NCBI GenBank assembly: GCA_022563395.1
Contig: JADFNM010000001.1
Coordinates: 19,891 to 83,890, forward strand
Reading direction: 5' to 3'
DNA length: 64,000 bases
From: Patescibacteria group bacterium
GTDB taxonomy: Bacteria > Patescibacteriota > Minisyncoccia > Minisyncoccales > UBA10102
The notes under the pieces are model-generated. The model saw nothing but the letters and a program-made list of their open reading frames with translations, made no database searches and was not told where the DNA came from. Numbering within the stretch: the first letter of the stretch is position 1; the number at the start of each line of letters is the position of its first letter. Both the position numbers and the translations under genes were made by a program. Below, one piece after another: positions 1-64,000 of the stretch.

Positions 1-398
1 CTTTTACCGACCCCAAAGAGGCAAGGGAATTTGCTCAAAAGACCGGAGTTGACAGTTTAGCCATTCTTATCGGTACGGTGCATGGCGTGTACAAAAAGAA
101 TCCCCGTCTCAATCTGAAACGGTTGCAAGAAATCAAAAAACGTGTTATGTGTTTTATGGTACTGCATGGGGGGTCTGGTACTCCAAGGCGAGATCTGCTC
201 CACGCAGTAAAGAGCGGAGTGGTGAAGGTGAATATTTCAACAGAACTGAGAGCCGCCTTTACCAACACCTTGAGAGCAACTCTGAAAGGGAAACCAGAGG
301 AAGTTACTCCGTATAAAATATTGCCGCCAAGTGTTCGGGCGGTACAGAAAGTAGCAGAATACCATATTCAGTTTTTGGGTTCTGCAAACAAAATCTAG
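1..398 (+). CDS. fba: class II fructose-bisphosphate aldolase, C-terminal part (5' end outside window)
   Basis: Frame-3 ORF open from the window edge. Residues ...LAILIGTVHGVYK...VLHGGSGTP...VKVNISTEL are typical of class II FBA. Confidence 0.85.
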   Translation, partial: FTDPKEAREFAQKTGVDSLAILIGTVHGVYKKNPRLNLKRLQEIKKRVMCFMVLHGGSGTPRRDLLHAVKSGVVKVNISTELRAAFTNTLRATLKGKPEEVTPYKILPPSVRAVQKVAEYHIQFLGSANKI

Positions 399-407
399 AC
401 AGAACAT

Positions 408-1073
408 ATGTTATCACTCAAAGGAACCCAAAGAAAAATACTTGGTAGGAAAGTGCGTGAGCTCCGAGTGAAAGGAGAGATTCCAGCCGTGTTGTATGGA
501 CCGGGATTCGACCCCGCAGTTTTGTCCGTTGCGAAAAAGGAGTTTGATGCAGTATACAAGGAGGTAGGGGAGAGTTCTCTTTTATCTCTTGTCATGGCGG
601 CAAAAAAGGCTCCAGTCCTTATTCGAGACGTACAGCGCCACCCGCTTTCAGGTGACACCATTCATGTTGACTTTTACCAGCCGAGACTTAATGAAAAGAT
701 TAAAATCATGGTGCCCCTGAGCTTTCAAGGAGAGGCCTCTGCCGCAGCCGACTTTGAAGGTACCCTTCTTCAAAACATGCACGAGGTTGAGGTTTCCTCG
801 TTGCCTCAAGACCTTCCTTCAGAGATTACAGTAGACGTCTCAGCGTTAAAGACTTTGGAAGACCGGATCTTGGTTGAGAATCTGCAGGTTGATTCTAAGG
901 TGGAGATTTTGGCTGAACCCGACTGGATTGTGGCTCAGGTGGTTCCGAAAGAAAACGTGGAAGAGGAACTTGCAAAGCCCGTGGAGGACGAGACAGCTGC
1001 TGTAGAGGCGGTTAAGATTGTGGAAGAGAAGAAAGAGGAAGGGGCCCCAGCAGAGGAGCAAAAGAGCTCGTAG
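408..1073 (+). CDS. rplY: ribosomal protein L25, Ctc form
   Basis: N-terminus RKVRELRVKGEIPAVLYG with a two-domain length and an acidic tail, as in the L25/Ctc family. Confidence 0.9.
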   Translation: MLSLKGTQRKILGRKVRELRVKGEIPAVLYGPGFDPAVLSVAKKEFDAVYKEVGESSLLSLVMAAKKAPVLIRDVQRHPLSGDTIHVDFYQPRLNEKIKIMVPLSFQGEASAAADFEGTLLQNMHEVEVSSLPQDLPSEITVDVSALKTLEDRILVENLQVDSKVEILAEPDWIVAQVVPKENVEEELAKPVEDETAAVEAVKIVEEKKEEGAPAEEQKSS

Positions 1074-1109
1074 TTTGCCGCCCTGCTGGGCGAGCCTCGC
1101 CTTTGGCGG

Positions 1110-1136
1110 GTATCTTGTATATAATATACAAGATAC
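1110..1136. promoter_or_regulatory. 27-nt perfect palindrome containing TATAAT, abutting the ATG at 1137
   Basis: GTATCTTGTATAT A ATATACAAGATAC has 13-bp arms. TATAAT lies at 1120-1125. Confidence 0.5.
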
Positions 1137-2486
1137 ATGAACTCAGCCACAAAACAACTCATCGGTATCTTGATGCTCGCAGCATTTCTGTTGCCGAGCC
1201 TTTTTGTCTATGCCCTAACCCCAGCGCAAGAACGGGAACAGCTGGAAGCAGAGCTTAAGGCCCTGGAAGAAGAGATTGGGGCAATTGAGGGGGATATAAC
1301 AAAGACCCAGCAGGAAAAGAAGACCCTGCAAAACGAGATTTCCATTTTAAGAAACAAGATACGGAAGCTTGATTTGCAGATTGTTCAGTCAAACAAAATC
1401 ATTGGTGACTTAAGAGGGCAGATTACCGATACTACCTTTTCCATATCAAGAACCGAAGAGGACATTGAAGTGAAGCGAGCGCAGTTAGCAGAGCTTTTGC
1501 AAAGGTTATACCAAGAGGACCAAAGAACCATGGTGGAGATTGTTTTAACCGGTCCCACCCTGTCTGACTTTTTTAATAATTTAGCTGCCCTGCAGTCCTT
1601 GCAAGACCGCAACAAAGAGCTTTTGGAAAGTACTATTGATCTTTCCTCGTATCTTAAAGGGCAAAAAGGCAAGCTGGAAACAGAGAAGTCGGAAGAAGAG
1701 AACTTTGTGAAAATTCAGATTCTCCAAAAGCAAGAGAGTCAGTACTTAACAGGTCAGAACCAGCAGCTCTTGGAAGTGACCAAAGGAAAGGAGTCTGAAT
1801 ACCAAAAACTCCTAGCTGACCGTCAGCAGCAGGCAAGCGCAATACGCTCTCGCATCTTTGAACTTATCGGAGTACCAGAAGCCCCAACCTTTGGGGAGGC
1901 GGTTCAGATTGCAGAGGCTGTGACCCAGCTAACCAAGGTGAGAGCCCCCTTTTTACTGGCAGTGTTAACGCAAGAGTCTAATATTGGAAAGAATGTAGGC
2001 CAATGTTACTTAAAAGACACCCAGACCGGAAACGGGGAAACGGTTAACGGAACCTTTGTGCGCCGTGTCATGAAACCAACAAGAGACGTGAAACCTTTCT
2101 TAGAGATAACGCAGGAGCTGGGGAGAGATCCTTTCAATACTGCTGTTTCTTGCCCTATCCCTTCAGTTGGGGGATACGGAGGCGCCATGGGTCCTGCCCA
2201 GTTTATCCCTTCAACCTGGCTCGCGTACAAAGACGAGATTGCACAGTTAAAGGGAAGTCCTGCTGATCCTTGGAATATTAGGGATGCATTCTTGGCCTCT
2301 GCGGTGTACTTGGCTGATGTTGGGGCAACAAGGCAAACCTTTGAGTATGAATGGTGTGCCGCCGTCTCTTACTTTTCTGGCAACTGCTCTTCGCGAAACC
2401 AGATACGATATGAGTTCTATGGGGACAACGTGATGGCAATCACGAGAAGGTACGAACAAGACATTGCAGCCCTGAAAGGAAATTAA
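1137..2486 (+). CDS. secreted coiled-coil protein with C-terminal lytic transglycosylase-like domain
   Basis: Signal/TM N-terminus and a long heptad-rich region. The C-terminal part reads LTQESNIG...GAMGPAQFIPSTW...AVYL, which is SLT/MltB-like. Confidence 0.65.
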   Translation: MNSATKQLIGILMLAAFLLPSLFVYALTPAQEREQLEAELKALEEEIGAIEGDITKTQQEKKTLQNEISILRNKIRKLDLQIVQSNKIIGDLRGQITDTTFSISRTEEDIEVKRAQLAELLQRLYQEDQRTMVEIVLTGPTLSDFFNNLAALQSLQDRNKELLESTIDLSSYLKGQKGKLETEKSEEENFVKIQILQKQESQYLTGQNQQLLEVTKGKESEYQKLLADRQQQASAIRSRIFELIGVPEAPTFGEAVQIAEAVTQLTKVRAPFLLAVLTQESNIGKNVGQCYLKDTQTGNGETVNGTFVRRVMKPTRDVKPFLEITQELGRDPFNTAVSCPIPSVGGYGGAMGPAQFIPSTWLAYKDEIAQLKGSPADPWNIRDAFLASAVYLADVGATRQTFEYEWCAAVSYFSGNCSSRNQIRYEFYGDNVMAITRRYEQDIAALKGN

Positions 2487-2490
2487 GTCT

Positions 2491-2529
2491 GCTTAAACGA
2501 GATTTAAGAGCTCTTAAATCTCGTTTAGG
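2491..2529. repeat. palindromic element with arms in swapped order and no DnaA-box loop
   Basis: GCTTAAACGAGATTTAAGAG|CTCTTAAATCTCGTTTAGG lies between convergent genes. It uses the same 16-mer arms as the elements at 20299, 28058, 36169 and 47282. Confidence 0.85.
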
Positions 2530-2531
2530 AA

Positions 2532-3575
2532 TCAATGGGATTTTTGGTAGTTGGCGAGGGATTCTATAACAGGGTCAATATCCCCCGCCATGATTTTTTC
2601 TATTCCATGCCAACTTTGCTCAATGCGATGATCAGTAATTCGATCCTGCGGATAGTTATACGTTCTAATCTTTTCTACTCTTTTTGCCCAGCCAATCTGG
2701 GCTTTTCTTTGACCTGCAGCTTCCTTTTCTTCCTTTTCTTCCTTTTGTTGCAAGAGTTTTGATTCCAGCAAGGATAATGCCGCTTCCTTGTTTTTTTGCT
2801 GGGAGCGGGATGCTTGTGAGAACACCATGAAGCCCGAGGGAACATGGGTGAGCCGTACTGCGGTTTGCCTTTTGTTCACGTTTTGGCCGCCAGGTCCGGA
2901 AGAACCGGTAAACTCTATTTTTAAGTCTTGGGGATTAATCTGAAACTGGGTTTTCTTTGCTTTGGGAATGAGAGCTACGGTCGCAGTGGAGGTGTGAATG
3001 CGCCCCGCCTTTTCTGTTTCCGGGATTCTTTGAACCCGGTGTACCCCTCCCTCATATTGCAGGTTCAAGAATGCATCTTCCCCCTTTACCTCCAATGCTG
3101 CGTTCTTTATGCCCCCAATGTTGGTGCGGTCTTCTTCCAACAGAGTAGTTTTCCATCTCTTCTTTGCTGCATACTTTTGGTACATGCTGAGAAGATCTGC
3201 AGCAAACAGGGCTGCTTCTTCACCACCCGTTCCCGCGCGAAACTCCATGATAAGAGCTTCTGGCAGATCTTCTTGGCCTTTTGCCAAAAGTTCTTCCAGC
3301 TCCTTTTCTGCACCTCTAAACCTTTCTTGAAGTGTTTTCGTTTCAGCTTCTGCTAAAGTGAGCAACTCTGGTTGGTCTTCAGCACCCAACAGTTCTTGAT
3401 TCTCTGTGAGCTGGGTCCTTAGGTCTTCTGTTTCTTTTGCCTTGTCTAAGATTTTCTCAAGCTTTGCTTTCTTCTTGGAGAGTTCTTGGAAACGCTGGTA
3501 ATCAGAAATTAACTCCGGGTTCTGAAGCTCTTTTAAGAGGTTCTGGTATTCTTGCTTTAACTCCTCCAGGTTCAT
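2532..3575 (-). CDS. prfA: peptide chain release factor 1
   Basis: GGQ motif (SGPGGQNVN) and [14 protein letters not shown] (PxT-type). The start is taken at MNLEELKQ, whose ATG overlaps the rpmE stop (ATGA at 3572-3575). Confidence 0.92.
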
Positions 3576-3778
3576 TTCTTCTTTAAGAGTCTGGCGCGGA
3601 ACTTCTGGACCTGACCAACCTTGTCCATGATTTTCTCTTTGCCAGTGTAGAATGGATGGCAGGCAGAACATACCTCAATCTCAATGAGTTCTTGCGTTGC
3701 CCCGAGGGTAAAGGTATTGCCGCAAGCGCACGTCACCTTTGCCTTTGGGAAGTATTGTGGGTGAATATCTTTTTTCAT
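3572..3778 (-). CDS. rpmE: ribosomal protein L31
   Basis: MKKDIHPQY...CxCG...[10 protein letters not shown] is the L31 signature. The start is taken at MKKDIHP. Confidence 0.92.
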
Positions 3779-3843
3779 AGATAGTATGAGGTACTTTAGC
3801 ATACTTGCGAAAGGAAATCAATTGTGATATAAAGACGATTGCT

Positions 3844-4548
3844 ATGGCAGTTGTTACGAAACCAACAGAACAAAAACTTGATCCTATCACGCAAGAGATG
3901 ATGGCGGCTGGTTTGCATTTTGGGCACAAAACGTCAAAGACACATCCCAAGATGCGCCCTTTCATTACCGGAGTGCGAAACACCGTGCATATCATTGACT
4001 TGGAAAAGACCAAAGAAAAGCTCAAAGAAGTTACAGAGTATGTAAAGAAGTTAAAAGAGGAAGGGAAAATACTCTTGTTGGTGGGAACCAAGGTGCAGCA
4101 GCGTTCTTTGATTCAAGAGACAGCAAAGGCCTGTGGTCTGCCCTTTGTCACACAGCGATGGATTGGTGGGACCTTTACCAACTTTGGCATTATTTCAAAA
4201 CGGATTGAACGGTTAAAGGAGTTGGAGGAGCAGCAGGCCTCAGGGGAGTGGGATGAGAAATATACCAAGAAGGAACAGCTGGATCTCAAAGAGGAAATCC
4301 GCACCTTAGAGACACGCTTTGGGGGTATAAAAGAACTTACCAAGGTTCCTGATGCCATATTTATTTGTGATTTAAAAGAGAATGTCTCGGCAGTGCGGGA
4401 AGCAAAGAAGAAGAGTATTCCCATCATTGCCATTTCAGATACCGATACAAACCCAGAAGAGGCAGATTACTTTGTTCCCGCAAACAACGACGCGGTTAGC
4501 TCGCTTAAATATATTCTTGATAAGATTCAGGAAGCATGGATAAAATAG
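3844..4548 (+). CDS. rpsB: ribosomal protein S2
   Basis: AAGLHFGHKTSKTHPKMRPFI...VHIIDLEKT is typical of S2. The start is taken at MAVVTK. Confidence 0.92.
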   Translation: MAVVTKPTEQKLDPITQEMMAAGLHFGHKTSKTHPKMRPFITGVRNTVHIIDLEKTKEKLKEVTEYVKKLKEEGKILLLVGTKVQQRSLIQETAKACGLPFVTQRWIGGTFTNFGIISKRIERLKELEEQQASGEWDEKYTKKEQLDLKEEIRTLETRFGGIKELTKVPDAIFICDLKENVSAVREAKKKSIPIIAISDTDTNPEEADYFVPANNDAVSSLKYILDKIQEAWIK

Positions 4549-4550
4549 GT

Positions 4551-5000
4551 ATGGCAGGAATTGACGATATAAAAGAGTTGAGGTCAGATACGAGCATGTC
4601 GGTAACAGACGTGAAAAATGCTTTGGAAGAGGCAAAAGGAGATATGACAAGGGCAAAAGAGCTTCTGCGTTCTCGCGGAGCTGAAATTGCACAAAAGAAG
4701 CAAGAAAGGGAAGCTGGCGAGGGAATCGTTGAAACATATCTTCATGCCACAGGAAAGACGGGGGTTATCTTAGACCTACGCTCTGAAACCGACTTTGTTG
4801 CAAAATCTCCGGACTTCAAAGCATTGGCCCATGAACTGGTGCTGCAGATAGCTGCCATGGATCCAGAATCCGTAGAGGAGCTTTTAGCGCAAGACTATGT
4901 GAAAGATCCTTCAAAGAAGGTGCAGAATCTTTTGGAAGAATATATTGCGAAACTCGGAGAAAACATTGTTGTAAAGCGATTTTCGCGTTACCAGATATGA
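4551..5000 (+). CDS. tsf: elongation factor Ts, short form
   Basis: UBA-like N-terminus (IKELRSDTSMSVTDVKNALEEAKGDMTRAKELLR) and TDFVAKS. It follows rpsB as in the conserved rpsB-tsf pair. Confidence 0.88.
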   Translation: MAGIDDIKELRSDTSMSVTDVKNALEEAKGDMTRAKELLRSRGAEIAQKKQEREAGEGIVETYLHATGKTGVILDLRSETDFVAKSPDFKALAHELVLQIAAMDPESVEELLAQDYVKDPSKKVQNLLEEYIAKLGENIVVKRFSRYQI

Positions 5001-5356
5001 TAGGAGTTATTGCGGCATCAGTCATTCTTATTTTCAGCACTGCTGGCCTTTTGTATTTTGCAGTAAAGAAAGCCCCGATGCTTTTAGCATATCCCGCAAG
5101 AGAGGAAGGCAACTTGCCAAAAGAGATTTTAAAGAAGATTGCAGACAAGGTACAGGATTTAAAAGTCCTGCATCAGGTTGCCTCCCCCGACATGCTCTTG
5201 CAGAATGTGCTTTCCAAGACCAGGATTGTGGCCCTCAAGACCGAGTCAAAGACCGGCAAGATCTTGGAAAATCTGAGAAAGAGATCCCAGGGAAAGAGTG
5301 GCAATTCCAAGTTTTCAGATGACTATTGGAAAAAGCTCAGGAAAAAGAGGGTGTGA
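4997..5356 (+). CDS. hypothetical membrane-anchored protein
   Basis: ATGA overlap with tsf. One N-terminal TM helix and a basic tail. No recognisable family. Confidence 0.5.
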   Translation: MIGVIAASVILIFSTAGLLYFAVKKAPMLLAYPAREEGNLPKEILKKIADKVQDLKVLHQVASPDMLLQNVLSKTRIVALKTESKTGKILENLRKRSQGKSGNSKFSDDYWKKLRKKRV

Positions 5357-5363
5357 CCGTTAT

Positions 5364-5438
5364 GCCGAGGTAGCTCAGTGGAAGAGCAACTGTTTTGTAA
5401 ACAGTAGGTCGCGAGTTCGAATCTCGCCCTCGGCTCCA
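5364..5438 (+). tRNA. tRNA-Thr (anticodon UGU), CCA encoded
   Basis: Cloverleaf read by hand: acceptor GCCGAGG/CCTCGGC, anticodon stem ACTGT/ACAGT with loop TTTGTAA, and T arm GCGAG-TTCGAAT-CTCGC. Confidence 0.9.
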
Positions 5439-5442
5439 GGTC

Positions 5443-5471
5443 TTGACTAGGGGGTCAGGACATAGTATCCT
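5443..5471 (+). promoter_or_regulatory. candidate 16S promoter (TTGACT-17-TATCCT)
   Basis: The -35 TTGACT is at 5443-5448 and TATCCT lies 17 nt later, about 270 nt upstream of 16S. The -10 is weak. Confidence 0.35.
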
Positions 5472-5570
5472 TTCTATACAAGGCTTATGTAGATTCTTTG
5501 CCACATTAGTTTCTTTTAAAAGACAATTCCCGAAGGTGTTCTTATTGAATGCCTTCGGGAGTTGTTTTGA

Positions 5571-5641
5571 CCCCGTTAGAGGCCCGATTTTCCCCACTGG
5601 AAAAATCGGCAGAAACCAAAGGTTTCTTGCCTCTAACGGGG
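5571..5641 (+). other. three-way-junction RNA structure in the 16S leader
   Basis: A 13-bp closing stem (CCCCGTTAGAGGC at 5571-5583 with GCCTCTAACGGGG at 5629-5641) encloses hairpins at 5584-5609 and 5611-5627. Confidence 0.5.
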
Positions 5642-5695
5642 TTGACCCAATTCCCGTTCTTTAAAAATTACATACGAAAGTAAGTTAAGTTGATT

Positions 5696-5715
5696 CTTGA
5701 GAGTTGTTCCGACTC
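5696..5715 (+). other. 5' half of the 16S processing stem (pairs with 7404-7424)
   Basis: CTTGAGAGTTGTTCCGACTC is complementary to GAGTCGGAGCAACTCTCAGAG in the spacer, with two G-U pairs. This is the classic RNase III-type stem flanking 16S. Confidence 0.7.
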
Positions 5716-5739
5716 TATTAGTACTCTTATAAGAGTACG

Positions 5740-7215
<1,476 letters not shown>

Positions 7216-7513
7216 TTCGAAGTGTCGTCCAGATAGCCCAGCCCTTTCTACGTTTCTGCACTGTCAATCGACGAGTGTGGTAATGTGGAAAGGTATTCTT
7301 CACGAAATTGTATTTTTTGAGGAAAGCGCGGGGTGATCTGAGGTTTGACTGGAGCCATAGAATCTAGTTCCTGCCCACATCTGTAAAGTTGTGGCGGGTT
7401 GTGGAGTCGGAGCAACTCTCAGAGATCAACTTACAAGAGCAAGGTCTTCACAAAAGGCCTGTTTTTGTTTATGATAGAGAACGAACATTTCCTTAATCTC
7501 GTTAAGGAAATAT

Positions 7514-7585
7514 GCGCGTGTAGTTCATTGGCAGAACGCTTCTCTGATAAAGAAGAGGTAGAAGGTTCGATTCCTTCCACGCGCA
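7514..7585 (+). tRNA. tRNA-Ile (anticodon GAU)
   Basis: Acceptor GCGCGTG/CACGCGC, anticodon loop CTGATAA and T loop TTCGATT. No encoded CCA. Confidence 0.9.
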
Positions 7586-7591
7586 CAATTT

Positions 7592-7663
7592 GGGCCTGTA
7601 GTTTAGTGGTAGAACACCTCATTTGCAATGAGGAGATCGTGGGTTCGATTCCCACCAGGTCCA
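7592..7663 (+). tRNA. tRNA-Ala (anticodon UGC)
   Basis: Acceptor GGGCCTG/CAGGTCC with the G3:U70 identity pair. Anticodon loop TTTGCAA. No encoded CCA. Confidence 0.9.
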
Positions 7664-7687
7664 CAGATATAAACTTAATGAAATAAC

Positions 7688-8191
7688 ATGTTTGAATATA
7701 ATTGGAAAAACAAAGAAGCAAGCTTCGGACCGCCAGTAGCAAAAGAAGTTCCAGGCGGTACACATATTTCCATTGAAAACATTTTAACGTTCCAAGGGAA
7801 GTTCGTTGCGTTGAGACGACCAGAGGCAAACCCACAGCACGAGATACCAGAAAAAGCACAGAAAGCTAAAAAAGCGCTCCTGTATTTTGTGCATAACCTT
7901 CCACGTTGGGGCGAGACCCTGGATCAGTACGTCAACCGTGTCGTGATGGATTACGCAGGGGTAAAAGTGAGAAGCTACAAGGTTGTTGGACTCGACATAG
8001 AACTGTACGAAGACACTCAGCAGTGGGCGTGGACACCCTATACCTTTGTAGAACTTGAGTCTCTGCCTACCTCGGGAGTGTATGGCAATGAAATTACCGA
8101 GGTGGTAACGTTTAACATAAATACTATTCCAGACGAGTTTGGCTGGTGGGAGAAAGGTGAGTTGGAGCAATTTCTTCGTAAATCTCAGTAA
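7688..8191 (+). CDS. hypothetical protein
   Basis: A 167-aa ORF starting 24 nt after tRNA-Ala. No family recognised. Confidence 0.5.
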   Translation: MFEYNWKNKEASFGPPVAKEVPGGTHISIENILTFQGKFVALRRPEANPQHEIPEKAQKAKKALLYFVHNLPRWGETLDQYVNRVVMDYAGVKVRSYKVVGLDIELYEDTQQWAWTPYTFVELESLPTSGVYGNEITEVVTFNINTIPDEFGWWEKGELEQFLRKSQ

Positions 8192-8314
8192 TCTGTCTGA
8201 GTTCTGAGAGAAGTTGGTTTCCCGCCTACGCTAAAGCTACGGACGGGCAAGGCAACTGAGCCCGCAGTTTAAGACAAAGTCGAAAAATAATCTCAGTTAA
8301 GCATTTTATTTACT

Positions 8315-8620
8315 ATGCAAAGTTTCATTAACTTTATCAGAGAGCAAGGTGTAATGGGTCTGGCGATTGGTTTTATTTTAGGAGGTGCGGTATCAAAAGT
8401 TGTTGCGTCGTTCGTAGAAGACATCATTAATCCTATACTCGGGATTATATTGGGAGCCGCAGGAGCGCTTGATGCTGCAGTACTTAAAGTTGGTCCTGTT
8501 GAGATTTTGTGGGGAAGTTTTGCGGCCACGATAATTGACTTTGTAATTATAGCTCTTGTTATTTTTTACGGTTTTAAATTCTTAAAACTGGAAAAATTGG
8601 ACAAGAAGAAAGGTAGCTAG
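8315..8620 (+). CDS. mscL: large-conductance mechanosensitive channel
   Basis: FINFIREQGVMGLAIGFILGGA... with two TM helices and a KKK tail. Length and pattern match MscL. Confidence 0.85.
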   Translation: MQSFINFIREQGVMGLAIGFILGGAVSKVVASFVEDIINPILGIILGAAGALDAAVLKVGPVEILWGSFAATIIDFVIIALVIFYGFKFLKLEKLDKKKGS

Positions 8621-8739
8621 AAACAAAACAGTTGTTTTCCACAGGCAGGGTATATTGACAGCCTGTTTTTTGGTATAATATTTCAATATCTCAAAAGGTC
8701 GTTTTTTGTTGTTTTGAAACTAAATACATAATATTTAAA

Positions 8740-8946
8740 ATGGTGCAAAAAGGTACAATAAGTTTAGCTGTCGGCATCCTCTTGGTTGTTGGTGGTTTAA
8801 ACTGGGGATTGGTTGGACTTTTCAACCTGGATGTTGTTGCCACCGTCTTTGGAGGAACCGCAGCATTGGGATCTAAAGTGGTCTATGTGCTTGTGGGTCT
8901 CGCAGCTTTGTATAAGCTGGCCAAGATGGTGGGAGTAGTGAAGTAA
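8740..8946 (+). CDS. DUF378-like small membrane protein
   Basis: 68 aa with two TM helices and GGLNWGLVGLFNLDVV, which is typical of DUF378. An extended -10 TGGTATAAT lies at 8671-8679. Confidence 0.7.
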   Translation: MVQKGTISLAVGILLVVGGLNWGLVGLFNLDVVATVFGGTAALGSKVVYVLVGLAALYKLAKMVGVVK

Positions 8947-9004
8947 TTGATACTTCTTTCCGCCCCCCACCGTACGGTGGGGGATCAAAGAGGCATTTAT
9001 TCTC

Positions 9005-9433
9005 ATGCTGTACTCATTTTTTACTCTTTTAAGCCGCATTATTCCTGCAAGGGAGGTGTTTGCGCATTGCGACATTCCTTGTGGTATATACACACCACAG
9101 CCAGCTCAAACTGCGGCTAGAACCGTGGTAAAGATGGTAGAAAAGCTTCAGGAAATAAGTCCTACTGACATTCACGGGATTTCACGACTTACTGCGGTGA
9201 AAGAAGAACATGCCCAGATTGCAAAGGAGCAGCTCCTTATTTTGTGGACTGATTACTTTGCAGAGGAGCATCTCAAAGCATTTCCCGATCTCCATGAAAC
9301 CTTTTGGAAGGCAACAAAGCTTTGCAGTAAGGTAAAACAGGAGGTGAATATGCAGGCGGCGCAGGACTTGCAAAAGGCGGTAGATGAGATAGCAGAGATG
9401 TTCCAAGAGGCAGAGAGGGCAAAGAAGCAATGA
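9005..9433 (+). CDS. sodN: nickel superoxide dismutase precursor
   Basis: A 20-aa leader is followed by HCDIPCGIY (from 9065), the Ni-hook motif His-Cys-x-x-Pro-Cys-Gly-x-Tyr. The 4-helix-bundle length fits. Confidence 0.85.
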   Translation: MLYSFFTLLSRIIPAREVFAHCDIPCGIYTPQPAQTAARTVVKMVEKLQEISPTDIHGISRLTAVKEEHAQIAKEQLLILWTDYFAEEHLKAFPDLHETFWKATKLCSKVKQEVNMQAAQDLQKAVDEIAEMFQEAERAKKQ

Positions 9434-9798
9434 TTTCCTACTTCAAAGTGAGAGAACAAAGCATGGAACCCTGGGCTAGGGAAGGAGACTTTGTGGTAGT
9501 AGATAGGATGTCCTATCTTTTTTTAAAACCCAAGATAGGACATGTTGTAGTAGCAAGGCACCCCAAAAAACCTAGCATACTGCTCTTAAAACGTATTGTT
9601 AGAGAACAGAAGGATAGGTACTGGATAGAGGGAGATTGCACCTCAAAAAGCACAGATAGTAGGCATTTTGGGTGGCTCAAAAGAGATTTTTTGGTAGGAA
9701 AAGTTATCCACAAGACAAGCTCCCTTGCTTGTAGTATAATGGCACAATGCATAAATAGGCATATTAAGGTAGTGCCATTTGTGCGAGCACGCACATAA
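9430..9798 (+). CDS. sodX: S26-family signal-peptidase-like NiSOD maturation protease
   Basis: SMEP (Ser motif) and LLKRIV (Lys motif) match the S26 family. The 4-nt overlap with sodN matches the usual sodN-sodX pairing. Confidence 0.75.
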   Translation: MISYFKVREQSMEPWAREGDFVVVDRMSYLFLKPKIGHVVVARHPKKPSILLLKRIVREQKDRYWIEGDCTSKSTDSRHFGWLKRDFLVGKVIHKTSSLACSIMAQCINRHIKVVPFVRART

Positions 9799-9861
9799 TG
9801 TCATAATCCTTTAAAGGTCGGGAAAAGTACTTTGCATAACTAAAATAAACATACACACAAT

Positions 9862-10539
9862 ATGGTTCTCAATTTGTACGAGGTTACTATCACCGGCCTC
9901 CTGGATTTGTGGCAAGGATTCATTGGCTTTTTGCCGGCTTTGGTAGGAGCCTTGGTAATCTTTAGCATTGGATGGTTCATTTCAGTTGGAGTGGGCCGCT
10001 TGGTAACTGACATTTTAAAGAGAATTAAATTCAATCAGGTTTTTGAGCGGGGGAATTGGAAGCACGCCTTAGAAAAGGCGGACATGAAGGTGGATCCTGC
10101 AGGATTCATCGGCAGCATCTTCAAGTGGGTGTTAGTTATCGTATTCCTCTTGGCCGCAGTTGAGGTCCTTGGATTGAATCAGCTGGCTGTTTTCATTACG
10201 AGTGTTCTGGCATATTTGCCTAATGTTTTGGTTGCTTCGTTGATTTTCGTGGTAGCCGTGATTATCGCAGATATTGCAGGGAAAGTGTTGAGGGCAGCCG
10301 TAGAATCCACCCAGATCGGGTACGGGCATCTGGTTGGCGTGATTGTGCGATGGTCCATCTGGGTCTTTGCGATCGTGGCAATCCTGCAACAACTTGACAT
10401 CGCAGCCGGGTTTTCTCAGGATGTCGTACGCGCTATCCTCGCGTTCCTGGTCATTACCGGAGGTTTGGCCTTTGGCTTGGGAGGAAGGGAAGTAGCAACT
10501 CAGTTGCTGCAGGACCTGAACCGAAAACTGAGAGGGTAA
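9862..10539 (+). CDS. conserved TM-helix-repeat membrane protein (MscS-associated type)
   Basis: 225 aa, polytopic, with the repeated hydrophobic pattern of the TM_helix family. Confidence 0.6.
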   Translation: MVLNLYEVTITGLLDLWQGFIGFLPALVGALVIFSIGWFISVGVGRLVTDILKRIKFNQVFERGNWKHALEKADMKVDPAGFIGSIFKWVLVIVFLLAAVEVLGLNQLAVFITSVLAYLPNVLVASLIFVVAVIIADIAGKVLRAAVESTQIGYGHLVGVIVRWSIWVFAIVAILQQLDIAAGFSQDVVRAILAFLVITGGLAFGLGGREVATQLLQDLNRKLRG

Positions 10540-10561
10540 AAACTCAACTGCTTGAGTTTTT
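10538..10561 (+). terminator. hairpin with T-tract after the TM-helix gene
   Basis: AAAAACTCAA CTGC TTGAGTTTTT. Its 22-nt core is repeated verbatim at 13936-13957. Confidence 0.7.
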
Positions 10562-10577
10562 ATATCCTGAATTTGAA

Positions 10578-10607
10578 CCACCCCGCCTCCTCGGCGGGGT
10601 GGTTTTT
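10578..10607 (+). terminator. second intrinsic terminator
   Basis: CCACCCCGCC TCCTC GGCGGGGTGG followed by TTTTT. Confidence 0.8.
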
Positions 10608-10695
10608 ATTGATCTCAAGTATTTCTTGGCAAAACCAAGGAATCCTTAATTTCATTTAGGAGATATGCGGGTTTTCAAAGGAGCGGGGTCTTTTC

Positions 10696-10724
10696 TTGAC
10701 ATTCTATCTTGGCTCAGCTATACT
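10696..10724 (+). promoter_or_regulatory. consensus sigma70-type promoter for 23S-5S
   Basis: TTGACA (10696-10701), a 17-nt spacer, then TATACT (10719-10724). A boxA-like CTCTTTTAAGA follows. Confidence 0.7.
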
Positions 10725-10884
10725 CTTTTAAGACATGAGAAATACGCAAAAACATTGCAAACTACAAAGCGGCTGGCAAACCTGATGGGTTTTTGTGTCA
10801 GTTATGAAGCCGCTTTAAAAAGCGGTTTTTCGTTGCTCGTGTCAGTACGTTAATAATTGAATAATGGGTATAATCTGCTAGCAA

Positions 10885-13889
<3,005 letters not shown>

Positions 13890-14033
13890 CTTGCAGATTA
13901 TGCCCATTATTTTTAAAAGAACGTTCAAGTGGGCCAAAACTCAACTGCTTGAGTTTTGGCGGGAGGCCCACTTTAGTTGCCATGTGCGAAAGCACGGCAT
14001 ACCGAGGGTCTCCCCGGTACATTAAATTAGCGA

Positions 14034-14154
14034 GTGCAAAAGTGGGGATTATACTGCGGTTGTCCCACCTGTTCCCATACCGAACACAGAAGTGAAATAC
14101 CGCAAGGCCGATGATAGTGCTCTGCGCGAAAGTAGGTAGTCCCCACTTTTGCAC
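14034..14154 (+). rRNA. rrf: 5S rRNA
   Basis: CCCACCTGTTCCCATACCGAACACAGAAGTGAAA core. Helix I: GTGCAAAAGTGGGGA pairs with TCCCCACTTTTGCAC. Confidence 0.9.
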
Positions 14155-14181
14155 TTCTCATAACGCTCGGAAGACAAGCAG

Positions 14182-14388
14182 TTGGCTTCAACCCTGAGCG
14201 TTTTTTTGTTTGTCAGTTTGTTTGGGGTCCCCGAATACTATCCTCATGTTTTCATTTGGTTAAACCTTTCTCAGTCAGCTTTGAGGCCGGAGATCGCCGG
14301 ATTTGCAATGGCATTTAGTTCTGTTTCGGTAGTGCTGAACTCTTTGCTCTTGCGTTTATATAAAAAGCCCAAGTTCGCAAGAGTATGA
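14182..14388 (+). pseudogene. copA: C-terminal remnant of a copper/heavy-metal P1B-type ATPase
   Basis: Only the last ~68 codons remain. ...PEIAGFAMAFSSVSVVLNSLLLRLYKK matches the final TM segment of CopA-type ATPases. It has no ATG (TTG) and starts 28 nt after 5S. Confidence 0.7.
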
Positions 14389-14430
14389 AGAGATGGTATA
14401 ATACGAATATATAAAATTTATATTACTATT

Positions 14431-14649
14431 ATGACCAAAAAAGTTCAATTTTCTATAGAAGGCATGCATTGCGGTTCATGTGCTGCAGGAATTAAAATGG
14501 TCTTGGACAATACAGGCGGAGTCTTAAACGCTACTGCAGACTGGGACAGCAAAAGTGGTGGGGTGGAGTATGATGATGAAAAAATCAAACTGGAGGATAT
14601 TTTGAAGGTGATTGAGGAGCTTGGATATAAAGCAACTCCCAAAAGTTAA
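14431..14649 (+). CDS. heavy-metal-associated (HMA) domain protein, CopZ-like
   Basis: GMHCGSCAAGI (the GMxCxxC motif) in 72 aa. Confidence 0.85.
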   Translation: MTKKVQFSIEGMHCGSCAAGIKMVLDNTGGVLNATADWDSKSGGVEYDDEKIKLEDILKVIEELGYKATPKS

Positions 14650-14685
14650 TAATATGGATTTTCTTTAGAAAGAAATAGCTATATT

Positions 14686-15849
14686 ATGAGTGATGAAATT
14701 CTTCAGGAGCAGAGGAATGAATTAAACAATGAAGAAGTGCCACAAAAAAAAGGTATAGGGCGCTTTATTTTTGCCTTTTTCACGTTCTCCCTTCTTGCTG
14801 TTGTCGCAGGAGGACTTTTTTGGATTTTTGCGTTAAGCCCGAGTTCCCCTGTAGGGTTTGGATGGTATCTTTTTGCGTTTGCTGCGGGGCTCTCTATGAT
14901 TGTTTTGCCCTGCACTCTACCATTGGCATTTGTCATTGTTCCTTTGGTGATGGGAAAAAGTTATGCAAAAGGGTTAGCTACCGCATTAAGTTTTAGTATT
15001 GGGGTCGTGATAACCCTTAGTATGTATGGCATACTTGCCGCCCTACTGGGCAAGGCAGTGTTTGGTTTTTCTGGTGGAAGTGGGGAGATGATTAAAAATG
15101 TTTTCTATGCTCTTGCGGGAATCTTTGCAATTACTTTTGCTCTTGGAGAGCTCGGATTTTTAAAGGTGAGAATACCAAGTTATTCGGGGGCAGTACCCGG
15201 ATTTATTCAGAAACGTAAAGATATATTAAAGCCACTGCTTCTCGGACTATTTTTGGGCAATATTGGTGTTGGTTGTCCCCACCCCGCAACCCCTATGATT
15301 TTAGGGCAAATTGGCATTATAGGAGACGTGTTCTACGGCTGGCTTTTGTTCTTTGTTCATGCCATTGGAAGGGTAATTCCACTTTTGGTTTTCGCAATGT
15401 TTGGAATAATTGGAATTAATGCGACAAAAGCATTGGTTCGTCATAGAGTAACTATCGCAAAAACAACTGCGTGGGGAATGGTATTTGTTGGTGGTTTTCT
15501 CTTTACTCTCGGGTTTTTCGGCCATAATTGGTGGGTGTATTCGGGGCAGCATACTCTCTTTGAAGAAGTGGTGCAGGAGGAGAGGTTTACAGATATTTTA
15601 TCGCAAAGACTTAAAATAGCTCCTCCCCACAGGCACGGTCCAGAGGAGTTAGAGGGGAAAGCAGGTATGTTTGGAGCACCTCTTTGGCTCGGGAACTGGG
15701 TTTTAGTGGCCTTGTGGGTCTTGCCCATGTGGTGGTATTGGTTTAGATCGGGGCGCAGAAGAAAAATGGGAGTATTTTTTGTGGTGATTACTATTTTGTT
15801 AGGTTTAATCTTTATTCGCATCTTGCCTAATTGGTTTTTTGGCTTATGA
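14686..15849 (+). CDS. DsbD/CcdA-superfamily thiol-disulfide transporter-like membrane protein
   Basis: Polytopic. Cys-Pro motifs in TM helices (VLPCTLPLAF, GVGCPHPATP) resemble the CcdA/DsbD core. It has an extra C-terminal TM extension. Confidence 0.6.
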   Translation: MSDEILQEQRNELNNEEVPQKKGIGRFIFAFFTFSLLAVVAGGLFWIFALSPSSPVGFGWYLFAFAAGLSMIVLPCTLPLAFVIVPLVMGKSYAKGLATALSFSIGVVITLSMYGILAALLGKAVFGFSGGSGEMIKNVFYALAGIFAITFALGELGFLKVRIPSYSGAVPGFIQKRKDILKPLLLGLFLGNIGVGCPHPATPMILGQIGIIGDVFYGWLLFFVHAIGRVIPLLVFAMFGIIGINATKALVRHRVTIAKTTAWGMVFVGGFLFTLGFFGHNWWVYSGQHTLFEEVVQEERFTDILSQRLKIAPPHRHGPEELEGKAGMFGAPLWLGNWVLVALWVLPMWWYWFRSGRRRKMGVFFVVITILLGLIFIRILPNWFFGL

Positions 15850-15865
15850 TAAATATTCAATTCCC

Positions 15866-16129
15866 ATGAGCAAAGTAATAATTCAAGAGGTTACCTCTTC
15901 TGGGTGCAGTCATTGTGCCGTTACAAAAGAAGTATTAGAAAACGAAATTAAACCGCAATTTCCCGATGTAGAGGTTGAATATATTGATATGATGACCGAG
16001 CAAGGCCAGAAAATGGTGCAGGACTACGGCATTATGTCCTCACCCGGGGTTATTGTGAATGGAGAGTTATTCTCGATGGGCGGCCTTGATAAAAACAAGC
16101 TCATCGAGAAAATTAAATCCCTCAACTGA
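15866..16129 (+). CDS. thioredoxin-fold protein (glutaredoxin-like, CxxC)
   Basis: SGCSHCAVTKEV near the N-terminus and ...SPGVIVNGELF match the small redox-active disulfide protein pattern. The start is taken at MSKVII. Confidence 0.7.
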   Translation: MSKVIIQEVTSSGCSHCAVTKEVLENEIKPQFPDVEVEYIDMMTEQGQKMVQDYGIMSSPGVIVNGELFSMGGLDKNKLIEKIKSLN

Positions 16130-16230
16130 CTTAATAAGCCAAATCAGGGATATAAACCTCTTGTGCTTCTATAATCTTGGTTCTAACGTTGTCCGACAGG
16201 GGGGGGAGCCATTCTTGAAAATTCAATACT

Positions 16231-16253
16231 GCCTAAACGAAACTTAAGCAAAC
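16231..16253 (+). repeat. diverged half-site of the CTAAACGAGATTTAAGCA arm
   Basis: GCCTAAACGAAACTTAAGCAAAC. Confidence 0.6.
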
Positions 16254-16270
16254 TCACCCAAAGCAAGTAG

Positions 16271-16352
16271 TTCCTTAATTTCATTAAGGAGATAATCAAT
16301 AGAATCAATCATGCTTAAATGAGATTTAAGCAGCATGGAGAGAAAGAATCGC
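16271..16352 (+). repeat. three-hairpin intergenic cassette, copy 1 (terminator module replaced)
   Basis: TTCCTTAATTTCATTAAGGAGATAATCAATAGAATCA...CATGCTTAAATGAGATTTAAGCAGCATGGAGAGAAAGAATCGC aligns with the copies at 39012, 40705 and 44318. Confidence 0.85.
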
Positions 16353-16387
16353 AGAGCTAAGCTCAGCTTTGCATGCGGAGCCTGGTA

Positions 16388-16416
16388 TTGACATTCTAGA
16401 CTCCATATGGTAGTAT
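16388..16416 (+). promoter_or_regulatory. promoter of csp (TTGACA-17-TAGTAT)
   Basis: A consensus -35 and a good -10. It leaves a 5' UTR of about 95 nt, as is usual for cold-shock genes. Confidence 0.65.
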
Positions 16417-16515
16417 TATTTTGTTTAAATCAAAGCTGCAAGAGAAACAGAGTCGAGTTTTAGTCTTCAGCATTCTGTATTTAAGCGTCTAATTAAGCTA
16501 TTTCTTTTTACAGCA

Positions 16516-16743
16516 ATGCCAGAAGGAACTATTGCTCGATTGACTGACCGAGGATTTGGATTCATTAGTGTTGAGGGAGAGGAAAAAGATCTTTTTTTCC
16601 ACTCCAACGAACTCAAGAATGTAGAGTTCAAAGATCTTCGGGAAGGAGATAAAGTAACGTTTGAGATAGGAGAAAGTCCAAAGGGACCTAACGCCACCAA
16701 CGTTAACCGAGTTGAAGCTGAAGCTCAAGCTGAAGCTGCATAA
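16516..16743 (+). CDS. cspA: cold-shock domain protein
   Basis: GFGFI (RNP1) and DLFFH (RNP2-like) motifs. 75 aa with an EAEAQAEAA tail. Confidence 0.9.
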   Translation: MPEGTIARLTDRGFGFISVEGEEKDLFFHSNELKNVEFKDLREGDKVTFEIGESPKGPNATNVNRVEAEAQAEAA

Positions 16744-16753
16744 CAAAACAAAA

Positions 16754-16779
16754 GCACCCCCAATATTGGGGGTGCTTTT
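16754..16779. terminator. bidirectional intrinsic terminator
   Basis: GCACCCCC AATATT GGGGGTGC flanked by an A-run and a T-run. Confidence 0.85.
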
Positions 16780-16824
16780 GTGTCTAAGCTTTCAATCGTC
16801 AAGAAGGCGGTTTTTTTGGTATAG

Positions 16825-16962
16825 TTAATTACTACATAGACTACAATCTATCGCTACATCACCGGAAAGCTCGTAGCCTACTTGTTGCATGAACAGAAAA
16901 GTAGCAGCCGCACTCATAACTATAAGAACTATAACTATACTCATTGGTATTTTTGCGCCCAT
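16825..16962 (-). CDS. possible 45-aa hydrophobic peptide (below the ORF-track cutoff)
   Basis: Hand translation: MGAKIPMSIVIVLIVMSAAATFLFMQQVGYELSGDVAIDCSLCSN. It has one TM helix and lies in an otherwise empty 530-nt gap. Confidence 0.3.
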   Translation of the reverse strand: MGAKIPMSIVIVLIVMSAAATFLFMQQVGYELSGDVAIDCSLCSN

Positions 16963-16983
16963 GGTTTGTTGTTTGTTTTAACC

Positions 16984-17106
16984 TTATTTAAGAATCTTTC
17001 GACCCTCTTTATTATCAATTCTAGACTCCTCGCCGATTTTAATGGTTATTATATTTACTCGGATTTTGTCGGCTAGTTCTTGGGTGGTATAAAACTCTTT
17101 GTTCAC
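16984..17106 (-). CDS. possible 40-aa HTH-like mini-ORF (GTG start)
   Basis: Hand translation: (M)NKEFYTTQELADKIRVNIITIKIGEESRIDNKEGRKILK. It loosely resembles excisionase/MerR-type HTH N-termini. A TATAAT lies 8 nt upstream on the minus strand. Confidence 0.2.
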   Translation of the reverse strand: MNKEFYTTQELADKIRVNIITIKIGEESRIDNKEGRKILK

Positions 17107-17203
17107 GTTCTTTTATTATACTTTACAATGGCTTGCAAAGTAAAGAGTCTGTTTTGCACAGAACAGGTTCTAACATCGTCTTGTAGGAGGGAACCGTTTA
17201 CTG

Positions 17204-17259
17204 CCTAAGCGAGACTTAGGAAGTATGGCTAAAGAGAATCGCCAAGAAGGCGGTTTTTT
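17204..17259 (+). repeat. partial cassette (palindrome plus terminator module)
   Basis: CCTAAGCGAGACTTAGG...GAGAATCGCCAAGAAGGCGGTTTTTT. The terminator module is also present at 16790-16817. Confidence 0.7.
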
Positions 17260-17273
17260 GGTAATATATATGC

Positions 17274-18017
17274 ATGGATCCATTTTTTCTTACGCTGCTT
17301 GCAACCTTTGGCATTGCTGCGCTTGCGCTTTCAGGGAGTTTTCTCTTGTTTGTAAAGGACCATTTCTTAAAGCGTATTTCGTTGTATCTTCTTGCTATGG
17401 CAGCCGGTGCCTTGCTGGGAACCGCATTCTTGCATATTCTTCCCGAAGTAGTAGATAAGGGAGTTCCGGAGCAGGGATTCTTGATTCTGCTTGGCGGATT
17501 TCTCTTTTTCTACATTGGTGAAAAGCTTCTCCATTTGCACCATGGGCCCCAAGGAGCAGACGAGCACAGTCCTCGTGTTCTGGGTGTGCTGAGCCTTTCG
17601 GCTGATGCCGTGCACAACTTTGTTGACGGTATTATCTTGGCCGTGGCCTTTTTGGTGGATGTAAGGCTTGGCATGGTGACGGCAGCTGCCGTTGCTCTGC
17701 ATGAGATACCCCAAGAGATAGCCGAATTCGGGGTGCTCTTGTATGCCGGGTTCTCAAAGCGGCGGGCTCTATTCTTAAACTTTCTTTCTGCAACAACCGT
17801 TATCCTTGGAGGAGTTGTGGGATTTTTATTCCAAGAAACTTTCATCTCCTTTATTCCTTTTGTGCTGCTGTTTGCGGCAGGAAGCTTTTTATACATTGGA
17901 GCTTCAGACTTTGTGCCGGAGTTTAAGAAAGAGCGCAATCCAAAGAGAGCTCTTGCTCTTTCTTTCACCTTCTTTTCTGGAATCTTTTTAATGTGGATAT
18001 TTACCTTTGTGGAGTAA
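17274..18017 (+). CDS. zupT: ZIP-family divalent metal transporter (ZupT-like)
   Basis: HNFVDGIILA and ALHEIPQEIAEFGVL motifs. TAATAT at 17263-17268 lies 5 nt before the ATG, which is leaderless geometry. Confidence 0.88.
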   Translation: MDPFFLTLLATFGIAALALSGSFLLFVKDHFLKRISLYLLAMAAGALLGTAFLHILPEVVDKGVPEQGFLILLGGFLFFYIGEKLLHLHHGPQGADEHSPRVLGVLSLSADAVHNFVDGIILAVAFLVDVRLGMVTAAAVALHEIPQEIAEFGVLLYAGFSKRRALFLNFLSATTVILGGVVGFLFQETFISFIPFVLLFAAGSFLYIGASDFVPEFKKERNPKRALALSFTFFSGIFLMWIFTFVE

Positions 18018-18260
18018 AAAAAGGCCAAAACTAGATTGCTTTTATATGAACCAAAAGTCGCCTTCGGGCGATTTTCTGTTAGAACAAACAAGAGGACGGC
18101 ATAGAAGAGGAGATTGACTGGATGATCCTGGCCGGGTTTGTGCGGAGTGGAGCTGTGGAAAACCGCTCTTGAGGTGCTTTTTTGTTTCCCAGGGTTTGTG
18201 GTAGCATACAAGAAGAAAGGGCGAAGCTACATAAAGTATAATTTTAACAGACACGTTCGT

Positions 18261-18743
18261 ATGAACAAAATAATTCTTGTGACAGGGGCCATTCTTGTTC
18301 TTGGGGGGGCGCTGTTCCTCTGGCAGATAGGGCTTCCCGGGTACACGGGCAGCGTTCCTTATGTAGAGGAGGTAGAGGAGGCAAGCATCTTTGAGAGGAT
18401 TCTTTCTGGGAACGGCACGCAGAAAGCCGTGCTTGAGCCGGTTGACGAGAGCAACAGCCGGGGGTTGGGGTACCGCTTCGTTCAGGACGGCACGATGCTC
18501 CACGCGGTTGCAGCGAGAATGGAAGACCCCTTGGAGGGAACCGTGTACGAGGGCTGGCTGGTGCAGCCCGAACCCCTCCGGTTTTTCTCCACGGGAGTCC
18601 TGGAGAAGAACGAGCAGGGAGAATGGGTGCTGGAGTTTGAGTCCCAGGAGGAGTACCCTTCCTACACGCGCGTCATGATTACGCGAGAGTTCATGGTGGA
18701 CGAGACCCCGGAGGCGCACATCCTGGAAGGAGACCTCTTTTAG
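18261..18743 (+). CDS. hypothetical membrane-anchored exported protein (GC-rich gene)
   Basis: The start is taken at MNKIILVTGAILVLGG, with TATAAT at 18237-18242. No firm family. It is visibly more GC-rich than its neighbours. Confidence 0.55.
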   Translation: MNKIILVTGAILVLGGALFLWQIGLPGYTGSVPYVEEVEEASIFERILSGNGTQKAVLEPVDESNSRGLGYRFVQDGTMLHAVAARMEDPLEGTVYEGWLVQPEPLRFFSTGVLEKNEQGEWVLEFESQEEYPSYTRVMITREFMVDETPEAHILEGDLF

Positions 18744-18760
18744 GAGGCCCCATTCTTCTC

Positions 18761-18789
18761 TTGACGCGAAAGAGGGAGCATGCTATACT
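18761..18789 (+). promoter_or_regulatory. promoter (TTGACG-17-TATACT) with a 5' UTR of about 140 nt
   Basis: Near-consensus boxes. The next plausible ORF starts at 18937. Confidence 0.6.
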
Positions 18790-18936
18790 CATTGTTGTAC
18801 TAGAGTCGGAGTACAGTTTCCACCCCACGAAGATTATGTGGGTTGGTAGTAGAAGTCACATCAAGATTCTTTTGAAATCAAGTTGTACTTCGAAAATAGA
18901 GTGGAACAAGAAAACCAAGGAAGGTTTCAGAGACCT

Positions 18937-19083
18937 ATGGTAGAAGGAAACTGGACTTGTGCCGATTGCGGCACAGCCATTACCCAGCTTCCTTTCCAAC
19001 CTCGTGCTGGAACGGAGAACAATGTTCGCTGCACTGATTGCTGGCGAAAGAATCGTCCTCCTCGAAGAGACTTCCAGAATTAA
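18937..19083 (+). CDS. small CxxC...CxxC zinc-ribbon protein (CxxC-x17-CxxC-like family)
   Basis: MVEGNWTCADCGTAITQLPFQPRAGTENNVRCTDCWRKNRPPRR. The W-C-x2-C...LPF-P...C-x2-C pattern with a basic tail fits the family. Confidence 0.6.
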   Translation: MVEGNWTCADCGTAITQLPFQPRAGTENNVRCTDCWRKNRPPRRDFQN

Positions 19084-19091
19084 AACCACAG

Positions 19092-19117
19092 CCCTGCACC
19101 ATACGGTGCAGGGTTTT
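19092..19117 (+). terminator. intrinsic terminator
   Basis: CCCTGCACC ATAC GGTGCAGGG followed by TTTT. Confidence 0.85.
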
Positions 19118-19243
19118 GGTTTACCTTTTCTTTATATGTTTGTCTGGGGAAAACTTTTTTGCCTTGATTCTTTGCTCTATGGTATGGTGGTGAAACGATA
19201 TCACGTGGTGTACTCAAAGAAAAGCTGGAAAGAAGGGAGTACC

Positions 19244-19495
19244 ATGCCAGAAGTGCAAGAGTTGTGGCACGAATGCGTGCGGTGTGGGAGCATCTTTGAT
19301 GCAGATACTCCCGCCTGTCCTCCGTGCGGAGCGGAAGAGCCACGAGAGCTGGACCTTACGCTCAGGGAAGTTCTGGAACATGTTGATCCAACCAAGGTTT
19401 GGACCAAGACCCCCAAGAGGTTCTACGAACTTCTCGAGGAAAGAAAGCAAGTCCTTGCTCAAAGAGAGCTGGATGCCCAAGCTGTGTCGGTGTAG
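19244..19495 (+). CDS. hypothetical small zinc-ribbon protein
   Basis: MPEVQELWHECVRCGSIFDADTPACPPCGAEEP... carries CxxC...CxxC. The start choice is uncertain, since the ORF is open from 18959. Confidence 0.45.
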   Translation: MPEVQELWHECVRCGSIFDADTPACPPCGAEEPRELDLTLREVLEHVDPTKVWTKTPKRFYELLEERKQVLAQRELDAQAVSV

Positions 19496-19540
19496 CTGAC
19501 ACAGCTTTTCTCTTTGTCGTGAGTGTGATACGAAAGTGGT

Positions 19541-20302
19541 ATGAACCAAAGGAGATTTTTCAAGGAAGCAAGATGGTTGCTTCAAGAAAAGTATCAAAGC
19601 AAACTTACAAAAGCTGCAAAAAAAGATATTGCACGACTCAAAGCAGGGGAGCCGGTGGATTACCTTATTGGATTTGTAGAGTTTGCGGATTGCCGCATTG
19701 ATCTTTCCTTAAAACCTCTCATTCCTCGCCCGGAAACAGAGCATTGGACCCAAAAAGCCATACAAGATATCCGCATGTCTCCTAAACGAAATTTAAGCAC
19801 TCACTGTTTAGATGTATTTTCCGGATCAGGATGTATTGGCATTGCAGTTTTAAAGCACATTCCCCATGTTTGTGTTGACTTTGCAGAAAACGAGAAAAAG
19901 TTTTTACAGCAAATTCATCTTAATCTTAAAAAGAACAGAATTTCAAAGAAGCGCTTTCGAGTATTTCAGTCAAATATCTTTTCTGAAGTATCTTTGCGGT
20001 ATGACTACATTTTTGCCAACCCACCATATGTCGCAAAATCAAAGAAACATAGTGTACATGCATCAGTTCTTAGGCACGAACCTCGTGAAGCTTTGTTTGC
20101 GGGGAAAGATGGGCTTTTGTACATCAGAAGGTTTTTGAAAGAAGCAAAAACACATCTCAAACCAAAGGGATCAATATACCTGGAGTTTGACTCTCCTCAG
20201 AAAAAAGAGATAGACAAACTTCTCCAGCGGTTTGACTATAGTTCTTGGCAATTCCATAAAGACCAATACGGGAAATGGCGTTTTGTCGTTGTGGAAAACT
20301 AA
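19541..20302 (+). CDS. prmC: release-factor glutamine N5-methyltransferase
   Basis: FANPPY (NPPY motif), VFSGSGCIGIA (SAM motif) and EPREAL. Confidence 0.85.
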   Translation: MNQRRFFKEARWLLQEKYQSKLTKAAKKDIARLKAGEPVDYLIGFVEFADCRIDLSLKPLIPRPETEHWTQKAIQDIRMSPKRNLSTHCLDVFSGSGCIGIAVLKHIPHVCVDFAENEKKFLQQIHLNLKKNRISKKRFRVFQSNIFSEVSLRYDYIFANPPYVAKSKKHSVHASVLRHEPREALFAGKDGLLYIRRFLKEAKTHLKPKGSIYLEFDSPQKKEIDKLLQRFDYSSWQFHKDQYGKWRFVVVEN

Positions 20303-20345
20303 ATCTCGTTTAGTTATCCACACCTAAACGAGATTTAAGCAGACG
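20299..20345 (-). repeat. DnaA-box-loop palindromic element (inverted orientation)
   Basis: CTAAATCTCGTTTAG TTATCCACAC CTAAACGAGATTTAAGCAGAC has a 14-bp perfect stem. TTATCCACA lies at 20314-20322. Confidence 0.9.
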
Positions 20346-20972
20346 AAGTTGTTCTAAAGAAATACTATCTTTGATTGTGAAATCTCCGACACGGGTGCGT
20401 TCAAGCTCGGTGAGATAGGCGCCGGTGCCCAATGTTTCTCCAATGTCTTTTGCTAAAGAGCGGATATATGTGCCGGCGGAACATACAACTCGAATCTTGA
20501 GCGAGGGCGGAGAATATTTGAGCACCCCAATCTCGTGAATCTGCACTTTCCGACTGGGGAGCACCACATTCACGCCTCTTCTTGCAAGCTTGTACGCGGG
20601 AACCCCTTTTACCTTTATCGCAGAATAGGGCGGGGGAGTCTGCTTTATCTCTCCCACAAATGACCTTAGCGTATCCTTAATCTCGCTTAAGTGTGGATAA
20701 CTTAGTGAGACCAAGGATATTTGGCCTTCGGGGTCGCCTGTAGTGCTGGTTTTGCCAAGTTCTAGGGTAGCAACATATTCTTTTTTGGTGTTTTTGGTGA
20801 TTTCAGTGAGTTTTTTGGTATCCTCTCTTCCCACGGCAACAACAAGAACACCTGTTGCAAAGGGGTCTAAGGTACCTGCATGCCCTACCCGCCTTTCTCC
20901 TGTTTGTCTTCTGACTTCATCCACCACGTCGTGGGAGGTTATGCCTTTTGGCTTGTTGATGTTGAGTACCAT
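20310..20972 (-). CDS. truB: tRNA pseudouridine-55 synthase
   Basis: GHAGTLDPFATGVLVVAVG (the catalytic Asp motif). Confidence 0.92.
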   Translation of the reverse strand: MVLNINKPKGITSHDVVDEVRRQTGERRVGHAGTLDPFATGVLVVAVGREDTKKLTEITKNTKKEYVATLELGKTSTTGDPEGQISLVSLSYPHLSEIKDTLRSFVGEIKQTPPPYSAIKVKGVPAYKLARRGVNVVLPSRKVQIHEIGVLKYSPPSLKIRVVCSAGTYIRSLAKDIGETLGTGAYLTELERTRVGDFTIKDSISLEQLRLLKSRLGVDN

Positions 20973-21007
20973 TAAGGGTAAACTTAACTAAACTAAGTTT
21001 AGCAGAA

Positions 21008-22651
21008 ATGAATCTAAAAGAAGAACTCAAAACAGTACTCAAGGGTGAAGTGGAGGACTCGCCAGATATTCTCCAAGAGTACAGCAGAGATGCTTCTCTC
21101 TTTGAGCTAAAGCCCCGGTTAGTTGTATTTCCCAGAGATACAGAGGATGTAAAATCTTTGGTGAGGTTTACCAAAGAACATCCGGAGGAAAACTTGTCTT
21201 TAACCGCAAGAGCCGGGGGAACGGACATGACAGGAGGGCCTTTGACCCAAAGCATTGTGGTGGATATGGCGCGCCACTTTAACAACATTCTTGAGATTAA
21301 AAATAATAGAGCAAGGGTGCAGCCGGGGGTTTGGTACCGGGACTTTGAAAAGAAAGCTGCAAAGCAAAACCTTTTGCTTCCTTGCTATCCTGCTTCAAAG
21401 GACATTTGCACCTTAGGGGGCATGGTAGCGAATAATGCAGGAGGAGAAAAGACCTTGCGTTATGGCAAGACCGAAGATTACGTTATAGAGCTTAAGATAG
21501 TTCTTTTAGACGGAGAAGAACATACCGTAAAACCCCTCTCATTTCAGGAACTTAAAGAGAAGATGGCAGTTGAAGGATTTGAGGGAGGGTTTTACCAAAA
21601 GATATTTAAGCTGGTTCAAGAACACAAATCCCTTCTTGCATCGGTAAAACCCAAGGTTTCCAAAAACTCTGCCGGATACTACCTTTGGAATGTATGGGAC
21701 GGAGCAACTTTTGACTTAACAAAACTCTTTGTTGGCTCTCAAGGCACGTTGGGGATTATTACTGAGATAACCTTTACATTGGTAACGCCAAAAAAGCATT
21801 CTACCCTGCTTGTACTCTTTTTGTATAATTTTGCACCGCTGGCAAAGCTTACACAAAAGCTTCTGAAACATAAGCCAGAGAGCCTGGAATCGTATGATGA
21901 CCATACATTGCAATTTGCAATCATGCACATTCCGGATTTTATTAAGCTCTTGAAGGGGAACATCATCACCTTAGCTTTTCAGTTTATCCCCGAGTTTATC
22001 ATGTTTTTGAAAGGAGGACTAAAACTTCCAAAACTGGTGGTGTTAGCTGAGTTTACCGGAGACTCAGAAGAAGAAGTCTACAAAAAAGCCGCAGCTGCAA
22101 AAAAGGATCTTGCTGGTTTCAAAGCGCTGATGAGAATTACACGTTCTGACAAAGAGGAATTAAAGTATATGACAGTGAGAAGGCAGAGCTTCAATCTGTT
22201 GCGACACCACGTGAAAGGCAAGCGCACCGCTCCCTTTATTGACGATATCATTGTTCCGCCAGAAACATTGCCTGAGTTTTTGCCAAAGCTTCAGTACATC
22301 CTGGCACAGCACCCAAAGCTCGTCTATACCATTGTGGGCCATGTAGGGGACGGCAACTTTCACATAATCCCCTTGATGGACTTAAGAAAGGAAGAGAACA
22401 GAATTCTTATTCCCTCTTTAATGGAGCAAGTGTACAAGTTGGTGTTTGAGTACGGGGGAAGCATGACTGCAGAACATAATGACGGCATTATTCGCACCCC
22501 CTTTTTAGAAGATATGTTTGGCAAAGAAGTGGTAGAGTTGTTTTCTAAAACCAAACAAGTGTTTGATTCTCAGGGTATCTTTAACCCGGGCAAAAAAACA
22601 AAAGGTGATGTGGATTTTGCCCTTTCGCACATAAGTCTCAAAAACAAGTAA
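21008..22651 (+). CDS. FAD-binding oxidoreductase (GlcD / D-lactate dehydrogenase-like)
   Basis: PCMH-type FAD-binding N-terminus (VVFPRDTEDVKSLVRF...ARAGGTDMTGG) and a C-terminal FAD-oxidase domain. Confidence 0.8.
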   Translation: MNLKEELKTVLKGEVEDSPDILQEYSRDASLFELKPRLVVFPRDTEDVKSLVRFTKEHPEENLSLTARAGGTDMTGGPLTQSIVVDMARHFNNILEIKNNRARVQPGVWYRDFEKKAAKQNLLLPCYPASKDICTLGGMVANNAGGEKTLRYGKTEDYVIELKIVLLDGEEHTVKPLSFQELKEKMAVEGFEGGFYQKIFKLVQEHKSLLASVKPKVSKNSAGYYLWNVWDGATFDLTKLFVGSQGTLGIITEITFTLVTPKKHSTLLVLFLYNFAPLAKLTQKLLKHKPESLESYDDHTLQFAIMHIPDFIKLLKGNIITLAFQFIPEFIMFLKGGLKLPKLVVLAEFTGDSEEEVYKKAAAAKKDLAGFKALMRITRSDKEELKYMTVRRQSFNLLRHHVKGKRTAPFIDDIIVPPETLPEFLPKLQYILAQHPKLVYTIVGHVGDGNFHIIPLMDLRKEENRILIPSLMEQVYKLVFEYGGSMTAEHNDGIIRTPFLEDMFGKEVVELFSKTKQVFDSQGIFNPGKKTKGDVDFALSHISLKNK

Positions 22652-22678
22652 TCCACAGGAAGCTATGGGTTGTATGAC

Positions 22679-22708
22679 TTGACGTACTTTTGTTGCCCAA
22701 GGTAGAAT
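22679..22708 (+). promoter_or_regulatory. promoter (TTGACG-18-TAGAAT) upstream of the riboswitch candidate
   Basis: Boxes at 22679-22684 and 22703-22708. Confidence 0.55.
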
Positions 22709-22734
22709 GCTTGCAGAACACAAGTGAAATGACA

Positions 22735-22963
22735 GGAATTCAGAGGAAGTGGGTGTAATTCCCATGCCACAGCCCTGTACCATATGGTACTGGGCGTGGC
22801 CGTGCATCAAATGATGCATGGCTCCCCCGGAACGGTTAGAGCCCGGTCGACTGAATTCCCCTCTATAAGTTTTGGTCACGTCCACTCGAGGGAGGGGGAA
22901 AGCGTCCATGAAAGGAAAAGCTTCTTTCAGGTGACCTTAAAACTCCCTCAGGAGTATTTTTTT
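22735..22963 (+). promoter_or_regulatory. candidate cobalamin riboswitch with terminator-type expression platform
   Basis: Closing helix GGAATTCAG (22735-22743) pairs with CTGAATTCC (22851-22859). AGGAAGTGGGTGTAATTCCCATGCCACAGCCC resembles the GGGAA..GGTG..AA..CC..GC core. AGAGCCCGGTCGACTG (22838-22854) resembles the B12 box AGCCCGAAGACCTG of btuB. ACTCC CTCA GGAGT A TTTTTTT lies at 22942-22963. The downstream genes are DUF4430-type. Confidence 0.6.
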
Positions 22964-22973
22964 GGCTTGAAAT

Positions 22974-23396
22974 ATGAACAAAGGAACGCTTTTCTTGCTT
23001 TTTTCCGTAGTTCTTTTAGGAGGTGGAGTTGCTGGCAGTGCTTTTCTGCAGGGTGGGACAGAGAGTATTGTCCCAGCCCCTAGGACACCAGAGCAACTCA
23101 TCCCTGTCATCCTTGAGGTTGAAGGGACTATGTATAAAGTGAGCGTAAAACCTGGCAGCAATGCGTATGATGCCATGGTGCAAGCTCATGAAACCTCTGA
23201 CCTGAGTTTTGAGGGCACTGAGTTTTCTGGACTAGGGTTTTTTATAGAAGAGATCAACGGATTACGGCAGAATCCCAGGGTTGGGAAGTACTGGATATAT
23301 TACATAAACGGCAAGATGGCAAAGGTTGGAATATCAATATACAAAGTACAGACAAATGATGTTATCTCGTGGAAGTATGAAAAAGAACATGAATAA
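22974..23396 (+). CDS. secreted DUF4430-domain protein (transcobalamin beta-domain-like)
   Basis: Signal peptide, then ...NAYDAM...GFFIEEINGL...KYWIYYINGKMAKVGISIYKVQTNDVISWKY, the DUF4430 pattern. Confidence 0.75.
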   Translation: MNKGTLFLLFSVVLLGGGVAGSAFLQGGTESIVPAPRTPEQLIPVILEVEGTMYKVSVKPGSNAYDAMVQAHETSDLSFEGTEFSGLGFFIEEINGLRQNPRVGKYWIYYINGKMAKVGISIYKVQTNDVISWKYEKEHE

Positions 23397-25473
23397 ACTT
23401 ACCATTCTCGTTGTTTTCTTTGGGTTGGCTTTTGCCGCTTCTGTTCAGGCCAGCAATGTTTCTGTGTCTTTGAGGTATCAGGATACGCTTGTGCTTGACG
23501 CCGTATCTTTTGAGCTTCCTTTGCCGGGAACCGTCACCATTATGGATACCGAGGGAGAAGAAAGATTGGTCAATGTGCAAAGCGTGCTTGGCGTGCTGAT
23601 TGCACTTGATGAAGCTGACGCATCCTTTGAGATGTCAAAGATACAATACTTTGTCGCTTTTGAATCTTTGTATCTCCAATGTATTACCGTAACTTTATTG
23701 GGAAGCGAACCGTGCGACAACTGGTTGTATGCGGTTAATGGAACGTCTCCTGGCTTAGGAATGGACGCTTTTATTCTTACTGGTGGAGAGCAGATTTATG
23801 TATACTTTGGCCCTTCCCATCAAGTTGTTTTGAGCGCAACTACCATAAGCCAGGGAGCATCCTTTCAGGCTACGGCGCAGAATTATCAATATCAAGATAA
23901 TACCTGGGTTCCGCTTACCGGGATAACTATTGGTTTTACGCAACCCGACCTTAAAAACCCATTTTCTCCTATTGAGGTATTGCTTTTAGCCGTAGATGAG
24001 CAGGGGCAAATATCATTAAACCTGGATATTCCGCCAGGGGATTATAACGTGGGCATTAAAGAAGATTTTTACTTTCCAAGCGTTCAGCTTACGGTAGTTG
24101 CGCCCACCCCTACAAGGCAAAGCGGGGGAGGACTGCCCCAGCACGTGCATCGGAATTTGGATGTCAAGAAGGCAATGCAATTTCTTGCCCTTAACCAAAA
24201 TGAAGATGGATCGTTTGGCCAAGGAACATTATTCACCGACTGGGCAGCAATTGCTTTTGGCGCATATGGCGAGGAAAGTCCTATAAAAGAAAAGGTAAAG
24301 GATTATTTGCTTGACGATCCCGATCCAGGCGGTTTTCTCACCGATTACGAAAGAAGAGCTATGGCGCTGATGTCTCTCTCAATAGACCCGTATTCTGGCA
24401 CCAAAACCGATTACATTCAAAAGATTAGTGATGGTTTTGACGGCACGCAGTTTGGAAATCCTAACCTGGTGAACGACGATATCTTTGCTCTTCTTGTTTT
24501 GCTTAATGCTGGATACGAGGCGTCTGAAGGTATTATTGCAAAGACACTGGAGTTTATCCTTTCCTATCAACTGGAGAACGGCTCTTTTGTGGGTGTGGAT
24601 ATGACAGCAGCTGCGGTGCAGGCATTGGCTCTGGTGTCTTCAGAGAAAGGCGTAAGCGATTCTCTTTTGAACGCGAAAGAATATCTTAAGAGCCAGCAGG
24701 AGAATTCTGGCGGGTTCAAAAACGTGTATTCTACAAGCTGGGTAATGCAGGCAATGGCAGCTCTTGGAGAGCCGGAAACATCTTTCGCGGGCAACCAAAA
24801 CACACCCGGAGACTATTTGTACATGCAGCAGGCAGAAGACGGGGGAGTGGAAGAGTCAGATACCAATACGGACAACCGTATTTGGGCAACGTCATATGCT
24901 ATCCCAGCTGGCCTTTCAAAGCCATGGGGCGACATACTCCAGGATTTTGAGAAACCTGCCATGCAGCCAGTTGAGCCAGTTGCTCAATCCTTAAAAGAGG
25001 AGTTGATCCAAGGAGAGATTGCTGCTTTGGAAGTGTCTATAGATGTACTTTCTCAGCACATTGCATCCCTTGCTGAAACTACAAGGAAACTGGGGGTGAT
25101 TGAACTTAAGGTTTTACGCATTGCACAAGAAGTAGAGGCATTAAGACCTCAGGTTGCGGCGCTATATGTTGCTTACCTTGCAAAGCTAGAGCGGCCGCAG
25201 TCCAAAGCATTGGCCCAGCAGTCGAGTACTGAGGTCGCAAAGTCCAACGTGTTAGAAGACGGAACCATTACCTTTGAATCTGAGGCCACGACCCTTAAGC
25301 AAGAAGACGGTGAACAATTCACGGCAGAAGCTGCCTTGACAGCACAAAACTTTTTCCGTTCTTCTGCCGGACAGGCGGTCTTGGCCCTTTTGGTAGGTGT
25401 TATTCTCTTTCTTGTTCTTGGAGGATGGAGAGTCATTCTTTCTTTGGTTCGGCGCCCAAGAACTGTGGTTTGA
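23377..25473 (+). CDS. surface-anchored DUF4430 + prenyltransferase/terpene-cyclase-like alpha-toroid protein
   Basis: Signal peptide (MKKNMNKLTILVVFFGLAFAASVQA). N-terminal DUF4430 (NWLYAVNGTSPGLG...GGEQIYVYFG). Repeats such as QNEDGSFG, QLENGSFVG, QQENSGGF and QQAEDGGV. Coiled coil and a C-terminal TM anchor. Confidence 0.7.
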   Translation: MKKNMNKLTILVVFFGLAFAASVQASNVSVSLRYQDTLVLDAVSFELPLPGTVTIMDTEGEERLVNVQSVLGVLIALDEADASFEMSKIQYFVAFESLYLQCITVTLLGSEPCDNWLYAVNGTSPGLGMDAFILTGGEQIYVYFGPSHQVVLSATTISQGASFQATAQNYQYQDNTWVPLTGITIGFTQPDLKNPFSPIEVLLLAVDEQGQISLNLDIPPGDYNVGIKEDFYFPSVQLTVVAPTPTRQSGGGLPQHVHRNLDVKKAMQFLALNQNEDGSFGQGTLFTDWAAIAFGAYGEESPIKEKVKDYLLDDPDPGGFLTDYERRAMALMSLSIDPYSGTKTDYIQKISDGFDGTQFGNPNLVNDDIFALLVLLNAGYEASEGIIAKTLEFILSYQLENGSFVGVDMTAAAVQALALVSSEKGVSDSLLNAKEYLKSQQENSGGFKNVYSTSWVMQAMAALGEPETSFAGNQNTPGDYLYMQQAEDGGVEESDTNTDNRIWATSYAIPAGLSKPWGDILQDFEKPAMQPVEPVAQSLKEELIQGEIAALEVSIDVLSQHIASLAETTRKLGVIELKVLRIAQEVEALRPQVAALYVAYLAKLERPQSKALAQQSSTEVAKSNVLEDGTITFESEATTLKQEDGEQFTAEAALTAQNFFRSSAGQAVLALLVGVILFLVLGGWRVILSLVRRPRTVV

Positions 25474-25543
25474 CCCCCACACCATAACAAGGTGTGACCC
25501 CGTCCTATTTGCGCAAAGCGCGCACCTTGTTTAGTGTGGGGGT

Positions 25544-25572
25544 TTGAACTCAGGCAGCAGAGAAGATATACT
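25544..25572 (+). promoter_or_regulatory. promoter (TTGAAC-17-TATACT) 6 nt upstream of the ATG at 25579
   Basis: The spacing implies a leaderless or near-leaderless transcript. Confidence 0.6.
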
Positions 25573-25578
25573 AAGGAC

Positions 25579-26019
25579 ATGAAACAAGATGTCTTGCTCC
25601 GTGTTGTACGGACATTAAACCTAAACCCAAAACCTGAATACAGAGGGTTTCGCTGCGCAAACTGCCAGCGCTACTTGCACAAGGCATGGCATCACTGGCT
25701 AACTTCTGGTGGATATAGGATTTCAGTGCATCTTTGCCAATCTTGCGAGGGTTTGTTTAAGCAAGACAAGTTGAAAGCTCGTGGCTTGAGCCGCCCTGTT
25801 TTAAAATCAAGATTCTATACGAATTTTTCTTCTAAGATTCGGAGCCAACTCCGCAATTTTCTTGGTAGAACATCAGCAAAACCGGTCTATAAAAGTTTTG
25901 CCTGCGACAAATGCAGAACCAGTTTGCTGAAAGCCTACCATGTGTGGTCGTTTTTGCGCGGTTCTTTACGTGAACTCCATTTGTGCAAGCGATGTGGAGA
26001 CACGGTCTTTTTGGTATAA
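25579..26019 (+). CDS. hypothetical protein with two tandem CxxC...CxxC zinc-ribbon repeats
   Basis: Internal repeat: YRGFRCANCQRYLHKAWHHW...LCQSCEGLF and YKSFACDKCRTSLLKAYHVW...LCKRCGDTVF. Confidence 0.55.
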   Translation: MKQDVLLRVVRTLNLNPKPEYRGFRCANCQRYLHKAWHHWLTSGGYRISVHLCQSCEGLFKQDKLKARGLSRPVLKSRFYTNFSSKIRSQLRNFLGRTSAKPVYKSFACDKCRTSLLKAYHVWSFLRGSLRELHLCKRCGDTVFLV

Positions 26020-26027
26020 TCTATACT

Positions 26028-26486
26028 ATGAAAATCTATCTTGCAGCAGATCATGCTGGCTTCGATTTAAAAGAAGTCATCAAGAAATATTTAAAAGAAC
26101 AGAGAAGAGAGGTTGAGGATATGGGGGCTTTTACTTTAAATAAACAGGATGACTACCCCGACTTTATCCTGCCTGCTGCCATAAAGGTGGCAGAGAATCC
26201 TCAAGAGAACTTTGGTTTGTTTTTTGGCGCTTCAGGACAGGGAGAGGCCATAGCGGCAAACAAGGTAAAGGGTATTCGGGCAGCAGTGTACTATGGGGGG
26301 TCTTTGGAATTGGTGAAGCGTTCTCGCTCTCACAACAATGCCAACGTTCTTTCTTTGGGCGCAAGGTTTCTAACCGTAGAAGAAGCAATTGACGCCGTTG
26401 AGATGTGGCTCAGAACAGAGTTTGTAGGCGGGAGACACGAACGTCGTATTGAGAAAGTGAAGAAGTTTGAACAACGCAGACAATAA
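26028..26486 (+). CDS. rpiB: ribose-5-phosphate isomerase B
   Basis: MKIYLAADHAGFDLKE...GASGQGEAIAANK...NANVLSLGARF. TGGTATAAT ends 7 nt before the ATG. Confidence 0.9.
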   Translation: MKIYLAADHAGFDLKEVIKKYLKEQRREVEDMGAFTLNKQDDYPDFILPAAIKVAENPQENFGLFFGASGQGEAIAANKVKGIRAAVYYGGSLELVKRSRSHNNANVLSLGARFLTVEEAIDAVEMWLRTEFVGGRHERRIEKVKKFEQRRQ

Positions 26487-26533
26487 CTTAATGAAATTAA
26501 GGAATCCTTAGTCTAGCTAAGGAGAAAGAAACT

Positions 26534-27166
26534 GTGCAAAAAGTTGTACCAGCTATTCTCACTCAAGACCCATCTTCACTAAAGGACCAGCTTGAGATAT
26601 TGAAAAACCACACGAAGTGGGTGCAAATTGACATTATGGACGGTAAGTTCGTCCCTGCAGTTTCTGTGAACATTTCACAACTGCAGGAGGCTTACCAGTT
26701 TTTTAACCTTGAAATTCACTTAATGGTCAAAGACCCAGAAAACTATTTGGAGGACTGCAATGCAGTAGGCGCAAAACGCGTGTACTTTCACCTGGAAGGG
26801 GCGCGGAATCCAGAACAGGTGCTTTCTGCCATGGAGAAGTATCCCTTTCAAAGAGGAATTGCGCTTAATCCAGAAACGACAGAAAACCAGCTCGCCCCCT
26901 ATGCCAAGAATGCGGATGCAGTTTTGCTTCTCAGCGTGGTGCCGGGAGCGCAGGGACATGAGTTTATTCCTTCTACGACAGAAAAGGTGCAGCAGATTCG
27001 GTCTTTCAACCCAGACGTGGTTATCGGCATGGACGGAGGAATTGCAAAAGACAACATAAAACAGGTGTTTAAAGCGGGAGTGGATTACGTTGCTGTGGGA
27101 AGTTCAATCTGGAAAACAGAAGACCCCGTTGCTTCTTTGAGAGAGCTTCAAGAAATGGTAAGCTAG
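26534..27166 (+). CDS. rpe: ribulose-phosphate 3-epimerase
   Basis: VQIDIMDGKFVP, HLMV and GMDGGI motifs. GTG start with AAGGAG 9 nt upstream. Confidence 0.88.
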   Translation: MQKVVPAILTQDPSSLKDQLEILKNHTKWVQIDIMDGKFVPAVSVNISQLQEAYQFFNLEIHLMVKDPENYLEDCNAVGAKRVYFHLEGARNPEQVLSAMEKYPFQRGIALNPETTENQLAPYAKNADAVLLLSVVPGAQGHEFIPSTTEKVQQIRSFNPDVVIGMDGGIAKDNIKQVFKAGVDYVAVGSSIWKTEDPVASLRELQEMVS

Positions 27167-27175
27167 AGTAACTAT

Positions 27176-28057
27176 ATGAAAGAATACTCTATTAAGGATC
27201 TTAAAAAGAAGGCAAACCAGATACGCCAAGACATCATTAAACTCTTGGTTCAGGCCGGATCTGGGCATTCAGCAGGTCCTTTAGGTATGGCAGACATTTT
27301 TACTGCCCTGTATTTTCGCGTTTTAAAGCACAACCCAAAGAACCCAAGATGGAAAGACCGGGACCGCCTCATTCTTTCTAACGGGCATATTTGTCCGGTG
27401 AGATACACTGCCATGGCTCATGCAGGGTATTTCCCGAAGAGTTGGCTTAAAACCTTTCGTAAAATCAACTCAAAGCTGGAAGGACATCCGTCTTTCAAGA
27501 AACTTCCTGCAGTGGAGACTTCTTCTGGCCCCCTGGGTGAAGGGTTGTCGCAGGCCTGCGGGTTTGCCCTGGCTGCCAAGATGGACAACGCAAGCTACCA
27601 CGTGTGGTGTTTGATGTCAGATGGCGAACACCAAGAAGGCATGACCTGGGAGGCAGCAATGCTGGCCTCCAAGTATCGTTTAAACAACCTCACGGTGGTG
27701 GTGGACAGAAACAACATTCAGATTGACGGCGTGACAGAAGATATCATGCCTTTGGAACCCTTCAGGGCAAAGTATGAAGCGTTTGGCTGGCATGTGATAG
27801 ACATGAACGCGCATGATATGAGAGAAATCATTTCTACTTTAGAGGAGGCAAAGGCAATCCAAGAAAAACCCGTGTGCATTATTGCTCATACCATTCCCGG
27901 TAAGGGAGTTTCTTTCATGGAAAAAGACTATAAATGGCACGGGGTCCCGCCGGGAACTGCGATTGCAGGAGAGCCAGAAAAGGAAAAGCAAGTAAAGATT
28001 GCCCTGAGAGAACTTCGTACCCTAAGGGAAAAGATTGAAGCTGCCGACATTGACTAG
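27176..28057 (+). CDS. tkt: transketolase, N-terminal subunit
   Basis: GSGHSAGPLGMADI, SNGH and GPLGEGLS motifs. This is the split form. Confidence 0.9.
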   Translation: MKEYSIKDLKKKANQIRQDIIKLLVQAGSGHSAGPLGMADIFTALYFRVLKHNPKNPRWKDRDRLILSNGHICPVRYTAMAHAGYFPKSWLKTFRKINSKLEGHPSFKKLPAVETSSGPLGEGLSQACGFALAAKMDNASYHVWCLMSDGEHQEGMTWEAAMLASKYRLNNLTVVVDRNNIQIDGVTEDIMPLEPFRAKYEAFGWHVIDMNAHDMREIISTLEEAKAIQEKPVCIIAHTIPGKGVSFMEKDYKWHGVPPGTAIAGEPEKEKQVKIALRELRTLREKIEAADID

Positions 28058-28105
28058 CTGCTTAAATCTCGTTTAGGTGTGGATAACTAAACGAGATTTA
28101 GGCAA
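28058..28105 (+). repeat. DnaA-box-loop palindromic element
   Basis: CTGCTTAAATCTCGTTTAG GTGTGGATAA CTAAACGAGATTTAGGCAA. TGTGGATAA lies at 28078-28086. It starts 1 nt after the tkt-N stop. Confidence 0.9.
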
Positions 28106-28110
28106 ACAAA

Positions 28111-29079
28111 ATGAATTGGTATTTTGCAAAAAACTACTTGGACGAAAAAAAGGTAAAGCAGGAACCCATGCGAAATGGGGCAGGGAAAGGATTGGCTGAA
28201 TTGGGAGAGAAATACAAAGATGTTGTGGTGCTTGCGGCCGATACTGCAGGTTCTTCAAGGGCCAATTACTTTGCAGAAAAGTTTCCCAAAAGGTTTATTC
28301 AGGTTGGGGTTGCGGAACAAAACCTTATTGGCGTTGCAACAGGATTGGCATACCAGGGAAAGGTGCCGTATGCAGTAACCTATGCTGCGTTCTTAATTGG
28401 AAGGGCATGGGAACCCATACGCACTACGGTAGCGTATCCTGAAAATCACGTGGTATTTGTTTCATCTCACGCAGGTCTGGCTACGGGACCTGACGGCCCC
28501 ACGCACCAGATGACAGAAGATATTGCTCTTACAAGATGCCTTCCCGGCTTTACCGTGATAGCTCCTTGTGATGCAGAGCAGGCAAAAAAAGCAGTGTTTG
28601 CCTCATATTCTTTGAAGGGTCCTGTGTATATTAGAAACTGCAGGGAAAAGACCCCGGTGCTTACAACAAACAAGACTCCATTTGAGGTTGGCAGGGCACA
28701 GGTGCTGCGCGAGGGAACCGATGCAACAGTGATTGGTCATGGATACATGGTGTACTGGCTCTTACAGATTGCAGAGGAACTCAAGAGGAAAATTTCTCTT
28801 GAGGTTATCAATCTTCACACCATAAAGCCGTTAGATGAGAAAACCATAGTGCAGTCAGCAAAGAAAACAGGGAAAGTATTTTGCGCAGAAGATCATAACG
28901 TGATAGGAGGCATGGGTTCTGCAGTTGCTGAGCTGTTGGCAGAAAAACTCCCGGTTTCTGTGTTTCGCCATGGGGTGTATGATACATTCGCAGAATCTGG
29001 TTCTGTAGGAGATTTGTGGAAGAAATATGGTCTGGACAAGGAAGGAACAAAAAAAGCATTACTCAAGTTTTTGAAATGA
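28111..29079 (+). CDS. tkt: transketolase, C-terminal subunit
   Basis: FIQVGVAEQNLIGVATGLA...HAGLATGPDGPTHQ. Confidence 0.9.
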   Translation: MNWYFAKNYLDEKKVKQEPMRNGAGKGLAELGEKYKDVVVLAADTAGSSRANYFAEKFPKRFIQVGVAEQNLIGVATGLAYQGKVPYAVTYAAFLIGRAWEPIRTTVAYPENHVVFVSSHAGLATGPDGPTHQMTEDIALTRCLPGFTVIAPCDAEQAKKAVFASYSLKGPVYIRNCREKTPVLTTNKTPFEVGRAQVLREGTDATVIGHGYMVYWLLQIAEELKRKISLEVINLHTIKPLDEKTIVQSAKKTGKVFCAEDHNVIGGMGSAVAELLAEKLPVSVFRHGVYDTFAESGSVGDLWKKYGLDKEGTKKALLKFLK

Positions 29080-30056
29080 ACCCTCGCTTTGACTTAATTT
29101 CTATAGGAGATACCACCTTAGACGTATTCTTGGAACTGGAGCAGGAGGTGAAGGTGGTGCGCGAAAAGAATGGAACAAAGTATCTTGGTTTAGCGTATGC
29201 AGAAAAGATTCCCGTAAAAAAGCTCACCAATGTGCTTGCAGTGGGGAATTCAGCCAACGTTGCGGTGGGAGGTTCTCGTCTTGGTCTAAAAACTGCCCTG
29301 TATACAGTATTGGGGAATGACGAAATTGGAGAAGAAATGGCAAAGGTGCTTAAAAAAGAAGGAGTTTTTAAAGACTACATTGTTTTTGATAAAAAGAAAA
29401 AGAGCAACTTTTCTGCGGTTTTAAACTACAAAGCAGAGCGGACTATTTTGGTATATCATGAACACCGAAACTACAATCTTCCCAACCTGGGTTCTACAAA
29501 GTGGTTGTACTATAGTTCTTTAGCTGAGGGCCATAGCAAACTTCATTCTCAGATTCCACAATATATAAAGAAGAGTAAGGCAAAGCTGGGATTCAACCCG
29601 GGTTCCCATCAGCTCAATGAAGGATTGCGGAAACTACGCCCCATTCTTAAGGCGTGCACGGTATTGTTTGTGAACCGAGAGGAAGCACAGACACTGGTAG
29701 GAAGAGAGAAGAATATTAAGAAGTTAATGGAGAAACTCCACAAAGAAGGGCCCAAGATAGTTGTTATCACAGAGGGTCCCAAGGGTTCCTATGCCTCTGA
29801 TGGAAAGAATTTGTACCATCTTAAGATTTTCCCTGCACCCTTGGTAGAACGCACAGGGGCTGGAGATAGTTTTTCCACTGGCTTTCTTTCAGCTTTAGCT
29901 TACGGGAAAAAGATTCCAGATGCCATGCGCTGGGGCACGGTGAACTCAGCTTCTGTGATTCAAAAGATAGGGGCCAGGGAAGGCCTTTTGCACAAGAATG
30001 AGATGCAGAAGATTCTTAAGCGGCACCCTGGGTTTAGGCCAAAAAAACTCTCATGA
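29076..30056 (+). CDS. PfkB-family carbohydrate kinase
   Basis: Ribokinase-like fold with the TGAGDSFSTGF signature. ATGA overlap with tkt-C. Confidence 0.8.
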   Translation: MNPRFDLISIGDTTLDVFLELEQEVKVVREKNGTKYLGLAYAEKIPVKKLTNVLAVGNSANVAVGGSRLGLKTALYTVLGNDEIGEEMAKVLKKEGVFKDYIVFDKKKKSNFSAVLNYKAERTILVYHEHRNYNLPNLGSTKWLYYSSLAEGHSKLHSQIPQYIKKSKAKLGFNPGSHQLNEGLRKLRPILKACTVLFVNREEAQTLVGREKNIKKLMEKLHKEGPKIVVITEGPKGSYASDGKNLYHLKIFPAPLVERTGAGDSFSTGFLSALAYGKKIPDAMRWGTVNSASVIQKIGAREGLLHKNEMQKILKRHPGFRPKKLS

Positions 30057-30973
30057 AGTATCGTGTGTTTGCGGCAGAAGAAGTGCCCGAGGTAGCCCTC
30101 AGACTTTTGAGGAAACAAGGGTACAGTGTTCAGGTTGGAGGAAATCTAAAAAGGAAAGCTAAGGGAGTAGAGGCCGTGCTCTGTCTCTTGACCGATAATG
30201 TTAACGGAAAGCTTATGGATGCCATAGGACCTCAACTTAAGGTTATCTCAAACTGTGCAGTAGGGTTAGATAATATTAATCTCAAGGCCGCAAAAAAAAG
30301 GGGGATTGTGGTAACCAATACTCCAGACGTACTGACTGTGGCAGTGGCAGAACACACCATAGCCCTGCTGTTTTCAAGGGCCCGCCGTGTGGCAGAGGCC
30401 GACAGGTTCATGCGCCAAGGAAAATTCAAGGGCTGGGAACCCTTACTCTTTTTGGGCTCTGAAATCTCGCAAAAGACCTTAGGGATTGTGGGCCTGGGAA
30501 GGATTGGCGTAGAAGTGGCAAAAAGAATGCATGATGGTTTTGGCTTAAAGATTTTGTACTATGACGTAAAGAGAAACCAGAAACTGGAGAAGGAATTCGG
30601 TCTCCAGTATAGGGGTTTGCAGAAGCTTTTGCGGGAATCGGACTTTGTGAGTTTGCACGTGCCCATGCTTTCTTCCACCCGTCATCTGATAGGAAAGAAG
30701 GAGTTAGAAGCAATGAAGAAAACCGCCTATCTTATTAACACCGCACGAGGGCCAGTGGTAGACGAGAAGGCTTTGGTGCTTGCCCTAAAAACAAACAGGA
30801 TTAGGGGAGCTGCCTTGGATGTGTTTGAAAACGAGCCAAAGCTTGCCCCGGGATTGATAAAACTCAAGAACGTGGTGCTGACCCCGCACATTGCCTCTGC
30901 CACAGAAGAAACAAGGGATGCCATGGCAGAGCTTGCTGCAAAGAATATTATCATGGTGTTAGAAAACCTATGA
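30053..30973 (+). CDS. D-isomer-specific 2-hydroxyacid dehydrogenase (glyoxylate/hydroxypyruvate reductase-like)
   Basis: GIVGLGRIG NAD motif, NTARG and LTPHIAS. Confidence 0.85.
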   Translation: MKYRVFAAEEVPEVALRLLRKQGYSVQVGGNLKRKAKGVEAVLCLLTDNVNGKLMDAIGPQLKVISNCAVGLDNINLKAAKKRGIVVTNTPDVLTVAVAEHTIALLFSRARRVAEADRFMRQGKFKGWEPLLFLGSEISQKTLGIVGLGRIGVEVAKRMHDGFGLKILYYDVKRNQKLEKEFGLQYRGLQKLLRESDFVSLHVPMLSSTRHLIGKKELEAMKKTAYLINTARGPVVDEKALVLALKTNRIRGAALDVFENEPKLAPGLIKLKNVVLTPHIASATEETRDAMAELAAKNIIMVLENL

Positions 30974-31932
30974 TTAAGGAAGCGATTGAGAACTTTGCCA
31001 GCCAGTTTGCATATAATCCTGTCATTGAAAACCAAAAGAACTGGCAGAAGTTTGAAAAGTTTTTGCTGGTGGGCATGGGAGGCTCTCATCTACAGGGTGG
31101 CATTATGCGCATGCTAAAACCCTCTTTGGATTTTATGATTCACCAGGACTACGGCTTGCCGCCTTACGCCAGCAAGGATCGTCTGGTTATCGTTTCCTCA
31201 TATTCTGGTAATACAGAAGAAACAGTTAGTGCATTCAAGGAAGCTGTAGAAAAGGGATTCCCTTTGGCTGTGAGTTCTGTGGGAGGAAAGCTCATTGAGT
31301 TGGCAAAAGAACATCAGGTACCATATGTGCAGATCCCGGATACAGGCATTCAGCCGCGCTCTGCCATTGGGTATACCCTAAGAGCGCTGCTCAAACTCAC
31401 AGGGGAAGAAGAGTTGCTGCGGGAGTCCTCAGAGCTTGCGGCCCGTTTGCGCCCCAAGGAGTTTGAGGATGCAGGAAAAGCGTTGGCCAAGCGTCTTTTT
31501 GGAAAGATTCCTGTGGTATACAGCTCAAGACGCAACCAGCCTATTGCGTACAACTGGAAGATTAAGTTTAACGAATCAGCAAAGATTCCCGCCTTTTACA
31601 ACGTCTTCCCAGAGCTCAACCACAACGAGATGGCAGGGTTTTCCGCCAAAGGCGGACCCGCCTCATTTAATCATCTCTTTTGTGTTATCCTTCTCAAAGA
31701 CACAAAAGACCACCCAAGAATTCAAAAGAGAATGGAGGTGACAGAACAGCTATACCGCGAGCGCGGAGTTCAGGTGGAAACAAAAGAATTGGAAGGGAAG
31801 AGCTTGCCAGAGCGCATCTTCTCTTCCTTGCTGTTGGCAGACTGGACTGCTTGGTATACAGCAAAAGAGTACAGAACTGAGCCAGAGGAAGTTGTCATGA
31901 TAGAGGAATTCAAAAAACAGATTGCAAAGTAA
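30970..31932 (+). CDS. bifunctional phosphoglucose/phosphomannose isomerase (archaeal-type SIS)
   Basis: GMGGS..., SYSGNTEET and a 320-aa length fit the PGI/PMI family. Confidence 0.75.
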   Translation: MIKEAIENFASQFAYNPVIENQKNWQKFEKFLLVGMGGSHLQGGIMRMLKPSLDFMIHQDYGLPPYASKDRLVIVSSYSGNTEETVSAFKEAVEKGFPLAVSSVGGKLIELAKEHQVPYVQIPDTGIQPRSAIGYTLRALLKLTGEEELLRESSELAARLRPKEFEDAGKALAKRLFGKIPVVYSSRRNQPIAYNWKIKFNESAKIPAFYNVFPELNHNEMAGFSAKGGPASFNHLFCVILLKDTKDHPRIQKRMEVTEQLYRERGVQVETKELEGKSLPERIFSSLLLADWTAWYTAKEYRTEPEEVVMIEEFKKQIAK

Positions 31933-31985
31933 ACTGGGGAAAACCCTCTTTGCAACTTTTCTTGTAAATCGTACAATTATATAAT

Positions 31986-32603
31986 ATGAACCAAGAGCTT
32001 CATTCTTTTGTAAAGGAATCCTTAGGGAGTAAGCAGAACAGGGCCGCAATAAAGGAAGCCCTGCTTTCAGCTGGGTGGCAAGAGCAAGAGATTACAAAAG
32101 CCTTAAACTCCTTTGCCGAGGTTGATTTTCCCATACCTGTCCCCAAAAAGAAGCCATATCTTGCAGCCAGGGAAGCGTTTCTTTACTTGGTTTCTTTTAT
32201 TACTTTATATATTTCAGCTTTTAGCTTTGGTGCGCTCGTTTTTTCCTTTATCGACATCTGGTTTCCAGACCCGCTCCGCTTTGGGGGAGGTGTTCCAAGA
32301 ACCGCAATTGCTTCTTTGATTGTTGCCTTCCCTATTTTCCTGGTTATTACCCGTGCATTGCACAAAGGCGCAGCCAAAGACCCGGAGCGAAAGGAGTCTA
32401 AGGTAAAGAAATGGCTGACCTACCTTACTTTAGTGATTGCAGCAGGGGTGCTTATCGGAGACCTTATCACCGTGCTTTCCAGTTTGTTGGGAGGAGAGCT
32501 TAGCATGCGATTTTTCCTCAAGGCTCTCACTGTCTTTATTGTTGCAGGGAGTATCTTTGGATATTATCTTTCTGATCTCCAGAAAGAAGAAAAAGAATCA
32601 TGA
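31986..32603 (+). CDS. DUF5671-like membrane protein
   Basis: A soluble N-terminal helix-rich segment followed by 4 TM helices, as in CPR DUF5671 proteins. Confidence 0.55.
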   Translation: MNQELHSFVKESLGSKQNRAAIKEALLSAGWQEQEITKALNSFAEVDFPIPVPKKKPYLAAREAFLYLVSFITLYISAFSFGALVFSFIDIWFPDPLRFGGGVPRTAIASLIVAFPIFLVITRALHKGAAKDPERKESKVKKWLTYLTLVIAAGVLIGDLITVLSSLLGGELSMRFFLKALTVFIVAGSIFGYYLSDLQKEEKES

Positions 32604-33061
32604 AACAGCTCTTCTCTTCTAAAGTGTTTGTTCGAATAGTCATTGGTGTTGTGGTTTTGGCAGTGGGGTATGGCATTCTCCTTGCAGGTTCACCTCTAAA
32701 GCAGCGTGCCTTGCAGTTTGACCAAAGACGAATTTCAGACCTGCAGAATATTTCCTCTGCTATAGATATGTATTGGCGAAACAATGAAAAGCTTCCTTTG
32801 ACCTTTGACGATTTGAAGAATCAGTATTCCTATATCCGTTCTGTAGTAGATCCTGTTACTCAAGAATCCTATGAATACAATATACGTTCTGAGACGGAGT
32901 ACGAACTTTGTGCGGTGTTTGAGATGGATTCTTTAGATTATGGTGTAGGAATAGCCAGAAAACCTTTTCAAGAGCCTTGGACGCATGGAATAGGGAAGAC
33001 ATGCTTTGAGAGAGAAGTTCAAGACGCAAGAGGTCGCGCGTTAGAACCAGCATTTCCTTAA
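32600..33061 (+). CDS. pilin-like (type II/IV pseudopilin fold) exported protein without a canonical prepilin motif
   Basis: N-terminal TM helix, then RRISDLQNISSAIDMYW...LP, the typical pilin alpha1-C pattern. Confidence 0.45.
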   Translation: MKQLFSSKVFVRIVIGVVVLAVGYGILLAGSPLKQRALQFDQRRISDLQNISSAIDMYWRNNEKLPLTFDDLKNQYSYIRSVVDPVTQESYEYNIRSETEYELCAVFEMDSLDYGVGIARKPFQEPWTHGIGKTCFEREVQDARGRALEPAFP

Positions 33062-33076
33062 CGAAATTAAGTTTTT

Positions 33077-33277
33077 ATGGAACAAATCTTAGCAAATCCG
33101 TTTTTTCTTATTGCAGTAGCCCTGTGGACTCTTCCTTGGAAAGGAGTTGCCTTATGGAGAGCGGCAAAAAGAGGAGAGAAGAAATGGTTCGTAGCACTCT
33201 TGGTTTTCAACACCCTTGCAGTTCTTGAAATCATCTATATTCTCTTTTTCAGCAAAAGGCCAAACAATCTTAAGTGA
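33077..33277 (+). CDS. DUF5652-like small membrane protein
   Basis: 66 aa with two TM helices and LPWKGVALWRAAKRGEKKWFV. Confidence 0.6.
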   Translation: MEQILANPFFLIAVALWTLPWKGVALWRAAKRGEKKWFVALLVFNTLAVLEIIYILFFSKRPNNLK

Positions 33278-33351
33278 AACGCAAACAAAGGTGTGGTATA
33301 CTGCAAAGGAGATTATTACTAACCAAGTTTCCTTAATTTCATTAAGGAACT

Positions 33352-35184
33352 ATGCACATCATGTATAGTCTAACAAAATATGTTGTAGCAGGAGTCATTC
33401 TTTCTCTTGCATTGCAGGGAGGCGCTGCCCTAGCTCAAGAGACCAACGAGGCAGAGCTTGAGGCAATAGAGCTTGCAGAATCAGTCACGTTGGCAGATTT
33501 GGAGATTGAGGATCCAGGTCTTTTGCCCACATCTCCTTTCTACTTTTTTAAGGAATGGGGAAGAGGTATTCAGAGCTTCTTTACCTTTAACTCCATTGCA
33601 AAGGCGGAGCTTGAAGCCCGTTTTACCAACGAAAAAGCAGCGGAATTAAAAGTAGTGCAAGAGCAGCGCCCGGATGACGAGCAAGCAATTACCCGTGCCC
33701 TTTCAAATTTTGAGCGTTCCCAAGAACGCCTTAAGGAGCGTTTGGAGCGTGTGCAGGAAACCTCAGAGAATCCCAACGTGGAGCGCTTACTCAACAGGAT
33801 TGTAGAAAAGAGTATTGTCCACACAAAGCTGTTGGAGGAGATAGGGGCGAAAGATAGCGGCTTTCAAGTTACAGTAGCAGCAGCGATAGAACGCATAAAT
33901 GAGAAGGCTGCGGGAGCTTTGGGAGAATTGGCAGAGCTTGATACTCCAGAAAAGTTTGCGGAGCGTATAAAGTTTGCCTTGGAAAACTCGCCGGGATCTG
34001 CGTTTAAGCATATCCGTTCCGTTGAGTTTATCGACAAAATTGAAGAATATCTCCCAGATGAGGTGAAGACGCGCTTGCAAAGAGTGCGTGAGGAGTTCAA
34101 GGATCGCGTGAGAGAAAGAATTGAGCTTGAAGGAGAAGATGGAGAAAAGCTGCGTGCCATCTTTGAACGCATTCCCGGAGATGACAGCAGGAGAGCTGTG
34201 GTGTTAGAGGAGATTCGCCTGAAGCTTTCTGACCGGGCAGCCAGCGCGTTAGAAGGGGTTCAGAGCTTCATTGAGAGAAAGATTTCTAGTGCAGTAGACT
34301 ACAAGGAGAGGACAGCAGAACAAATACACCGTGCAGGGTTAGTTCTTGCTCGGGCGCAAGAAAAAATGAGGGAGGCAGACACGGTGCGCCAGGCAGCGAG
34401 AGATTTACTTTCGCAGGCAGAGCGCCATCTTGTTTCAGCAAAAGAGGCGTTTGAACAGGAACAGTACGGCGAAGCATTTGGGCAGGCAAGAGCAGCCGAG
34501 GTTGCAGCGCGCAATGCTTTGCAAGCTCTTGAGGGGGGCGTGGATTCACCTTCCGTTCTTGAACTCCAGCGGGTGCAAGACAGATTGCAAGACCGTGTGC
34601 GACTCCTAGAACCTACTACGCCAAGACCAAGCGATTTGAGCGATACTGCTTTGTGTACGCTGGAGTTTAAGCCCGTATGCGGTGTAGATGGCAAAACTTA
34701 CTCTAATCGCTGTATTGCAGAAAAACAAAATGAGGTATCTGTTGTACATGAAGGAAGATGCCAAGGGGAGAGCGCACTTCAGCCGAGTGACATTCTCCAA
34801 AAGCTTACTCCAACTTTAAGTGAAACGTTCCAACAGTTTCTTCCCGTTCTTGGAGAACCGAAAGATGAGTCTTCTTCAGGAACCACGCTGCAAGCAGAAC
34901 AAGTACAGGTGGTAAGAACGATAGAGGCAGATGATAATGGGTTTTACCCATCTTCTGAAGTCAGGGTAAAGAAAGGAGCAGAGGTGAAGCTGACCTTTAC
35001 TGTACGTACTACTAATGTATATTTTGGAGGTTTGGATTTTCGAAGTTCGAAATTCAAAACAGCATCGGTAAAACCCGGGCAATCAACCACTGTAGAATTT
35101 GTTGCAGATGAATCCTTTGAATTCACCTCTTGGTGGCCAGCCTCAGAACGTTTGAAGGCCCGGGGCAACGTGGTGGTGGAATAG
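33352..35184 (+). CDS. secreted DUF5667-like coiled-coil protein with Kazal-like and cupredoxin-like C-terminal domains
   Basis: Signal peptide. LPTSPFYFFKEWGRGIQSFFTF (DUF5667). CTLEFKPVCGVDGKTYSNRCIAEKQNEVSVVHEGRC at 34654-34761 (Kazal-like). The C-terminal beta-rich segment reads EVRVKKGAEVKLTFT...GQSTTVEF. Confidence 0.7.
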   Translation: MHIMYSLTKYVVAGVILSLALQGGAALAQETNEAELEAIELAESVTLADLEIEDPGLLPTSPFYFFKEWGRGIQSFFTFNSIAKAELEARFTNEKAAELKVVQEQRPDDEQAITRALSNFERSQERLKERLERVQETSENPNVERLLNRIVEKSIVHTKLLEEIGAKDSGFQVTVAAAIERINEKAAGALGELAELDTPEKFAERIKFALENSPGSAFKHIRSVEFIDKIEEYLPDEVKTRLQRVREEFKDRVRERIELEGEDGEKLRAIFERIPGDDSRRAVVLEEIRLKLSDRAASALEGVQSFIERKISSAVDYKERTAEQIHRAGLVLARAQEKMREADTVRQAARDLLSQAERHLVSAKEAFEQEQYGEAFGQARAAEVAARNALQALEGGVDSPSVLELQRVQDRLQDRVRLLEPTTPRPSDLSDTALCTLEFKPVCGVDGKTYSNRCIAEKQNEVSVVHEGRCQGESALQPSDILQKLTPTLSETFQQFLPVLGEPKDESSSGTTLQAEQVQVVRTIEADDNGFYPSSEVRVKKGAEVKLTFTVRTTNVYFGGLDFRSSKFKTASVKPGQSTTVEFVADESFEFTSWWPASERLKARGNVVVE

Positions 35185-35185
35185 G

Positions 35186-35842
35186 ATGAATGAAAACTTG
35201 GCAGCGCGAAAGAAAAGGTCAGTTCAGGTTGTACAAAAGCTCAAGAAACTATTTCCCAACGCCAGGATTGTCTTAAAATACAAAAACAACTGGGAGCTTT
35301 TGGTTGCGGTTATCCTTTCTGCTCAATGCACCGACAAGAAAGTAAATGAGGTTACACAGAAGATTTTTAAGAAATACAAGAATCTGGGTGATTATATACA
35401 GGCAGACCAAAAAGAGTTTGAGCAGGATATTAAGCCAACAGGATTTTTTCGCAACAAGGCAAAGAATATCTTGGCTGCAGCTAAGATGATAAAAGGGAAG
35501 TTTGGGGGAAAAGTTCCAAGAACTATGCAAGAAATGCTTAAGCTTCCTGGTGTTGCAAGAAAGACCGCAAACGTGGTTCTGGGGAATGCATACGGAATAG
35601 TAGAAGGCATCGCGGTAGATACCCATGTAAGGCGATTGTCTCTTAAATTTCGTTTAAGCAACCACGCAGATCCCAATAAGATAGAGCAGGATTTAATGAA
35701 GCTTGTTCCAAAGAAAGATTGGTTTTTCCTCACCTATGGCCTCATTGAATACGGAAGACACATTTGCCCCAGAAGAAAACATGAGTGCAAAGATCATCCT
35801 TTAACTAAAATATATCAAAAAGCAGCAACGATCTGGCCATAA
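35186..35842 (+). CDS. nth: endonuclease III family DNA glycosylase
   Basis: HhH-GPD pattern (LPGVARKTANVVL...VDTHV). The C-terminus has only 2 of the 4 FeS cysteines. Confidence 0.85.
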   Translation: MNENLAARKKRSVQVVQKLKKLFPNARIVLKYKNNWELLVAVILSAQCTDKKVNEVTQKIFKKYKNLGDYIQADQKEFEQDIKPTGFFRNKAKNILAAAKMIKGKFGGKVPRTMQEMLKLPGVARKTANVVLGNAYGIVEGIAVDTHVRRLSLKFRLSNHADPNKIEQDLMKLVPKKDWFFLTYGLIEYGRHICPRRKHECKDHPLTKIYQKAATIWP

Positions 35843-36177
35843 TGGAGAAGTTAACTGAGAAAAAATGCGTGCCGTGTGAAGGAGGAACTCCTCCTTTGAA
35901 CGAGGAAGAAATCCAAGCATACGCAGGTCAGCTTCAGGGTGAATGGGAGGCTATAGATGAGAAAAAAATACAAAAGCAGTTTTCTTTCAAGAACTTTAAA
36001 GAGGCCTTGGCGTTTGTAAACAAGGTAGGCGAGATTGCAGAATCTGAAGGGCACCACCCTGATATTCGCCTGTTTGGATACAAGAATGTGGAAATTGAGC
36101 TTTCTACGCATGCCATTGGCGGTCTCTCCGAGAATGACTTTATTGTAGCCGCAAAAATAGAGCAGCTTTCTGCTTAA
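35842..36177 (+). CDS. phhB: pterin-4-alpha-carbinolamine dehydratase
   Basis: F.F.NF..A..F.N.V...AE..GHHPD motif. Confidence 0.85.
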   Translation: MEKLTEKKCVPCEGGTPPLNEEEIQAYAGQLQGEWEAIDEKKIQKQFSFKNFKEALAFVNKVGEIAESEGHHPDIRLFGYKNVEIELSTHAIGGLSENDFIVAAKIEQLSA

Positions 36178-36218
36178 ATCTCGTTTAGGTGTGGATAACT
36201 AAACGAGATTTAAGCAGA
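36169..36218 (+). repeat. DnaA-box-loop palindromic element (20-bp perfect stem)
   Basis: TCTGCTTAAATCTCGTTTAG GTGTGGATAA CTAAACGAGATTTAAGCAGA. The PCD stop codon TAA (36175-36177) lies inside the left arm. Confidence 0.92.
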
Positions 36219-36234
36219 CGGGGGGATACTGCAA

Positions 36235-36654
36235 ATGAAACGTATACTGCAAGATAAGAATACGTATGTGCTTTCTCTCAAGCGGGGGGAGGAGTTGATG
36301 GAGGGAATCAAGGAGTTTTGCAAAGAACACCATATTGAGGCCGCCTTCTTTCATGCCATTGGGGCTGCAAACGAGGTAGAACTTGCCTGGTATGACCTTG
36401 GGGTAAAGCAGTATGTGACGGCCTTGTTTCAAGAAGATCTGGAGCTTGTTTCTTTAACTGGGAATGTGAGCACAATGGGAAACGAATTGGTGGTACACAG
36501 CCATGGAGTATTCTCTGGCAAAGACATGAAAACAAAAGGAGGTCATGTTAACAAGGCAGTGGTTTCGGGTGCCTGCGAGATTATCCTGTGGCGTCTTGAA
36601 GGAACGATTGACCGCGCCTTTGACGAGAATACGGGGCTAAATTTGATGACATGA
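36235..36654 (+). CDS. PPC/DUF296 domain protein
   Basis: YVLSLKRGEELMEGIKEFCKEHHIEAAFFHAIGA...LTGNVS...HSHGV pattern. Confidence 0.7.
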   Translation: MKRILQDKNTYVLSLKRGEELMEGIKEFCKEHHIEAAFFHAIGAANEVELAWYDLGVKQYVTALFQEDLELVSLTGNVSTMGNELVVHSHGVFSGKDMKTKGGHVNKAVVSGACEIILWRLEGTIDRAFDENTGLNLMT

Positions 36655-36667
36655 AGGAATCAAATTT

Positions 36668-36736
36668 CAGTTTCCCCCGTGTAGGAAATTATTCAAAACC
36701 GAGGGTTTTGAAAAGAAGGGGGGTCGGGGGAAACTG
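36668..36736 (+). other. nested hairpin element between the DUF296 gene and the nagZ-like gene
   Basis: A 12-bp outer stem (CAGTTTCCCCCG with CGGGGGAAACTG) encloses CAAAACC GAG GGTTTTG. No T-tract follows. Confidence 0.45.
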
Positions 36737-36757
36737 TGTGAGCGTAAATTTCATGAG

Positions 36758-37813
36758 ATGAGGAGGATTCTCTTTTTGCTTGCGGGACTGGCTACCTTGG
36801 CCGGTTTTTCGTTTCTTGTTTTTCCTTCTGAAAAGATGGGAGACGATGAGGAAGAGCTCTCCTTGGAACGGGCCGTGGGGCAGGTTCTCTTGATGGGGTT
36901 TGAAGGGACCATTCTTACCCCAAAACTGGAGGCCCTAATGCGAAAGATCCAGCCCGGGGGCGTCTTGCTTCTGGAAAGGAACATTGAGAACGCAGAGCAG
37001 CTATCTCGTCTTACTACGGCTTTGCAGGAACTCTCCTCTGTTTCTCTGTTTATCGCAGTAGATCAGGAGGGAGGGGAGATAGCAAGGATTCCATGGGTAG
37101 AGGATACTGCGCAGGCGGAATTAAAAGATGCAGAACATGCGCTCATCGTGGGCGGAAAAAGAGCACAGGAGTTAAAGAGATTAGGAATTACCATGAATTT
37201 AGCCCCGGTGTTAGATAGCAGAGATAAGAATGATTTTTTATTTGAGCGATCCTTTCGAGGTGATGCACAAACGGTAGTTGAGCTGGCAGAAGCTTTATAT
37301 ACAAGTCATGAAAGAGAGGGAATCACTTCTGTGCCAAAACATTATCCTGGATATGATGATGTTGTTTTCAATCCAGAGATTGGAACGATTCCCCGTGCTG
37401 CGACATTCCCAGAGAGTATGGTCTTTAAAGAGTTTTTGCACAACGTTATGCCGTCTTTTCTGATGCTGTCTCATCTCTTTTATGATGAACTTGATGGTGA
37501 AAATCCACTACCTCTTTCCTCAATTGGTATTATAGCTATTCGAGAGCGTGTTGGAGATAGAATTCTTTTAATCTCAGATGATTTGTTGAGTAAGTCTCTT
37601 CTGACATTTTATCCTCCAGAAGAGATTGGAGCTTTGGCGATGATGGCTGGAATAGACGTTTTGTTGGTAGCTGGGTACCCAGATATTGATATGGTAGAAA
37701 GATTTTATGAGGGTTTTTTGGAGCGAGCAAAAGAGGATGCAAGATTGCGAGAGCGAATATTTAAAAGTGCAGCGAGGGTTCTTGAAATAAAAGGGGAATT
37801 TGCCCTTCCATAG
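36758..37813 (+). CDS. nagZ: glycoside hydrolase family 3 N-terminal domain protein (NagZ-like beta-N-acetylhexosaminidase)
   Basis: VDQEGGEIARI and KHYPGY motifs. N-terminal membrane anchor. Confidence 0.8.
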   Translation: MRRILFLLAGLATLAGFSFLVFPSEKMGDDEEELSLERAVGQVLLMGFEGTILTPKLEALMRKIQPGGVLLLERNIENAEQLSRLTTALQELSSVSLFIAVDQEGGEIARIPWVEDTAQAELKDAEHALIVGGKRAQELKRLGITMNLAPVLDSRDKNDFLFERSFRGDAQTVVELAEALYTSHEREGITSVPKHYPGYDDVVFNPEIGTIPRAATFPESMVFKEFLHNVMPSFLMLSHLFYDELDGENPLPLSSIGIIAIRERVGDRILLISDDLLSKSLLTFYPPEEIGALAMMAGIDVLLVAGYPDIDMVERFYEGFLERAKEDARLRERIFKSAARVLEIKGEFALP

Positions 37814-37837
37814 GGACAATAGTATGCTAGAAACACC

Positions 37838-38230
37838 ATGGAAGAACTTATCATCCATAGCAAAAAGGAAAAGGAGGTTTTAGACATTACCGATGAACTA
37901 AAAGAGCTCGTCAGGGAAAAGGGGGCGAAAGAGGGGGTGTGCAACCTTTTTTTGACCCATACCTCGGCTGCCTTAACCACGGCAGATTTAGATAACGGAA
38001 CGGATTTGGACATGCTGGATGCTTTTGAAGAAGTGGTGCCCCAGTTAGCATACCGTCACCCCCACAATCCAGGGCATGTGAAATATCACATTCTCTCTTC
38101 TATTATTGGTTCTTCTCTTACCATTCCCATTGAAAAAGGGGAGTTGGTGCTGGGGCCATGGCAGAAAATCGTGTTAATTGAGTTTGGAGGCCCGAGAGAA
38201 AGAACCGTTGCAGTGAACTTTATTTCCTGA
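37838..38230 (+). CDS. yjbQ: YjbQ/UPF0047 family protein (secondary thiamine-phosphate synthase)
   Basis: FLTHTSAALT...GHVKYHILSS...LVLGPWQ.I.L.EF pattern. Confidence 0.85.
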   Translation: MEELIIHSKKEKEVLDITDELKELVREKGAKEGVCNLFLTHTSAALTTADLDNGTDLDMLDAFEEVVPQLAYRHPHNPGHVKYHILSSIIGSSLTIPIEKGELVLGPWQKIVLIEFGGPRERTVAVNFIS

Positions 38231-38232
38231 AT

Positions 38233-39009
38233 ATGTCTCAGTTCTATTCCGGAAAACGAAGTAGAAACTTGTATGAACCCTCAACAAAGGAGTCTTTTCG
38301 TTTAAGCCGCTCCAAGATCGAAAACTTTTTGAAGTGTCCCCGCTGCTTTTATCTTGACCGGCGCCTTGGCGTGGACCAGCCGCCTGGGTATCCATTTAGC
38401 CTCAATGCTGCCGTAGACACCTTGCTCAAAAAGGAGTTTAATCTTTTGAGAACAAAGCGAGAACCCCATCCTTTATTTAAAGAATACGGCATTGACGCTG
38501 TTCCTTTTCAGCACCCAAAAATGGATGAATGGAGAGAAACCCTAAAAGGCCTTCAGTATTACCATGAGCCCTCAGGATTTTTAGTGACCGGCGCGGTAGA
38601 CGACATTTGGCAGAACTCAGAGGGAGAATTACACGTAGTGGATTATAAGGCAACGGCAAAGAATGGGGAGGTGAACTTGGATGCTGACTGGCAGCGCTCC
38701 TACAAAAACCAAATGGAAATCTACCAGTGGCTCCTGCGTCATCAACCAGACGGGTTCAAGGTTTCTCCTTTGGGATATTTTGTGTATGTGAACGGTAAGA
38801 TGAACCGGGAAGCGTTTGACGCTCGCCTTGAGTTTGACATGAAGATTATTCTCTATAAAGGAGATGATTCCTGGATAGAAAAGGCCTTGATGGATGCAAA
38901 GAAAGTGCTGGATTCAGACAAGCTGCCGCAAGCAAACGAGGGGTGCGATTATTGTTTGTACCGAAAGTCGGTGCAGGACGTTTTGCAGCCCTTTCAGAAA
39001 AGCGAATAG
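38233..39009 (+). CDS. PD-(D/E)XK nuclease, Cas4/RecB-like, with CxxC...CxxC
   Basis: CPRCFY at the N-terminus, GAVDDI...VVDYKAT...QMEIYQWL (D...D/ExK...QxxxY) and CDYC at the C-terminus. Confidence 0.7.
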   Translation: MSQFYSGKRSRNLYEPSTKESFRLSRSKIENFLKCPRCFYLDRRLGVDQPPGYPFSLNAAVDTLLKKEFNLLRTKREPHPLFKEYGIDAVPFQHPKMDEWRETLKGLQYYHEPSGFLVTGAVDDIWQNSEGELHVVDYKATAKNGEVNLDADWQRSYKNQMEIYQWLLRHQPDGFKVSPLGYFVYVNGKMNREAFDARLEFDMKIILYKGDDSWIEKALMDAKKVLDSDKLPQANEGCDYCLYRKSVQDVLQPFQKSE

Positions 39010-39011
39010 TT

Positions 39012-39130
39012 CCTTAACGAAATTAAGGATTCCTTAGTTTAGTTAAGAGACAACCAAGAGAACCATTCGTGCTTAAATGAGATTTAAGCAGGAATGCAGA
39101 ATAAAGAGTCGCCAAACAGGCGATTCTTTG
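39012..39130 (+). repeat. three-hairpin intergenic cassette, copy 2 (diverged)
   Basis: CCTTAACGAAATTAAGG ... GCTTAAATGAGATTTAAGC ... GAGTCGCCAAACAGGCGATTCTTTG. Confidence 0.8.
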
Positions 39131-39148
39131 TTAAACTATGCAGGAGAT

Positions 39149-39994
39149 ATGAAACAGGTGAGTTATAGTCAGTTAATGACGTATGTGAGATGTCCTGAGC
39201 ACTGGCTGTTCCGTTACAAGCTGGGCTTAAAGCGCTCTCCCAAAAAGATTTTAAAACACGGTTTTGCCTTACATGAGACCTTTGCCTATCACTTTGACCA
39301 AAAAAAGAAAGATGGGAAAGGACTAAATGTTGGGGATGCAAAGGAGTTTTTTGCAGATGTTTTTCTGGAAGCATTAGATGACTATAAGCAAGAACTGGAG
39401 TCTGTGCGTCCCCATCTAACAAGGGAATATCTGAAAAAAGAACGAGAGGTTGATGTGACAAATTTGCTTGATCTTGGCATGCGGGGCATTGAGGTCTACT
39501 ACAAAAAACTTAATCAATATATTAAACCTGACTTAGTGGAAGAGGCATTTGAGTTCCCAGCTAGCAGGGAACTCAAGGTTATAGGAAGAATTGACCTTAC
39601 CGACAAGAGCAGTGTTATTCATGAGTTAAAAACCACCAGAAAATCACCCAATATGCAGGATATTCGTTCTGACCCCCAGCTTGCGATCTATCAGTTGGGA
39701 TACCATAGCATCAAAAAGAAATATCCAAAGGCCATTAGCAAAGACTACATTGTGCTTTCAAAGAGAGATTCTAGGATTGTACGATTTAAGGTTGCTCGTC
39801 CCTTTGTAAATCGCTTAACGATTCTTAGAAACATTAACACCATTATGGATGCGGCCCGCCACAACATCTTTTACTGCATGCATCCAGCAGAAAGTTGGTT
39901 ATGCTCTAAAGAATGGTGCGGGTACTATACTTTGCACCAGGAATTGAAAAAACTGGGATTACAAAAGTTTATGGCAAAGTATTTAAAGAAATGA
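39149..39994 (+). CDS. PD-(D/E)XK nuclease, Cas4/RecB-like (1+3 Cys pattern)
   Basis: RCPEHW at the N-terminus, GRIDLT...IHELKTT...QLAIYQLGY and the CMHPAESWLCSKEWCGYY C-terminus. The start is taken at MKQVSYS. Confidence 0.7.
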   Translation: MKQVSYSQLMTYVRCPEHWLFRYKLGLKRSPKKILKHGFALHETFAYHFDQKKKDGKGLNVGDAKEFFADVFLEALDDYKQELESVRPHLTREYLKKEREVDVTNLLDLGMRGIEVYYKKLNQYIKPDLVEEAFEFPASRELKVIGRIDLTDKSSVIHELKTTRKSPNMQDIRSDPQLAIYQLGYHSIKKKYPKAISKDYIVLSKRDSRIVRFKVARPFVNRLTILRNINTIMDAARHNIFYCMHPAESWLCSKEWCGYYTLHQELKKLGLQKFMAKYLKK

Positions 39995-40710
39995 TGGCAT
40001 CATATACCATAATACATCTTGGGGGGTCGGTGGTGGTCCCCCATATTTCAGATACAGGAGGCATCAATATTACCTATCTTAAAAAGCTGCGAACCTTTCT
40101 TTTGCCTCAGTTAAAAAAGGGCAGAAAGTTTATCATTGTCATTGGAGGTGGAAAGACCGCACGAGTGTATCAAAAGTCAGCAGAAAAGATTGTGAACATC
40201 CATGAATATGATTTGGACTGGATTGGCATTCATGCCACCCGTCTCAACGCGCATCTCTTGCGTACCATTTTTGAAAAAGAAGCATATCCCGTGGTTATTG
40301 ATCACGACCCCACGCGAGAGGAAGTAGAAATGCTAAAAAGTTCAAACAGGAATCTATTTTTTGCTTCAGGCTGGAAACCCGGATGGTCTACTGACTATGT
40401 TGCAGTGGAACTTGCAAGAAAGTTTGGCGCAAAGGAGATAATCATTGCAAAGGACACCCCATATGTGTATGACTCAGATCCCAAGAAGAACAAAAACGCA
40501 AAACCACTCAAGAAAATATCCTGGAAATTGTATAAGCAGATTATCCCACAAAAATGGACCCCCGGTCTCTCTGCCCCAGTTGATCCTGTAGCAACCAAAC
40601 TGGCAGAAAAGTTGGGACTTGAGGCAAAGATTCTCAAAGGGACCGATTTGAAGAATATGAAGAAGGCTGTAGAAGGAAAGCAATTTCGCGGCACCCTTAT
40701 TCATCCTTAA
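39991..40710 (+). CDS. pyrH: UMP kinase, archaeal type
   Basis: IIHLGGSVV...VIGGGKTAR...GWKPGWSTDYVA...DPKKN..A looks collinear, from memory, with archaeal PyrH. ATGA overlap with the upstream gene. Confidence 0.75.
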   Translation: MMASYTIIHLGGSVVVPHISDTGGINITYLKKLRTFLLPQLKKGRKFIIVIGGGKTARVYQKSAEKIVNIHEYDLDWIGIHATRLNAHLLRTIFEKEAYPVVIDHDPTREEVEMLKSSNRNLFFASGWKPGWSTDYVAVELARKFGAKEIIIAKDTPYVYDSDPKKNKNAKPLKKISWKLYKQIIPQKWTPGLSAPVDPVATKLAEKLGLEAKILKGTDLKNMKKAVEGKQFRGTLIHP

Positions 40711-40802
40711 TGAAATTAAGGAGATAATTGATAGAATCAGCCATTCTTAAATAAGATTTAAGCAGCATGGAGAGAAAGAATCGCCACAAAGGCGATTTTT
40801 TG
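40705..40802 (+). repeat. three-hairpin intergenic cassette, copy 3 (complete)
   Basis: CCTTAATGAAATTAAGGAGATAATTGATAGAATCAGCCATTCTTAAATAAGATTTAAGCAGCATGGAGAGAAAGAATCGCCACAAAGGCGATTTTTTGG. The pyrH stop TAA lies inside hairpin 1. Confidence 0.9.
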
Positions 40803-40835
40803 GTAAAATAGATTCATAAGTAGTATTCATGTAGT

Positions 40836-42389
40836 ATGCCAAATTTCTTGAAACGTCCCTTCGGAGTCATCTCTATCTTCGTTCTTATTGGTGTTATTGG
40901 AATGTTCTTTGTTTTGAGGGATCCTGGAGAACTGCGTATTGAAACAGCAGAAGTTGTAAGGCGCGATATTGTGCAGGAAGTGGCAGTGACCGGGAGAGTT
41001 AAGGCAGCTACATCCGTAGAGCTTGCCTTTGAGAAGGCGGGCAGGGTATCTCAGGTTCACGTAAGAGTCGGAGACAGGGTTGTTCCCGGGACTTTGCTTG
41101 TGAGTTTGGATAGCTCAGAATTGCTTGCCAACTTAACTGAAGCAAAAGCCGATGTGAAAGTACAAGAGTCAAAACTAAAGGAGCTTAAGCGCGGCACAAG
41201 AGTAGAGGAACTGGAGATTCAGCGGGTGAAGGTGCAAAATGCGGAGTTTGCACTACAAGATACCAGGCAGCAGATTCTTGATACATTGCAAGACAGCTAC
41301 ACCAGGTCAGATGATGCGGTGCGAAACAAGATAGACCAGGTGTTCTTAAATCCACGAGGTTCATCTCCACAGATTCTATTCATTGCAACGAATTTTCAAT
41401 TGGAGTACACGATTAAAACGAAACGCATCGTCGTGGAGGCAACACTCACTTTCTGGAAGGCTTCATTGGAATCCCTTTCCTTAAAGAGCGACCTGAAGGG
41501 AGCCCTTGAAACAACAAAGCAGAACCTAGGGGAGATTCAATCCTTTCTGGACGACTTGGCTCTTGCAATCAATGGGGCGACTCCCGCGGGTTCCATAACC
41601 CAGAGCACCCTAAACTCCTGGCAATCTGACGTTTCCACGGCAAGAACGAATGTGAATACGGCAGCTTCCAACACCAGCTCGGTAGAAGAAAGTCTGCAAG
41701 TAGCGCAATCGAGCTTGGCTTTGCAGCAACAGAACCTTGTCTTAAAAGAGGCTGGGGCTGCTCCAGAAGAGATTGCAGCCCAACAAGCAAAGCTGGAACA
41801 GTCAGGAGCTGCAGTCACAAAGATTGAGACGCAAATAGACAAAAACAAGCTATTCTCTCCCATTTTTGGCGTTGTTACCAAGCAGACGGCTAAGGTGGGA
41901 GAATTGGTGGTTTCAGCTGTCATCATCGTTTCTCTTATCTCAGAGAATGACTTTGAAATTAAAACCAATGTTCCAGAAGCCGACATTGCAAAGATACAGA
42001 CTGGAAACACAGCTGAGGTAACCTTAGATGCCTATGGCAGGGATGTGATGTTTGGAGCTAAGGTTGTGAGTATTGACCCCGCAGAAACCATTATTGAAGG
42101 AGTGGCAACGTATAAGGTAACCTTGCTATTTGAAAAAGAGGATGAGCGCATCAAGTCTGGCATGACTGCAAACATTAATATTGTAGGAGCAAGCAAGCAA
42201 GGAGTACTTGCAATTCCCCAAAGAGCAGTTATTCGAAAAGATGGTGAGAAGTTCGTTCGGGTATTCAGAGGAAAGGAGATAGAGGAAATGAATGTAAAAA
42301 CAGGACTGCGGGGTTCGGACGGCTTCATTGAGATTACAGAGGGCCTTAAAGAGGGAGACGTTGTCATCACCTTTCTTGAAGGTGAGTAA
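40836..42389 (+). CDS. HlyD/MacA-type periplasmic adaptor subunit
   Basis: N-terminal anchor, lipoyl-like segments flanking a long coiled coil, and a C-terminal beta-barrel pattern. An ABC pair follows. Confidence 0.8.
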   Translation: MPNFLKRPFGVISIFVLIGVIGMFFVLRDPGELRIETAEVVRRDIVQEVAVTGRVKAATSVELAFEKAGRVSQVHVRVGDRVVPGTLLVSLDSSELLANLTEAKADVKVQESKLKELKRGTRVEELEIQRVKVQNAEFALQDTRQQILDTLQDSYTRSDDAVRNKIDQVFLNPRGSSPQILFIATNFQLEYTIKTKRIVVEATLTFWKASLESLSLKSDLKGALETTKQNLGEIQSFLDDLALAINGATPAGSITQSTLNSWQSDVSTARTNVNTAASNTSSVEESLQVAQSSLALQQQNLVLKEAGAAPEEIAAQQAKLEQSGAAVTKIETQIDKNKLFSPIFGVVTKQTAKVGELVVSAVIIVSLISENDFEIKTNVPEADIAKIQTGNTAEVTLDAYGRDVMFGAKVVSIDPAETIIEGVATYKVTLLFEKEDERIKSGMTANINIVGASKQGVLAIPQRAVIRKDGEKFVRVFRGKEIEEMNVKTGLRGSDGFIEITEGLKEGDVVITFLEGE

Positions 42390-42393
42390 CTTC

Positions 42394-43062
42394 ATGGCCT
42401 TCCTTTTAGTAGAGAATGTAGAGAAAAGCTATAGTGACGGAACCCAGGCACTCCGGGGAGTGTCTTTTACAATTGAGAAAGGAGAGTTTGTTGCCATCAT
42501 GGGACCTTCCGGCTCTGGTAAGTCTACCTTGCTGCATGTTCTTGGATTTTTAGATAGGCAAACAAAAGGAGAGTATCGCTTTGATGGGAAAACGATTGAT
42601 GACTATACATCAGAGGAGTTGGCCCATGTTCGCAACAAAAGGATGGGATTTGTGTTTCAGGCATTTAACCTCTTGGCGAGAACCACAGTACAGGAGAATG
42701 TAAAGCTGCCCTTGTTGTATTCTGATGTGAAGAAATCAGAGCAAGAAGAATTGGCAAGAAAAGCGGTTGCAGCGGTGGGTTTGACAGAGCATAGCAATCA
42801 TCTTTCCTCCCAACTCTCTGGGGGCGAGAAACAAAGGGTTGCCATAGCTCGTGCGTTAGTGAACAACCCCGATGTTATCTTTGCAGATGAGCCTACTGGG
42901 AATCTTGATTCAACTTCCGGCAAGATAGTCATGAAAATCATCCAGAAGTTAAACGAGGAAGGACACACGGTTATTCTCATTACACATGAAGCCTATACCG
43001 CAGAGCACGCCCAGCGCATCATTTACATGCTAGACGGCAAGATTGAGGGCGACAGCAAATAG
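42394..43062 (+). CDS. ABC transporter ATP-binding protein (MacB/LolD-like)
   Basis: Walker [10 protein letters not shown], signature LSGGEKQR and Walker B IFADEPTG. Confidence 0.92.
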
Positions 43063-43063
43063 T

Positions 43064-44308
43064 ATGACGTTACAAGATAGCTTTAAGACCGCATTCAAGG
43101 GGTTGGAAACCAATCGTTCCCGCTCCCTTCTCACTATTTTAGGTATTGTTATTGGCATTACCGCCATTATTTTAATGATGTCCATTGGCCAAGGTGCAGA
43201 ATCCTTGATTCTTCAGCAGCTCGGAGGATTGGGAGCCGAAACCATTGTTATTCGCCCCGGCAAGCAGCCCACTGGTCCGAGTGACATTGGCGAAACCCTA
43301 CTGACCAATTCTTTGAAAACAAGGGATGTGGAATCCTTAAAGAGAAGAGAAAACGTGCCCGGTCTGGTTGAAATAACACCCATTCTTTTGGTGCCAGGGT
43401 CAGTATCATTTGAGGGGGAAACGTTTCGACCCACCATCATTGGAAGTTCGGGTAGCTTTTTCCCCGACGTGTTTAATGTCTATCCTAAAGAGGGCGTTTT
43501 GTTTGATGAGTCAGACATTACCCAGAATGCAAGCGTTGCAGTAATTGGCTCCAGGGTTGCTGAAGAGCTTTTTTTGAGCTCTGATGCCCTTGGAGAGTAT
43601 ATCACTATTAAAGACCGAAAGTTCCGCGTTATTGGAGTGTTTCCTCCAAAAGGCCAAGTTGCCTTCTTTAACATTAACGAGTTGGTTATTGTACCTTACA
43701 CCACAGCCCAGCTGTACCTCTTGGGCGTTGATTACTTCCATGAAATCATCGTGAAGGCAGAAAGTCAGGAAGCGGTTTTGCGAACAGTACGAGACATTGA
43801 ACTTACCTTGCGTGAAAACCATGGCATTGCAGATCCTAAGGACGATGACTTTTTTGTGACCACACAAGAAGGTATTGTAGAGCAGGTTCAGATTATCATT
43901 GGAGCCTTAACCGCGTTTCTGTCTTCGGTAGTTGCTATTGCTTTGGTAGTGGGAGGCATTGGAGTCATGAATATCATGTTAGTGTCGGTAACAGAACGAA
44001 CACAAGAGATCGGACTCAGAAAGGCCGTGGGAGCAACAGAAGGGGATATTCTCTTTCAGTTCTTATTTGAAGCAATCATTCTCACTGGGGTGGGAGGTGT
44101 CATTGGCATTGCATTAGGCACAGGTCTCTCCTTTTTGGCTTCCCTTGTTTTAACAGCTACTCTAGGCGTTACTTGGATCTTTGTTTTTCCCATAACCGCA
44201 GCTCTCTTGGGGTTCTTTGTGTCAGGGTTGGTTGGACTCATCTTTGGCTTGTATCCTGCAAGACAGGCCGCAAAGAAATCTCCGATTGAAGCTTTGCGCT
44301 ATGAATAA
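43064..44308 (+). CDS. ABC transporter permease, MacB/FtsX family
   Basis: TM1, a large periplasmic domain, and a C-terminal FtsX-like 3-TM bundle (...LRKAVGAT..DI..QFL.E). Confidence 0.88.
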   Translation: MTLQDSFKTAFKGLETNRSRSLLTILGIVIGITAIILMMSIGQGAESLILQQLGGLGAETIVIRPGKQPTGPSDIGETLLTNSLKTRDVESLKRRENVPGLVEITPILLVPGSVSFEGETFRPTIIGSSGSFFPDVFNVYPKEGVLFDESDITQNASVAVIGSRVAEELFLSSDALGEYITIKDRKFRVIGVFPPKGQVAFFNINELVIVPYTTAQLYLLGVDYFHEIIVKAESQEAVLRTVRDIELTLRENHGIADPKDDDFFVTTQEGIVEQVQIIIGALTAFLSSVVAIALVVGGIGVMNIMLVSVTERTQEIGLRKAVGATEGDILFQFLFEAIILTGVGGVIGIALGTGLSFLASLVLTATLGVTWIFVFPITAALLGFFVSGLVGLIFGLYPARQAAKKSPIEALRYE

Positions 44309-44317
44309 CCAATAGTG

Positions 44318-44413
44318 CCCTAATGCATTAAGGAGATAATCACTAGAATCATTCATGCTTAAATGAGATTTAAGCAGCATGGAGAAGAAGAATCGCCAAA
44401 CAGGTGGCTTTTT
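44318..44413 (+). repeat. three-hairpin intergenic cassette, copy 4
   Basis: CCCTAATGCATTAAGGAGATAATCACTAGAATCATTCATGCTTAAATGAGATTTAAGCAGCATGGAGAAGAAGAATCGCCAAACAGGTGGCTTTTTG. Confidence 0.9.
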
Positions 44414-44427
44414 GATAGAGTTGGAGT

Positions 44428-45354
44428 ATGGCATTATCACTCGGAATTGTGGGGCTGCCTAATGTGGGGAAATCTACCCTGTTTCAGGCGCTAACAAAAA
44501 AGGAGGTGGAGATTGCAAACTATCCCTTTACCACCATTGATCCTAACGTAGGGGTTGTTCAGGTTCCAGATGAAAGGCTGGAGAAGCTTGCCCACCTTTT
44601 TCATTCAGAAAAGGTGATACCTTCCATTATAGAGTTTGTAGATATTGCAGGGTTGGTAAAGGGTGCGAACAAAGGAGAGGGGCTGGGGAATCAGTTTTTG
44701 GCACGTATCAGAGAGGTTGATGCCATCTGCCAGGTGGTGCGCTGTTTCCCCAGCGCAGACATTATCAACGTTGAGAAGACCGTGGACCCGTTGCGCGATA
44801 TTGATACTATTAACACAGAGCTTGAGTTAAAAGACATTGAAACAGACAAAAAAGGGAGTTCTATCCCAGAGTCTGAGCTGTTAAGCAAAAAACCCGTTCT
44901 GTACCTGCTTAACTGCAATCCCGGTGATGCTTCAGAAGAGCTTTTAAAGCAAGTCAAAAAATCTGGCGCTGCTTATGTTACTGCAAATCTGAAAGACGAA
45001 CTTGAAATGCAGGAGCTTGCCGAAGTGGAAAGAAAAGAGCTTGGTTTTGTATCCCAACTCCCAGAGCTCATCAAGAAATCTTACGAACTCCTAGACCTTA
45101 TTACGTTCTTTACCGTGGTAGGAGAAAAAGAGGCGAGGGCATGGGCTGTCAAAAAGGGAACAAAAGCCCCCCAAGCGGGGGGAGTGGTTCATGGCGACTT
45201 TCAAGAGAAGTTTATTAAAGCCATGGTAATACCCTGGGATAAGTTGCTGGAAGTTGGAACTTATGCTGCGGCCGCAGCTAAGGGCTGGCTGAGGACAGAA
45301 GGCAAAGACTATGTGGTGCAAGATGGTGACGTGATTGAAATCAAACACGGTTAG
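44428..45354 (+). CDS. ychF: redox-regulated ATPase YchF (short form)
   Basis: GIVGLPNVGKSTLF, NYPFTTIDPN and the C-terminal TGS-like ...YVVQDGDVIEIKH. Confidence 0.88.
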   Translation: MALSLGIVGLPNVGKSTLFQALTKKEVEIANYPFTTIDPNVGVVQVPDERLEKLAHLFHSEKVIPSIIEFVDIAGLVKGANKGEGLGNQFLARIREVDAICQVVRCFPSADIINVEKTVDPLRDIDTINTELELKDIETDKKGSSIPESELLSKKPVLYLLNCNPGDASEELLKQVKKSGAAYVTANLKDELEMQELAEVERKELGFVSQLPELIKKSYELLDLITFFTVVGEKEARAWAVKKGTKAPQAGGVVHGDFQEKFIKAMVIPWDKLLEVGTYAAAAAKGWLRTEGKDYVVQDGDVIEIKHG

Positions 45355-46505
45355 TACACTTTTCTATCTACAAAAAGGCCGTTTTCGTCCAGAAGTTGGA
45401 TTGTGTCGTGGGTGGGATGTCCAAAGCTTCGGTTCGCGAAAACCTGCCACTCATTTTTCAGAAAGTTGGAGTCGCCAGAATGTTTGGTAACGCAAGCCCC
45501 ATAGTTTAGGTTATCGTTGATATAGGTGATGCAGGGAGCATTGGCGGCAACAGCTGCGTTCTGAGAATACGAAGGGACTTCGCACCGGGAAAAGTTCACC
45601 TCTTTTAATATGAAATCCTGGCAGGCAGGAGTGAGGAATGACACATCCTGAAGGCTTGGCCTGTCTGGGCAAGAGGATGGGACGGAGAGGGGAAAAGAAT
45701 AGTATTGGGCGAGCCAGCCAAAGCATATGTTCGGCCTGAAGTTGCCGCCGGCTCCGAACGGGGAAGCGGCCCCGGAAACGAGCACCTTATCACCCCTATT
45801 GAGCACTATTCGTTTTTGAAAGGCCGTGCCTACAGGAGAGATCCGTTCTGCGCCAAAGCCAATAGAAAAGCTCCCCGTGTTGCTCTTTAGGGTCCAGTTG
45901 GAGATGGAAAGGGTTTCCCCGGATTTAAGGTGCGAGGAAAGAGTGAACATAAAGGGAGAGGAAGAAGTTGCCCGCCGGAAGCTTCCAATGGTTATCTTCC
46001 CAAAGGAAGGGGAGACGTTGACGCGAAAGGCTCTTGTGGCGGGAGTCGTGTCCACCTCATTCTTGAGCTTTGCTCGGACTAAAAAAGTGTATTCGGCCGG
46101 TCCCCCGGGAAGTGTAATCTTTCGTTGCCTGCTTGAGGTTGCTTTCCAGTCAGGGTCAACACCCTCAATCTTGGTTTCAAAGGTGATACGTCCTGCTGTA
46201 TCTGTTGGATTTACAGATCCCTCAAACTCAAAGGTCACCACATTGGTATCGCTGATTTTTGTATCCTCTGTTGGGCCTTTTGTAATAACGGTGTTAAGCA
46301 CAAACGGGAGAGAGGTTTTTAAAGGGGCTTGTCTAATGGTGCTTGGTCGCGGAGTAGCAGCTTTTGGCGTTACTTTTTCAACGCTTTTTTGCGAGAATAG
46401 CTGGAGGCTGGGTAAAGGAATATCTATGTTTTTAAGAATATCGCCACCAGCAGAAAAGGCAAAGATTCCAATTAAGATAAGAATGGGAATAAGAAAGATT
46501 GGCAT
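45351..46505 (-). CDS. hypothetical exported protein (Ig/lamin-tail-like middle, Cys-rich C-terminus)
   Basis: 384-aa ORF with an N-terminal TM/signal (MPIFLIPILILIGIFAF). Preferred over the antisense 232-aa ORF. A TAGAAT -10 lies upstream on the minus strand. Confidence 0.55.
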   Translation of the reverse strand: MPIFLIPILILIGIFAFSAGGDILKNIDIPLPSLQLFSQKSVEKVTPKAATPRPSTIRQAPLKTSLPFVLNTVITKGPTEDTKISDTNVVTFEFEGSVNPTDTAGRITFETKIEGVDPDWKATSSRQRKITLPGGPAEYTFLVRAKLKNEVDTTPATRAFRVNVSPSFGKITIGSFRRATSSSPFMFTLSSHLKSGETLSISNWTLKSNTGSFSIGFGAERISPVGTAFQKRIVLNRGDKVLVSGAASPFGAGGNFRPNICFGWLAQYYSFPLSVPSSCPDRPSLQDVSFLTPACQDFILKEVNFSRCEVPSYSQNAAVAANAPCITYINDNLNYGACVTKHSGDSNFLKNEWQVFANRSFGHPTHDTIQLLDENGLFVDRKVY

Positions 46506-46538
46506 AGATTCCTTTATTCTATGATATAATCCATGGAT

Positions 46539-47288
46539 ATGAAAGTAACAGCTCTAAAGACAAAAAAGATTACCCCAAAGGATACCGATATCTTGGAGAT
46601 TCTTGACAGGTATCTTCTGCGCTTAAAAGACAGGAGTGTGGTTGCTGTCACCTCAAAGATTGTAGCTATTTGTGAAGGAAGGGTGGTGCCAGAAAAATCA
46701 GGAGGCAAGGACAAACTTATCATCAGGGAAGCAGAGTATTACCTTCCCCGTACTTCTAGCAGGTATAACATTATGCTCACGGTGAAGGGAAACGCTATCA
46801 ATTTCTCTTCTGGCATAGATGAGTCCAATACCGGGGGGTACTTTGTCTTGTGGCCCAAAGATCCCCAAAAGTCTGCAAATACAATTCGGGAATACCTTAT
46901 TAAAAAACACAAGAAAAAGAACATTGGTGTTGTTATTTGTGACACCGCTTCCGTGCCCTTGCGTTGGGGGCAGCGAGGAGTGTTTGTCTTGGCGCACAGT
47001 GGGTTTGCCGCTTTAAACTCCTACATTGGAAAACTGGATATCTTTGGCAGACCCTTGAAGATGACGTCTGCTGCAGTAGCCGATGCTTTGGGAGCCGCTG
47101 CCGTGTTGGTGATGGGAGAGGGAGCAGAGCAGACTCCTTTGGTTGTTATTGAAGATGTTCCTTTTGTAAAGTTTAAACAGAGAAACCCGACCAAAAAAGA
47201 GCTTGAGAAGTTACAAATGCCGTTGGAAGATGACCTTTATGCCCCGTTATTGAAAGCAGTAAAATGGCGCAAAGGGGGTTCTGCCTAA
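46539..47288 (+). CDS. CofE-like gamma-glutamyl ligase family protein
   Basis: ...VVAVTSKIVAICEGRVV... and ...GIDESN...ICDT... fit the F420-0:gamma-glutamyl ligase fold family. TGATATAAT (46522-46530) lies 8 nt before this ATG. An alternative ATG is at 46533. Confidence 0.65.
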   Translation: MKVTALKTKKITPKDTDILEILDRYLLRLKDRSVVAVTSKIVAICEGRVVPEKSGGKDKLIIREAEYYLPRTSSRYNIMLTVKGNAINFSSGIDESNTGGYFVLWPKDPQKSANTIREYLIKKHKKKNIGVVICDTASVPLRWGQRGVFVLAHSGFAALNSYIGKLDIFGRPLKMTSAAVADALGAAAVLVMGEGAEQTPLVVIEDVPFVKFKQRNPTKKELEKLQMPLEDDLYAPLLKAVKWRKGGSA

Positions 47289-47327
47289 ATCTCGTTTAGG
47301 TGTGGATAACTAAACGAGATTTAGGCA
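47282..47327 (+). repeat. DnaA-box-loop palindromic element (18-bp perfect stem)
   Basis: TGCCTAAATCTCGTTTAG GTGTGGATAA CTAAACGAGATTTAGGCA. The upstream gene's stop TAA (47286-47288) lies in the arm. Confidence 0.92.
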
Positions 47328-47362
47328 AAATCGCTTATTCCTTAAAAGAGATTAACTTTCAG

Positions 47363-47767
47363 ATGAAAAAGAGAGTTGTGGTATTTGGGATATTTGATGG
47401 TATCCATGATGGTCATAGAAGTCTCTTCCGTCAGGCAAAGAGGTATGGAGACGAGCTTGTTGTCGTTATCGGAAGAGATTCTGCTTCTTTAAAATGGAAG
47501 GGGAAGAACCCAAAGTATAACCAAGAAACGAGGCGAGCCCTCGTTTTGAAAGAAGAGCAGGTAGACCAAGCAGTATTGGGAGATGAGGAGCAGTCTTCCT
47601 ATAAAGTGTTAGAAAATCTAAATCCCGATGGTATTTGCTTAGGATATGACCAGGATGATTTAGCTCAGGATTTGAGGCTATGGCTCAAGAAGATGGGTCG
47701 AGAAACACCCATCTACATTCTTAAACTTCACCACCCTCATATTAACCACACTTCTTTCCTTTCCTAA
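47363..47767 (+). CDS. cytidylyltransferase-fold nucleotidyltransferase (RibL/FAD-synthase-like)
   Basis: VVVFGIFDGIHDGHRSLF (the GxFDxxHxGH motif). The start is taken downstream of the repeat. Confidence 0.6.
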   Translation: MKKRVVVFGIFDGIHDGHRSLFRQAKRYGDELVVVIGRDSASLKWKGKNPKYNQETRRALVLKEEQVDQAVLGDEEQSSYKVLENLNPDGICLGYDQDDLAQDLRLWLKKMGRETPIYILKLHHPHINHTSFLS

Positions 47768-47846
47768 TTCCTGCCTTCGTGAATTTTAAGGTATTTACAA
47801 AAGCGTTTTAAGGTGGTATCCTATCTTGACCGCATTGTTTTGATAT

Positions 47847-48590
47847 ATGCATATTAGTCTACAAGCTGAAACCTTAGGTATATTATTTGGTATCCCCATT
47901 ACCAATAGTTTAATTCTTTCTGTAGTAACCGCCCTTCTTTTGGTTGGAGGCGGTCTTTTTGTGGCCTATTCTTTAAAAGTCATTCCAAACAGGGTCCAGG
48001 GAGCAGCCGAGGTTGTATTAGACGGCATTCTTTCTTTCATGGCACAAACCTTAGGAAGCATGGACCAGGCAAAGAAGTTCTTTCCCTTGGTGACCACCAT
48101 CTTTTTGTTTATCCTGCTGAACAACTGGATTGGGGTATTGCCGGGAACAGGTTCTATTGGGTTTTTTGAGATGCATGATGGCAAAGAGGTATTTATCCCG
48201 TTCTTTCGTTCTGCAAACAGCGACTTAAACACCACCTTTGCCTTGGCTTTAATAAGCATGATTGCAATTCAGTTGTACGGCGTAAAGAAACTCGGGGTGT
48301 GGGGTCATGTTTCAAAGTTTTTGGTGTTGACGAAGGGTCCTATAAACTTCTTTGTTGGTATCCTTGAATTGGTAGGAGAGTTTGCCAAGGTGCTTTCCTT
48401 CTCCTTTAGGCTCTTTGGAAACATCTTTGCAGGAGAGGTCTTGCTTTTGATTGTGATGATGCTTGTTCCATTTTTGGCCCCATTTCCCTTTTTACTGCTG
48501 GAGTTTTTCGTGGGCTTTATTCAGGCCCTTGTTTTTGCTATGCTAACCATGATTTTCCTGAAGATGGCAGCCCTAAAAGTTCAACATTAA
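47847..48590 (+). CDS. atpB: F0F1 ATP synthase subunit a
   Basis: ...SFSFRLFGNIFAGEV... carries the conserved Arg motif. Polytopic. Confidence 0.92.
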   Translation: MHISLQAETLGILFGIPITNSLILSVVTALLLVGGGLFVAYSLKVIPNRVQGAAEVVLDGILSFMAQTLGSMDQAKKFFPLVTTIFLFILLNNWIGVLPGTGSIGFFEMHDGKEVFIPFFRSANSDLNTTFALALISMIAIQLYGVKKLGVWGHVSKFLVLTKGPINFFVGILELVGEFAKVLSFSFRLFGNIFAGEVLLLIVMMLVPFLAPFPFLLLEFFVGFIQALVFAMLTMIFLKMAALKVQH

Positions 48591-48853
<263 letters not shown>

Positions 48854-48854
<1 letters not shown>

Positions 48855-49369
48855 TGTCAGAGCTTCTTTCTAATCTTGGTATTGATATGAGGCTGCTGCT
48901 GGCGCAGGCAGTGAACTTTTTGTTGGTGCTGTGGCTTTTACATCGCTTCGTATTCAAGAGAGTCTTAAAGTTCTTGGACGAAAGAAAGCAGGGTATTGAA
49001 AAAGGAGTGGAGCTGACAAAAAAAGCCAAGCTTGAAATGGAGAGGATTGGAGAGGCAAGAAAAGTGGCCATGGGAAAGGCACGGGAGCTTGCAGAAAGCA
49101 TGGTGGTGGAAGCCAAGAGCAAGGGGCAAGCTGCGCAAAAGGAGATTGTGGAGGAGGCCAGGACAACAGCAGAAGTTCTTTTGGAGAAGGCAAAGCAGGA
49201 GTCAGAACGAAAAAAGCAAGACGCTTTGCGGGAAGCTGAGGCAGAGATGCAAAAAAGAGCGTTCTTCCTTGCAGAAAAGGTCCTTTCCCGTTCTTTGACC
49301 AAGGAAGACGAAGCTATCATGGGGCAAGATTTGTTAAGGGAAGTTAAAGGACATGACAAAGAAAGCTAG
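48854..49369 (+). CDS. atpF: F0F1 ATP synthase subunit b
   Basis: N-terminal TM helix, a long charged helix, and operon position. Confidence 0.85.
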
Positions 49370-49742
49370 CATATATGCAAAGGTTTTAGTGCAATCTTTT
49401 AAGGGAGCTCCAGAGAAAGAGCAAAAAATGATTGCAGCAAGATTTAAGAGTCTTTTAAAAAAGCGGGGCGATCTGCGTTATGTAAGTTCGATACTCCAGG
49501 AGTTCGCAAAGCTCTGGGAAGAAAGGAATGGAAAGATTGCCCATGTCCTAACAGCTCACGAACTTCCCGTATTGTATGCTCATTTAATAAAAAGTGCATT
49601 GAAAAAACAGGGATATCAAGTAAAGACAGAACTCAATGAGAGTCTCATTGGAGGAACTGCCATATTTTTGGGGCAAGAATATCTTTTTGACAATACCGTG
49701 AAAGGAAAACTACAAAAACTGAGAGCTGTATTACAGTCATAG
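49353..49742 (+). CDS. atpH: F0F1 ATP synthase subunit delta (short)
   Basis: Operon position. The C-terminal ...LIGG..I..G....D.S...KL..L pattern. Confidence 0.75.
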
Positions 49743-49744
49743 CA

Positions 49745-51274
49745 ATGGCAAGAGATCACGTTTTTGAAATTTTGCAAAAGGAACTGGAAGGAAAATCTTT
49801 GAGCCCTCAAAAAGAGGAGATTGGAAGAGTTGTATCTGTGGGGGACGGCGTGGTTTTAATTGAAGGGCTTCCCAATGTTATGTTTTCTGAAATGGTAGAA
49901 ATTACGAGGTGGCCCCAGGAGGAGAACCAAAAGAGTATTCCGGCTTTGGTTTTGAGCTTAGAAGAATATACTCTTGGAGCCGTGATACTTGGAGAGGACA
50001 AAGATATTCAAGAAGGGGATTTGGTGAAGAGAACTGAAAAAGTTCTTTCCGTACCCGTAGGAGAGGCTTTGCTGGGAAGAGTGGTAAATCCCTTGGGCAA
50101 GCCCATTGACGGGAAAGGAAGCATTGCTACAGAAAAACAGCTTCCCATTGAGAGACCGGCCCCTGCGGTGCTAGACAGGCAGGCCGTGAACACATCTTTG
50201 GCTACCGGCATTAAGGTGGTGGATGCTGCCATTCCCATTGGAAGAGGCCAAAGAGAACTGATTATCGGAGACAGGCAAATAGGGAAGACCGCTTTGATTC
50301 AAGATACCATTTTGAATCAATTAAACGAACCAGAGGAAACAAGACCCATTTGTATTTACGTTGCCATTGGGCAAAGGGCTTCAAAGGTAGCGCAGTTGGT
50401 AGGTGAGTTAGAAAAGAGGGGGGCAATGGAGTACACCATTGTGGTTGCGGCAACCGCTTCAGACCCTGCTTCTTTGTGGTATGTTGCCCCGTATGCCGGA
50501 TGCAGCATGGGAGAGTATTTTCGCGACAAAGGTAAGGATGTTCTAATAATCTATGACGATCTTTCAAAGCATGCTTGGGCATGGCGTCAAATTGCATTGC
50601 TGTTGCGCCGGCCTCCGGGAAGAGAAGCATACCCTGGTGATGTTTTCTATCTTCATTCAAGACTTTTGGAAAGAGCAGCATGTTTGTCTGAAGAAAAGGG
50701 TGGAGGTTCTTTGACTGCGCTTCCCATTGTTGAAACTCAGCTGGGGGACGTTTCCTCATATATTCCAACCAACATCATTTCCATTACCGATGGGCAAATC
50801 TATCTTGAAACCGATTTGTTTGCAAAGGGACAGAGGCCTGCGGTAAATATTGGTTTATCCGTGTCTCGTGTAGGCTCTGCTGCACAGGCAAAAGCAATGA
50901 AAAAGGTGGCTTCTCAGTTAAAGCTGGATTTGGCGCAGTATCAAGAGTTGGCTGCGTTTGTGCAGTTCGCCCAGGATTTGGATGAGACAACAAGAAAGAG
51001 AATTGATAGGGGAGCACGGCTCGTTGAGACATTAAAGCAAGGGCAGTTTGAAGTTTTGCCCATGGAAGAACAGGTATGCTTGCTGTTTGCAGTAAACAAA
51101 GGGTACTTTGATGAGGTTGCAGTGGAAAATGTGCGCGTGGGCGAGAAAAGGCTCTTGGAGCACTTGCGAAACAATGAGACAGGATTGCTGCAGACGATCC
51201 GAGACAGTAAGGATCTGGACAATGAAACCCAAGGGGCACTACAAACAGTATTAGGAGAATTCAAGATATCCTAA
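49745..51274 (+). CDS. atpA: F0F1 ATP synthase subunit alpha
   Basis: GDRQIGKT Walker A, with strong family-wide similarity throughout. Confidence 0.97.
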
Positions 51275-51290
51275 ACGAGATTTAAGCAAT
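51270..51290 (+). repeat. half-site CCTAAACGAGATTTAAGCAAT directly before the atpG ATG
   Basis: Identical to the right arm of the DnaA-box element. The atpA stop TAA (51272-51274) lies inside it. Confidence 0.85.
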
Positions 51291-52217
51291 ATGCCTTTTT
51301 CTTCACGACAACTCAAAGGAAAGATCCGTACGATAGGGAATATCAAGCAGATTACCAAGGCAATGCAGATGGTATCTGCAACCAAAATGCGTCGTTCACA
51401 AGAAGTCGCCCTGCGCGCCCGTCCTTTTGCAAAGGAGGCACTTTCCTTGCTGCGAAATTTGGTACGCCATGAAGAGGTTTTAGAGCAAGAAAGCATCTAT
51501 TTTAGAGAACCAAGCAACAAAAAGACTTGCCTTATCGTCGTAACCTCAGATAAAGGGCTGTGCGGAAGCTTCAATAGTCAGATTACAAGGATGGCATTCC
51601 AGTGGCTTTTAGGCAACGACAATGTGGACATTGTTGCCGTGGGAAGAAAGGGCAGAGATTTCTTTAAGGCGAGAGGAATAGCGCCTGTGGCAGAGTTTCT
51701 TTTATTCTCAGATATTGTTTCTTTGCATGATGTAGCCCCGCTTTCAGAATGGGTGCTTAAGGCTTTTGAAAAAGGCAGATATACAAGAATAGTGATTGTT
51801 TCCACGCAGTTTTTCTCAGCATTGCTGCAAAAACCCAATATCCGACAGCTTCTTCCTTTAGACATGAAAGAATTAAAAGATGCGGTGGAAAACATTGCAC
51901 CCAAAACGGGAAAATATGCAGATTGGAATAGTAAGGAGAATGAAAAGGAAGAACTCCCGCATCTTTTAGAACCTTCCCCAGAGGCAATCACACAGTCTTT
52001 GGTGAGAGACCTATTGCGAGTGCAGATTCTTCACTACATCTTTGAGTCCAATGCTTCAGAACATTCAGCGAGAATGGTTGCAATGAAGAATGCCACAGAA
52101 AACGCAACGTCTCTTGAAGATGAGCTGCAGCTTGCATTGAATAAGGCAAGACAAGCTGCGATTACGCAAGAGTTAACTGAGATTTCAACAGCAAAAGAAG
52201 CATTAAGTAACGAGTAA
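51291..52217 (+). CDS. atpG: F0F1 ATP synthase subunit gamma
   Basis: IKQITKAMQMVSATKMRR N-terminus and ...ITQELTEI C-terminus. Confidence 0.93.
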   Translation: MPFSSRQLKGKIRTIGNIKQITKAMQMVSATKMRRSQEVALRARPFAKEALSLLRNLVRHEEVLEQESIYFREPSNKKTCLIVVTSDKGLCGSFNSQITRMAFQWLLGNDNVDIVAVGRKGRDFFKARGIAPVAEFLLFSDIVSLHDVAPLSEWVLKAFEKGRYTRIVIVSTQFFSALLQKPNIRQLLPLDMKELKDAVENIAPKTGKYADWNSKENEKEELPHLLEPSPEAITQSLVRDLLRVQILHYIFESNASEHSARMVAMKNATENATSLEDELQLALNKARQAAITQELTEISTAKEALSNE

Positions 52218-52218
52218 T

Positions 52219-53879
<1,661 letters not shown>

Positions 53880-53896
53880 AAGAATACAACATTGTT

Positions 53897-53921
53897 AAGG
53901 CAGACCAACTGCCTCGGTTTT
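53897..53921 (+). terminator. intrinsic terminator of the atp operon
   Basis: AGGCAG ACCAA CTGCCT CGG TTTTT. Confidence 0.75.
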
Positions 53922-54069
53922 TATTGGAAAGTGTATACTCCCTTAATGAAATTATGGGTTCCTTAATTTCATTTAGGAGACATGCGATCTTTGGAGTGGG
54001 AGGGGACTTGACAAGGTTGTATGGCGCATGATATCGTTTAGATAGTTATAGAAACGTTTAATTAATAGT

Positions 54070-54630
54070 ATGGAGCGAAAGTTGTTTCTCCCCATTATTT
54101 TGGCCACAAACCGACAGGGTAGGCAGTCTGAGAACGTTGCCAAGTTGTTGCTGGAAACTATGAAAGGCCGAGAAGGTGTTGAAACGCAGCTCTTTGATGT
54201 TCGGGATTTTAAGTTTCCCCAAGATGACTATGGGCAGGATATAAAGGGGCAATTCCCTGAATGGCGGGATGCTATTATTAAAGCAGACGGTCTCGTGATT
54301 GTAACCCCTGAGTATAACCATGGGTATCCTGGTCCTCTAAAATCTGCACTTGATCTTTTACTGCCAGAATATATACATAAGGTAGTAGGTTTGGCGGGAG
54401 TATCCATGGGTCCTTGGGGCGGCACAAGGGTCATTGAGAACTTGCTCCCCACGATGCGAGAGCTGGGACTCGTGGCAATTTCTGCCAATCTGAATTTTCC
54501 CCGAGTACAGGAGTTGTTTGACGAAAAAGGGAACTTAAAAGACAAGACGTATGAAAAGCGTATTGCAGGATTTCTCGATGAGCTAGAATGGATGGCTCAG
54601 ACTCTGAGATGGGGAAGAGAGAATCTGTAA
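54070..54630 (+). CDS. NAD(P)H-dependent FMN reductase family protein
   Basis: ...ADGLVIVTPEYNHGYPGPLK matches the flavodoxin-like FMN_red pattern. Confidence 0.85.
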   Translation: MERKLFLPIILATNRQGRQSENVAKLLLETMKGREGVETQLFDVRDFKFPQDDYGQDIKGQFPEWRDAIIKADGLVIVTPEYNHGYPGPLKSALDLLLPEYIHKVVGLAGVSMGPWGGTRVIENLLPTMRELGLVAISANLNFPRVQELFDEKGNLKDKTYEKRIAGFLDELEWMAQTLRWGRENL

Positions 54631-54643
54631 GTTAAAGAATAAT

Positions 54644-54955
54644 ATGCTCAAAGAAAAGGAATTACAGAAAGTACAAAAATCCTTTACTGAGGCCAAAGAC
54701 CGCATGGCCTTTATATTTGAGGCACTGGGAGATTCAACTCGCTTAAAAATCTTTCGGTTGCTTTGTCAAAAGAAAGGATTGTGCGTGACGGATGTTGCGA
54801 ATGTATGCGGGATATCGGTTCCCGCCGCCTCCTACCAGCTAAAGATTCTTGAGATTGTGGGGTTAGTACAGCGAGAACGGGAAGGGAAGATGGTTTGTTA
54901 TGAGCTGCGAGAGGAAGACCCCATGGTGAAAAATATTATGATGATTATTAAATAA
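54644..54955 (+). CDS. ArsR/SmtB-family metalloregulator
   Basis: ALGDSTRLKIFRLL...LCVTDV...SYQLKIL winged-HTH pattern. Confidence 0.85.
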   Translation: MLKEKELQKVQKSFTEAKDRMAFIFEALGDSTRLKIFRLLCQKKGLCVTDVANVCGISVPAASYQLKILEIVGLVQREREGKMVCYELREEDPMVKNIMMIIK

Positions 54956-55001
54956 AAGAAGAGAAGGTCGAAGCATAAGCAGTTTAAATTCAATCAAATG
55001 T

Positions 55002-55238
55002 ATGGCAGATGTAACCATTTACACTACTCCAACGTGCGTATACTGCAGGGCAGCAAAGGAGTTCTTCAAGGAGAACAATGTTGAGTATGAAGAAAAGAAT
55101 GTTGCCGAAGACGAGCAGGCCAGAGATGCCATGGTAGAGAAGTCAGGTCAGCTTGGCGTTCCCGTCATTGATGTGAAAGGGAATATTGTTGTTGGCTTTG
55201 ACGAAAAGAAGCTCTCAGAACTTTTAGGAGTCAAATAA
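55002..55238 (+). CDS. glutaredoxin-like protein (NrdH/YruB type)
   Basis: IYTTPTCVYCRAAKEF...GVPVI. Confidence 0.85.
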   Translation: MADVTIYTTPTCVYCRAAKEFFKENNVEYEEKNVAEDEQARDAMVEKSGQLGVPVIDVKGNIVVGFDEKKLSELLGVK

Positions 55239-55244
55239 GGAAGC

Positions 55245-56282
55245 ATGAAGCGTGGCATTATCATTCTTTTACTGCTGGCTGCCGGCGTAATCCTGGGAAC
55301 AGTTCTTCTGCGCCAGCAATCCTCTTCTTTTGACTTGCCAAAGGGAGGAGATACCGTCGTTGAAACTATAACGGTGGAAGATGTTGACCAGAAAACCATG
55401 GTAGAAAAAGAGATTTTCGTAACCGACGGGGTAAGGCACAGCGTACCCTTAGAGGAGATTTTGAGCGGGGGGCCACCTAAAGACGGCATTCCTTCTATTG
55501 ATAACCCAAAGTTTATCTCTTCAAAAGAAGCAGATGCTTGGTTGAAAGATGAGGAACCTGGCATTGCATTTTCTCAAGGAGACACGCATCGCTTTTACCC
55601 CTACCAGATTATTGTGTGGCATGAGATTGTGAACGATACCATAGAAGGGGAAAGGGTTTTAGTAACCTATTGTCCTCTCTGCCTTACAGGTTTTGTGCTT
55701 GATCCCGTGGTACAAGGAGAACGGGTGGAGTTTGGAACATCGGGGAAATTATGGAAGTCTAATCTTGTAATGTATGATAGAAAGACAGACAGCTTGTGGT
55801 CTCAGGTGTTGGCTGAAGCCATTGTGGGTGAAATGACAGGAACGAAACTTGCTATCCTTCCCTCAGATCAGATGCGGTACGGCAACTGGAAAAAGAAATT
55901 TCCCCAGGGAGAAGTTCTTTCTCAAGACACGGGCGCGCGCAGATTCTACGGACAAAACCCGTACGGCGACTACTTTACTGCAACAGGCCTTGCGCTTTCT
56001 TTGGCAAACCCAAAAGATACGAGACTCTCAAACGATGCATTTGTATTTGGAATCGTAATCAACGGAAAGGCAAAAGCGTATTCTACAGAGTCAGTAAAGC
56101 AACAGGGAACAGTGGAAGATTCTTTTGAAGGAACAGATCTTGTCCTGCGCCACGATACAGAACTTGATGTGGTGCGAATGTACAAAAAGGGCCCCGGAGG
56201 AGAGGAAGAACGAATAAACCCAATCAGTGGATTCTGGTTTTCCTGGGCTGCTGCTCATCCCGATACAGAGTTGTATAAGTGA
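55245..56282 (+). CDS. DUF3179 domain exported protein
   Basis: N-terminal anchor, KDGIPSIDNPKF..., ...YCPLC and ...LWSQ match the DUF3179 pattern. Confidence 0.75.
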   Translation: MKRGIIILLLLAAGVILGTVLLRQQSSSFDLPKGGDTVVETITVEDVDQKTMVEKEIFVTDGVRHSVPLEEILSGGPPKDGIPSIDNPKFISSKEADAWLKDEEPGIAFSQGDTHRFYPYQIIVWHEIVNDTIEGERVLVTYCPLCLTGFVLDPVVQGERVEFGTSGKLWKSNLVMYDRKTDSLWSQVLAEAIVGEMTGTKLAILPSDQMRYGNWKKKFPQGEVLSQDTGARRFYGQNPYGDYFTATGLALSLANPKDTRLSNDAFVFGIVINGKAKAYSTESVKQQGTVEDSFEGTDLVLRHDTELDVVRMYKKGPGGEEERINPISGFWFSWAAAHPDTELYK

Positions 56283-56328
56283 TAAAGAAAAGGTCATAGA
56301 GAATATAAGTTAACCATAGCAACACAAT

Positions 56329-56424
56329 ATGTTTTACAACGAAGATACTCCTAAAACGTGCGAGGGCTGCGGACATGCGCATGGAGAAGATGGAAAGTGT
56401 ACTGATAGTACGTGTGGTTGCTAA
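56329..56424 (+). CDS. 31-aa Cys/His-rich peptide (metallothionein-like candidate, below the ORF-track cutoff)
   Basis: Hand translation: MFYNEDTPKTCEGCGHAHGEDGKCTDSTCGC. TATAAG lies upstream and a strong 16-bp palindrome downstream. Confidence 0.4.
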   Translation: MFYNEDTPKTCEGCGHAHGEDGKCTDSTCGC

Positions 56425-56445
56425 TAAGTAATTCCTGGGGGATGC

Positions 56446-56480
56446 CTTAGCGAGACCAAGGAATCCTTGGTCTCGCTAAG
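56446..56480. repeat. 16-bp-arm perfect palindrome
   Basis: CTTAGCGAGACCAAGG AAT CCTTGGTCTCGCTAAG. The arm is 15/16 identical to 20701-20716 inside truB and related to CCTAAGCGAGACTTAGG at 17204. Confidence 0.85.
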
Positions 56481-56498
56481 AGCCTCCTAACACTTTTT

Positions 56499-57023
56499 AT
56501 GTCTAAGTTTGTTATTTTTGGCATCATCGTTGTAGTCGGTATTGGAGGGGGAATCCTGCTCTTGACACAGGGAGGAACTCCTGGAGAACAGCAGGAGGTT
56601 ACGTCTCAGGGAGCTGGACGTGAGCTTGCCGATCTTACGCTCATTGACTACGAGGGAAACAACGTAGCGTTAACTGATTTTGTTGGCAAGCCTTTGGTGG
56701 TCAATGCCTGGGCTGTGTGGTGTCCTTTTTGCGTAAAAGAGCTCTCTGAGTTTTCTCTACTCCAAAAAGAGTTCCCCGAAGTGGTAGTTATTGCCATTGA
56801 CCGGGCCGAATCCTTGAATACCGCAAAATCGTATACCGATGACATCGGCATCACCCAGGATTTGGTGTTCTTGCTCGACCCCAAAGATTCCTTCTACAAG
56901 TCCATTGGAGGATTTTCCATGCCCGAGACCTTGTTTGTTGATAAAGATGGTGTGATTCAAGACCACAAGCGAGGGCCAATGGATTTAGATGAGATGAAGC
57001 GTAGAGTGGAGAAGATATTATAA
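56499..57023 (+). CDS. TlpA/ResA-like thiol-disulfide oxidoreductase
   Basis: N-terminal anchor and a WAVWCPFCVKE active site. Confidence 0.88.
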   Translation: MSKFVIFGIIVVVGIGGGILLLTQGGTPGEQQEVTSQGAGRELADLTLIDYEGNNVALTDFVGKPLVVNAWAVWCPFCVKELSEFSLLQKEFPEVVVIAIDRAESLNTAKSYTDDIGITQDLVFLLDPKDSFYKSIGGFSMPETLFVDKDGVIQDHKRGPMDLDEMKRRVEKIL

Positions 57024-57025
57024 TT

Positions 57026-57184
57026 ATGGTGAAAGAAATCAAACAAGATGAATATGTCTGTGAGGCGTGCGGGTATCGCTATAGAGCGAGAGAACTAGCT
57101 GAGCGGTGCGAAGCATGGTGCACAGAGCACCACAGCTGCAACCTGGAAATTACCGCACAGGGCATGCCCCCAGAAGAACTATGA
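57026..57184 (+). CDS. 52-aa Cys-rich zinc-ribbon-like protein (below the ORF-track cutoff)
   Basis: Hand translation: MVKEIKQDEYVCEACGYRYRARELAERCEAWCTEHHSCNLEITAQGMPPEEL. It starts 3 nt after the TlpA stop, and its TGA overlaps the next ATG (ATGA). Confidence 0.5.
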   Translation: MVKEIKQDEYVCEACGYRYRARELAERCEAWCTEHHSCNLEITAQGMPPEEL

Positions 57185-57390
57185 ATATTGAATTTGTTGG
57201 TTTTACCCTAGACGTCATCGGCAAAATCATGGTGGCCTTCACAGCCATCATGGTGCACTATCGCTTTCGCAAAGAACACAAGATTGATGAGAGGGTGTTC
57301 CGCACGATGAGGAGAGAACAGTTGCTTGGGATCATTGGTATCTTCTTCATTATCCTCGGATTCCTTTTGCAGGCGCCCTTTAAGCTTTAA
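57181..57390 (+). CDS. small two-TM membrane protein
   Basis: MNIEFVGFTLDVIGKIMVAF...IIGIFFIILGFLL. Translationally coupled on both sides. Confidence 0.5.
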   Translation: MNIEFVGFTLDVIGKIMVAFTAIMVHYRFRKEHKIDERVFRTMRREQLLGIIGIFFIILGFLLQAPFKL

Positions 57391-57393
57391 ACT

Positions 57394-58206
57394 ATGGAAC
57401 CCATCAGTCTCACCTTTATCCTCGCAGCCTTTGTTGCCGGCATCATTACTTTTTTAGCGCCCTGCACGTTACCTTTGGTGCCAGGGTATTTGAGCTTTAT
57501 TAGCGGCTCTTCGGTTGCCGATTTACAAGACCCGACAAAGGCAAAAAAAGCACGGCTCAAGATTTTTCTGAACGGGGTCTTTTATGTGATAGGATTTAGT
57601 GCGGTGTTTATTCTGCTGGGAAGTTTGTTTGGTCTTGGGGGAGCAGTATTTTTCCAGTATCGTTCTCTCATAACCAGGATAGGGGGCGTGCTCATTATTT
57701 TCTTTGGGCTATTTCTCTTGGCTCCTGCAATTACCAGCTTGAGCAAAGGGAAAATCAATCTTCTTCATTTTCCGCTATTCCGTTTTCTGGTTCCAGAGCG
57801 CCAGATGCGGGTACTGGGAAAACTTAAACCAGGAACCCCATTCAGTTCTCTTATGTTTGGAGGTACGTTTGCGGTTGGGTGGACTCCTTGTGTTGGGCCG
57901 ATTTTAGGGGCAATTCTAACGTTTGCTGCCTCTTCTGCCACGGTGGCGAAGGGCGCTTTTCTCCTGTTTGTGTTCTCTTTGGGACTGGCAGTGCCTTTTT
58001 TGCTTACCGCCCTTGCCATTGGTTGGGCTTCAAAGCATTTCGCCAAGCTGGGCAGATATCTCAACTGGGTAGCTATTGTGGGAGGAGTCTTTCTTATTAT
58101 CCTTGGAATCTTTATGGTAACCGACAGTTTTGTCATTTGGATTGCATATGTGTATAATGCGCTGCAGTTTCTGAATTATGAAGAGCAGTTATTAGATCTC
58201 TTGTAA
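57394..58206 (+). CDS. ccdA: cytochrome c biogenesis-type thiol-disulfide transporter CcdA
   Basis: LAPCTLPLVPGYL and WTPCVGPILGAIL motifs. Confidence 0.88.
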   Translation: MEPISLTFILAAFVAGIITFLAPCTLPLVPGYLSFISGSSVADLQDPTKAKKARLKIFLNGVFYVIGFSAVFILLGSLFGLGGAVFFQYRSLITRIGGVLIIFFGLFLLAPAITSLSKGKINLLHFPLFRFLVPERQMRVLGKLKPGTPFSSLMFGGTFAVGWTPCVGPILGAILTFAASSATVAKGAFLLFVFSLGLAVPFLLTALAIGWASKHFAKLGRYLNWVAIVGGVFLIILGIFMVTDSFVIWIAYVYNALQFLNYEEQLLDLL

Positions 58207-58209
58207 TAT

Positions 58210-59361
58210 ATGCAGCAAAAGCACGCTTCCTCGCATGGCGAGTACGATCAATGGGGGCCAGAAATTGTGCTCAAGGTCTATGACCCAGCCCTTCACATGA
58301 CTGGGTTTTTGGTGGTTGACAATACCGTGTTGGGTCCAGGAAAGGGAGGCATTCGAATGACCCCCAATGTGACAGAAGAGGAAATCAGGAGGCTGGCCCG
58401 GGCCATGACCTTTAAGAACTCCTTGGCAGAGTTGCCTTTTGGTGGTGCAAAAGGAGGAATTGTGTGGCCAGGAGGTTCAGATAAGCTAAAAAAGCAGTAC
58501 GTACAGTCGTTTGCAAGAGCAATTTCATTGCTGACTCCAAAAAAGTACGTTGCAGGACCCGACGTGAATACCGGAGATCAAGAAATGCAGTGGTTTGTGG
58601 AGGCAACAGGAAATTGGAGAAGTGCCACGGGCAAACCGGCATCTCTTTGCATGCTGGTATTTGGGGAAGGGGGATCGGTAGAACAATGTGGCATTCCCCA
58701 TGAATTTGGCAGCACTGGGTTCGGGGTAGCTCACTCTGCCAAGATTGCTTCTGAGTTTTTGGGATTGGATATTCGCGGCCTCAAGGTTGCAATTCATGGC
58801 TTTGGAAACGTGGGAAGCTTTACCTATAGTGTGTTAACTGATATGGGTGCAAAGGTTGTTGCCATAGCCGACGCAAGGGGTGCGGTGCATGTTGAGAGTG
58901 GATTCAAAAAAACCCAGATGAGACCCTTAATACAGCACAAAGCTTCTATTATGGAGTACAAAGGAGGGGAAAAGATTTCCTCAGAGGAGTTCTGGGGCTT
59001 GCCAGTAGACATCCTGATTCCAGCTTCCGTGACCGACGTCATTCACAAGGGCAACAAAGATCAGATTAAAGCAAAGATCATTGTGGAGGGAGCCAACATT
59101 CCCATGCGAGAAAATGTTGAAGAAGAACTGCACAAAAGAGGTATTCTTATTGTCCCTGATATTGTCGCAAACGCAGGTGGAGTTATCAGCTCATATGCTG
59201 AGTTTCGCGGATACAACCCAAAGCGCATGTTTGATACCGTGGAGCGAAAGATAAAGGAAAGTACAAGAAAGGTACTTCAAAAGAGTTTGAGGACCAAAGA
59301 GAATCCGAGAACGGTTGCGCTTAAGCTGGCAGCAGCCAGAATTGATGAGGCGCAAAGATAA
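58210..59361 (+). CDS. gdh: Glu/Leu/Phe/Val dehydrogenase family (glutamate dehydrogenase-like)
   Basis: LPFGGAKGGI catalytic Lys motif and GFGNVG NAD(P) motif. Confidence 0.88.
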   Translation: MQQKHASSHGEYDQWGPEIVLKVYDPALHMTGFLVVDNTVLGPGKGGIRMTPNVTEEEIRRLARAMTFKNSLAELPFGGAKGGIVWPGGSDKLKKQYVQSFARAISLLTPKKYVAGPDVNTGDQEMQWFVEATGNWRSATGKPASLCMLVFGEGGSVEQCGIPHEFGSTGFGVAHSAKIASEFLGLDIRGLKVAIHGFGNVGSFTYSVLTDMGAKVVAIADARGAVHVESGFKKTQMRPLIQHKASIMEYKGGEKISSEEFWGLPVDILIPASVTDVIHKGNKDQIKAKIIVEGANIPMRENVEEELHKRGILIVPDIVANAGGVISSYAEFRGYNPKRMFDTVERKIKESTRKVLQKSLRTKENPRTVALKLAAARIDEAQR

Positions 59362-59376
59362 TACTACAATAGACGA

Positions 59377-60792
59377 ATGAATAATAAAGAAACTCTCCCC
59401 ACCATATTTGTTATCTTGGGCGCAACCGGAGATTTGATGCGCAGGAAACTCATCCCGGCGCTCTTTCATCTATACAAGGAAGGAAATCTTCCCAAGCTTT
59501 TTCAGGTGGTCGGTTTTTCCAAGGACAGCTTAGATAAGGAAAGATTCCAGCAGATGGTGGCAGAGATGACGAAAGCTAAGGTTGCGGCAGCCGCAGAAGA
59601 GATAGCTTCTTTTTCCAAATTCTTTGTATACCAGCAAGGAACCTTTGGGGAAAGAGAAGGATACAAGAAGTTAGCTGAGTTTCTTGGAATGAGAGACCAA
59701 GAGTGGCAGGTCTGCTCCAACAAACTCTTTTACCTGGCGGTCCCCCCAGAACACTACAAAACTATTTTCCAAAACCTTCATGCAACTGGACTTACGAAAC
59801 CCTGCAGTCCAGAGGAGGGATGGACTCGTGTTATCGTTGAAAAACCCTTTGGCAAAGACTTAAAAACAGCACAAGAGTTAGACCGCATGCTGGGAAAGTT
59901 GTTTAAAGAAGAACAGATTTACCGCATGGACCATTACCTGGGAAAGGAAACCGTGCAGAACATCTTGGCGTTTCGTTTCTCCAATTCCTTCTTGGAGCCC
60001 GCCTGGAACAAGGATTGGGTGGAAAGCGTTTCCATACGGCTTCTGGAAAAAGAAGGAATCGGAGAGCGAGGCATCTTCTATGATGGTATGGGCGCATTGC
60101 GCGATGTTGGCCAAAACCACATGCTTCAGCTTCTGGCGCTTTTTCTCATGGAGAGCCCGGCATCCTTTCAAGCGGACGCTGTTCGGCATGCACGCTCGCA
60201 AGTATTCAAGGCGCTGCAAGTTCCTATGGGGAAAGCGCTGCTGGAAACGACGATACGGGGACAGTACAAAGGATATGCGCAAGAAAAAAACGTTGCAAAA
60301 GATTCAAAGACCGAGACCTACTTTCGCATTGTGACGTCTTTGAGCAATGCTCGATGGAAAGGCGTGCCCATTATCTTAGAAAGCGGCAAAGCAATGGAAA
60401 AAGACCTGGTGGAAGTGCAAGTAGTGTTCCGGCATCCGGGCTTCTGTCTATGTCCCGACAAGAACGAGCATTACAAGAATGTGCTGCATTACACGATACA
60501 GCCAGACGAGGGGGTGCGTCTGAAGTTCTGGGTGAAAAAACCTGGAACAAAGATGCAGATTGAAGAAAAGGACTTCGTGTTTGATTACAAAGAGGCCTTT
60601 GAGGGAGAAGAATTCCAAGATGCATATGAGCGGTTGCTCTTGAGTGTTATTGAGGGAGATCAGACCCTGTTTGTGAGTACCGAGGAGATTATGGCAAGCT
60701 GGAAGTTTGTCGATTCTATCTTGCGAGGTTGGGAGAAAGCAAACGCCCCTCTGGTAATGTATCCTCAAGGAGCTTTTGTTATAGAAACTTAG
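59377..60792 (+). CDS. zwf: glucose-6-phosphate dehydrogenase
   Basis: GATGDLMRRKL, EKPFGKDL and RMDHYLGKE motifs. Confidence 0.95.
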   Translation: MNNKETLPTIFVILGATGDLMRRKLIPALFHLYKEGNLPKLFQVVGFSKDSLDKERFQQMVAEMTKAKVAAAAEEIASFSKFFVYQQGTFGEREGYKKLAEFLGMRDQEWQVCSNKLFYLAVPPEHYKTIFQNLHATGLTKPCSPEEGWTRVIVEKPFGKDLKTAQELDRMLGKLFKEEQIYRMDHYLGKETVQNILAFRFSNSFLEPAWNKDWVESVSIRLLEKEGIGERGIFYDGMGALRDVGQNHMLQLLALFLMESPASFQADAVRHARSQVFKALQVPMGKALLETTIRGQYKGYAQEKNVAKDSKTETYFRIVTSLSNARWKGVPIILESGKAMEKDLVEVQVVFRHPGFCLCPDKNEHYKNVLHYTIQPDEGVRLKFWVKKPGTKMQIEEKDFVFDYKEAFEGEEFQDAYERLLLSVIEGDQTLFVSTEEIMASWKFVDSILRGWEKANAPLVMYPQGAFVIET

Positions 60793-60813
60793 TTAAACTA
60801 AGTTTACAAAAGT

Positions 60814-61719
60814 ATGAAAAAAGAAATCGGATTTATAGGGTTAGGTAAGATGGGTATGGCAATGGTGCAAAGGCTTTTGAGAAAGAGATGGCGTGTTGTG
60901 GTGTATGATATTAATGGAAGAGTACTGAGAGTTGCAGTAAGAAAAGGCGCTGTGGCAGCTTCAAGCCCAAAGGAGTTAGCGCAAAAGCTCTCTATGCCGA
61001 GAACCGTGTTCTTGATGGTTCCGGCAGGTAGGCCCGTGGACAAGGCTTTGTTTGGAAAGCAAGGATTAATAGGCGCTCTCAAAAGAGGGGATGTGGTGAT
61101 TGACGGAGGCAATTCTTTCTTTAAGGATTCTGTGAGAAGAGCTGCTCGATTGAAAAAGAAGGGGATTCACTACTTGGACACAGGGATTTCAGGGGGACCT
61201 GTATCAGTTAAACAGGGAAAGTTTGCCATTATGGCAGGTGGGGAAAAGAGGGTATATGAAAAGACCAAACCCTTGTTTCGCGCTCTTTCAGATACCGCCT
61301 CTGGTTACATGGGGAAATCCGGAGCAGGCCACTTTGCCAAGATGGTGCACAACGGCATTGAATACGGCATGATGCAGGCTCTGGCCGAGGGGTTTTTTGT
61401 ATTGAAGAAATCTCCTTTCCGTTTTCGCTTAGAAGAAGTCGCTAACATATACAGCCAAAACAGCATCATTACTTCAAGATTGGTGAGCTGGTTGAAAGAG
61501 GGGTTCGAAGAATACGGGGAAGATTTAAAAAAGGCTTCCGGCAGTGTAGCCCATACTGGTGAGGGGGAGTGGACCGTGAAAACCGCAAAAGAGTTGAGGG
61601 TTTCAGTCCCCATTATTAAGGGAGCTTTTGATTTCAGGGTACGCTCTGCAAAGAATCCAAGCTTCACAGGAAAGATTCTTTCTACGTTGAGAGCGGTATT
61701 TGGTGGACACAAAATATGA
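60814..61719 (+). CDS. gnd: 6-phosphogluconate dehydrogenase, short (about 300 aa) decarboxylating form
   Basis: IGFIGLGKMGMAM, DGGNS and GAGHFAKMVHNGIEYG. Confidence 0.88.
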   Translation: MKKEIGFIGLGKMGMAMVQRLLRKRWRVVVYDINGRVLRVAVRKGAVAASSPKELAQKLSMPRTVFLMVPAGRPVDKALFGKQGLIGALKRGDVVIDGGNSFFKDSVRRAARLKKKGIHYLDTGISGGPVSVKQGKFAIMAGGEKRVYEKTKPLFRALSDTASGYMGKSGAGHFAKMVHNGIEYGMMQALAEGFFVLKKSPFRFRLEEVANIYSQNSIITSRLVSWLKEGFEEYGEDLKKASGSVAHTGEGEWTVKTAKELRVSVPIIKGAFDFRVRSAKNPSFTGKILSTLRAVFGGHKI

Positions 61720-62426
61720 TGGAGATTACGCGCACAAAGAATAAGGAAGAAGCTATAAAAAAAGCCTCATCGCGCTTGAACCAAATTTTGGACGCACATT
61801 CTCACGTGCCCACACTGTTTTTATCTTCTGGCGGTTCTTCCTCGGGACTATTAGAACGCATTGTCATTTTCCCGCCAAACTTTATAGTCGGAATGACTGA
61901 CGAGCGGTTCTCAGAGGACCCCAAGGTGAATAACTTTGCCCAGTTGGCTGAAACTGGGTTTTTTGAGAAGGCCCAGGATCGTGGAGCATATTTTATTGAT
62001 ACAAGAGTGCAGCGGGGAGAAGACCTGGAGGTTTTTGCTAAGCGTTTTGAAGCAGCACTCACGAATTGGAAAGAAGAACACCCTGGAGGAAGAATTGTCA
62101 TTACCCAGGGTGTGGGGGCTGACGGACATACTGCAGGCATCATGCCCTATCCCAAAGAGAAGAGCAGATTCCAGGAACTTTTTGAGGGTGATGCCTTGGT
62201 GCGGGGGTATGACGCACAAAAGAAGAACGAGTATCCTTTAAGAGCAACAATAACACTGCCTTTTTTGCGTATGGTAGACCATTCAGTACTGTACATGGTG
62301 GGCAAAGAGAAGAAAGAAGCACTCAAACGAGCGCTCAAGGTCGAAGGAACATTGTGGGAAACGCCAGCTCGCATTATTCATGAAATGAAAGAGGTTCATA
62401 TATTCACCGATATTCAAATTTCCTAA
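61716..62426 (+). CDS. pgl: 6-phosphogluconolactonase
   Basis: LSSGGSS and GVGADGHTAGIMP motifs. Overlaps the gnd stop. Confidence 0.8.
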   Translation: MMEITRTKNKEEAIKKASSRLNQILDAHSHVPTLFLSSGGSSSGLLERIVIFPPNFIVGMTDERFSEDPKVNNFAQLAETGFFEKAQDRGAYFIDTRVQRGEDLEVFAKRFEAALTNWKEEHPGGRIVITQGVGADGHTAGIMPYPKEKSRFQELFEGDALVRGYDAQKKNEYPLRATITLPFLRMVDHSVLYMVGKEKKEALKRALKVEGTLWETPARIIHEMKEVHIFTDIQIS

Positions 62427-62449
62427 ATTTCATTTAAGACACATTGATT

Positions 62450-63262
62450 ATGTATTTATTGTTCGACATTGGAGGAACAAAGTGTCGCTACGCGCTTTCA
62501 CGTGATGGTGAAACGATCGAGAAGTCCGTGGTTATCCCAACGCCCCCTTCGTATGAAGAGATACTTTTAAAGTTTAAAGAGATACAAGAGAGCCTGCCGC
62601 CTGGAGAACTGCAATCGATCGCAGCGGGATTGGCGGGTCCCCTGGATTCAGCGCGGAGCATGCTGGTGAACTCTCCGCATACGCCAGCCCTCATAGGAAA
62701 GCCGTTTAAACGAGACGTCGAGAATATATTCAAAGTTCCGGTCTCGCTTGAGAATGATGCTGTGGCGGCCGGTGTGGGGGAGGCTGTTCAAGGAGCAGGG
62801 AAGGGGAAATCTATTGTTGTGTATATGACCGTGAGTACGGGAGTTGGAGGAGCACGAATCATAGATGGAAGGGTTGATCGCAGTGCCATGGGTTTTGAGC
62901 CCGGGCACCAGATTATTGACCAGGGAAAAAGCCTAGAGCTAGAGCAGTTGGTTTCTGGGAGTGGAGTTGCAGCCCGCTACGGCAAAGACCCCAGAAAGAT
63001 TGCAGACAAAACGATATGGGATGAGCTGGCGCGGCTGCTTGCGGTCGGGTTGAACAACACGATTCTTCATTGGTCCCCGGATATCGTTGTGCTTGGCGGC
63101 TCCATGATTCTCGGAGACCCTGCGATTTCTTTGGACATGACAAGGAAGTATCTGAAGGATATTCTAACCATATTCCCAGAACTTCCTCCTGTTGTGAAGG
63201 CAGAGCTTGGAGATGCGGCAGGGTTATATGGAGCCTTAGAACTGGCAAAGCAGCATGTATAA
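62450..63262 (+). CDS. glk: ROK-family glucokinase
   Basis: LFDIGGTKCR, LENDAVAAGVGE and VSTGVGGARI. An alternative TTG start is at 62444. Confidence 0.8.
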   Translation: MYLLFDIGGTKCRYALSRDGETIEKSVVIPTPPSYEEILLKFKEIQESLPPGELQSIAAGLAGPLDSARSMLVNSPHTPALIGKPFKRDVENIFKVPVSLENDAVAAGVGEAVQGAGKGKSIVVYMTVSTGVGGARIIDGRVDRSAMGFEPGHQIIDQGKSLELEQLVSGSGVAARYGKDPRKIADKTIWDELARLLAVGLNNTILHWSPDIVVLGGSMILGDPAISLDMTRKYLKDILTIFPELPPVVKAELGDAAGLYGALELAKQHV

Positions 63263-64000
63263 ACCCATTCGTGACTACGCCATTATTGGGAACCTGAGAT
63301 CCGCAGCCCTGGTTTCAAAGGAAGGTTCGGTTGATTGGGCTCCGGCTCCCTACTTAAACTCACCCTCGGTGTTTGCTGCCTTGCTGGACGAGCAAAAAGG
63401 GGGAAGTTGGAGTATAGCTCCCACGGAATCCTATAAGGTAAAGCAAGAATACCTTGGTTTTACCAATATTCTTGTGACCCGCTTTACTACCGACAATGGG
63501 GTGGTGGAAGTTGTAGATTATATCCCAGCTCAAGCCGGAAAAGCCATGGAAGAGCGAGAAAAAGCAGAGGTTCATAGAAAGATTACATGCACAAAGGGAA
63601 CCTGTGAAGTTCAGGTTATCTTTGCTCCACGCTTTGACTATGCCAGAGGAGAAACCACACTTTCTTTCACTGAGCATGGCCTTGGAGTAGACCATGAAGG
63701 CACAAGAAAGGGAGAGCTGATTTCTCCTGGCGAGTATGCAATTTACGGCAACGTTGCAACCGGCACCCTTGCTTTAAAAGAAGGAGAGTCAGCATATCTT
63801 GCTTTTCACTACCATGAGACAACAAAGGAAGACTGGGCAGATGAGCATTACGAAGAGGAGCTTAAAGAAACCAAAAAATTCTGGGAGGATTGGGTCCATC
63901 GCTGCGATATTAAAAGCTGCCCGCTTTCGGGTCCCTGGCATGATTTGGTGGTGAGGTCTTCTCTGGTCTTAAAGATTCTCTTTTTTGAACCGCCTGGCTC
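63255..64000 (+). CDS. glycoside hydrolase family 15 (glucoamylase/trehalase-like), N-terminal part; continues beyond the window
   Basis: Frame-3 ORF open to the window end. MYKPIRDYAIIGNLRSAALVSKEGSVDWAPAPYLNSPSVFAALLD is the typical GH15 N-terminus. Confidence 0.85.
   Translation, partial: MYKPIRDYAIIGNLRSAALVSKEGSVDWAPAPYLNSPSVFAALLDEQKGGSWSIAPTESYKVKQEYLGFTNILVTRFTTDNGVVEVVDYIPAQAGKAMEEREKAEVHRKITCTKGTCEVQVIFAPRFDYARGETTLSFTEHGLGVDHEGTRKGELISPGEYAIYGNVATGTLALKEGESAYLAFHYHETTKEDWADEHYEEELKETKKFWEDWVHRCDIKSCPLSGPWHDLVVRSSLVLKILFFEPPG

Follow-up and report, generated by a model that had tools for sequence, protein, structure and literature searches.

A mosaic intergenic cassette in a Patescibacteria genome joins lineage-restricted palindromes to a clade-wide putative terminator-promoter module

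Related intergenic elements in other bacteria

Enterobacteria such as E. coli carry REP elements and BIMEs (bacterial interspersed mosaic elements). These consist of short imperfect extragenic palindromes, which lie for the most part at gene 3' ends or in the gaps between operon genes, where palindromes and fixed linker motifs build mosaics of ~100 nt; the palindromes are abundant and species-specific. The same features are found in a ~95-nt cassette that recurs in the 64-kb window analysed here (the whole stretch of DNA under study, out of a genome of ~0.67 Mb). However, its sequences are unrelated to those of REP elements, it has no GTAG-type 5' tetranucleotide, it ends in a putative terminator-promoter module far older than its palindromes, and its host is a CPR genome of ~0.7 Mb. 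REPIN/RAYT systems resemble the palindromes described here in that inverted doublets (our families D1 and D7) form long hairpins and the expansion is lineage-specific, and RAYT-like genes flanked by hairpins occur in related Parcubacteria; in contrast, the cassette is no doublet but strings together two different palindromes and their linkers in tandem, and the 64-kb window holds no RAYT.

The BOX elements of Streptococcus pneumoniae and the Correia elements of Neisseria are likewise modular, highly structured intergenic repeats of ~100-150 nt, and Correia elements can give neighbouring genes promoter and terminator activity. Unlike the cassette, Correia elements are bounded by 26-bp terminal inverted repeats and show a TA duplication; BOX modules are unrelated to it in sequence and lack a terminator-promoter of their own. 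The third module of the cassette has parallels of its own. As in the Neisseria and Haemophilus terminators formed by paired DNA-uptake sequences, a fixed sequence is reused, here a 7-mer stem (AATCGCC/GGCGATT) at many unrelated terminators in many genomes, but sparsely (the window has ~1 per 10 kb) and at a fixed distance to a -10 box. It also recalls the extended -10 (TGn) sigma-70 leaderless promoters of Actinobacteria and Deinococcus, with TGnTAnnnT, a start codon 6-8 nt downstream and a scarcity of Shine-Dalgarno (SD) motifs; in module 3, by contrast, candidate promoter and preceding terminator share a base-for-base junction, and the 5' arm of the stem doubles as the putative -35.

Five copies of the cassette

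The original prediction of a repeated three-hairpin cassette was borne out, as all five copies that it listed were found in the window and no further ones. A profile HMM search (nhmmer) of the window returned exactly five copies (E = 2.8e-31, 3.8e-30, 9.9e-28, 2.5e-25 and 5.3e-9), and a covariance model scored the five at 110.6, 99, 96.2, 84.8 and 59.7 bits, against 25.9 bits for the runner-up in the window and a top score of 34 bits in relatives. Copies 1 and 5 are 94% identical over 71 nt, copies 1 and 4 91% over 70 nt, and copies 4 and 5 87.5% over 72 nt; 17-19-mers of the hairpins occur 14 and 10 times, versus 0.03 expected. Most copies are predicted to fold into the three hairpins as claimed. 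All five lie on the plus strand, also as claimed, but copies 1 and 2 do not directly follow a gene: copy 1 is 142 nt downstream of a thioredoxin-like gene, and copy 2 sits within a 530-nt spacer. The cassette has no match in Rfam, and its ends show neither terminal inverted repeats nor visible target-site duplications. Covariation among the five copies is not significant (2 compensatory pairs, a number reached by 107 of 500 shuffles).

Copy 4 (40704-40809, plus strand) is complete. Its hairpin 1 (40704-40722) contains the pyrH stop codon (40708-40710), in agreement with the prediction, and is followed by linker 1 (TGATAGAAT, -10 hexamer at 40732-40737), hairpin 2 (40746-40762) and linker 2 (AGCATGGAGAGAAAG). 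The putative terminator pairs AATCGCC (40779-40785) with GGCGATT (40791-40797), its T-run spans 40796-40801, and the extended -10 box TGGTAAAAT ends at 40809, with a macA-like gene starting at 40836. Copy 5 (44318-44427, plus strand) is also complete, with a degenerate hairpin 1 (CCCTAATGCATTAAGG), TAGAAT at 44344-44349, hairpin 2 at 44356-44376, and terminator arms ATCGCC and GGTGGC that pair with the help of G.U before a T-run. Its -10 hexamer TAGAGT (44416-44421) is followed 6 nt on by the ychF ATG (44428), a leaderless-type spacing, and this terminator-promoter part is orthologous to that of the relative L022. Between copies 4 and 5 lies a macA/ABC/FtsX operon; in relatives, no such operon separates pyrH from ychF.

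Copy 3 (39011-39138, plus strand) is diverged, as had been noted, yet it is a full cassette, in which a second palindrome at ~39030-39048 is the equivalent of hairpin 1. An extra A-type palindrome (39011-39029) adjoins the TAG stop codon (39007-39009); the -10 box in linker 1 has decayed (GAGAAC, 39058-39063), hairpin 2 lies at 39070-39090, and the terminator arms are AGAGTCGCC (39105-39113) and GGCGATTCT (39119-39127). The -10 hexamer TAAACT (39133-39138) precedes an ATG at 39150 that is supported by homology. With the relative L020 this copy shares the A palindromes and the terminator-promoter, but not the interior.

Copy 1 (16271-16352, plus strand) is truncated. The loop of hairpin 1 (16272-16290) is in the opposite orientation to that of copy 4 (TTTCA versus TGAAA), and TAGAAT (16300-16305), hairpin 2 (16312-16332) and linker 2 follow; homology stops at AGAATCGC, within the 5' arm of the terminator, and a U-tract is lacking. 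The canonical csp promoter (TTGACA-17-TAGTAT) and an unrelated hairpin lie 3' of this copy. Since copy 1 lacks the 3' arm and U-tract of the terminator, and the U-tract of copy 3 is weak, some copies would be unable to terminate transcription.

A clade-wide module beside lineage-restricted palindromes

The modules of the cassette differ in their distribution: module 3 is found clade-wide, at fixed spacing to a -10 box and to start codons, whereas hairpins 1 and 2 are restricted to one lineage. Hairpin 3, predicted to fold as A-tract, stem and U-tract, has the form of an intrinsic terminator, with a U-tract that continues into an extended -10 box; the claim that this tract leads into TGGTAAAAT, TGGTAATAT and TGATAGAGT proved correct. 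Across the clade the module is highly stereotyped (AAAAATCGCCAAnnAGGCGRTTTTTT-G(G/A)-TAGAAT). At least 120 metagenome loci matched the pattern AATCGCCAANNAGGCGRTTTTTT, with as many as 4 copies in 7.5 kb, and the module occupies orthologous positions in the relatives L020, L022 and L025, so that for hairpin 3 the predicted "stereotyped terminator-plus-promoter module" is well supported. It also stands alone, without hairpins 1 and 2, 3' of the csp gene (AATCGTCAAGAAGGCGGTTTTTTTGGTATAGT, 16794-16823, plus strand). Hairpin 3 was said to vary in ways that keep pairing, which is true of one-sided changes, as 6 of 6 one-sided variable stem positions are paired as G.U in plus-strand RNA (one further cell is an A.C mismatch); there are no compensatory double changes.

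Among the matches listed, TAnnnT falls 0-3 nt past the T-run in 147 of 202 distinct instances, usually with a gap of 2 nt (GG or GA), and TAGAAT, the clade's commonest -10 hexamer, makes up 80 of these 147 boxes. An ORF starts 6 nt (n=43), 7 nt (n=10) or 8 nt (n=12) past the hexamer, and a co-oriented ORF ends within 200 nt upstream in 102 of 155 instances (median 52 nt), again among the matches listed. The 5' arm TCGCCA lies exactly 17 nt upstream of the -10 box, where a -35 box would be, and in promoters without the exact stem the match to TTGACA peaks solely at the 17-nt offset (2.54 versus ~1.5 elsewhere). A constant spacing between TCGCCA and the -10 box is, however, expected regardless, because hairpin and T-run lengths are fixed; TCGCCA is a putative -35 on the basis of a 4/6 match plus this spacing. 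The stereotyped stem and loop could also be the mark of a sequence-specific binding protein or of another signal.

Start codons usually 6-8 nt past the -10 box imply leaderless mRNAs, which would fit the translation signals of the host, a Parcubacteria/Patescibacteria bacterium related to Wildermuthbacteria (its pyrH has 100% identity to an NCBI 'Patescibacteria group bacterium' protein, with Wildermuthbacteria as its neighbours). Its 16S rRNA ends in GGAUCACAUCAUUU and is missing the anti-Shine-Dalgarno sequence, a loss published for a subgroup of Parcubacteria (PMC9297842). SD-like motifs are limited to 6 of 71 genes, and TAnnnT stands 5-9 nt ahead of the start codon in 19 of 71 (6.5% at random positions).

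Hairpins 1 and 2 are not limited to the cassette. They belong to a family of short palindromes found at 32 sites in the 64 kb, in both orientations, often overlapping stop codons and commonly arranged as inverted doublets; 20 of 27 strictly defined hairpins fall in the non-coding 16% of the window, compared with 4 in shuffles. The A and B consensus hairpins are absent from the relatives examined, where a related A' variant occurs 0-2 times per locus (L020 has two such sites and L026 one); ~0.66 Mb of metagenome loci contained nothing of the family. This near-absence marks the palindromes as REP-like and lineage-specific. The syntenic spacers of relatives are empty or absent.

Origin of the cassette and competing readings

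We consider it rather probable that the cassette is an intergenic mosaic, specific to this species and placed at transcription-unit boundaries, in which palindromes stand next to an old clade-wide terminator-promoter and the interior was copied from boundary to boundary. The 3' third (hairpin 3, T-run and TGnTAnnnT) would be a dual-purpose signal, serving as RNA to terminate the upstream operon while the same 35 bp, as DNA, form the promoter of the next one. The end of the T-run would supply the TG of the extended -10, TCGCCA 17 bp upstream would stand at the -35 place, and transcription would start at the first codon or just ahead of it, so that mRNAs had no leader or a very short one. The 5' two thirds would derive from two REP-like palindrome families that proliferated in this lineage alone, and hairpins 1 and 2 may stabilise the upstream mRNA. 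The interior, which comprises hairpins 1 and 2 and the linker after each, is 87-94% identical among copies and unalignable with the orthologous spacers of relatives; it was added 5' of terminator modules that were already in place and have orthologues in relatives. At the copy 3 boundary at least, an A-type palindrome was probably present at the stop codon before this ~75-nt interior arrived. Recombination or gene conversion through shared flanks would be its most likely route, and a RAYT-type hairpin-specific transposase a less likely one; in the 64-kb window we saw no recombination tracts and no transposase.

It is unlikely that the whole cassette is instead a non-autonomous mobile element (a MITE, or a REP/REPIN moved by a RAYT-type Y1 transposase) that inserts as a unit with its own terminator and promoter. 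The copies are indeed highly similar in otherwise unrelated spacers, the palindromes are extragenic, abundant and often paired like REPINs, and RAYT-like Y1 transposases are widespread in Patescibacteria (some named RayT by JGI), in one related Parcubacteria locus (L148) between hairpin repeats. Yet the terminator-promoters of copies 3 and 5 are resident rather than imported, being orthologous to those of relatives; the palindromes lack the GTAG-type 5' motif of classical REPs; tblastn found no Y1 transposase in the window, and none of the best 120 homologues lies on this genome's 671-kb contig. The lack of terminal inverted repeats and of target-site duplications leaves a MITE in the strict sense unsupported, and what stands of that suggestion is a proliferating non-coding element, for hairpins 1 and 2, whose sites are empty in relatives. 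It seems very improbable that the palindromes are operators for a regulator that binds DNA as a dimer, or targets of an RNase or RNA-binding protein, with the cassette as a cis-regulatory region for flanking genes. They are perfect or nearly so, span 17-21 bp around a 3-5-bp centre, and in several cases adjoin promoters or start codons (e.g. 33329, 10642, 53959), but others lie inside operons between atp genes or over stop codons; both orientations and long inverted doublets are found, beside functionally unrelated genes, and the same genes in relatives lack them, unlike a conserved regulon.

The suggestion of a conserved 3'-UTR-derived sRNA family fails on the word "conserved", as covariation is not significant and the cassette is missing from relatives with 82-89% identical pyrH, from a GTDB genome scan and from JGI metagenomes. 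A species-specific, multi-copy family is kept alive by the -10 box in linker 1. Each complete cassette would then be a self-contained gene for an sRNA of ~55-60 nt that starts ~6 nt past TAGAAT and comprises hairpin 2, a single-stranded AGCAUGGAGAGAAAG and the hairpin-3 terminator, which is the classic sRNA layout of 5' hairpin, unpaired stretch and intrinsic terminator. The box is the clade's top hexamer in copies 4 (TGATAGAAT), 1 (CAATAGAAT) and 5 (CACTAGAAT), and two compensatory changes preserve the pairing of hairpin 2 in copy 2. We nevertheless regard such a gene as improbable: the box is decayed in copy 3 and missing in copy 2, its TG extension is found in copy 4 alone, the upstream T-run typical of clade promoters is always missing, and its conservation weighs little among recent paralogues. 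Against it, too, the cassette matches nothing in Rfam and is absent from every other sequence searched. The box hints at an internal transcript, but in relatives a promoter occupies the same place 3' of pyrH (CTAAGGAGATATCCATGCTATACT, L026), and we treat the box as a probable relic. REP-like palindromes beside a putative terminator-promoter that many related small-genome CPR bacteria have point to an operon-boundary marker, with no sign of a conserved RNA gene.

Copy 2 (17166-17267, plus strand) is a hybrid. It had been described as holding the last two modules only; the place of hairpin 1 is in fact taken by another clade-wide motif, X (GGTTCTAAC...GGAACC / GGTTCTAACATCGTC...GGGAACC, 17166-17195). 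A B-type hairpin (17204-17220), which carries the two compensatory changes, a linker-2-like stretch and a terminator (AATCGCC, 17237-17243; GGCGGTT, 17249-17255) lead to the extended -10 box TGGTAATAT (hexamer 17262-17267), 6 nt ahead of the ATG (17274) of a ZIP transporter gene. A further X motif (GGTTCTAACGTTGTCC...GGGAGCC, 16179-16210) and B-type hairpin (16232-16248), both on the plus strand, lie immediately 5' of copy 1 and show modules stacked within one spacer.

The five copies and their structure

A profile HMM built from four copies of the ~95-nt cassette (hairpin 1, linker 1, hairpin 2, linker 2, and hairpin 3 with its T-run and extended -10 box) recovered exactly five sites in the window, with E-values from 2.8e-31 to 5.3e-9. 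A covariance model of the three hairpins scored the five copies at 110.6, 99, 96.2, 84.8 and 59.7 bits, the next match in the window reaching 25.9 bits. These results bear out the five plus-strand copies of the original prediction. Copy 1 (16271-16352) lies between a thioredoxin-like gene and csp, copy 2 (17166-17267) in the spacer ahead of a ZIP transporter gene, copy 3 (39011-39138) between two PD-(D/E)XK genes, copy 4 (40704-40809) between pyrH and a macA-like gene, and copy 5 (44318-44427) between an FtsX/MacB-like gene and ychF. All five are on the plus strand as predicted, but copies 1 and 2 are not immediately 3' of a gene, so that a position directly after a gene does not hold throughout.

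Pairwise comparison of copies 1, 4 and 5 shows 70-72 nt in common at 87.5-94% identity. Folding reproduced the proposed three-hairpin structure in most copies, in copy 4 hairpin 1 indeed encloses the pyrH stop codon, and the U-tracts do lead straight into TGnTAnnnT boxes. Copy 3, previously regarded as diverged from the complete copies, is itself complete and carries an additional palindrome in front. Copy 2 has the last two modules, as described; a different motif takes the place of hairpin 1. Homology in copy 1 breaks off within the 5' arm of the terminator.

Hairpin 3 had been said to vary in a manner that preserves its pairing; we saw only one-sided G.U changes. Over the five copies covariation was no better than in shuffled alignments (2 compensatory pairs, a value reached in 107 of 500 shuffles), and both pairs come from copy 2, where they lie in hairpin 2. 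Between two near-identical assemblies (99.97%) there are 6 differences, none of them in a repeat. At window position 47015, a 1-nt deletion in the near-identical assembly L018 divides an F420-ligase-like gene into two ORFs; the strains may differ here, or one assembly may be wrong.

A putative terminator and promoter in one module

We took as intrinsic terminators G+C-containing stem-loops with a 3-8-nt loop, followed at once by a U-tract and lying 3' of a co-oriented gene. Hairpin 3 has these features in copies 2 and 4 (9-11-bp stems and T6) and in copy 5 (a stem paired via G.U, and T5); the T tract of copy 3 is weaker, and copy 1 lacks the features. Extended -10 boxes of the sigma-70 type, that is a TGn and a TAnnnT hexamer suitably spaced from a transcript or gene start, were found as TGGTAAAAT in copy 4, TGGTAATAT in copy 2, TGATAGAGT in copy 5 and TGTTAAACT in copy 3. 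Together with recurrence across the clade, both sets of sequence features favour the earlier suggestion that hairpin 3 is a stereotyped terminator-plus-promoter, which we call module 3.

At orthologous sites in three relatives (L020, L022 and L025; pyrH 82-86% identical), namely where the two PD-(D/E)XK genes meet and upstream of ychF, we found the same hairpin and T-run; neither of two more distant relatives, L147 and L148, yielded module 3. Scanning metagenomes with AATCGCCAANNAGGCGRTTTTTT returned at least 120 loci, with as many as four copies per 7.5 kb; by our own estimate, ~4 chance matches are expected. Module 3 is old and clade-wide. Scans of viral contigs gave no match to either hairpin 2 or module 3, and thus no link to phages.

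The matches listed in the metagenome scan define the consensus AAAAATCGCCAAnnAGGCGGTTTTTTGGTAGAAT. Among them, a TAnnnT hexamer begins 0-3 nt past the T-run in 147 of 202 distinct instances (TAGAAT in 80 of the 147); the gap is usually 2 nt, with GG or GA ahead of the hexamer, and the TG of the extended -10 is formed by the last T of the T-run and the following G. A co-oriented ORF ends less than 200 nt upstream in 102 of 155 instances among the same matches, at a median of 52 nt. ORFs start 6, 7 or 8 nt past the hexamer in 43, 10 and 12 cases, respectively (65 in total, again among the matches listed). Such a spacing is the normal distance between a -10 box and the start of transcription, and many mRNAs downstream of module 3 should therefore be leaderless, as far as this spacing can predict.

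The 5' arm of the stem (AATCGCC/GGCGATT) may have a second role. Its TCGCCA matches TTGACA at 4 of 6 positions, with a spacing of exactly 17 nt to the downstream -10 box. Where promoters of this type have other stems (many of these are compensated variants such as CCGCC...GGCGG), similarity to TTGACA peaks at the 17-nt offset and at no other. We infer that module 3 is dual-coded: as RNA, its hairpin and U-tract would end transcription of the upstream unit, and as DNA it would provide the next one with its -35 box, spacer and extended -10 box. Dual coding would explain why the stem sequence is stereotyped rather than free to vary.

The PyrH of this organism is 100% identical to an NCBI protein labelled 'Patescibacteria group bacterium', with neighbours in Candidatus Wildermuthbacteria and other Parcubacteria, and its 16S rRNA ends (7200-7215) in GGAUCACAUCAUUU, in which the CCUCC anti-Shine-Dalgarno core is missing. 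Loss of the anti-Shine-Dalgarno has been published for a subgroup of Parcubacteria (PMC9297842). Only 6 of the 71 genes in the window have a Shine-Dalgarno-like motif, and 19 of the 71 have a TAnnnT hexamer 5-9 nt ahead of the start codon, compared with 6.5% at random positions. We also considered hairpin 1, with its TAAGGAG, as a hairpin that sequesters a Shine-Dalgarno sequence or couples translation; the absence of CCUCC from the 16S rRNA and the rarity of Shine-Dalgarno-like motifs led us to reject this. The literature that we searched does not link leaderless expression, or leaderless-type spacing, to Parcubacteria or Patescibacteria.

We regard this module as the more useful outcome of the analysis: an uncultured Parcubacteria clade appears to reuse one near-invariant sequence in three roles, those of terminator, promoter spacer and putative -35 box. 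With start codons 6-8 nt past the -10 box, this provides a concrete, testable model of transcription layout and of leaderless translation start without an anti-Shine-Dalgarno, and the signature could be used to call operon boundaries and true start codons in genomes available only from metagenomes. Exposed by the cassette, this clade-wide fused terminator-promoter with leaderless spacing merits a study of its own.

Several further elements were seen near transcription-unit boundaries. A 29-nt clade-wide motif, the X motif, has the form (A)AACAGGTTCTAAC-[optional inserted hairpin]-ATCGTCC-N9-AGC and matches the plus strand of the window at 16179-16210 and 17166-17195. L027-L146 contain ~50-80 instances (L075 alone has five and L093 has four), co-oriented within each contig and usually 5-10 nt upstream of the stereotyped terminator or another terminator/promoter. 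Its length is fixed and its 9-nt core variable; RNAalifold gave no consensus fold and Rfam no match. In the relative L022 (5100-5990), a BrnT/CopG toxin-antitoxin pair is inserted upstream of ychF with one terminator-promoter module on each side. After the upstream one of these modules comes a relic of the ychF start (GAGGATGGCCTTATTAGTC), indicating that the insertion duplicated the boundary element.

The rRNA operon (5738-14148) is split, with ~3.2 kb between the 16S-tRNA-Ile-tRNA-Ala part (ending at 7664) and the 23S gene (starting at 10913). This gap holds five protein-coding ORFs, of which four have family matches (MscL, Ni-superoxide dismutase, an S26/S24-like peptidase and an MscS-like channel) and one has none. 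The 23S gene has its own TTGACA-17-TATACT promoter. The same 22-nt hairpin stands on both sides of the gene (10539-10560 and 13936-13957), and the complementary arms of a processing stem likewise enclose it (10860-10883 and 13888-13911).

A young palindrome family in hairpins 1 and 2

Hairpins 1 and 2 belong to a single family of 17-21-nt palindromes with the consensus CYTWAAY-NNN-RTTWARG, which occupies 32 sites of the 64-kb window, with both orientations represented; chance would give 0.03 per consensus pattern. By a strict definition, 20 of 27 hairpins fall within the non-coding 16% of the window, where shuffles place ~4. Many overlap stop codons or separate genes of the same operon, such as atpA-atpG and atpG-atpD, and many form inverted doublets (families D1 and D7).

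Neither the A (hairpin 1) nor the B (hairpin 2) consensus occurs in relatives with 82-89% pyrH identity, where only a related variant, A', is present (two sites in L020 and one in L026), and no member of the family was found in ~0.66 Mb of Parcubacteria metagenome loci. The syntenic spacers of the relatives are empty, hold unrelated sequence or are replaced by overlapping genes. This absence shows that the expansion of the palindromes is recent and non-coding. Where the window has CCTTAATGAAATTAAGGAGATAAT at the pyrH stop codon, L026 (the 89% relative) has CCTTAGTTTAGCTAAGGAGATAT; the two differ by a compensated pair, from which we infer that the family started at low copy and then grew in this lineage. 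Hairpins 1 and 2 are young and lineage-specific, and they behave as REP/REPIN-type elements.

The closest analogues of the cassette are BIMEs/REPs, REPINs, BOX elements and Correia elements. REPs and REPINs are short (~20-40 nt), imperfect, extragenic palindromes of high copy number, often in inverted doublets, and the 32 sites and the D1 and D7 doublets share this character. The GTAG-like 5' tetranucleotide of REPs is lacking; the flanks vary by site, with GTAG occurring by chance in copy 1 only. RAYT-like Y1 transposase genes are common in Patescibacteria, some homologues among more than 7000 being named RayT, but tblastn detected none in the 64-kb window, and none of the best 120 of these homologues lies on the 671-kb contig of this genome. 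All in all, the cassette is an ordinary REP/BIME-like mosaic repeat. CPR/Patescibacteria genomes are known as small and reduced, and one palindrome per 2 kb is unexpected in such a genome of ~0.7 Mb. An integron attC site was also considered and rejected: the window has neither an array nor an integrase, the genes next to the cassettes belong to the core set (pyrH, ychF), and GTTRRRY core sites are absent from the cassettes except for a chance GTTAAAC in copy 3.

In the relative L148 (Parcubacteria bacterium Greene0714_21), a Y1 (HUH) transposase gene (5001-5760; PF01797, 217 aa) lies between direct copies of the hairpin ACAAAGGTCCGTCCTTTGT, a RAYT/REP-like arrangement. Inverted B-type doublets of the form CTGCTTAAATCTCGTTTAGG-TGTGGATAA-CTAAACGAGATTTAAGCAG, matched by sequence at 20295-20344, 20672-20721, 28058-28107, 36170-36219 and 47281-47330, have as central spacer a perfect DnaA-box sequence, TTATCCACA. 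Five of the six exact DnaA-box sequences of the window lie in this frame (~0.5 boxes expected, by our own estimate), and ~0.74 Mb of related loci contain 14 DnaA boxes, none in a palindromic frame. A second composite repeat (family D12; 61 nt, 74% identity) precedes the 23S gene (10632-10692) and the gene at 54070 (53949-54009). Its parts are, in order, an A-type palindrome, AGAYATGCG...GGGG.CTT and a canonical TTGACA promoter.

Function and assembly of the cassette

Judging from these features, the cassette probably marks a boundary between transcription units: its working part would be module 3, ending the upstream unit and starting the next, often leaderless, one, and hairpins 1 and 2 would be REP-like passengers. 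REP elements are known to protect the 3' ends of upstream mRNAs, and by analogy hairpins 1 and 2 might at most do the same here. In the main rival reading, each complete cassette would be a small sRNA gene, made up of a TAGAAT in linker 1, hairpin 2, an unpaired stretch and the terminator. Linker 1 does hold TAGAAT, in copy 4 as TGATAGAAT, but the box is decayed in copy 3 and missing from copy 2, and it may be a relic since the relatives have a counterpart promoter downstream of pyrH. A conserved sRNA family, as raised in the original prediction, also finds no support in the non-significant covariation or in the absence of the cassette from relatives, from a GTDB genome scan (17 single matches to a hairpin-2 19-mer, in unrelated taxa and all by chance) and from JGI metagenomes (no match to a cassette-specific 25-mer). 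In the window only rRNA and tRNA genes reach the Rfam gathering score; at E-values up to 5 no match overlaps copies 3-5, and those around copies 1 and 2 are terminator-like and far below threshold. We consider the sRNA gene unlikely. Similarly improbable is a fuller scheme, in which a 35-bp dual-coded element punctuates expression in a Parcubacteria clade without anti-Shine-Dalgarno, its terminator stem serving as -35 box of a leaderless-mRNA promoter, and complete cassettes are autonomous sRNA genes using it (TAGAAT promoter, hairpin 2, unpaired seed region, shared terminator); such genes would make up a regulatory RNA family of recent origin and several copies, in a CPR genome of ~0.7 Mb.

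The linkers were also inspected for other signals, which we rejected. Peptides of a mini-ORF from the ATGGAG of linker 2 are alike only where DNA identity dictates it, then diverge and end differently. By eye, linker 1 matches a Fur box at merely 11 of 19 positions, and as an IHF site it has WATCAA without TTR.

Comparison with relatives suggests how the boundary cassettes were put together. The copy 5 terminator-promoter, with its AAACA loop, GGTG and TAGAGT upstream of ychF, and that of copy 3, with TTCTTTGTTA at the PD-(D/E)XK junction, are common to the orthologous spacers of relatives; because these locus-specific features match, both modules are resident and not imported. The interior, (hairpin 1)-linker 1-hairpin 2-linker 2, is the part new to the window. 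Stop-codon A-type palindromes of copy 3 are also present in L020, leaving an extra interior of only ~45 nt, and in copy 2, hairpin 2 and linker 2 stand between the X motif and the terminator of that motif, which in other genomes are merely 5-10 nt apart. Spread by transposition is possible. The MITE originally suggested would not fit, as the cassette ends (CCTTAAT... and ...GGCGATTTTTTGG) are not inverted repeats, and comparison with relatives revealed no duplicated flank that could be a target-site duplication. The simplest account is an exchange of interiors, in which spacers bounded by an A palindrome and module 3 would swap what lies between by recombination or gene conversion.

Copies 4 and 5 flank a macA/ABC/FtsX efflux operon that the relatives do not have between pyrH and ychF. 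Compared with L020, L022, L147 and L148, this interval (40836-44308) is a variable island: pyrH and ychF are adjacent in L148, and in the other relatives the interval holds variable genes, toxin-antitoxin genes included (VTT, HicAB, BrnT/CopG, M78/DUF4411, rhodanese or MscL).

Follow-up and report, generated by a model that had tools for sequence, protein, structure and literature searches.

The closest described analogue of the repeat reported here is BIME-1 of E. coli, in which a REP/iREP pair encloses a conserved linker carrying an IHF site (PMC3333891); the view in the earlier note that the repeat fits no described class was therefore too strong. REPs associated with RAYT transposases have a conserved GTAG (or CGTC) at the foot of the hairpin (PMC3333891, PMC3733652). 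Repeats with sites for other proteins are known, and none carrying a DnaA box is described in the literature searched. The Correia/NEMIS elements of Neisseria are inverted-repeat elements of 100–150 bp at gene borders with a TA target duplication; they can carry a functional IHF site and form mRNA hairpins. DnaA boxes away from oriC are found at E. coli datA and DARS and in the B. subtilis clusters, all fixed loci with 3–5 or more boxes in a defined arrangement.

We analysed a 64-kb stretch (the window) of a Patescibacteria genome of Parcubacteria type. It holds four near-identical palindromes of 44–50 nt at gene junctions, and a 44-nt stretch is 100% identical in three of the four. One copy (20299–20342, minus strand; plus strand CTAAATCTCGTTTAG-TTATCCACAC-CTAAACGAGATTTAAGCAG) occupies the convergent junction of a methyltransferase gene and truB, both of which end within it. 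The second fills the tktN–tktC junction (28058–28104, plus strand; left arm 28058–28076, loop 28077–28086, right arm 28087–28104), the third lies at the PCD–PCC junction (36169–36218, plus strand) and the fourth 3' of a CofE-like gene (47281–47327, plus strand). The stems are 15–21 bp long with up to one mismatch and close a 10-nt loop, GTGTGGATAA, the reverse complement of TTATCCACA. The earlier note had recognized the four copies and the DnaA box in their loops; this stands, with the spans of the truB, tkt and CofE-like copies and the stem lengths corrected as above. A diverged fifth copy (20672–20721, plus strand) lies within the truB coding sequence and encodes ISLVSLSYPHLSEIKD; its loop GTGTGGATAAC is intact and its arms are imperfect mini-palindromes. 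Folded as DNA, the 48-nt element gives −19.3 kcal/mol (z = −12.3), and as RNA −27.5 kcal/mol (z = −9.8). In every predicted fold the box forms the loop. This rules out the A site of the ABC primosome, which Masai and Arai reportedly described in 1995 as a single-stranded DNA hairpin, bindable by DnaA, with the dnaA box in its double-stranded stem; the likeness lies in a single-stranded DNA hairpin that holds a dnaA box.

The 9-mer TTATCCACA occurs six times in the window where 0.33 are expected, and none of 100 shuffles reached six, which bears out the earlier statement that there are at least six perfect 9-mers, far above chance. The motif is in fact longer than the 9-mer first described: the 10-mer GTTWTCCACA is found nine times (0.28 expected) and HTTWTCCACA, without the 5' G, not once (1.38 expected). 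All nine window boxes match TTWTNCACA, six as TTATCCACA and three as TTTTCCACA; no other variant occurs and the 5' G is always present. The R1, R2 and R4 boxes of E. coli likewise carry a 5' G. Judged by its match, the linker is a predicted consensus high-affinity DnaA box. The variation seen (A/T at box position 3, 5' G) fits DnaA specificity. Two further 9-mers, earlier placed at 9714 and 20693, do exist, at 9704–9712 (plus strand) and 20692–20700 (minus strand), and the latter, taken for a stray match in coding sequence, is the loop of the truB-internal copy.

Boxes also stand outside the element. GTTTTCCACA at 20290–20299 (minus strand) abuts the left arm of the 20299 copy and is inverted with respect to its loop box. 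Three boxes are solitary. The first, GTTTTCCACA at 8634–8643 (plus strand), lies just 3' of mscL and overlaps a terminator-like hairpin in its 5' arm; this hairpin runs into TGGTATAAT. The second, GTTATCCACA at 9703–9712 (plus strand), at the 3' end of an S26-type peptidase ORF, has a 6-bp hairpin and TATAAT after it, ahead of an MscS-like gene. Both adjoin promoter-like sequence. The third, GTTTTCCACA at 18154–18163 (minus strand), is within an uncharacterized ORF (18042–18719, minus strand). In loci from related genomes a box adjoins a REP pair (L032), follows a different GC hairpin in truB (L031) and occurs in a tandem REP-box-REP-box array (L020, 17945–17993). Because boxes occur outside loops in L032, L020 and at 8634 and 9703, display in a loop is not essential. 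Orientation relative to transcription is mixed when the truB-internal copy and the relatives are counted, and the pattern suggests that the box behaves as a site in duplex DNA rather than as a loop.

Most boxes are single and spread across 39 kb of the window. The densest spot in the window, around truB (20290–20701), has three boxes in 412 bp, L020 has three within 200 bp (17960–18141), and the 8.4 kb beyond the window's right end contain none. The element resembles datA, DARS and the B. subtilis clusters in having (predicted) high-affinity consensus boxes away from oriC and differs from them in that its boxes are single and repeat-borne. No dnaA gene, DnaA protein or oriC was found in the window or in ∼ 388 kb of the relatives' loci.

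Each arm is a 15-nt REP-like unit, CTWAA-TCTCG-TTWAG, inverted with respect to the other, and the unit often extends to CTGC...GCAG. The element as a whole consists of two inverted REP-like units of 15–20 nt around a fixed linker of 10–11 nt, G-TTATCCACA-C. Perfect CTWRN-N5-NYWAG units number 16 in the window as against 1.2 in shuffles. Several stand there without a box: a tail-to-tail pair of the same arms with a 4-nt AGCT spacer between convergent genes (2492–2529), a tandem pair of two different units, CTTAATGAAATTAAG and CTTAGTCTAGCTAAG, directly after a stop codon (26487–26521, plus strand), and a doublet of another subfamily, CTTAGCGAGACCAAGG-AAT-CCTTGGTCTCGCTAAG (56446–56480). Single units occupy the atpA–atpG junction (CCTAAACGAGATTTAAGCAA, 51270–51289, plus strand, with the stop codon inside the unit) and the atpG–atpD junction (52220–52239, plus strand). 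REP-like units are common in intergenic DNA of the clade, also in the box-less L026; the outgroups L028 and L030 have none. The arms are therefore ordinary members of a large REP-like family that also occurs without the box. Head-to-head TCTCG...CGAGA doublets are different: all seven listed from ∼ 300 kb of clade DNA have the 10-nt box as spacer and no other loop.

In its inverted REPs around a conserved linker that is a (here predicted) site for a chromosomal protein, and in its dispersed, intergenic position at gene ends, the element is like BIME-1 (PMC3333891). It differs in its linker, the 10-nt DnaA box GTGTGGATAA instead of an IHF site, in its AT-rich units of 15–20 nt without GTAG, in its Patescibacteria host and in its intrusion into coding 3' ends, with one copy inside a gene. 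With RAYT (TnpA_REP) REPINs it shares the inverted doublet, long hairpin, near-identical copies, singlets and long persistence in a clade (PMC3116915, bioRxiv 10.1101/2021.07.10.451892). Unlike these, its spacer is invariant across genera and matches the site of a host protein, and its REP units, which start CT[TA]R and have CTGC/GCAG extensions, do not contain the GTAG or CGTC tag. The anatomy and the box enrichment agree with the earlier description of the repeat as dispersed, palindromic and REP/MITE-like, its loop being a consensus DnaA box.

Stop codons are supplied by the element in all three frames. The tktN stop (28055–28057) lies just before its copy, and the TAA stops of PCD (36175–36177) and of the CofE-like gene (47286–47288) lie within the left arms of theirs. 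truB runs ∼ 33 nt into the 20299 copy, which makes up its last ∼ 10 codons (stop 20310–20312), and the convergent methyltransferase gene (19541–20302) stops inside the same copy. That each copy begins within 3 nt of a stop codon is thus only roughly right, since stops fall before or inside the copies. Nor is proximity to stop codons a hallmark of the element; it is shared by the whole REP family, in a compact genome with intergenic gaps of 0–60 nt. No T-tract follows any copy, as the earlier note had observed, and the terminator scan calls none. An intrinsic terminator is ruled out: the AT-rich stem has no T-run and is uncalled, while canonical terminators are called elsewhere in the window.

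A role at the RNA level, which we consider improbable, would have the transcribed hairpin and its conserved loop bound by an RNA-binding protein or DnaA; the hairpin might protect upstream mRNA, direct processing between cistrons or, because the stop codon is in or beside the stem, stall terminating ribosomes. Liang, Rudd and Deutscher reportedly found in 2015 that translation in E. coli is lowered by REPs within ∼ 15 nt of a stop codon. At −27.5 kcal/mol the RNA hairpin is very stable, its stem covaries strongly, and the three intra-operon window copies and the tkt copies of L023 and L031 have GUGUGGAUAA on the sense strand. REPs are reported to stabilize mRNA (PMC3333891), and there is a tentative report that DnaA binds RNA 'rDnaA boxes' (PMC10989985). 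However, the truB-internal copies, the L032 tkt copy and every L020 copy face the opposite way; the claim that copies lie in the sense orientation of the preceding gene has little meaning in any case, since the loop is the one asymmetric part of the element. Conservation of the motif is just as strong where it is not looped, a single REP unit has no RNA fold (0 kcal/mol), and Rfam gave no match in the element-bearing stretch 20200–23400 at a permissive threshold and none at gathering score in the whole window.

Comparison with related genomes establishes that the element is inserted, and that gene junctions have received it on more than one occasion. In L026, L028/L029 and L030 the orthologous tktN–tktC junction is tight and has nothing inserted, and the PCD and PCC genes overlap in L030. 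In L032 an independent insertion lies ∼ 30 nt further upstream in the tkt junction and has removed 10 tktN codons. Inverted repeats are present, and no target-site duplication can be seen on comparing filled with empty sites. The element resembles Correia elements as a small inverted repeat at gene borders and differs from them in its 48-nt length and lack of a visible duplication. No IS was found in the sequence examined.

A loop conserved while the arms covary, which the earlier note had proposed to look for, is what the relatives show, and this favours a functional box. In an alignment of 10 sequences from four lineages, columns 20–31 are invariant save for A/T at box position 3, whereas 12 of 15 stem pairs have changed on both sides and 95% of cells remain paired. 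The L031 and L023 copies are identical at 45 of 49 positions (92%); the adjoining tktC genes share 77% identity overall and 51% at third codon positions. Identity this high between the copies has P ∼ 1e-9 if they changed at the third-position rate and 0.007 if at the overall one. The arms of the window tkt copy are strongly unlike those of the 93%-identical relative L031, which shows replacement and not slow evolution. Arms are thus shown to turn over with the REP pool of the genome, and the sequence comparison shows a linker held constant by selection. Protein binding is predicted from the match of this linker, invariant in four lineages, to the DnaA consensus.

Could the linker have hitch-hiked, as the chance spacer of a founder doublet that was copied and exchanged among relatives with no selection? 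We find this very doubtful. The four window copies are identical by descent and so count as a single event, boxes are missing from several relatives, and the tkt arms have been replaced relative to L031. Yet an exact match of 9 nt (in fact 10–11) to the DnaA consensus, which is nearly universal, is a priori improbable, and across four lineages with four types of arm the spacer is invariant, even as 12 of the 15 arm pairs change. Only one variant is tolerated, the known A/T at position 3; solitary boxes, which are independent, have the 5' G as well, and the truB-internal site keeps its box through coding sequence. TruBs of the clade retain the motif encoded there, SYPH/SFPH (TAT/TTT), and more distant TruBs of the same length do not have it. 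In L032 and L034, with few boxes or none at other places, the truB box has decayed. L026 and L034 carry no boxes; since these close relatives do well without them, any host function is dispensable.

The loop might instead be the site of the element's own Y1 (HUH) transposase of RAYT/TIRYT type, with a C-terminal helix-turn-helix like DnaA domain IV, and not of DnaA. In this unlikely alternative, a single-copy enzyme would bind GTTATCCACAC between the REP hairpins, in single-stranded or duplex DNA, and copy the doublet as a REPIN. Y1 proteins of subclass 2.1.2 do carry a Bac_DnaA_C-like C-terminal domain, and no REP-like partner had been found for them, the flanking repeats that were seen being unlike TTWTNCACA (Quentin et al. 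2018, PMC6006769). The REPIN architecture, the insertion polymorphism with re-insertion, and the hairpin that directly adjoins the motif in every mobile context are all in its favour. However, RAYT group 1 of Bertels et al. is equated with subclass 2.1, which had yielded no REP-like partner (PMC6006769). A Pfam scan detected neither Y1_Tnp nor Bac_DnaA_C among fifty window ORFs, no such domain is present in genes called in the relatives' loci, and no RAYT was found in the sequence examined. The REP units are without the tag of RAYT-associated REPs, and the solitary boxes without REPs (8634, 9703, 18154) are left unexplained.

The reading we prefer, to which we give an even chance, is that of a lineage-specific, REPIN/BIME-like mosaic repeat of this Patescibacteria clade whose linker is a selected, predicted DnaA box. 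The host initiator DnaA would bind the linker in duplex DNA, and the repeat family would spread single strong DnaA sites along the chromosome, where they would serve for titration or else be local roadblocks or operators. The arms would confer the usual REP properties, a stable hairpin in transcripts or single-stranded DNA. Several points count against it. Single boxes over 39 kb are unlike known titration loci, the 8.4 kb on the right have none, and the close relatives L026 and L034 live well without any. A mobile element can also keep an internal site constant for the sake of its own transposition machinery and not of the host, and covariation keeps the arms complementary in a long hairpin, of which a purely duplex DnaA site has no need.

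To a more specific form of the DnaA reading, in which DnaA at the intra-operon copies is an orientation-dependent transcriptional roadblock, we give little credence. It would make expression of the downstream cistrons, namely tktC, PCC, the cytidylyltransferase gene and the 3' part of truB, depend on how active DnaA is. Copies do lie between co-transcribed genes and inside truB, and work by Schaefer and Messer in 1988–89 and by Tesfa-Selase and Drabble in 1992 is said to have shown that DnaA at a dnaA box stops transcription in one orientation at E. coli asnC and gua. Junction positions are, however, equally expected of any tolerated insertion in so compact a genome, and relatives have the same junctions without the element.

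More speculatively, and in our estimate with a rather low probability, the repeat is either a domesticated vehicle that seeds strong DnaA sites or the missing DNA partner of Y1 transposases with a DnaA-domain-IV-like module. As a vehicle it would constitute a dispersed initiator-titration or DnaA-regulon system on a minimal chromosome, in hosts that may lack other known controls of initiation. As a transposase partner it would be a REPIN system that recognizes the DnaA box and ties its own replication to the site of the host initiator.

If DnaA binds the loops, a 0.67-Mb Patescibacteria genome would have many times the chance number of perfect boxes, delivered by a repeat. This would put the initiator-titration idea to a natural test in a minimal cell, and it would add a new repeat family that carries the site of a host protein, comparable to BIME-1 and IHF. 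If the binder is a Y1 transposase with a DnaA-like domain, an orphan class of enzymes would gain its DNA substrate. For annotation, many C-termini and stop codons in these genomes come from repeats. Either way, the box embedded in truB is a nucleic-acid signal that shapes a protein sequence across the clade.

Four full copies of a 44–50 nt palindrome, in which two inverted REP-like arms enclose a 10-nt DnaA-box linker, are present where an earlier note had placed them: at 20299–20342 (inverted, between the convergent methyltransferase gene and truB), 28058–28104 (tktN–tktC junction), 36169–36218 (PCD–PCC junction) and 47281–47327 (after the CofE-like gene). A repeat finder run on the window showed three of the four to be 100% identical across 44 nt, and a hairpin census gave stems of 15–21 bp with at most one mismatch enclosing GTGTGGATAA. 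The consensus 48-mer has a folding energy of −19.3 kcal/mol in DNA form (z = −12.3); for RNA the value is −27.5 kcal/mol (z = −9.8). The absence of a U-tract is borne out, since no T-run follows any copy and a terminator scan calls none of them; with the T-tract missing and copies lying within operons, an intrinsic terminator is ruled out.

TTATCCACA occurs six times in the window (0.33 expected). The earlier count of six perfect 9-mers thus holds, with the two extra sites slightly shifted, to 9704–9712 and 20692–20700. The box motif exceeds nine bases. All nine TTWTCCACA sites in the window carry a 5′ G, GTTWTCCACA being observed 9 times versus 0.28 expected and HTTWTCCACA 0 times versus 1.38. 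Two boxes outside loops, at 8634 and 9703, are solitary and adjoin promoter-like sequence.

The 9-mer at 20692–20700 had been listed as lying in coding sequence; it does lie within truB, and it is the loop of a fifth, diverged copy (20672–20721). The residues this copy encodes, ISLVSLSYPHLSEIKD, fall in a variable segment of TruB, the length of which is unchanged relative to solved TruB structures. Among 120 homologues, (S/N)(Y/F)P(H/R/Q/N) is present at the box position in TruBs of at least ∼ 69% identity, and more distant TruBs have unrelated residues there at equal length. The SYPH codons are AGT TAT CCA CAC, and the Y/F alternation corresponds exactly to TTATCCACA versus TTTTCCACA. At the DNA level, truB has a perfect box between mini-palindromes in the window and in two homologous loci from related genomes, L023 and L031 (with a GC hairpin in place of the 5′ palindrome in L031); the box has decayed to TTATCCcCA in locus L032 and to TTTTCCgCg in L034. 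A T-arm mimic for TruB autoregulation was considered and discarded, as the loops do not fit UUCRA.

The two arms are copies, inverted with respect to each other, of the 15-nt unit CTWAA-TCTCG-TTWAG, which is a member of a large REP-like family and not peculiar to the box element. Perfect CT[TA]RN-N5-NY[TA]AG units number 16 in the window versus 1.2 in shuffles. They include single units at 51270 and 52220 (both ATP-synthase junctions), a tail-to-tail pair with a 4-nt spacer (2492–2529), a tandem pair (26487–26521) and a doublet of another subfamily (56446–56480). The reported hugging of stop codons is correct in that the copies contain or adjoin stops, but it is not specific to the element, as many box-less REP units also contain or touch one (e.g. 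33057, 40706, 51270 and 60788). Intergenic gaps in the source genome are mostly 0–60 nt. Each of the three reading frames of the box element contains a stop codon; PCD and the CofE-like gene both take their stop from the element, truB gains its last ten or so codons from it, and the convergent methyltransferase gene likewise ends in it, at the 20299 copy.

REP units also occur in a composite repeat of ∼ 90 nt (16283–16373, 40715–40805 and 44327–44417, with partial copies at 39032–39133 and 17205–17275), where they precede a canonical intrinsic terminator, the T-tract of which directly abuts a TGGTAnAAT extended −10 element. At the truB 3′ end of L034 (4862–4935), GCGAAACTAAATCCGATTTAGGTGCAA, a REP unit plus GTGCAA, forms a tandem direct repeat in a lineage without DnaA-box elements.

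Comparative evidence comes from contigs reached via homologous proteins, and close homologues of the window proteins carry the labels Paceibacterota and Wildermuthbacteria. A tree built from four proteins (1198 columns) has the topology ((window, L031 at 93% identity), L032 at 82%), followed by L023 (78%) and L026 (77%), with L020, L028 and L030 outside. The tktN–tktC junction is empty and tight in L026, L028/L029 and L030 (GAT TGA T ATG and similar) and holds the element at an identical point following the stop codon in the window, L031 and L023. L032 has a separate insertion ∼ 30 nt upstream, with the loss of ten tktN codons and the layout TAG-TTATCCACAC-REP-16 nt-REP, in which the box is external to the REP pair. 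These empty and filled sites, together with the separate L032 insertion, identify the element as an insertion that struck the tkt junction at least twice. PCD and PCC overlap in L030, and the PCD of the window acquires ‘SA-stop’ from the element. Contigs of the same species (99.9% identity) have the element, with one arm SNP and pairing preserved. The element is an inserted, re-inserting REP doublet.

Arm sequences differ by lineage (window, CTTAAATCTCGTTTAG; L023, CTTACTCTCGGTAAG; L020, CTAGACTCGGTCTAG; L031 has a hybrid), yet the loop is identical among all four. The earlier note had raised this comparison with relatives, and the loop indeed stays constant while the arms covary. In an alignment of 10 sequences, columns 20–31 vary only at box position 3 (A/T), 95.3% of the stem cells are paired and two-sided changes occur at 12 of the 15 stem pairs; this covariation was matched by 0 of 500 shuffles, and slid controls collapse. 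Each arm separately is a 5-bp mini-palindrome (94% paired). In L031 the mini-palindromes are kept and two inter-arm pairs are broken, which fits overwriting of the arms from the genomic REP pool. Between L031 and L023, the copies match at 45 of 49 positions, and the neighbouring tktC shows 77% identity overall and 51% at third codon positions; the probability of 45/49 is ∼ 1e-9 under the third-position rate and 0.007 under the overall one. Head-to-head TCTCG...CGAGA doublets have a 10-nt box spacer in seven of seven cases (∼ 300 kb of clade DNA), so within the sample reached the loops are not arbitrary. Thus, the arms turn over and the linker is under purifying selection, its variation being confined to the position where DnaA tolerance is known.

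Boxes number 9 in the 64 kb of the window, 2 in 12.8 kb of L031 and 4 in 20.9 kb of L020, and none was found in L026, L028, L029, L030 or L034. A 334-nt intergenic region separating the HhH-GPD and PD-(D/E)XK genes (L020:17945–18160, also in L021, L022 and L025) has three boxes, two in a tandem array, REP-TTATCCACA-REP-TTTTCCACC, and the third within a hairpin (arms CTAGACTCGGTCTAG, loop TTTTCCACAC); it is possibly a DnaA-box cluster. GTAATCCACAG (window 22647–22657, L023:5982–5992, L026:1754–1764), a box with one mismatch that takes in the stop codon of the FAD-oxidase gene, is conserved in three lineages ∼ 30 nt upstream of a TTGAC −35 element, and L020 has a REP hairpin and a perfect TTATCCACA at the corresponding site. 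At 22718–22910 there is a weak match to the AdoCbl riboswitch (E = 0.71; 21.6 bits, against a gathering score of 50). A conserved promoter-like TTGACG-18-TAGAAT precedes this match, DUF4430 and cobalamin-binding-like genes follow it, and its region is conserved in L026.

No Rfam family reached its gathering score in the entire window, and a permissive Rfam search of 20200–23400, which covers the 20299 and truB-internal copies, gave nothing beyond the AdoCbl match. The exact element was not found in GTDB representative genomes, JGI metagenome contigs or viral contigs. Exact arms with any loop of 0–30 nt returned only unrelated hairpins from the GTDB representatives and JGI metagenomes (the source genome is outside both), and CTCG-N(3-6)-GGTGTGGATAAC-N(3-6)-CGAG had no match in viral contigs.

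In E. coli, BIME-1 consists of a REP and an inverted REP with a conserved linker between them, frequently with an IHF site (PMC3333891). This is the nearest described class, the present element likewise being REP and inverted REP around a conserved linker, with a DnaA box replacing the IHF site. Unlike BIME-1 in the strict sense, it is without IHF site and GTAG tag, and no RAYT was found in the sequence reached. Literature searches on REPs and on Patescibacteria yielded no description of a repeat that bears a DnaA box. ABC-primosome A-site hairpins hold the box within the stem, whereas here it is in the loop; datA-type loci are fixed box clusters, whereas most boxes here are single. Integron attC sites (neighbours are core metabolism genes and the R/L box pattern is absent) and TIGR arrays (tandem repeats, where the element copies are dispersed) were also rejected.

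The rRNA operon of the window is interrupted (5738–14148), with mscL, a small membrane ORF, Ni-superoxide dismutase with an S26-type peptidase, and an MscS-like gene between tRNA-Ala (end 7664) and 23S (start 10913). The 16S 3′ tail (7195–7215) is GGATCACATCATTT, so the anti-Shine-Dalgarno CCUCC is altered to CAUCA. Pairing of GGUGUGG with UCACAUC is possible, which raised the idea of the loop as a Shine-Dalgarno sequence for this tail; it was dropped because the start codon is 28–57 nt away, the orientation is reversed elsewhere and the genes show no such enrichment, neither canonical motifs nor complements of the altered tail being enriched in the 20 nt upstream of 54 genes.

Outside loops, conservation of the box is just as strong: beside the REP pair in L032, in the tandem REP-box-REP-box array of L020 and alone at 8634 and 9703. 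The sense strand reads GUGUGGAUAA at the three operon junctions of the window and UUAUCCACA in truB, the L032 tkt copy and L020. A fixed loop orientation relative to the arm centres is an empty claim, as an inverted repeat looks the same on both strands. Conservation off the loop and mixed orientation relative to transcription argue for a box that would be recognized in duplex DNA. The preserved arm complementarity is then a property of the REP vehicle, namely hairpin formation by the transcript or by single-stranded DNA.

The element is real, inserted and under selection. We infer that the linker's binder is probably DnaA, a functional claim based on sequence identity to the DnaA consensus. 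The main rival is that the true reader of the loop could be a Y1 transposase with a Bac_DnaA_C-like domain, as subclass 2.1.2 of these enzymes combines such a domain with no known REP partner (PMC6006769). A Y1/DnaA_C gene was not found in the window, which covers a minor part of the source genome, or in the fetched loci, and five Pfam scans of ten ORFs each detected no transposase domain in fifty window ORFs; the window and fetched loci also lack a dnaA signature. With DnaA as the putative binder, the scattered single strong boxes would titrate DnaA, or may block or regulate transcription locally.

Follow-up and report, generated by a model that had tools for sequence, protein, structure and literature searches.

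Why do several genes at unrelated loci end inside one and the same palindromic repeat, and why does one of them, truB, carry a further copy of it in frame? The question is raised by the convergent genes prmC and truB in the tiny 671-kb genome of a member of the Patescibacteria (candidate-phyla-radiation bacteria), of which we analysed one stretch of 64 kb, here called the window. The answer we favour, with confidence a little better than even, is that a Patescibacteria-specific doublet repeat has a DnaA box as its spacer, that open reading frames run into it, and that it is a putative DnaA site at the DNA level.

Architecture and distribution of the repeat

A full copy consists of two inverted 15-nt mini-palindromes bracketing GTGTGGATAA, which contains a perfect DnaA box. 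The mini-palindromes have the form CTAAR-N5-YTTAG, often lengthened to TCTGCC...GGCAGA, and the 10-nt spacer has the consensus [G/C/T]TGTGGATAA, which equals the DnaA box. Four identical doublets (20300-20337, and from 28063, 36175 and 47286) are joined in the 64 kb by one doublet in reversed arrangement, two perfect singlets and some 15 mini-palindromes that have diverged (Table 1). At the first of these, 20300-20313 and 20324-20337 form a perfect 14-nt inverted repeat about the 10-nt centre, and the outer arm TCTGCTT runs on to about 20344 on the truB side. The reversed doublet sits between a convergent SLT-domain gene and release-factor gene, and box-less doublets with a 3-4-nt, GAAT-type spacer lie at 26487, 39011, 53940 and 56446. 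Non-coding sequence makes up roughly 8% of the window, and nearly all repeat units fall within it; the mini-palindrome also stands alone inside operons. The in-frame arm within prmC is conserved in L021 and is present in L022 with its centre flipped. These short repeated palindromes, found both as singlets and as inverted long-hairpin doublets, have the layout of REP, REPIN and BIME repeats, and covariation backs the long hairpin of the doublet.

Table 1. Repeat units, DnaA boxes and donated gene ends in the window (bit scores from covariance model R1).
Feature	Position	Strand	Context and reading
Full copy	20300..20337	.	Between convergent prmC (+) and truB (-); arms TAAATCTCGTTTAG / CTAAACGAGATTTA, centre TTATCCACAC; 65.4 bits
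Full copy	28063..28100	+	Between split transketolase halves tktN and tktC; 61.2 bits
Full copy	36169..36218	+	20-nt perfect arms, at PCD 3' end; 67.3 bits
Full copy	47279..47330	+	At 3' end of CofE-like (F420_ligase family) gene; 70 bits
Reversed doublet of same arms	2493..2528	.	Around AGAGCTC, without DnaA box; 29.4 bits
Single arm CCTAAACGAGATTTAAG	51270..51286	+	Between atpA and atpG; contains atpA stop
Single arm	52220..52236	+	Between atpG and atpD
In-frame single arm CCTAAACGAAATTTAAG	19781..19797	+	Inside prmC; encodes S-P-K-R-N-L-S
Tight doublet palindrome	56446..56480	.	Without box; 24 bits
In-frame copy inside truB	20676..20716	.	Box 20692-20700 (-); encodes S-L-V-S-L-S-Y-P-H-L-S-E-I-K-D
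Perfect DnaA box TTATCCACA	20314..20322	+	truB sense strand reads GTG GAT AAc, V-D-N
Second, relaxed DnaA box TTTTCCACA	20290..20298	-	Fits TTWTNCACA; last 4 prmC codons GTT GTG GAA AAC, V-V-E-N
prmC stop TAA	20300-20302	+	In left arm; ORF 19541..20302
truB last 10 codons (LLKSRLGVDN) and stop TAA	20310..20342	-	All repeat sequence; stop at 20310-20312
PCD tail S-A and stop	36175-36177 (stop)	+	TCT GCT TAA; in left arm
CofE-like tail S-A and stop	47286-47288 (stop)	+	TCT GCC TAA; in left arm
atpA stop TAA	51272-51274	+	In single arm; fifth donated stop

The exact box TTATCCACA occurs six times in the window against 0.33 in shuffles (none of 100 shuffles reached six), and relaxed boxes (TTWTNCACA) number 15 against 6.7 expected. 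The 9-mer has the sequence of a DnaA box, and DnaA is assumed as its putative binder solely because that 9-mer equals the universal consensus; no DnaA gene is among the genes of the window. A box held within a long hairpin or cruciform would be single-stranded, a form that DnaA domain IV does not bind. Additionally, the box is optional at a given site, since a box doublet at the rpiB-rpe junction of L012 corresponds to a box-less one in the window. At the position of the relaxed box that ends prmC, the orthologue L020 has a perfect box, encoding A-V-D-N-stop.

Perfect boxes away from the origin are also known from datA and DARS of E. coli, the B. subtilis clusters and the asnC roadblock, and the truB/prmC site, with three boxes within 410 bp, resembles them in being a local cluster. 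Known non-origin DnaA sites come as a few clusters per genome and have no flanking palindromes, whereas here single boxes, putatively bound, are framed by inverted mini-palindromes and the full copies recur every 8-11 kb. A replication origin at truB was rejected, as GC skew stays positive from end to end of the window and the genes to either side are on the + strand. A DNA uptake sequence was rejected as well, because copies are too sparse for one (about 1 per 10 kb) and their motif is that of the DnaA consensus. As a separate observation, L010 has a cluster of similar 9-mers upstream of mraZ that could be a MraZ operator instead of DnaA sites or oriC.

Arms and box behave differently across genomes. 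Within one genome the arms are identical, while those of different genomes differ even where the sites are orthologous; the box is constant. Among loci fetched by protein only, the box changed in 0/27 cases and the arms in 23/75 (Fisher p = 0.00035), and these are the only unbiased loci, because the collection scans fixed the box and box invariance there is circular. Elements occupy the same junctions at just 73-86% TruB identity (truB/prmC, within truB and at the CofE-like 3' end), each with arms of the genome's own type, and they are flanked by housekeeping genes that keep their synteny (FAD oxidase-truB-prmC, tktN-tktC, the atp operon). At least 20 further Patescibacteria loci show the same architecture with other arms. 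Their mini-hairpins are 97% paired, and in the three central arm columns, which locus selection does not force, 63 of the 72 cells form pairs, with as many as four or five types of pair in one column.

DNA site, RNA structure or mobile element

We propose that the element would work at the DNA level, as a putative DnaA-binding site framed by hairpin-capable arms, and that it may be a dispersed DnaA-titration or regulatory site, by analogy with the IHF site inside BIME-1. Several features point to DNA: transcription crosses the element in either direction (about 12 sense to 8 antisense), there are hardly any G-U pairs, copies are internal to operons whose genes are surely transcribed together (tktN-tktC, atpA-G-D, rpiB-rpe), and elsewhere the genome has ordinary hairpins that are GC-rich and have a T run behind them.

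The mixed orientation and the scarcity of G-U pairs also weigh against punctuation at the RNA level, an alternative that we consider unlikely. In it, the hairpin, and perhaps even single arms, would be a 3'-exonuclease barrier, a processing site or a translational-coupling structure that tunes operons, with a loop that is either recognised by an RNA-binding factor or incidental. Full copies are very stable as RNA (-16 to -30 kcal/mol, z -5.6 to -10; between prmC and truB, -16 to -18 kcal/mol, z -5.6 to -7.0). Among co-transcribed genes, copies and single arms are located between one gene's stop codon and the start of its neighbour, with stops in the left arm, and many elements finish 2-10 nt short of the next ATG. 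TTT follows 14 of the 32 elements in GTGTGGATAA orientation, an A run precedes some, and REP elements are known to influence mRNA stability (PMC3184786). However, single arms are unstable (-0.6 kcal/mol, no better than shuffles), a terminating or cleaving hairpin inside truB or between tktN and tktC would be costly, and the exact DnaA consensus conserved in the loop is left unexplained. No Rfam family reached its gathering score anywhere in the window, and none came up even at E <= 1 in 20200-20800.

With intrinsic terminators, paired Neisseria DUS and Correia elements, the repeat shares an inverted repeat directly 3' of open reading frames, sometimes between convergent genes, and with terminators a T run after some copies; Correia elements also have an IHF site (PMC3184786). 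It differs from terminators in its AT-rich stem, its 10-nt loop and the lack of a T run in three of the four window copies. TTTT adjoins the copy at 20300-20337 on the truB-sense side only. A canonical intrinsic terminator was rejected, given a silent terminator scan, the composition of the stem, the operon-internal tkt and atp copies and the GC-rich terminators found elsewhere. Sequestration of a Shine-Dalgarno sequence by the right half (TAAGGAG) is doubtful, the 16S 3' end having no CCTCC, and by eye the loop shows no convincing complementarity to the 16S 3' tail.

Somewhat less probable again is a selfish, non-autonomous element of REPIN or MITE type, in which a master sequence would be copied into gene ends by a transposase whose gene lies somewhere else in the 671 kb. 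As a spacer, the DnaA box would then either hitch-hike or belong to the site of the transposase, and the overlaps with reading frames would be functionless insertion scars. This would fit the four copies identical over 38 nt and the perfect single arms at unrelated loci of one genome, the different master sequence in related genomes, and the coexistence of singlets and doublets, as in REP and REPIN (PMC3337134, PMC3116915); REPINs can also be inherited vertically for long periods (10.1101/2022.05.22.493013). Against it, no target-site duplication flanks the four copies, orthologous sites hold variants of the element and not clean empty sites, as would be seen with a MITE, and no RAYT (Y1 transposase) or other transposase domain was found among the approximately 70 open reading frames of the window, which covers 64 of the 671 kb. 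Also against it are the junctions that stay occupied at the TruB divergence given above, the box that is constant while arms diverge, and the truB-internal copy kept by compensatory changes.

The closest known systems are REPIN and BIME-1 (RIP, RIB) of Enterobacteria and Pseudomonas, which likewise occur as singlets and doublets at gene ends and in operon interiors, are almost uniform inside one genome yet differ from genome to genome, persist vertically, and in BIME-1 carry a DNA-binding protein site in the spacer, there for IHF (PMC3337134, PMC3116915, PMC3184786). Unlike them, the repeat described here has AT-rich units of 15-17 nt with ends CTAA/TTAG in place of a GTAG start, a spacer that is a DnaA box and not an IHF site, copies that overlap coding sequence and supply stops, and a host among the Patescibacteria. 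Nor is the repeat strictly extragenic, as expected of REP: truB, prmC, PCD, the CofE-like gene and atpA all have ends that fall in copies of it, and it lies in frame in truB and prmC. Between the outer arms GCCTAAAC ... GTTTAGGC and the R''/R' cores of an integron attC (RYYYAAC ... GTTRRRY) there is no more than a superficial likeness, and the neighbours are syntenic housekeeping genes, so this identity too was rejected. Under the DnaA-site reading that we prefer, a REPIN-type copy-and-paste or gene-conversion process may keep the arms uniform. In so compact a genome, genes run into the element and end there.

Gene ends within the repeat

Stop donation needs no special mechanism, because the arms end in CTAA and TTAG, which together supply a stop in each of the six frames, and an open reading frame that abuts the element terminates within 9 codons. 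The original prediction held that the repeat is read as the C-terminus of TruB and supplies stops to prmC, truB, PCD and the CofE-like gene. The coordinates of the reading frames bear this out and add atpA as a fifth; the transketolase-N stop (28055-28057) falls just outside its copy. The box itself is read as V-D-N from GTG GAT AAC TAA, as had been proposed. The TruB tail is 100% identical to the intergenic copies, and the final 2 to 10 residues of the truB, prmC, PCD and CofE-like products are element sequence.

Read across orthologues, the C-terminal tails are not conserved, and each follows the local repeat variant. TruB ends in LLKSRLGVDN, LPTSHLGVDN or LPKLSLAVDN where a box doublet is present and in ...KLRIP* or ...RLSKL* where there is a mini-palindrome only, with ...LSML* as a further tail. 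PrmC ends variously in VVEN, AVDN, VLSP, IIT or VIHT. PCD orthologues keep a conserved core to ...AAKIEQL, followed by 0-3 variable residues, and CofE-like orthologues one to ...KWRKGG, followed by 1-5; at the CofE-like site, the orthologous sequence of L053 has one palindrome and that of L054 lacks any. Orthologues in which the full repeat is missing thus have other C-terminal residues, an outcome that does not refute the original proposal, and we conclude that the tails are read-through into the element and that the element was not born from a gene end. In the AlphaFold2 model of TruB the tail has a pLDDT of about 51, with residues 217-220 below 50, so its end is predicted to be disordered. 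Being unconserved, variant-following and, in TruB, disordered by prediction, the translated tails are by-products and not features conserved in the protein.

The in-frame copy within truB and its meaning

The second half of the puzzle is the segment at 20676-20716, which had been suggested to be a degenerate in-frame relative of the repeat with the same 9-mer. It matches the 40-nt consensus at 29/40 positions, compared with 23/40 for the best of about 128,000 other window positions, and covariance model R1, built mostly from other genomes, scores it at 29.3 bits (E ~5e-5). It folds at -20 kcal/mol (z -6.2). The box has the opposite orientation to that of the 3' copy and is read in another frame, as S-Y-P-H-L and not G-V-D-N. 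At least 8 of 9 orthologues have an in-frame mini-palindrome, TTATCC[A/C]CA and a mini-palindrome, with compensatory changes in the stems. Total stem length in the orthologues is 100 bp, against 54.8 +/- 3.7 under synonymous resampling, which never reached it in 5000 trials. The site is an old in-frame copy whose flanking hairpins have been kept by compensatory substitutions in related species. Mimicry of a TruB substrate (a T-arm-like hairpin) is unlikely, the loops being 3-6 nt, without UUC.

A likeness to Rickettsia palindromic elements had been pointed out, and it holds for the in-frame aspect: a palindromic repeat lies in frame in a housekeeping gene (truB, and as a singlet in prmC) and is translated, and other copies extend gene 3' ends, as with in-frame RPE, BRE, RUP and BOX repeats. 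Fusion of repeats in frame to genes is a general phenomenon (reviewed in PMC3184786, section 15). The Rickettsia palindromic elements differ in other respects. They are insertions of 100-150 bp that lengthen the protein, whereas the truB unit, of about 40 nt, stands in place of an equivalent segment: in alignment TruB is no longer here than its distant homologues, in agreement with the original prediction. The segment is predicted to be well ordered (strand, loop and helix start; pLDDT 80-95 in the AlphaFold2 model) and shows compensatory upkeep across species. The class of peptide-adding insertions was therefore rejected for it.

Could truB itself be the source, its internal or 3'-end sequence having been copied outwards? 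We judge this very improbable. The internal copy is the most widely conserved instance found, with a box or one-mismatch box in 9 of the 10 sequences compared (nine orthologues and the window itself), and truB has two or three boxes within 410 bp. However, its arms differ from the dispersed master sequence (matching it at 11/15 and 8/15 positions), which is genome-specific; the right arm lies nearer the 56446 family, its 15/16 identity to 56446-56461 having been noted beforehand and holding up. The same architecture also occurs at unrelated genes in many other Patescibacteria. Sequence flows into truB and not out of it, because the 3' tails vary according to the arm type of each genome. More improbable still is that the internal and C-terminal matches arose by chance or convergence from codons the protein needs: S-Y-P-H-L is conserved as protein in the clade, and given the protein the mean match climbs to 22.7-23.4/40 with an exact box in 6-7% of synonymous shuffles, but 29/40 is reached in only 0.4-1.3% of 20,000 such shuffles (p ~0.004-0.013), and the stems of the orthologues, the covariance score and the identity of the tail to intergenic copies also speak against it. 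At the nucleotide level, the palindromes are retained further than the amino-acid sequence requires.

A full-text literature search for a DnaA-box repeat in Patescibacteria found no description of one. We tentatively suggest a wider reading, that Parcubacteria-type Patescibacteria may share a conserved class of cis-elements. These would be dispersed, putative DnaA titration or regulatory sites, kept at fixed junctions and in the truB frame by compensatory evolution, with arms that co-evolve per genome, and would double as normal gene ends through six-frame closure.

These findings have implications for annotation, as the short C-terminal tails on many Patescibacteria proteins (...GVDN, ...VIHT, ...SA) are repeat sequence and not protein features. 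For genome evolution, truB offers a clear case of a nucleic-acid element retained within a conserved enzyme gene through compensatory substitutions across species, and the repeat an example of a universal stop cassette where intergenic space is almost nil. For the study of replication control in candidate-phyla-radiation bacteria, this conserved, dispersed and recognisable module offers concrete candidate DnaA sites.

Anatomy of the repeat and gene ends within it

The window belongs to a Patescibacteria (candidate phyla radiation) genome, and its TruB shares 100% identity with an NCBI 'Patescibacteria group bacterium' protein. At the truB/prmC junction, nucleotides 20300-20313 and 20324-20337 form a perfect 14-nt inverted repeat, TAAATCTCGTTTAG / CTAAACGAGATTTA, around the 10-nt centre TTATCCACAC. 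Each arm is itself near-palindromic (CTAAA-TCTCG-TTTAG), with outward extension to TCTGCY...RGCAGA common, and six exact occurrences of the DnaA-box 9-mer TTATCCACA were counted in the window, where 0.33 are expected. The original prediction, that prmC stops in the left arm and that the TruB C-terminus is read out of the repeat, agrees with the ORF coordinates and, for truB, with the codon reading: its 3' end (CTG CTT AAA TCT CGT TTA GGT GTG GAT AAC TAA) runs through the right arm and the centre into the beginning of the left arm. The PCD and CofE-like ORFs also end as predicted, at 36175-36177 and 47286-47288, on the TAA of TCTGCTTAA / TCTGCCTAA in two further copies.

Genes, arms and DnaA-box sites in the window
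Feature	Position	Strand	Remarks
Nickel superoxide dismutase	9005-9433		between 16S-tRNA block and 23S rRNA
S26-type peptidase of nickel superoxide dismutase	9430-9798
Protein with mechanosensitive-channel TM-helix domain	9862-10539
prmC	19541-20302	+	MTS domain, NPPY motif; stop TAA 20300-20302 in left arm
truB	20310-20972	-	TruB_N + TruB_C_2; C-terminus ...LLKSRLGVDN-TAA
Reversed doublet of arm	2493-2528
In-frame arm within prmC	19781-19797		peptide S-P-K-R-N-L-S
Lone arm	51270-51286		between atpA and atpG; source of atpA stop
Lone arm	52220-52236		between atpG and atpD
Exact 9-mer sites (4 of 6)	20300, 28063, 36175, 47286		centres of identical copies; positions are those of the copies
Exact 9-mer site	20692-20700		inside truB
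Exact 9-mer site	9704		followed by small hairpin 9715-9732

The 40-nt core carries stops in all frames of both strands, at positions 2, 13 and 27, so an ORF running into the element terminates immediately or reads a further 4 or 8 codons first (with 8, ...KSRLGVDN-stop or ...KSRLVIHT-stop). The repeat closes all six reading frames; this closure alone suffices to explain the donation of stops, and the overlap of ORF ends with the repeat is passive. Full copies fold as hairpins at -16 to -30 kcal/mol (z -5.6 to -10), and a stable fold was not found for a single arm. Mini-palindromes of the CTTAA, CTAAA or CTTAG type number about 20 in the window, nearly all within the approximately 8% that is non-coding; several of them make up tight doublets with a 3-4-nt spacer, at 26487, 39011, 53940 and 56446.

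Several neighbouring features were also recorded. Mini-palindromes lie between genes of the co-transcribed operons atpA-atpG-atpD (the two lone arms), rpiB-rpe (26487-26523), zwf-gnd (60785-60805) and pgl-glk (62416-62438), and often the left half holds the stop of the upstream gene while the following gene starts 2-10 nt past the right half. Many of the mini-palindromes between genes close with TAAGGAG a few nucleotides ahead of a start codon, despite the 16S rRNA 3' end (7195-7215, GGATCACATCATTT) carrying CATCA in place of the canonical anti-Shine-Dalgarno CCTCC. Some 3.2 kb of protein genes (7688-10853) separate the 16S-tRNA block from the 23S rRNA. The split transketolase (27176-29079) has separate N-terminal and C-terminal genes, and a DnaA-box doublet occupies nearly all of the 53 nt separating them. 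Where truB and the FAD-linked oxidase gene diverge, a conserved palindrome, TAAACTTA-N7-TAAGTTTA (20979-21001), fills the 35-nt spacer; it is also present in two loci from other genomes (L020 2906-2928; L022 2975-2991) and is near-identical to the palindrome of the zwf-gnd gap. Additionally, an intergenic module of about 100 nt occurs five times (16255-16400, 17140-17275, 39005-39150, 40700-40840, 44312-44430); it comprises a CCTTAAT...ATTAAGG mini-palindrome, a conserved linker, TGCTTAAATGAGATTTAAGCA, and a canonical GC-rich hairpin with a T run. A small RNA gene and a composite repeat are both candidate identities for it.

Variable C-terminal tails and the copy inside truB

Nine orthologous truB loci were fetched by protein identity, and eight keep the order FAD-oxidase <- truB -> <- prmC (L026 has a different downstream neighbour). 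The truB 3' end is a full doublet in the window (tail LLKSRLGVDN), a doublet with diverged arms in L024 (LPTSHLGVDN), and in L020 a doublet (LPKLSLAVDN) with arms like those elsewhere in that genome (L006, L018), where a second, inverted box makes the PrmC tail ...AVDN-stop. L029 has the box just downstream of truB, and its PrmC tail ...VIHT-stop comes from the opposite-strand reading of the box. L021 has one mini-palindrome, CCTTAATTTCGTTAAGG, with both stops within it, and L022 and L028 have a mini-palindrome in the truB/prmC overlap (TruB tail ...KL-stop).

Conserved cores followed by variable tails were found in all four proteins. Conservation among 32 TruB sequences ends at ...IEDSIPLxKL; PrmC tails past the conserved ...KWRFV read VVEN, AVDN, VLSP, IIT or VIHT; PCD orthologues end in ...AAKIEQL plus 0-3 variable residues (SA in the window); and CofE-like orthologues end in ...KWRKGG plus 1-5 residues, with GGSA-stop recurring in roughly 10 of 58. 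The corresponding CofE-like site holds one palindrome in L053, TCTGCCTAAACCGAGTTTAGGCAG, and none in L054. The AlphaFold2 model of TruB has a pLDDT of 88.9 overall, about 51 over the last ten residues and below 50 at residues 217-220. The translated tails are therefore read-through into a pre-existing element; they are not conserved protein, and the repeat did not originate from them. The possibility that a gene end was the source of the repeat, raised in the original prediction, fails on the differing C-terminal residues of the orthologues.

The proposed in-frame relative of the repeat inside truB (20676-20716) is real, as judged from its consensus score, synonymous controls, covariance match and fold. 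Ungapped, 20676-20715 scores 29 against the 40-nt consensus, versus at most 23 at other non-copy positions on both strands. With the TruB protein fixed and synonymous codons resampled or permuted, only 89 and 262 of 20,000 trials reached 29 or more, so the similarity withstands the shuffled controls. R1, a covariance model built from 23 elements of other genomes and one window copy, matches the site at 29.3 bits (E about 5e-5), and the site folds at -20 kcal/mol (z -6.2).

At least eight of nine orthologues carry, in frame, a mini-palindrome - TTATCC[A/C]CAC - mini-palindrome at this site (peptide N-L-x-x-L-S-Y-P-H-L-x-x-x-K-D). The stems vary by species (CTTAGC/GCTAAG, CTTGAC/GTCAAG, CTTGC/GCAAG, CTTAC/GTAAG, CTTAAC/GTTAAG, CTTGGTC/GACCAAG), and this difference in sequence implies compensatory change. 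Perfect stems total 100 bp, versus 54.8 +/- 3.7 under synonymous resampling, and none of 5,000 resamplings reached 100, although the sequences are related and this is not a strict probability. We regard this comparison of sequences as decisive. The old in-frame truB copy is preserved at the nucleotide level, as is the prmC singlet. The internal copy and the 3' copy (20300-20337) point in opposite directions and are read in different frames. In the protein model the internal segment covers the end of a strand, the loop of residues 88-94 and the first part of helix 95-104 (pLDDT 80-95). It adds no length to TruB relative to more distant homologues, in line with the by-eye comparison with E. coli TruB in the original prediction.

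Other palindromes were seen in the same genes. Just 5' of the internal box, L021 and L024 carry an extra in-frame GC-rich double palindrome (CCGAC-N6-GTCGG ACC CCGAC-N7-GTCGG; peptide P-x-L-R-S-D-P-D-x-L-R-R), which makes two distinct palindromic insertions in this TruB loop. In prmC of L021 the in-frame arm is kept and is immediately preceded by an extra in-frame palindrome, CCTGCCTGCGCAGGCAGG, perfect over 18 nt and GC-rich; in L022 the arm centre is flipped from CGAAA to TTTCG, which suggests hairpin-mediated loop inversion.

Distribution, constant box and changing arms

An 18-mer scan of species-representative genomes gave 19 matches, about 12 with palindromic arms of other sequence in the layout of the window; all 12 lie in Patescibacteria-type assemblies, whose labels include one archaeon and one Saccharibacteria. 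A structured-pattern search added 23 metagenome loci with more arm variants, some as arrays of box, palindrome, box, palindrome. Across 24 distinct elements the mini-hairpins are 97% paired and G-U pairs are nearly absent. In the three central arm columns, which the choice of loci did not force, 63 of 72 cells pair, and a single column shows as many as four or five pair types. In other genomes, too, ORFs terminate at arm position +3 or extend to ...GVDN-stop at +28, examples being the ROK kinase of L005 and the DegT aminotransferase of L018.

Among truB 3' junctions, chosen by protein and not by box, 0 of 27 box positions changed versus 23 of 75 arm positions (Fisher's exact test, p = 0.00035). 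Protein constraint does not explain this constancy, because residues around V-D-N vary in the tails. Arms are identical across window copies, share one type in another assembly (L006, L018, L020) and differ between genomes, orthologous sites included, which is concerted evolution within each genome. A given site can nevertheless do without the box: at the rpiB-rpe junction L012 carries a box doublet and the window a box-less tight doublet, and the CofE-like junction holds a doublet in the window versus a singlet in L053.

Two box clusters were noted separately. Three DnaA boxes, two perfect and one relaxed-consensus, lie within 410 bp at 20290-20700 (truB/prmC junction and truB interior), partly kept in L020, L024 and L029. 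L010 480-800 holds at least six DnaA-box-like 9-mers (TTATCCACA, TTATCCCCA, TTTTCCACA and others) spaced 10-20 nt, plus one palindromic doublet, all within the 270-bp spacer that precedes mraZ; the cluster may be origin-like or serve as an MraZ operator. The window itself is ruled out as a replication origin, because GC skew is positive throughout.

Nature and possible role of the repeat

The mini-palindromes and doublets make up a REPIN/BIME-like family. Already known are repeats that lengthen the 3' ends of genes or lie in frame within them (RPE, BRE, RUP, BOX; PMC3184786), and also spacer-containing REPIN doublets (PMC3337134, PMC3116915). To judge from the searchable literature, what is new is the Patescibacteria host, a constant DnaA-box spacer between arms that turn over, the systematic stop-cassette property, and an intragenic copy preserved by compensatory changes.

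A purely selfish REPIN-like element is one alternative to a functional site; there is no transposase among the window genes, and target-site duplications were not seen at the repeat copies. An RNA-level stabiliser or coupling hairpin is disfavoured relative to action on DNA, because element orientation to flanking genes is mixed, pairing is purely Watson-Crick, copies lie within the tkt, atp and pentose-phosphate operons, and ordinary GC-rich hairpins with a T run are present elsewhere in the genome. We infer that the 10-nt-spacer doublet is a putative DnaA-binding site framed by hairpin-capable arms. By analogy with BIME-1, which carries an IHF site (PMC3184786), this doublet may work at the DNA level, in titration or in regulation.
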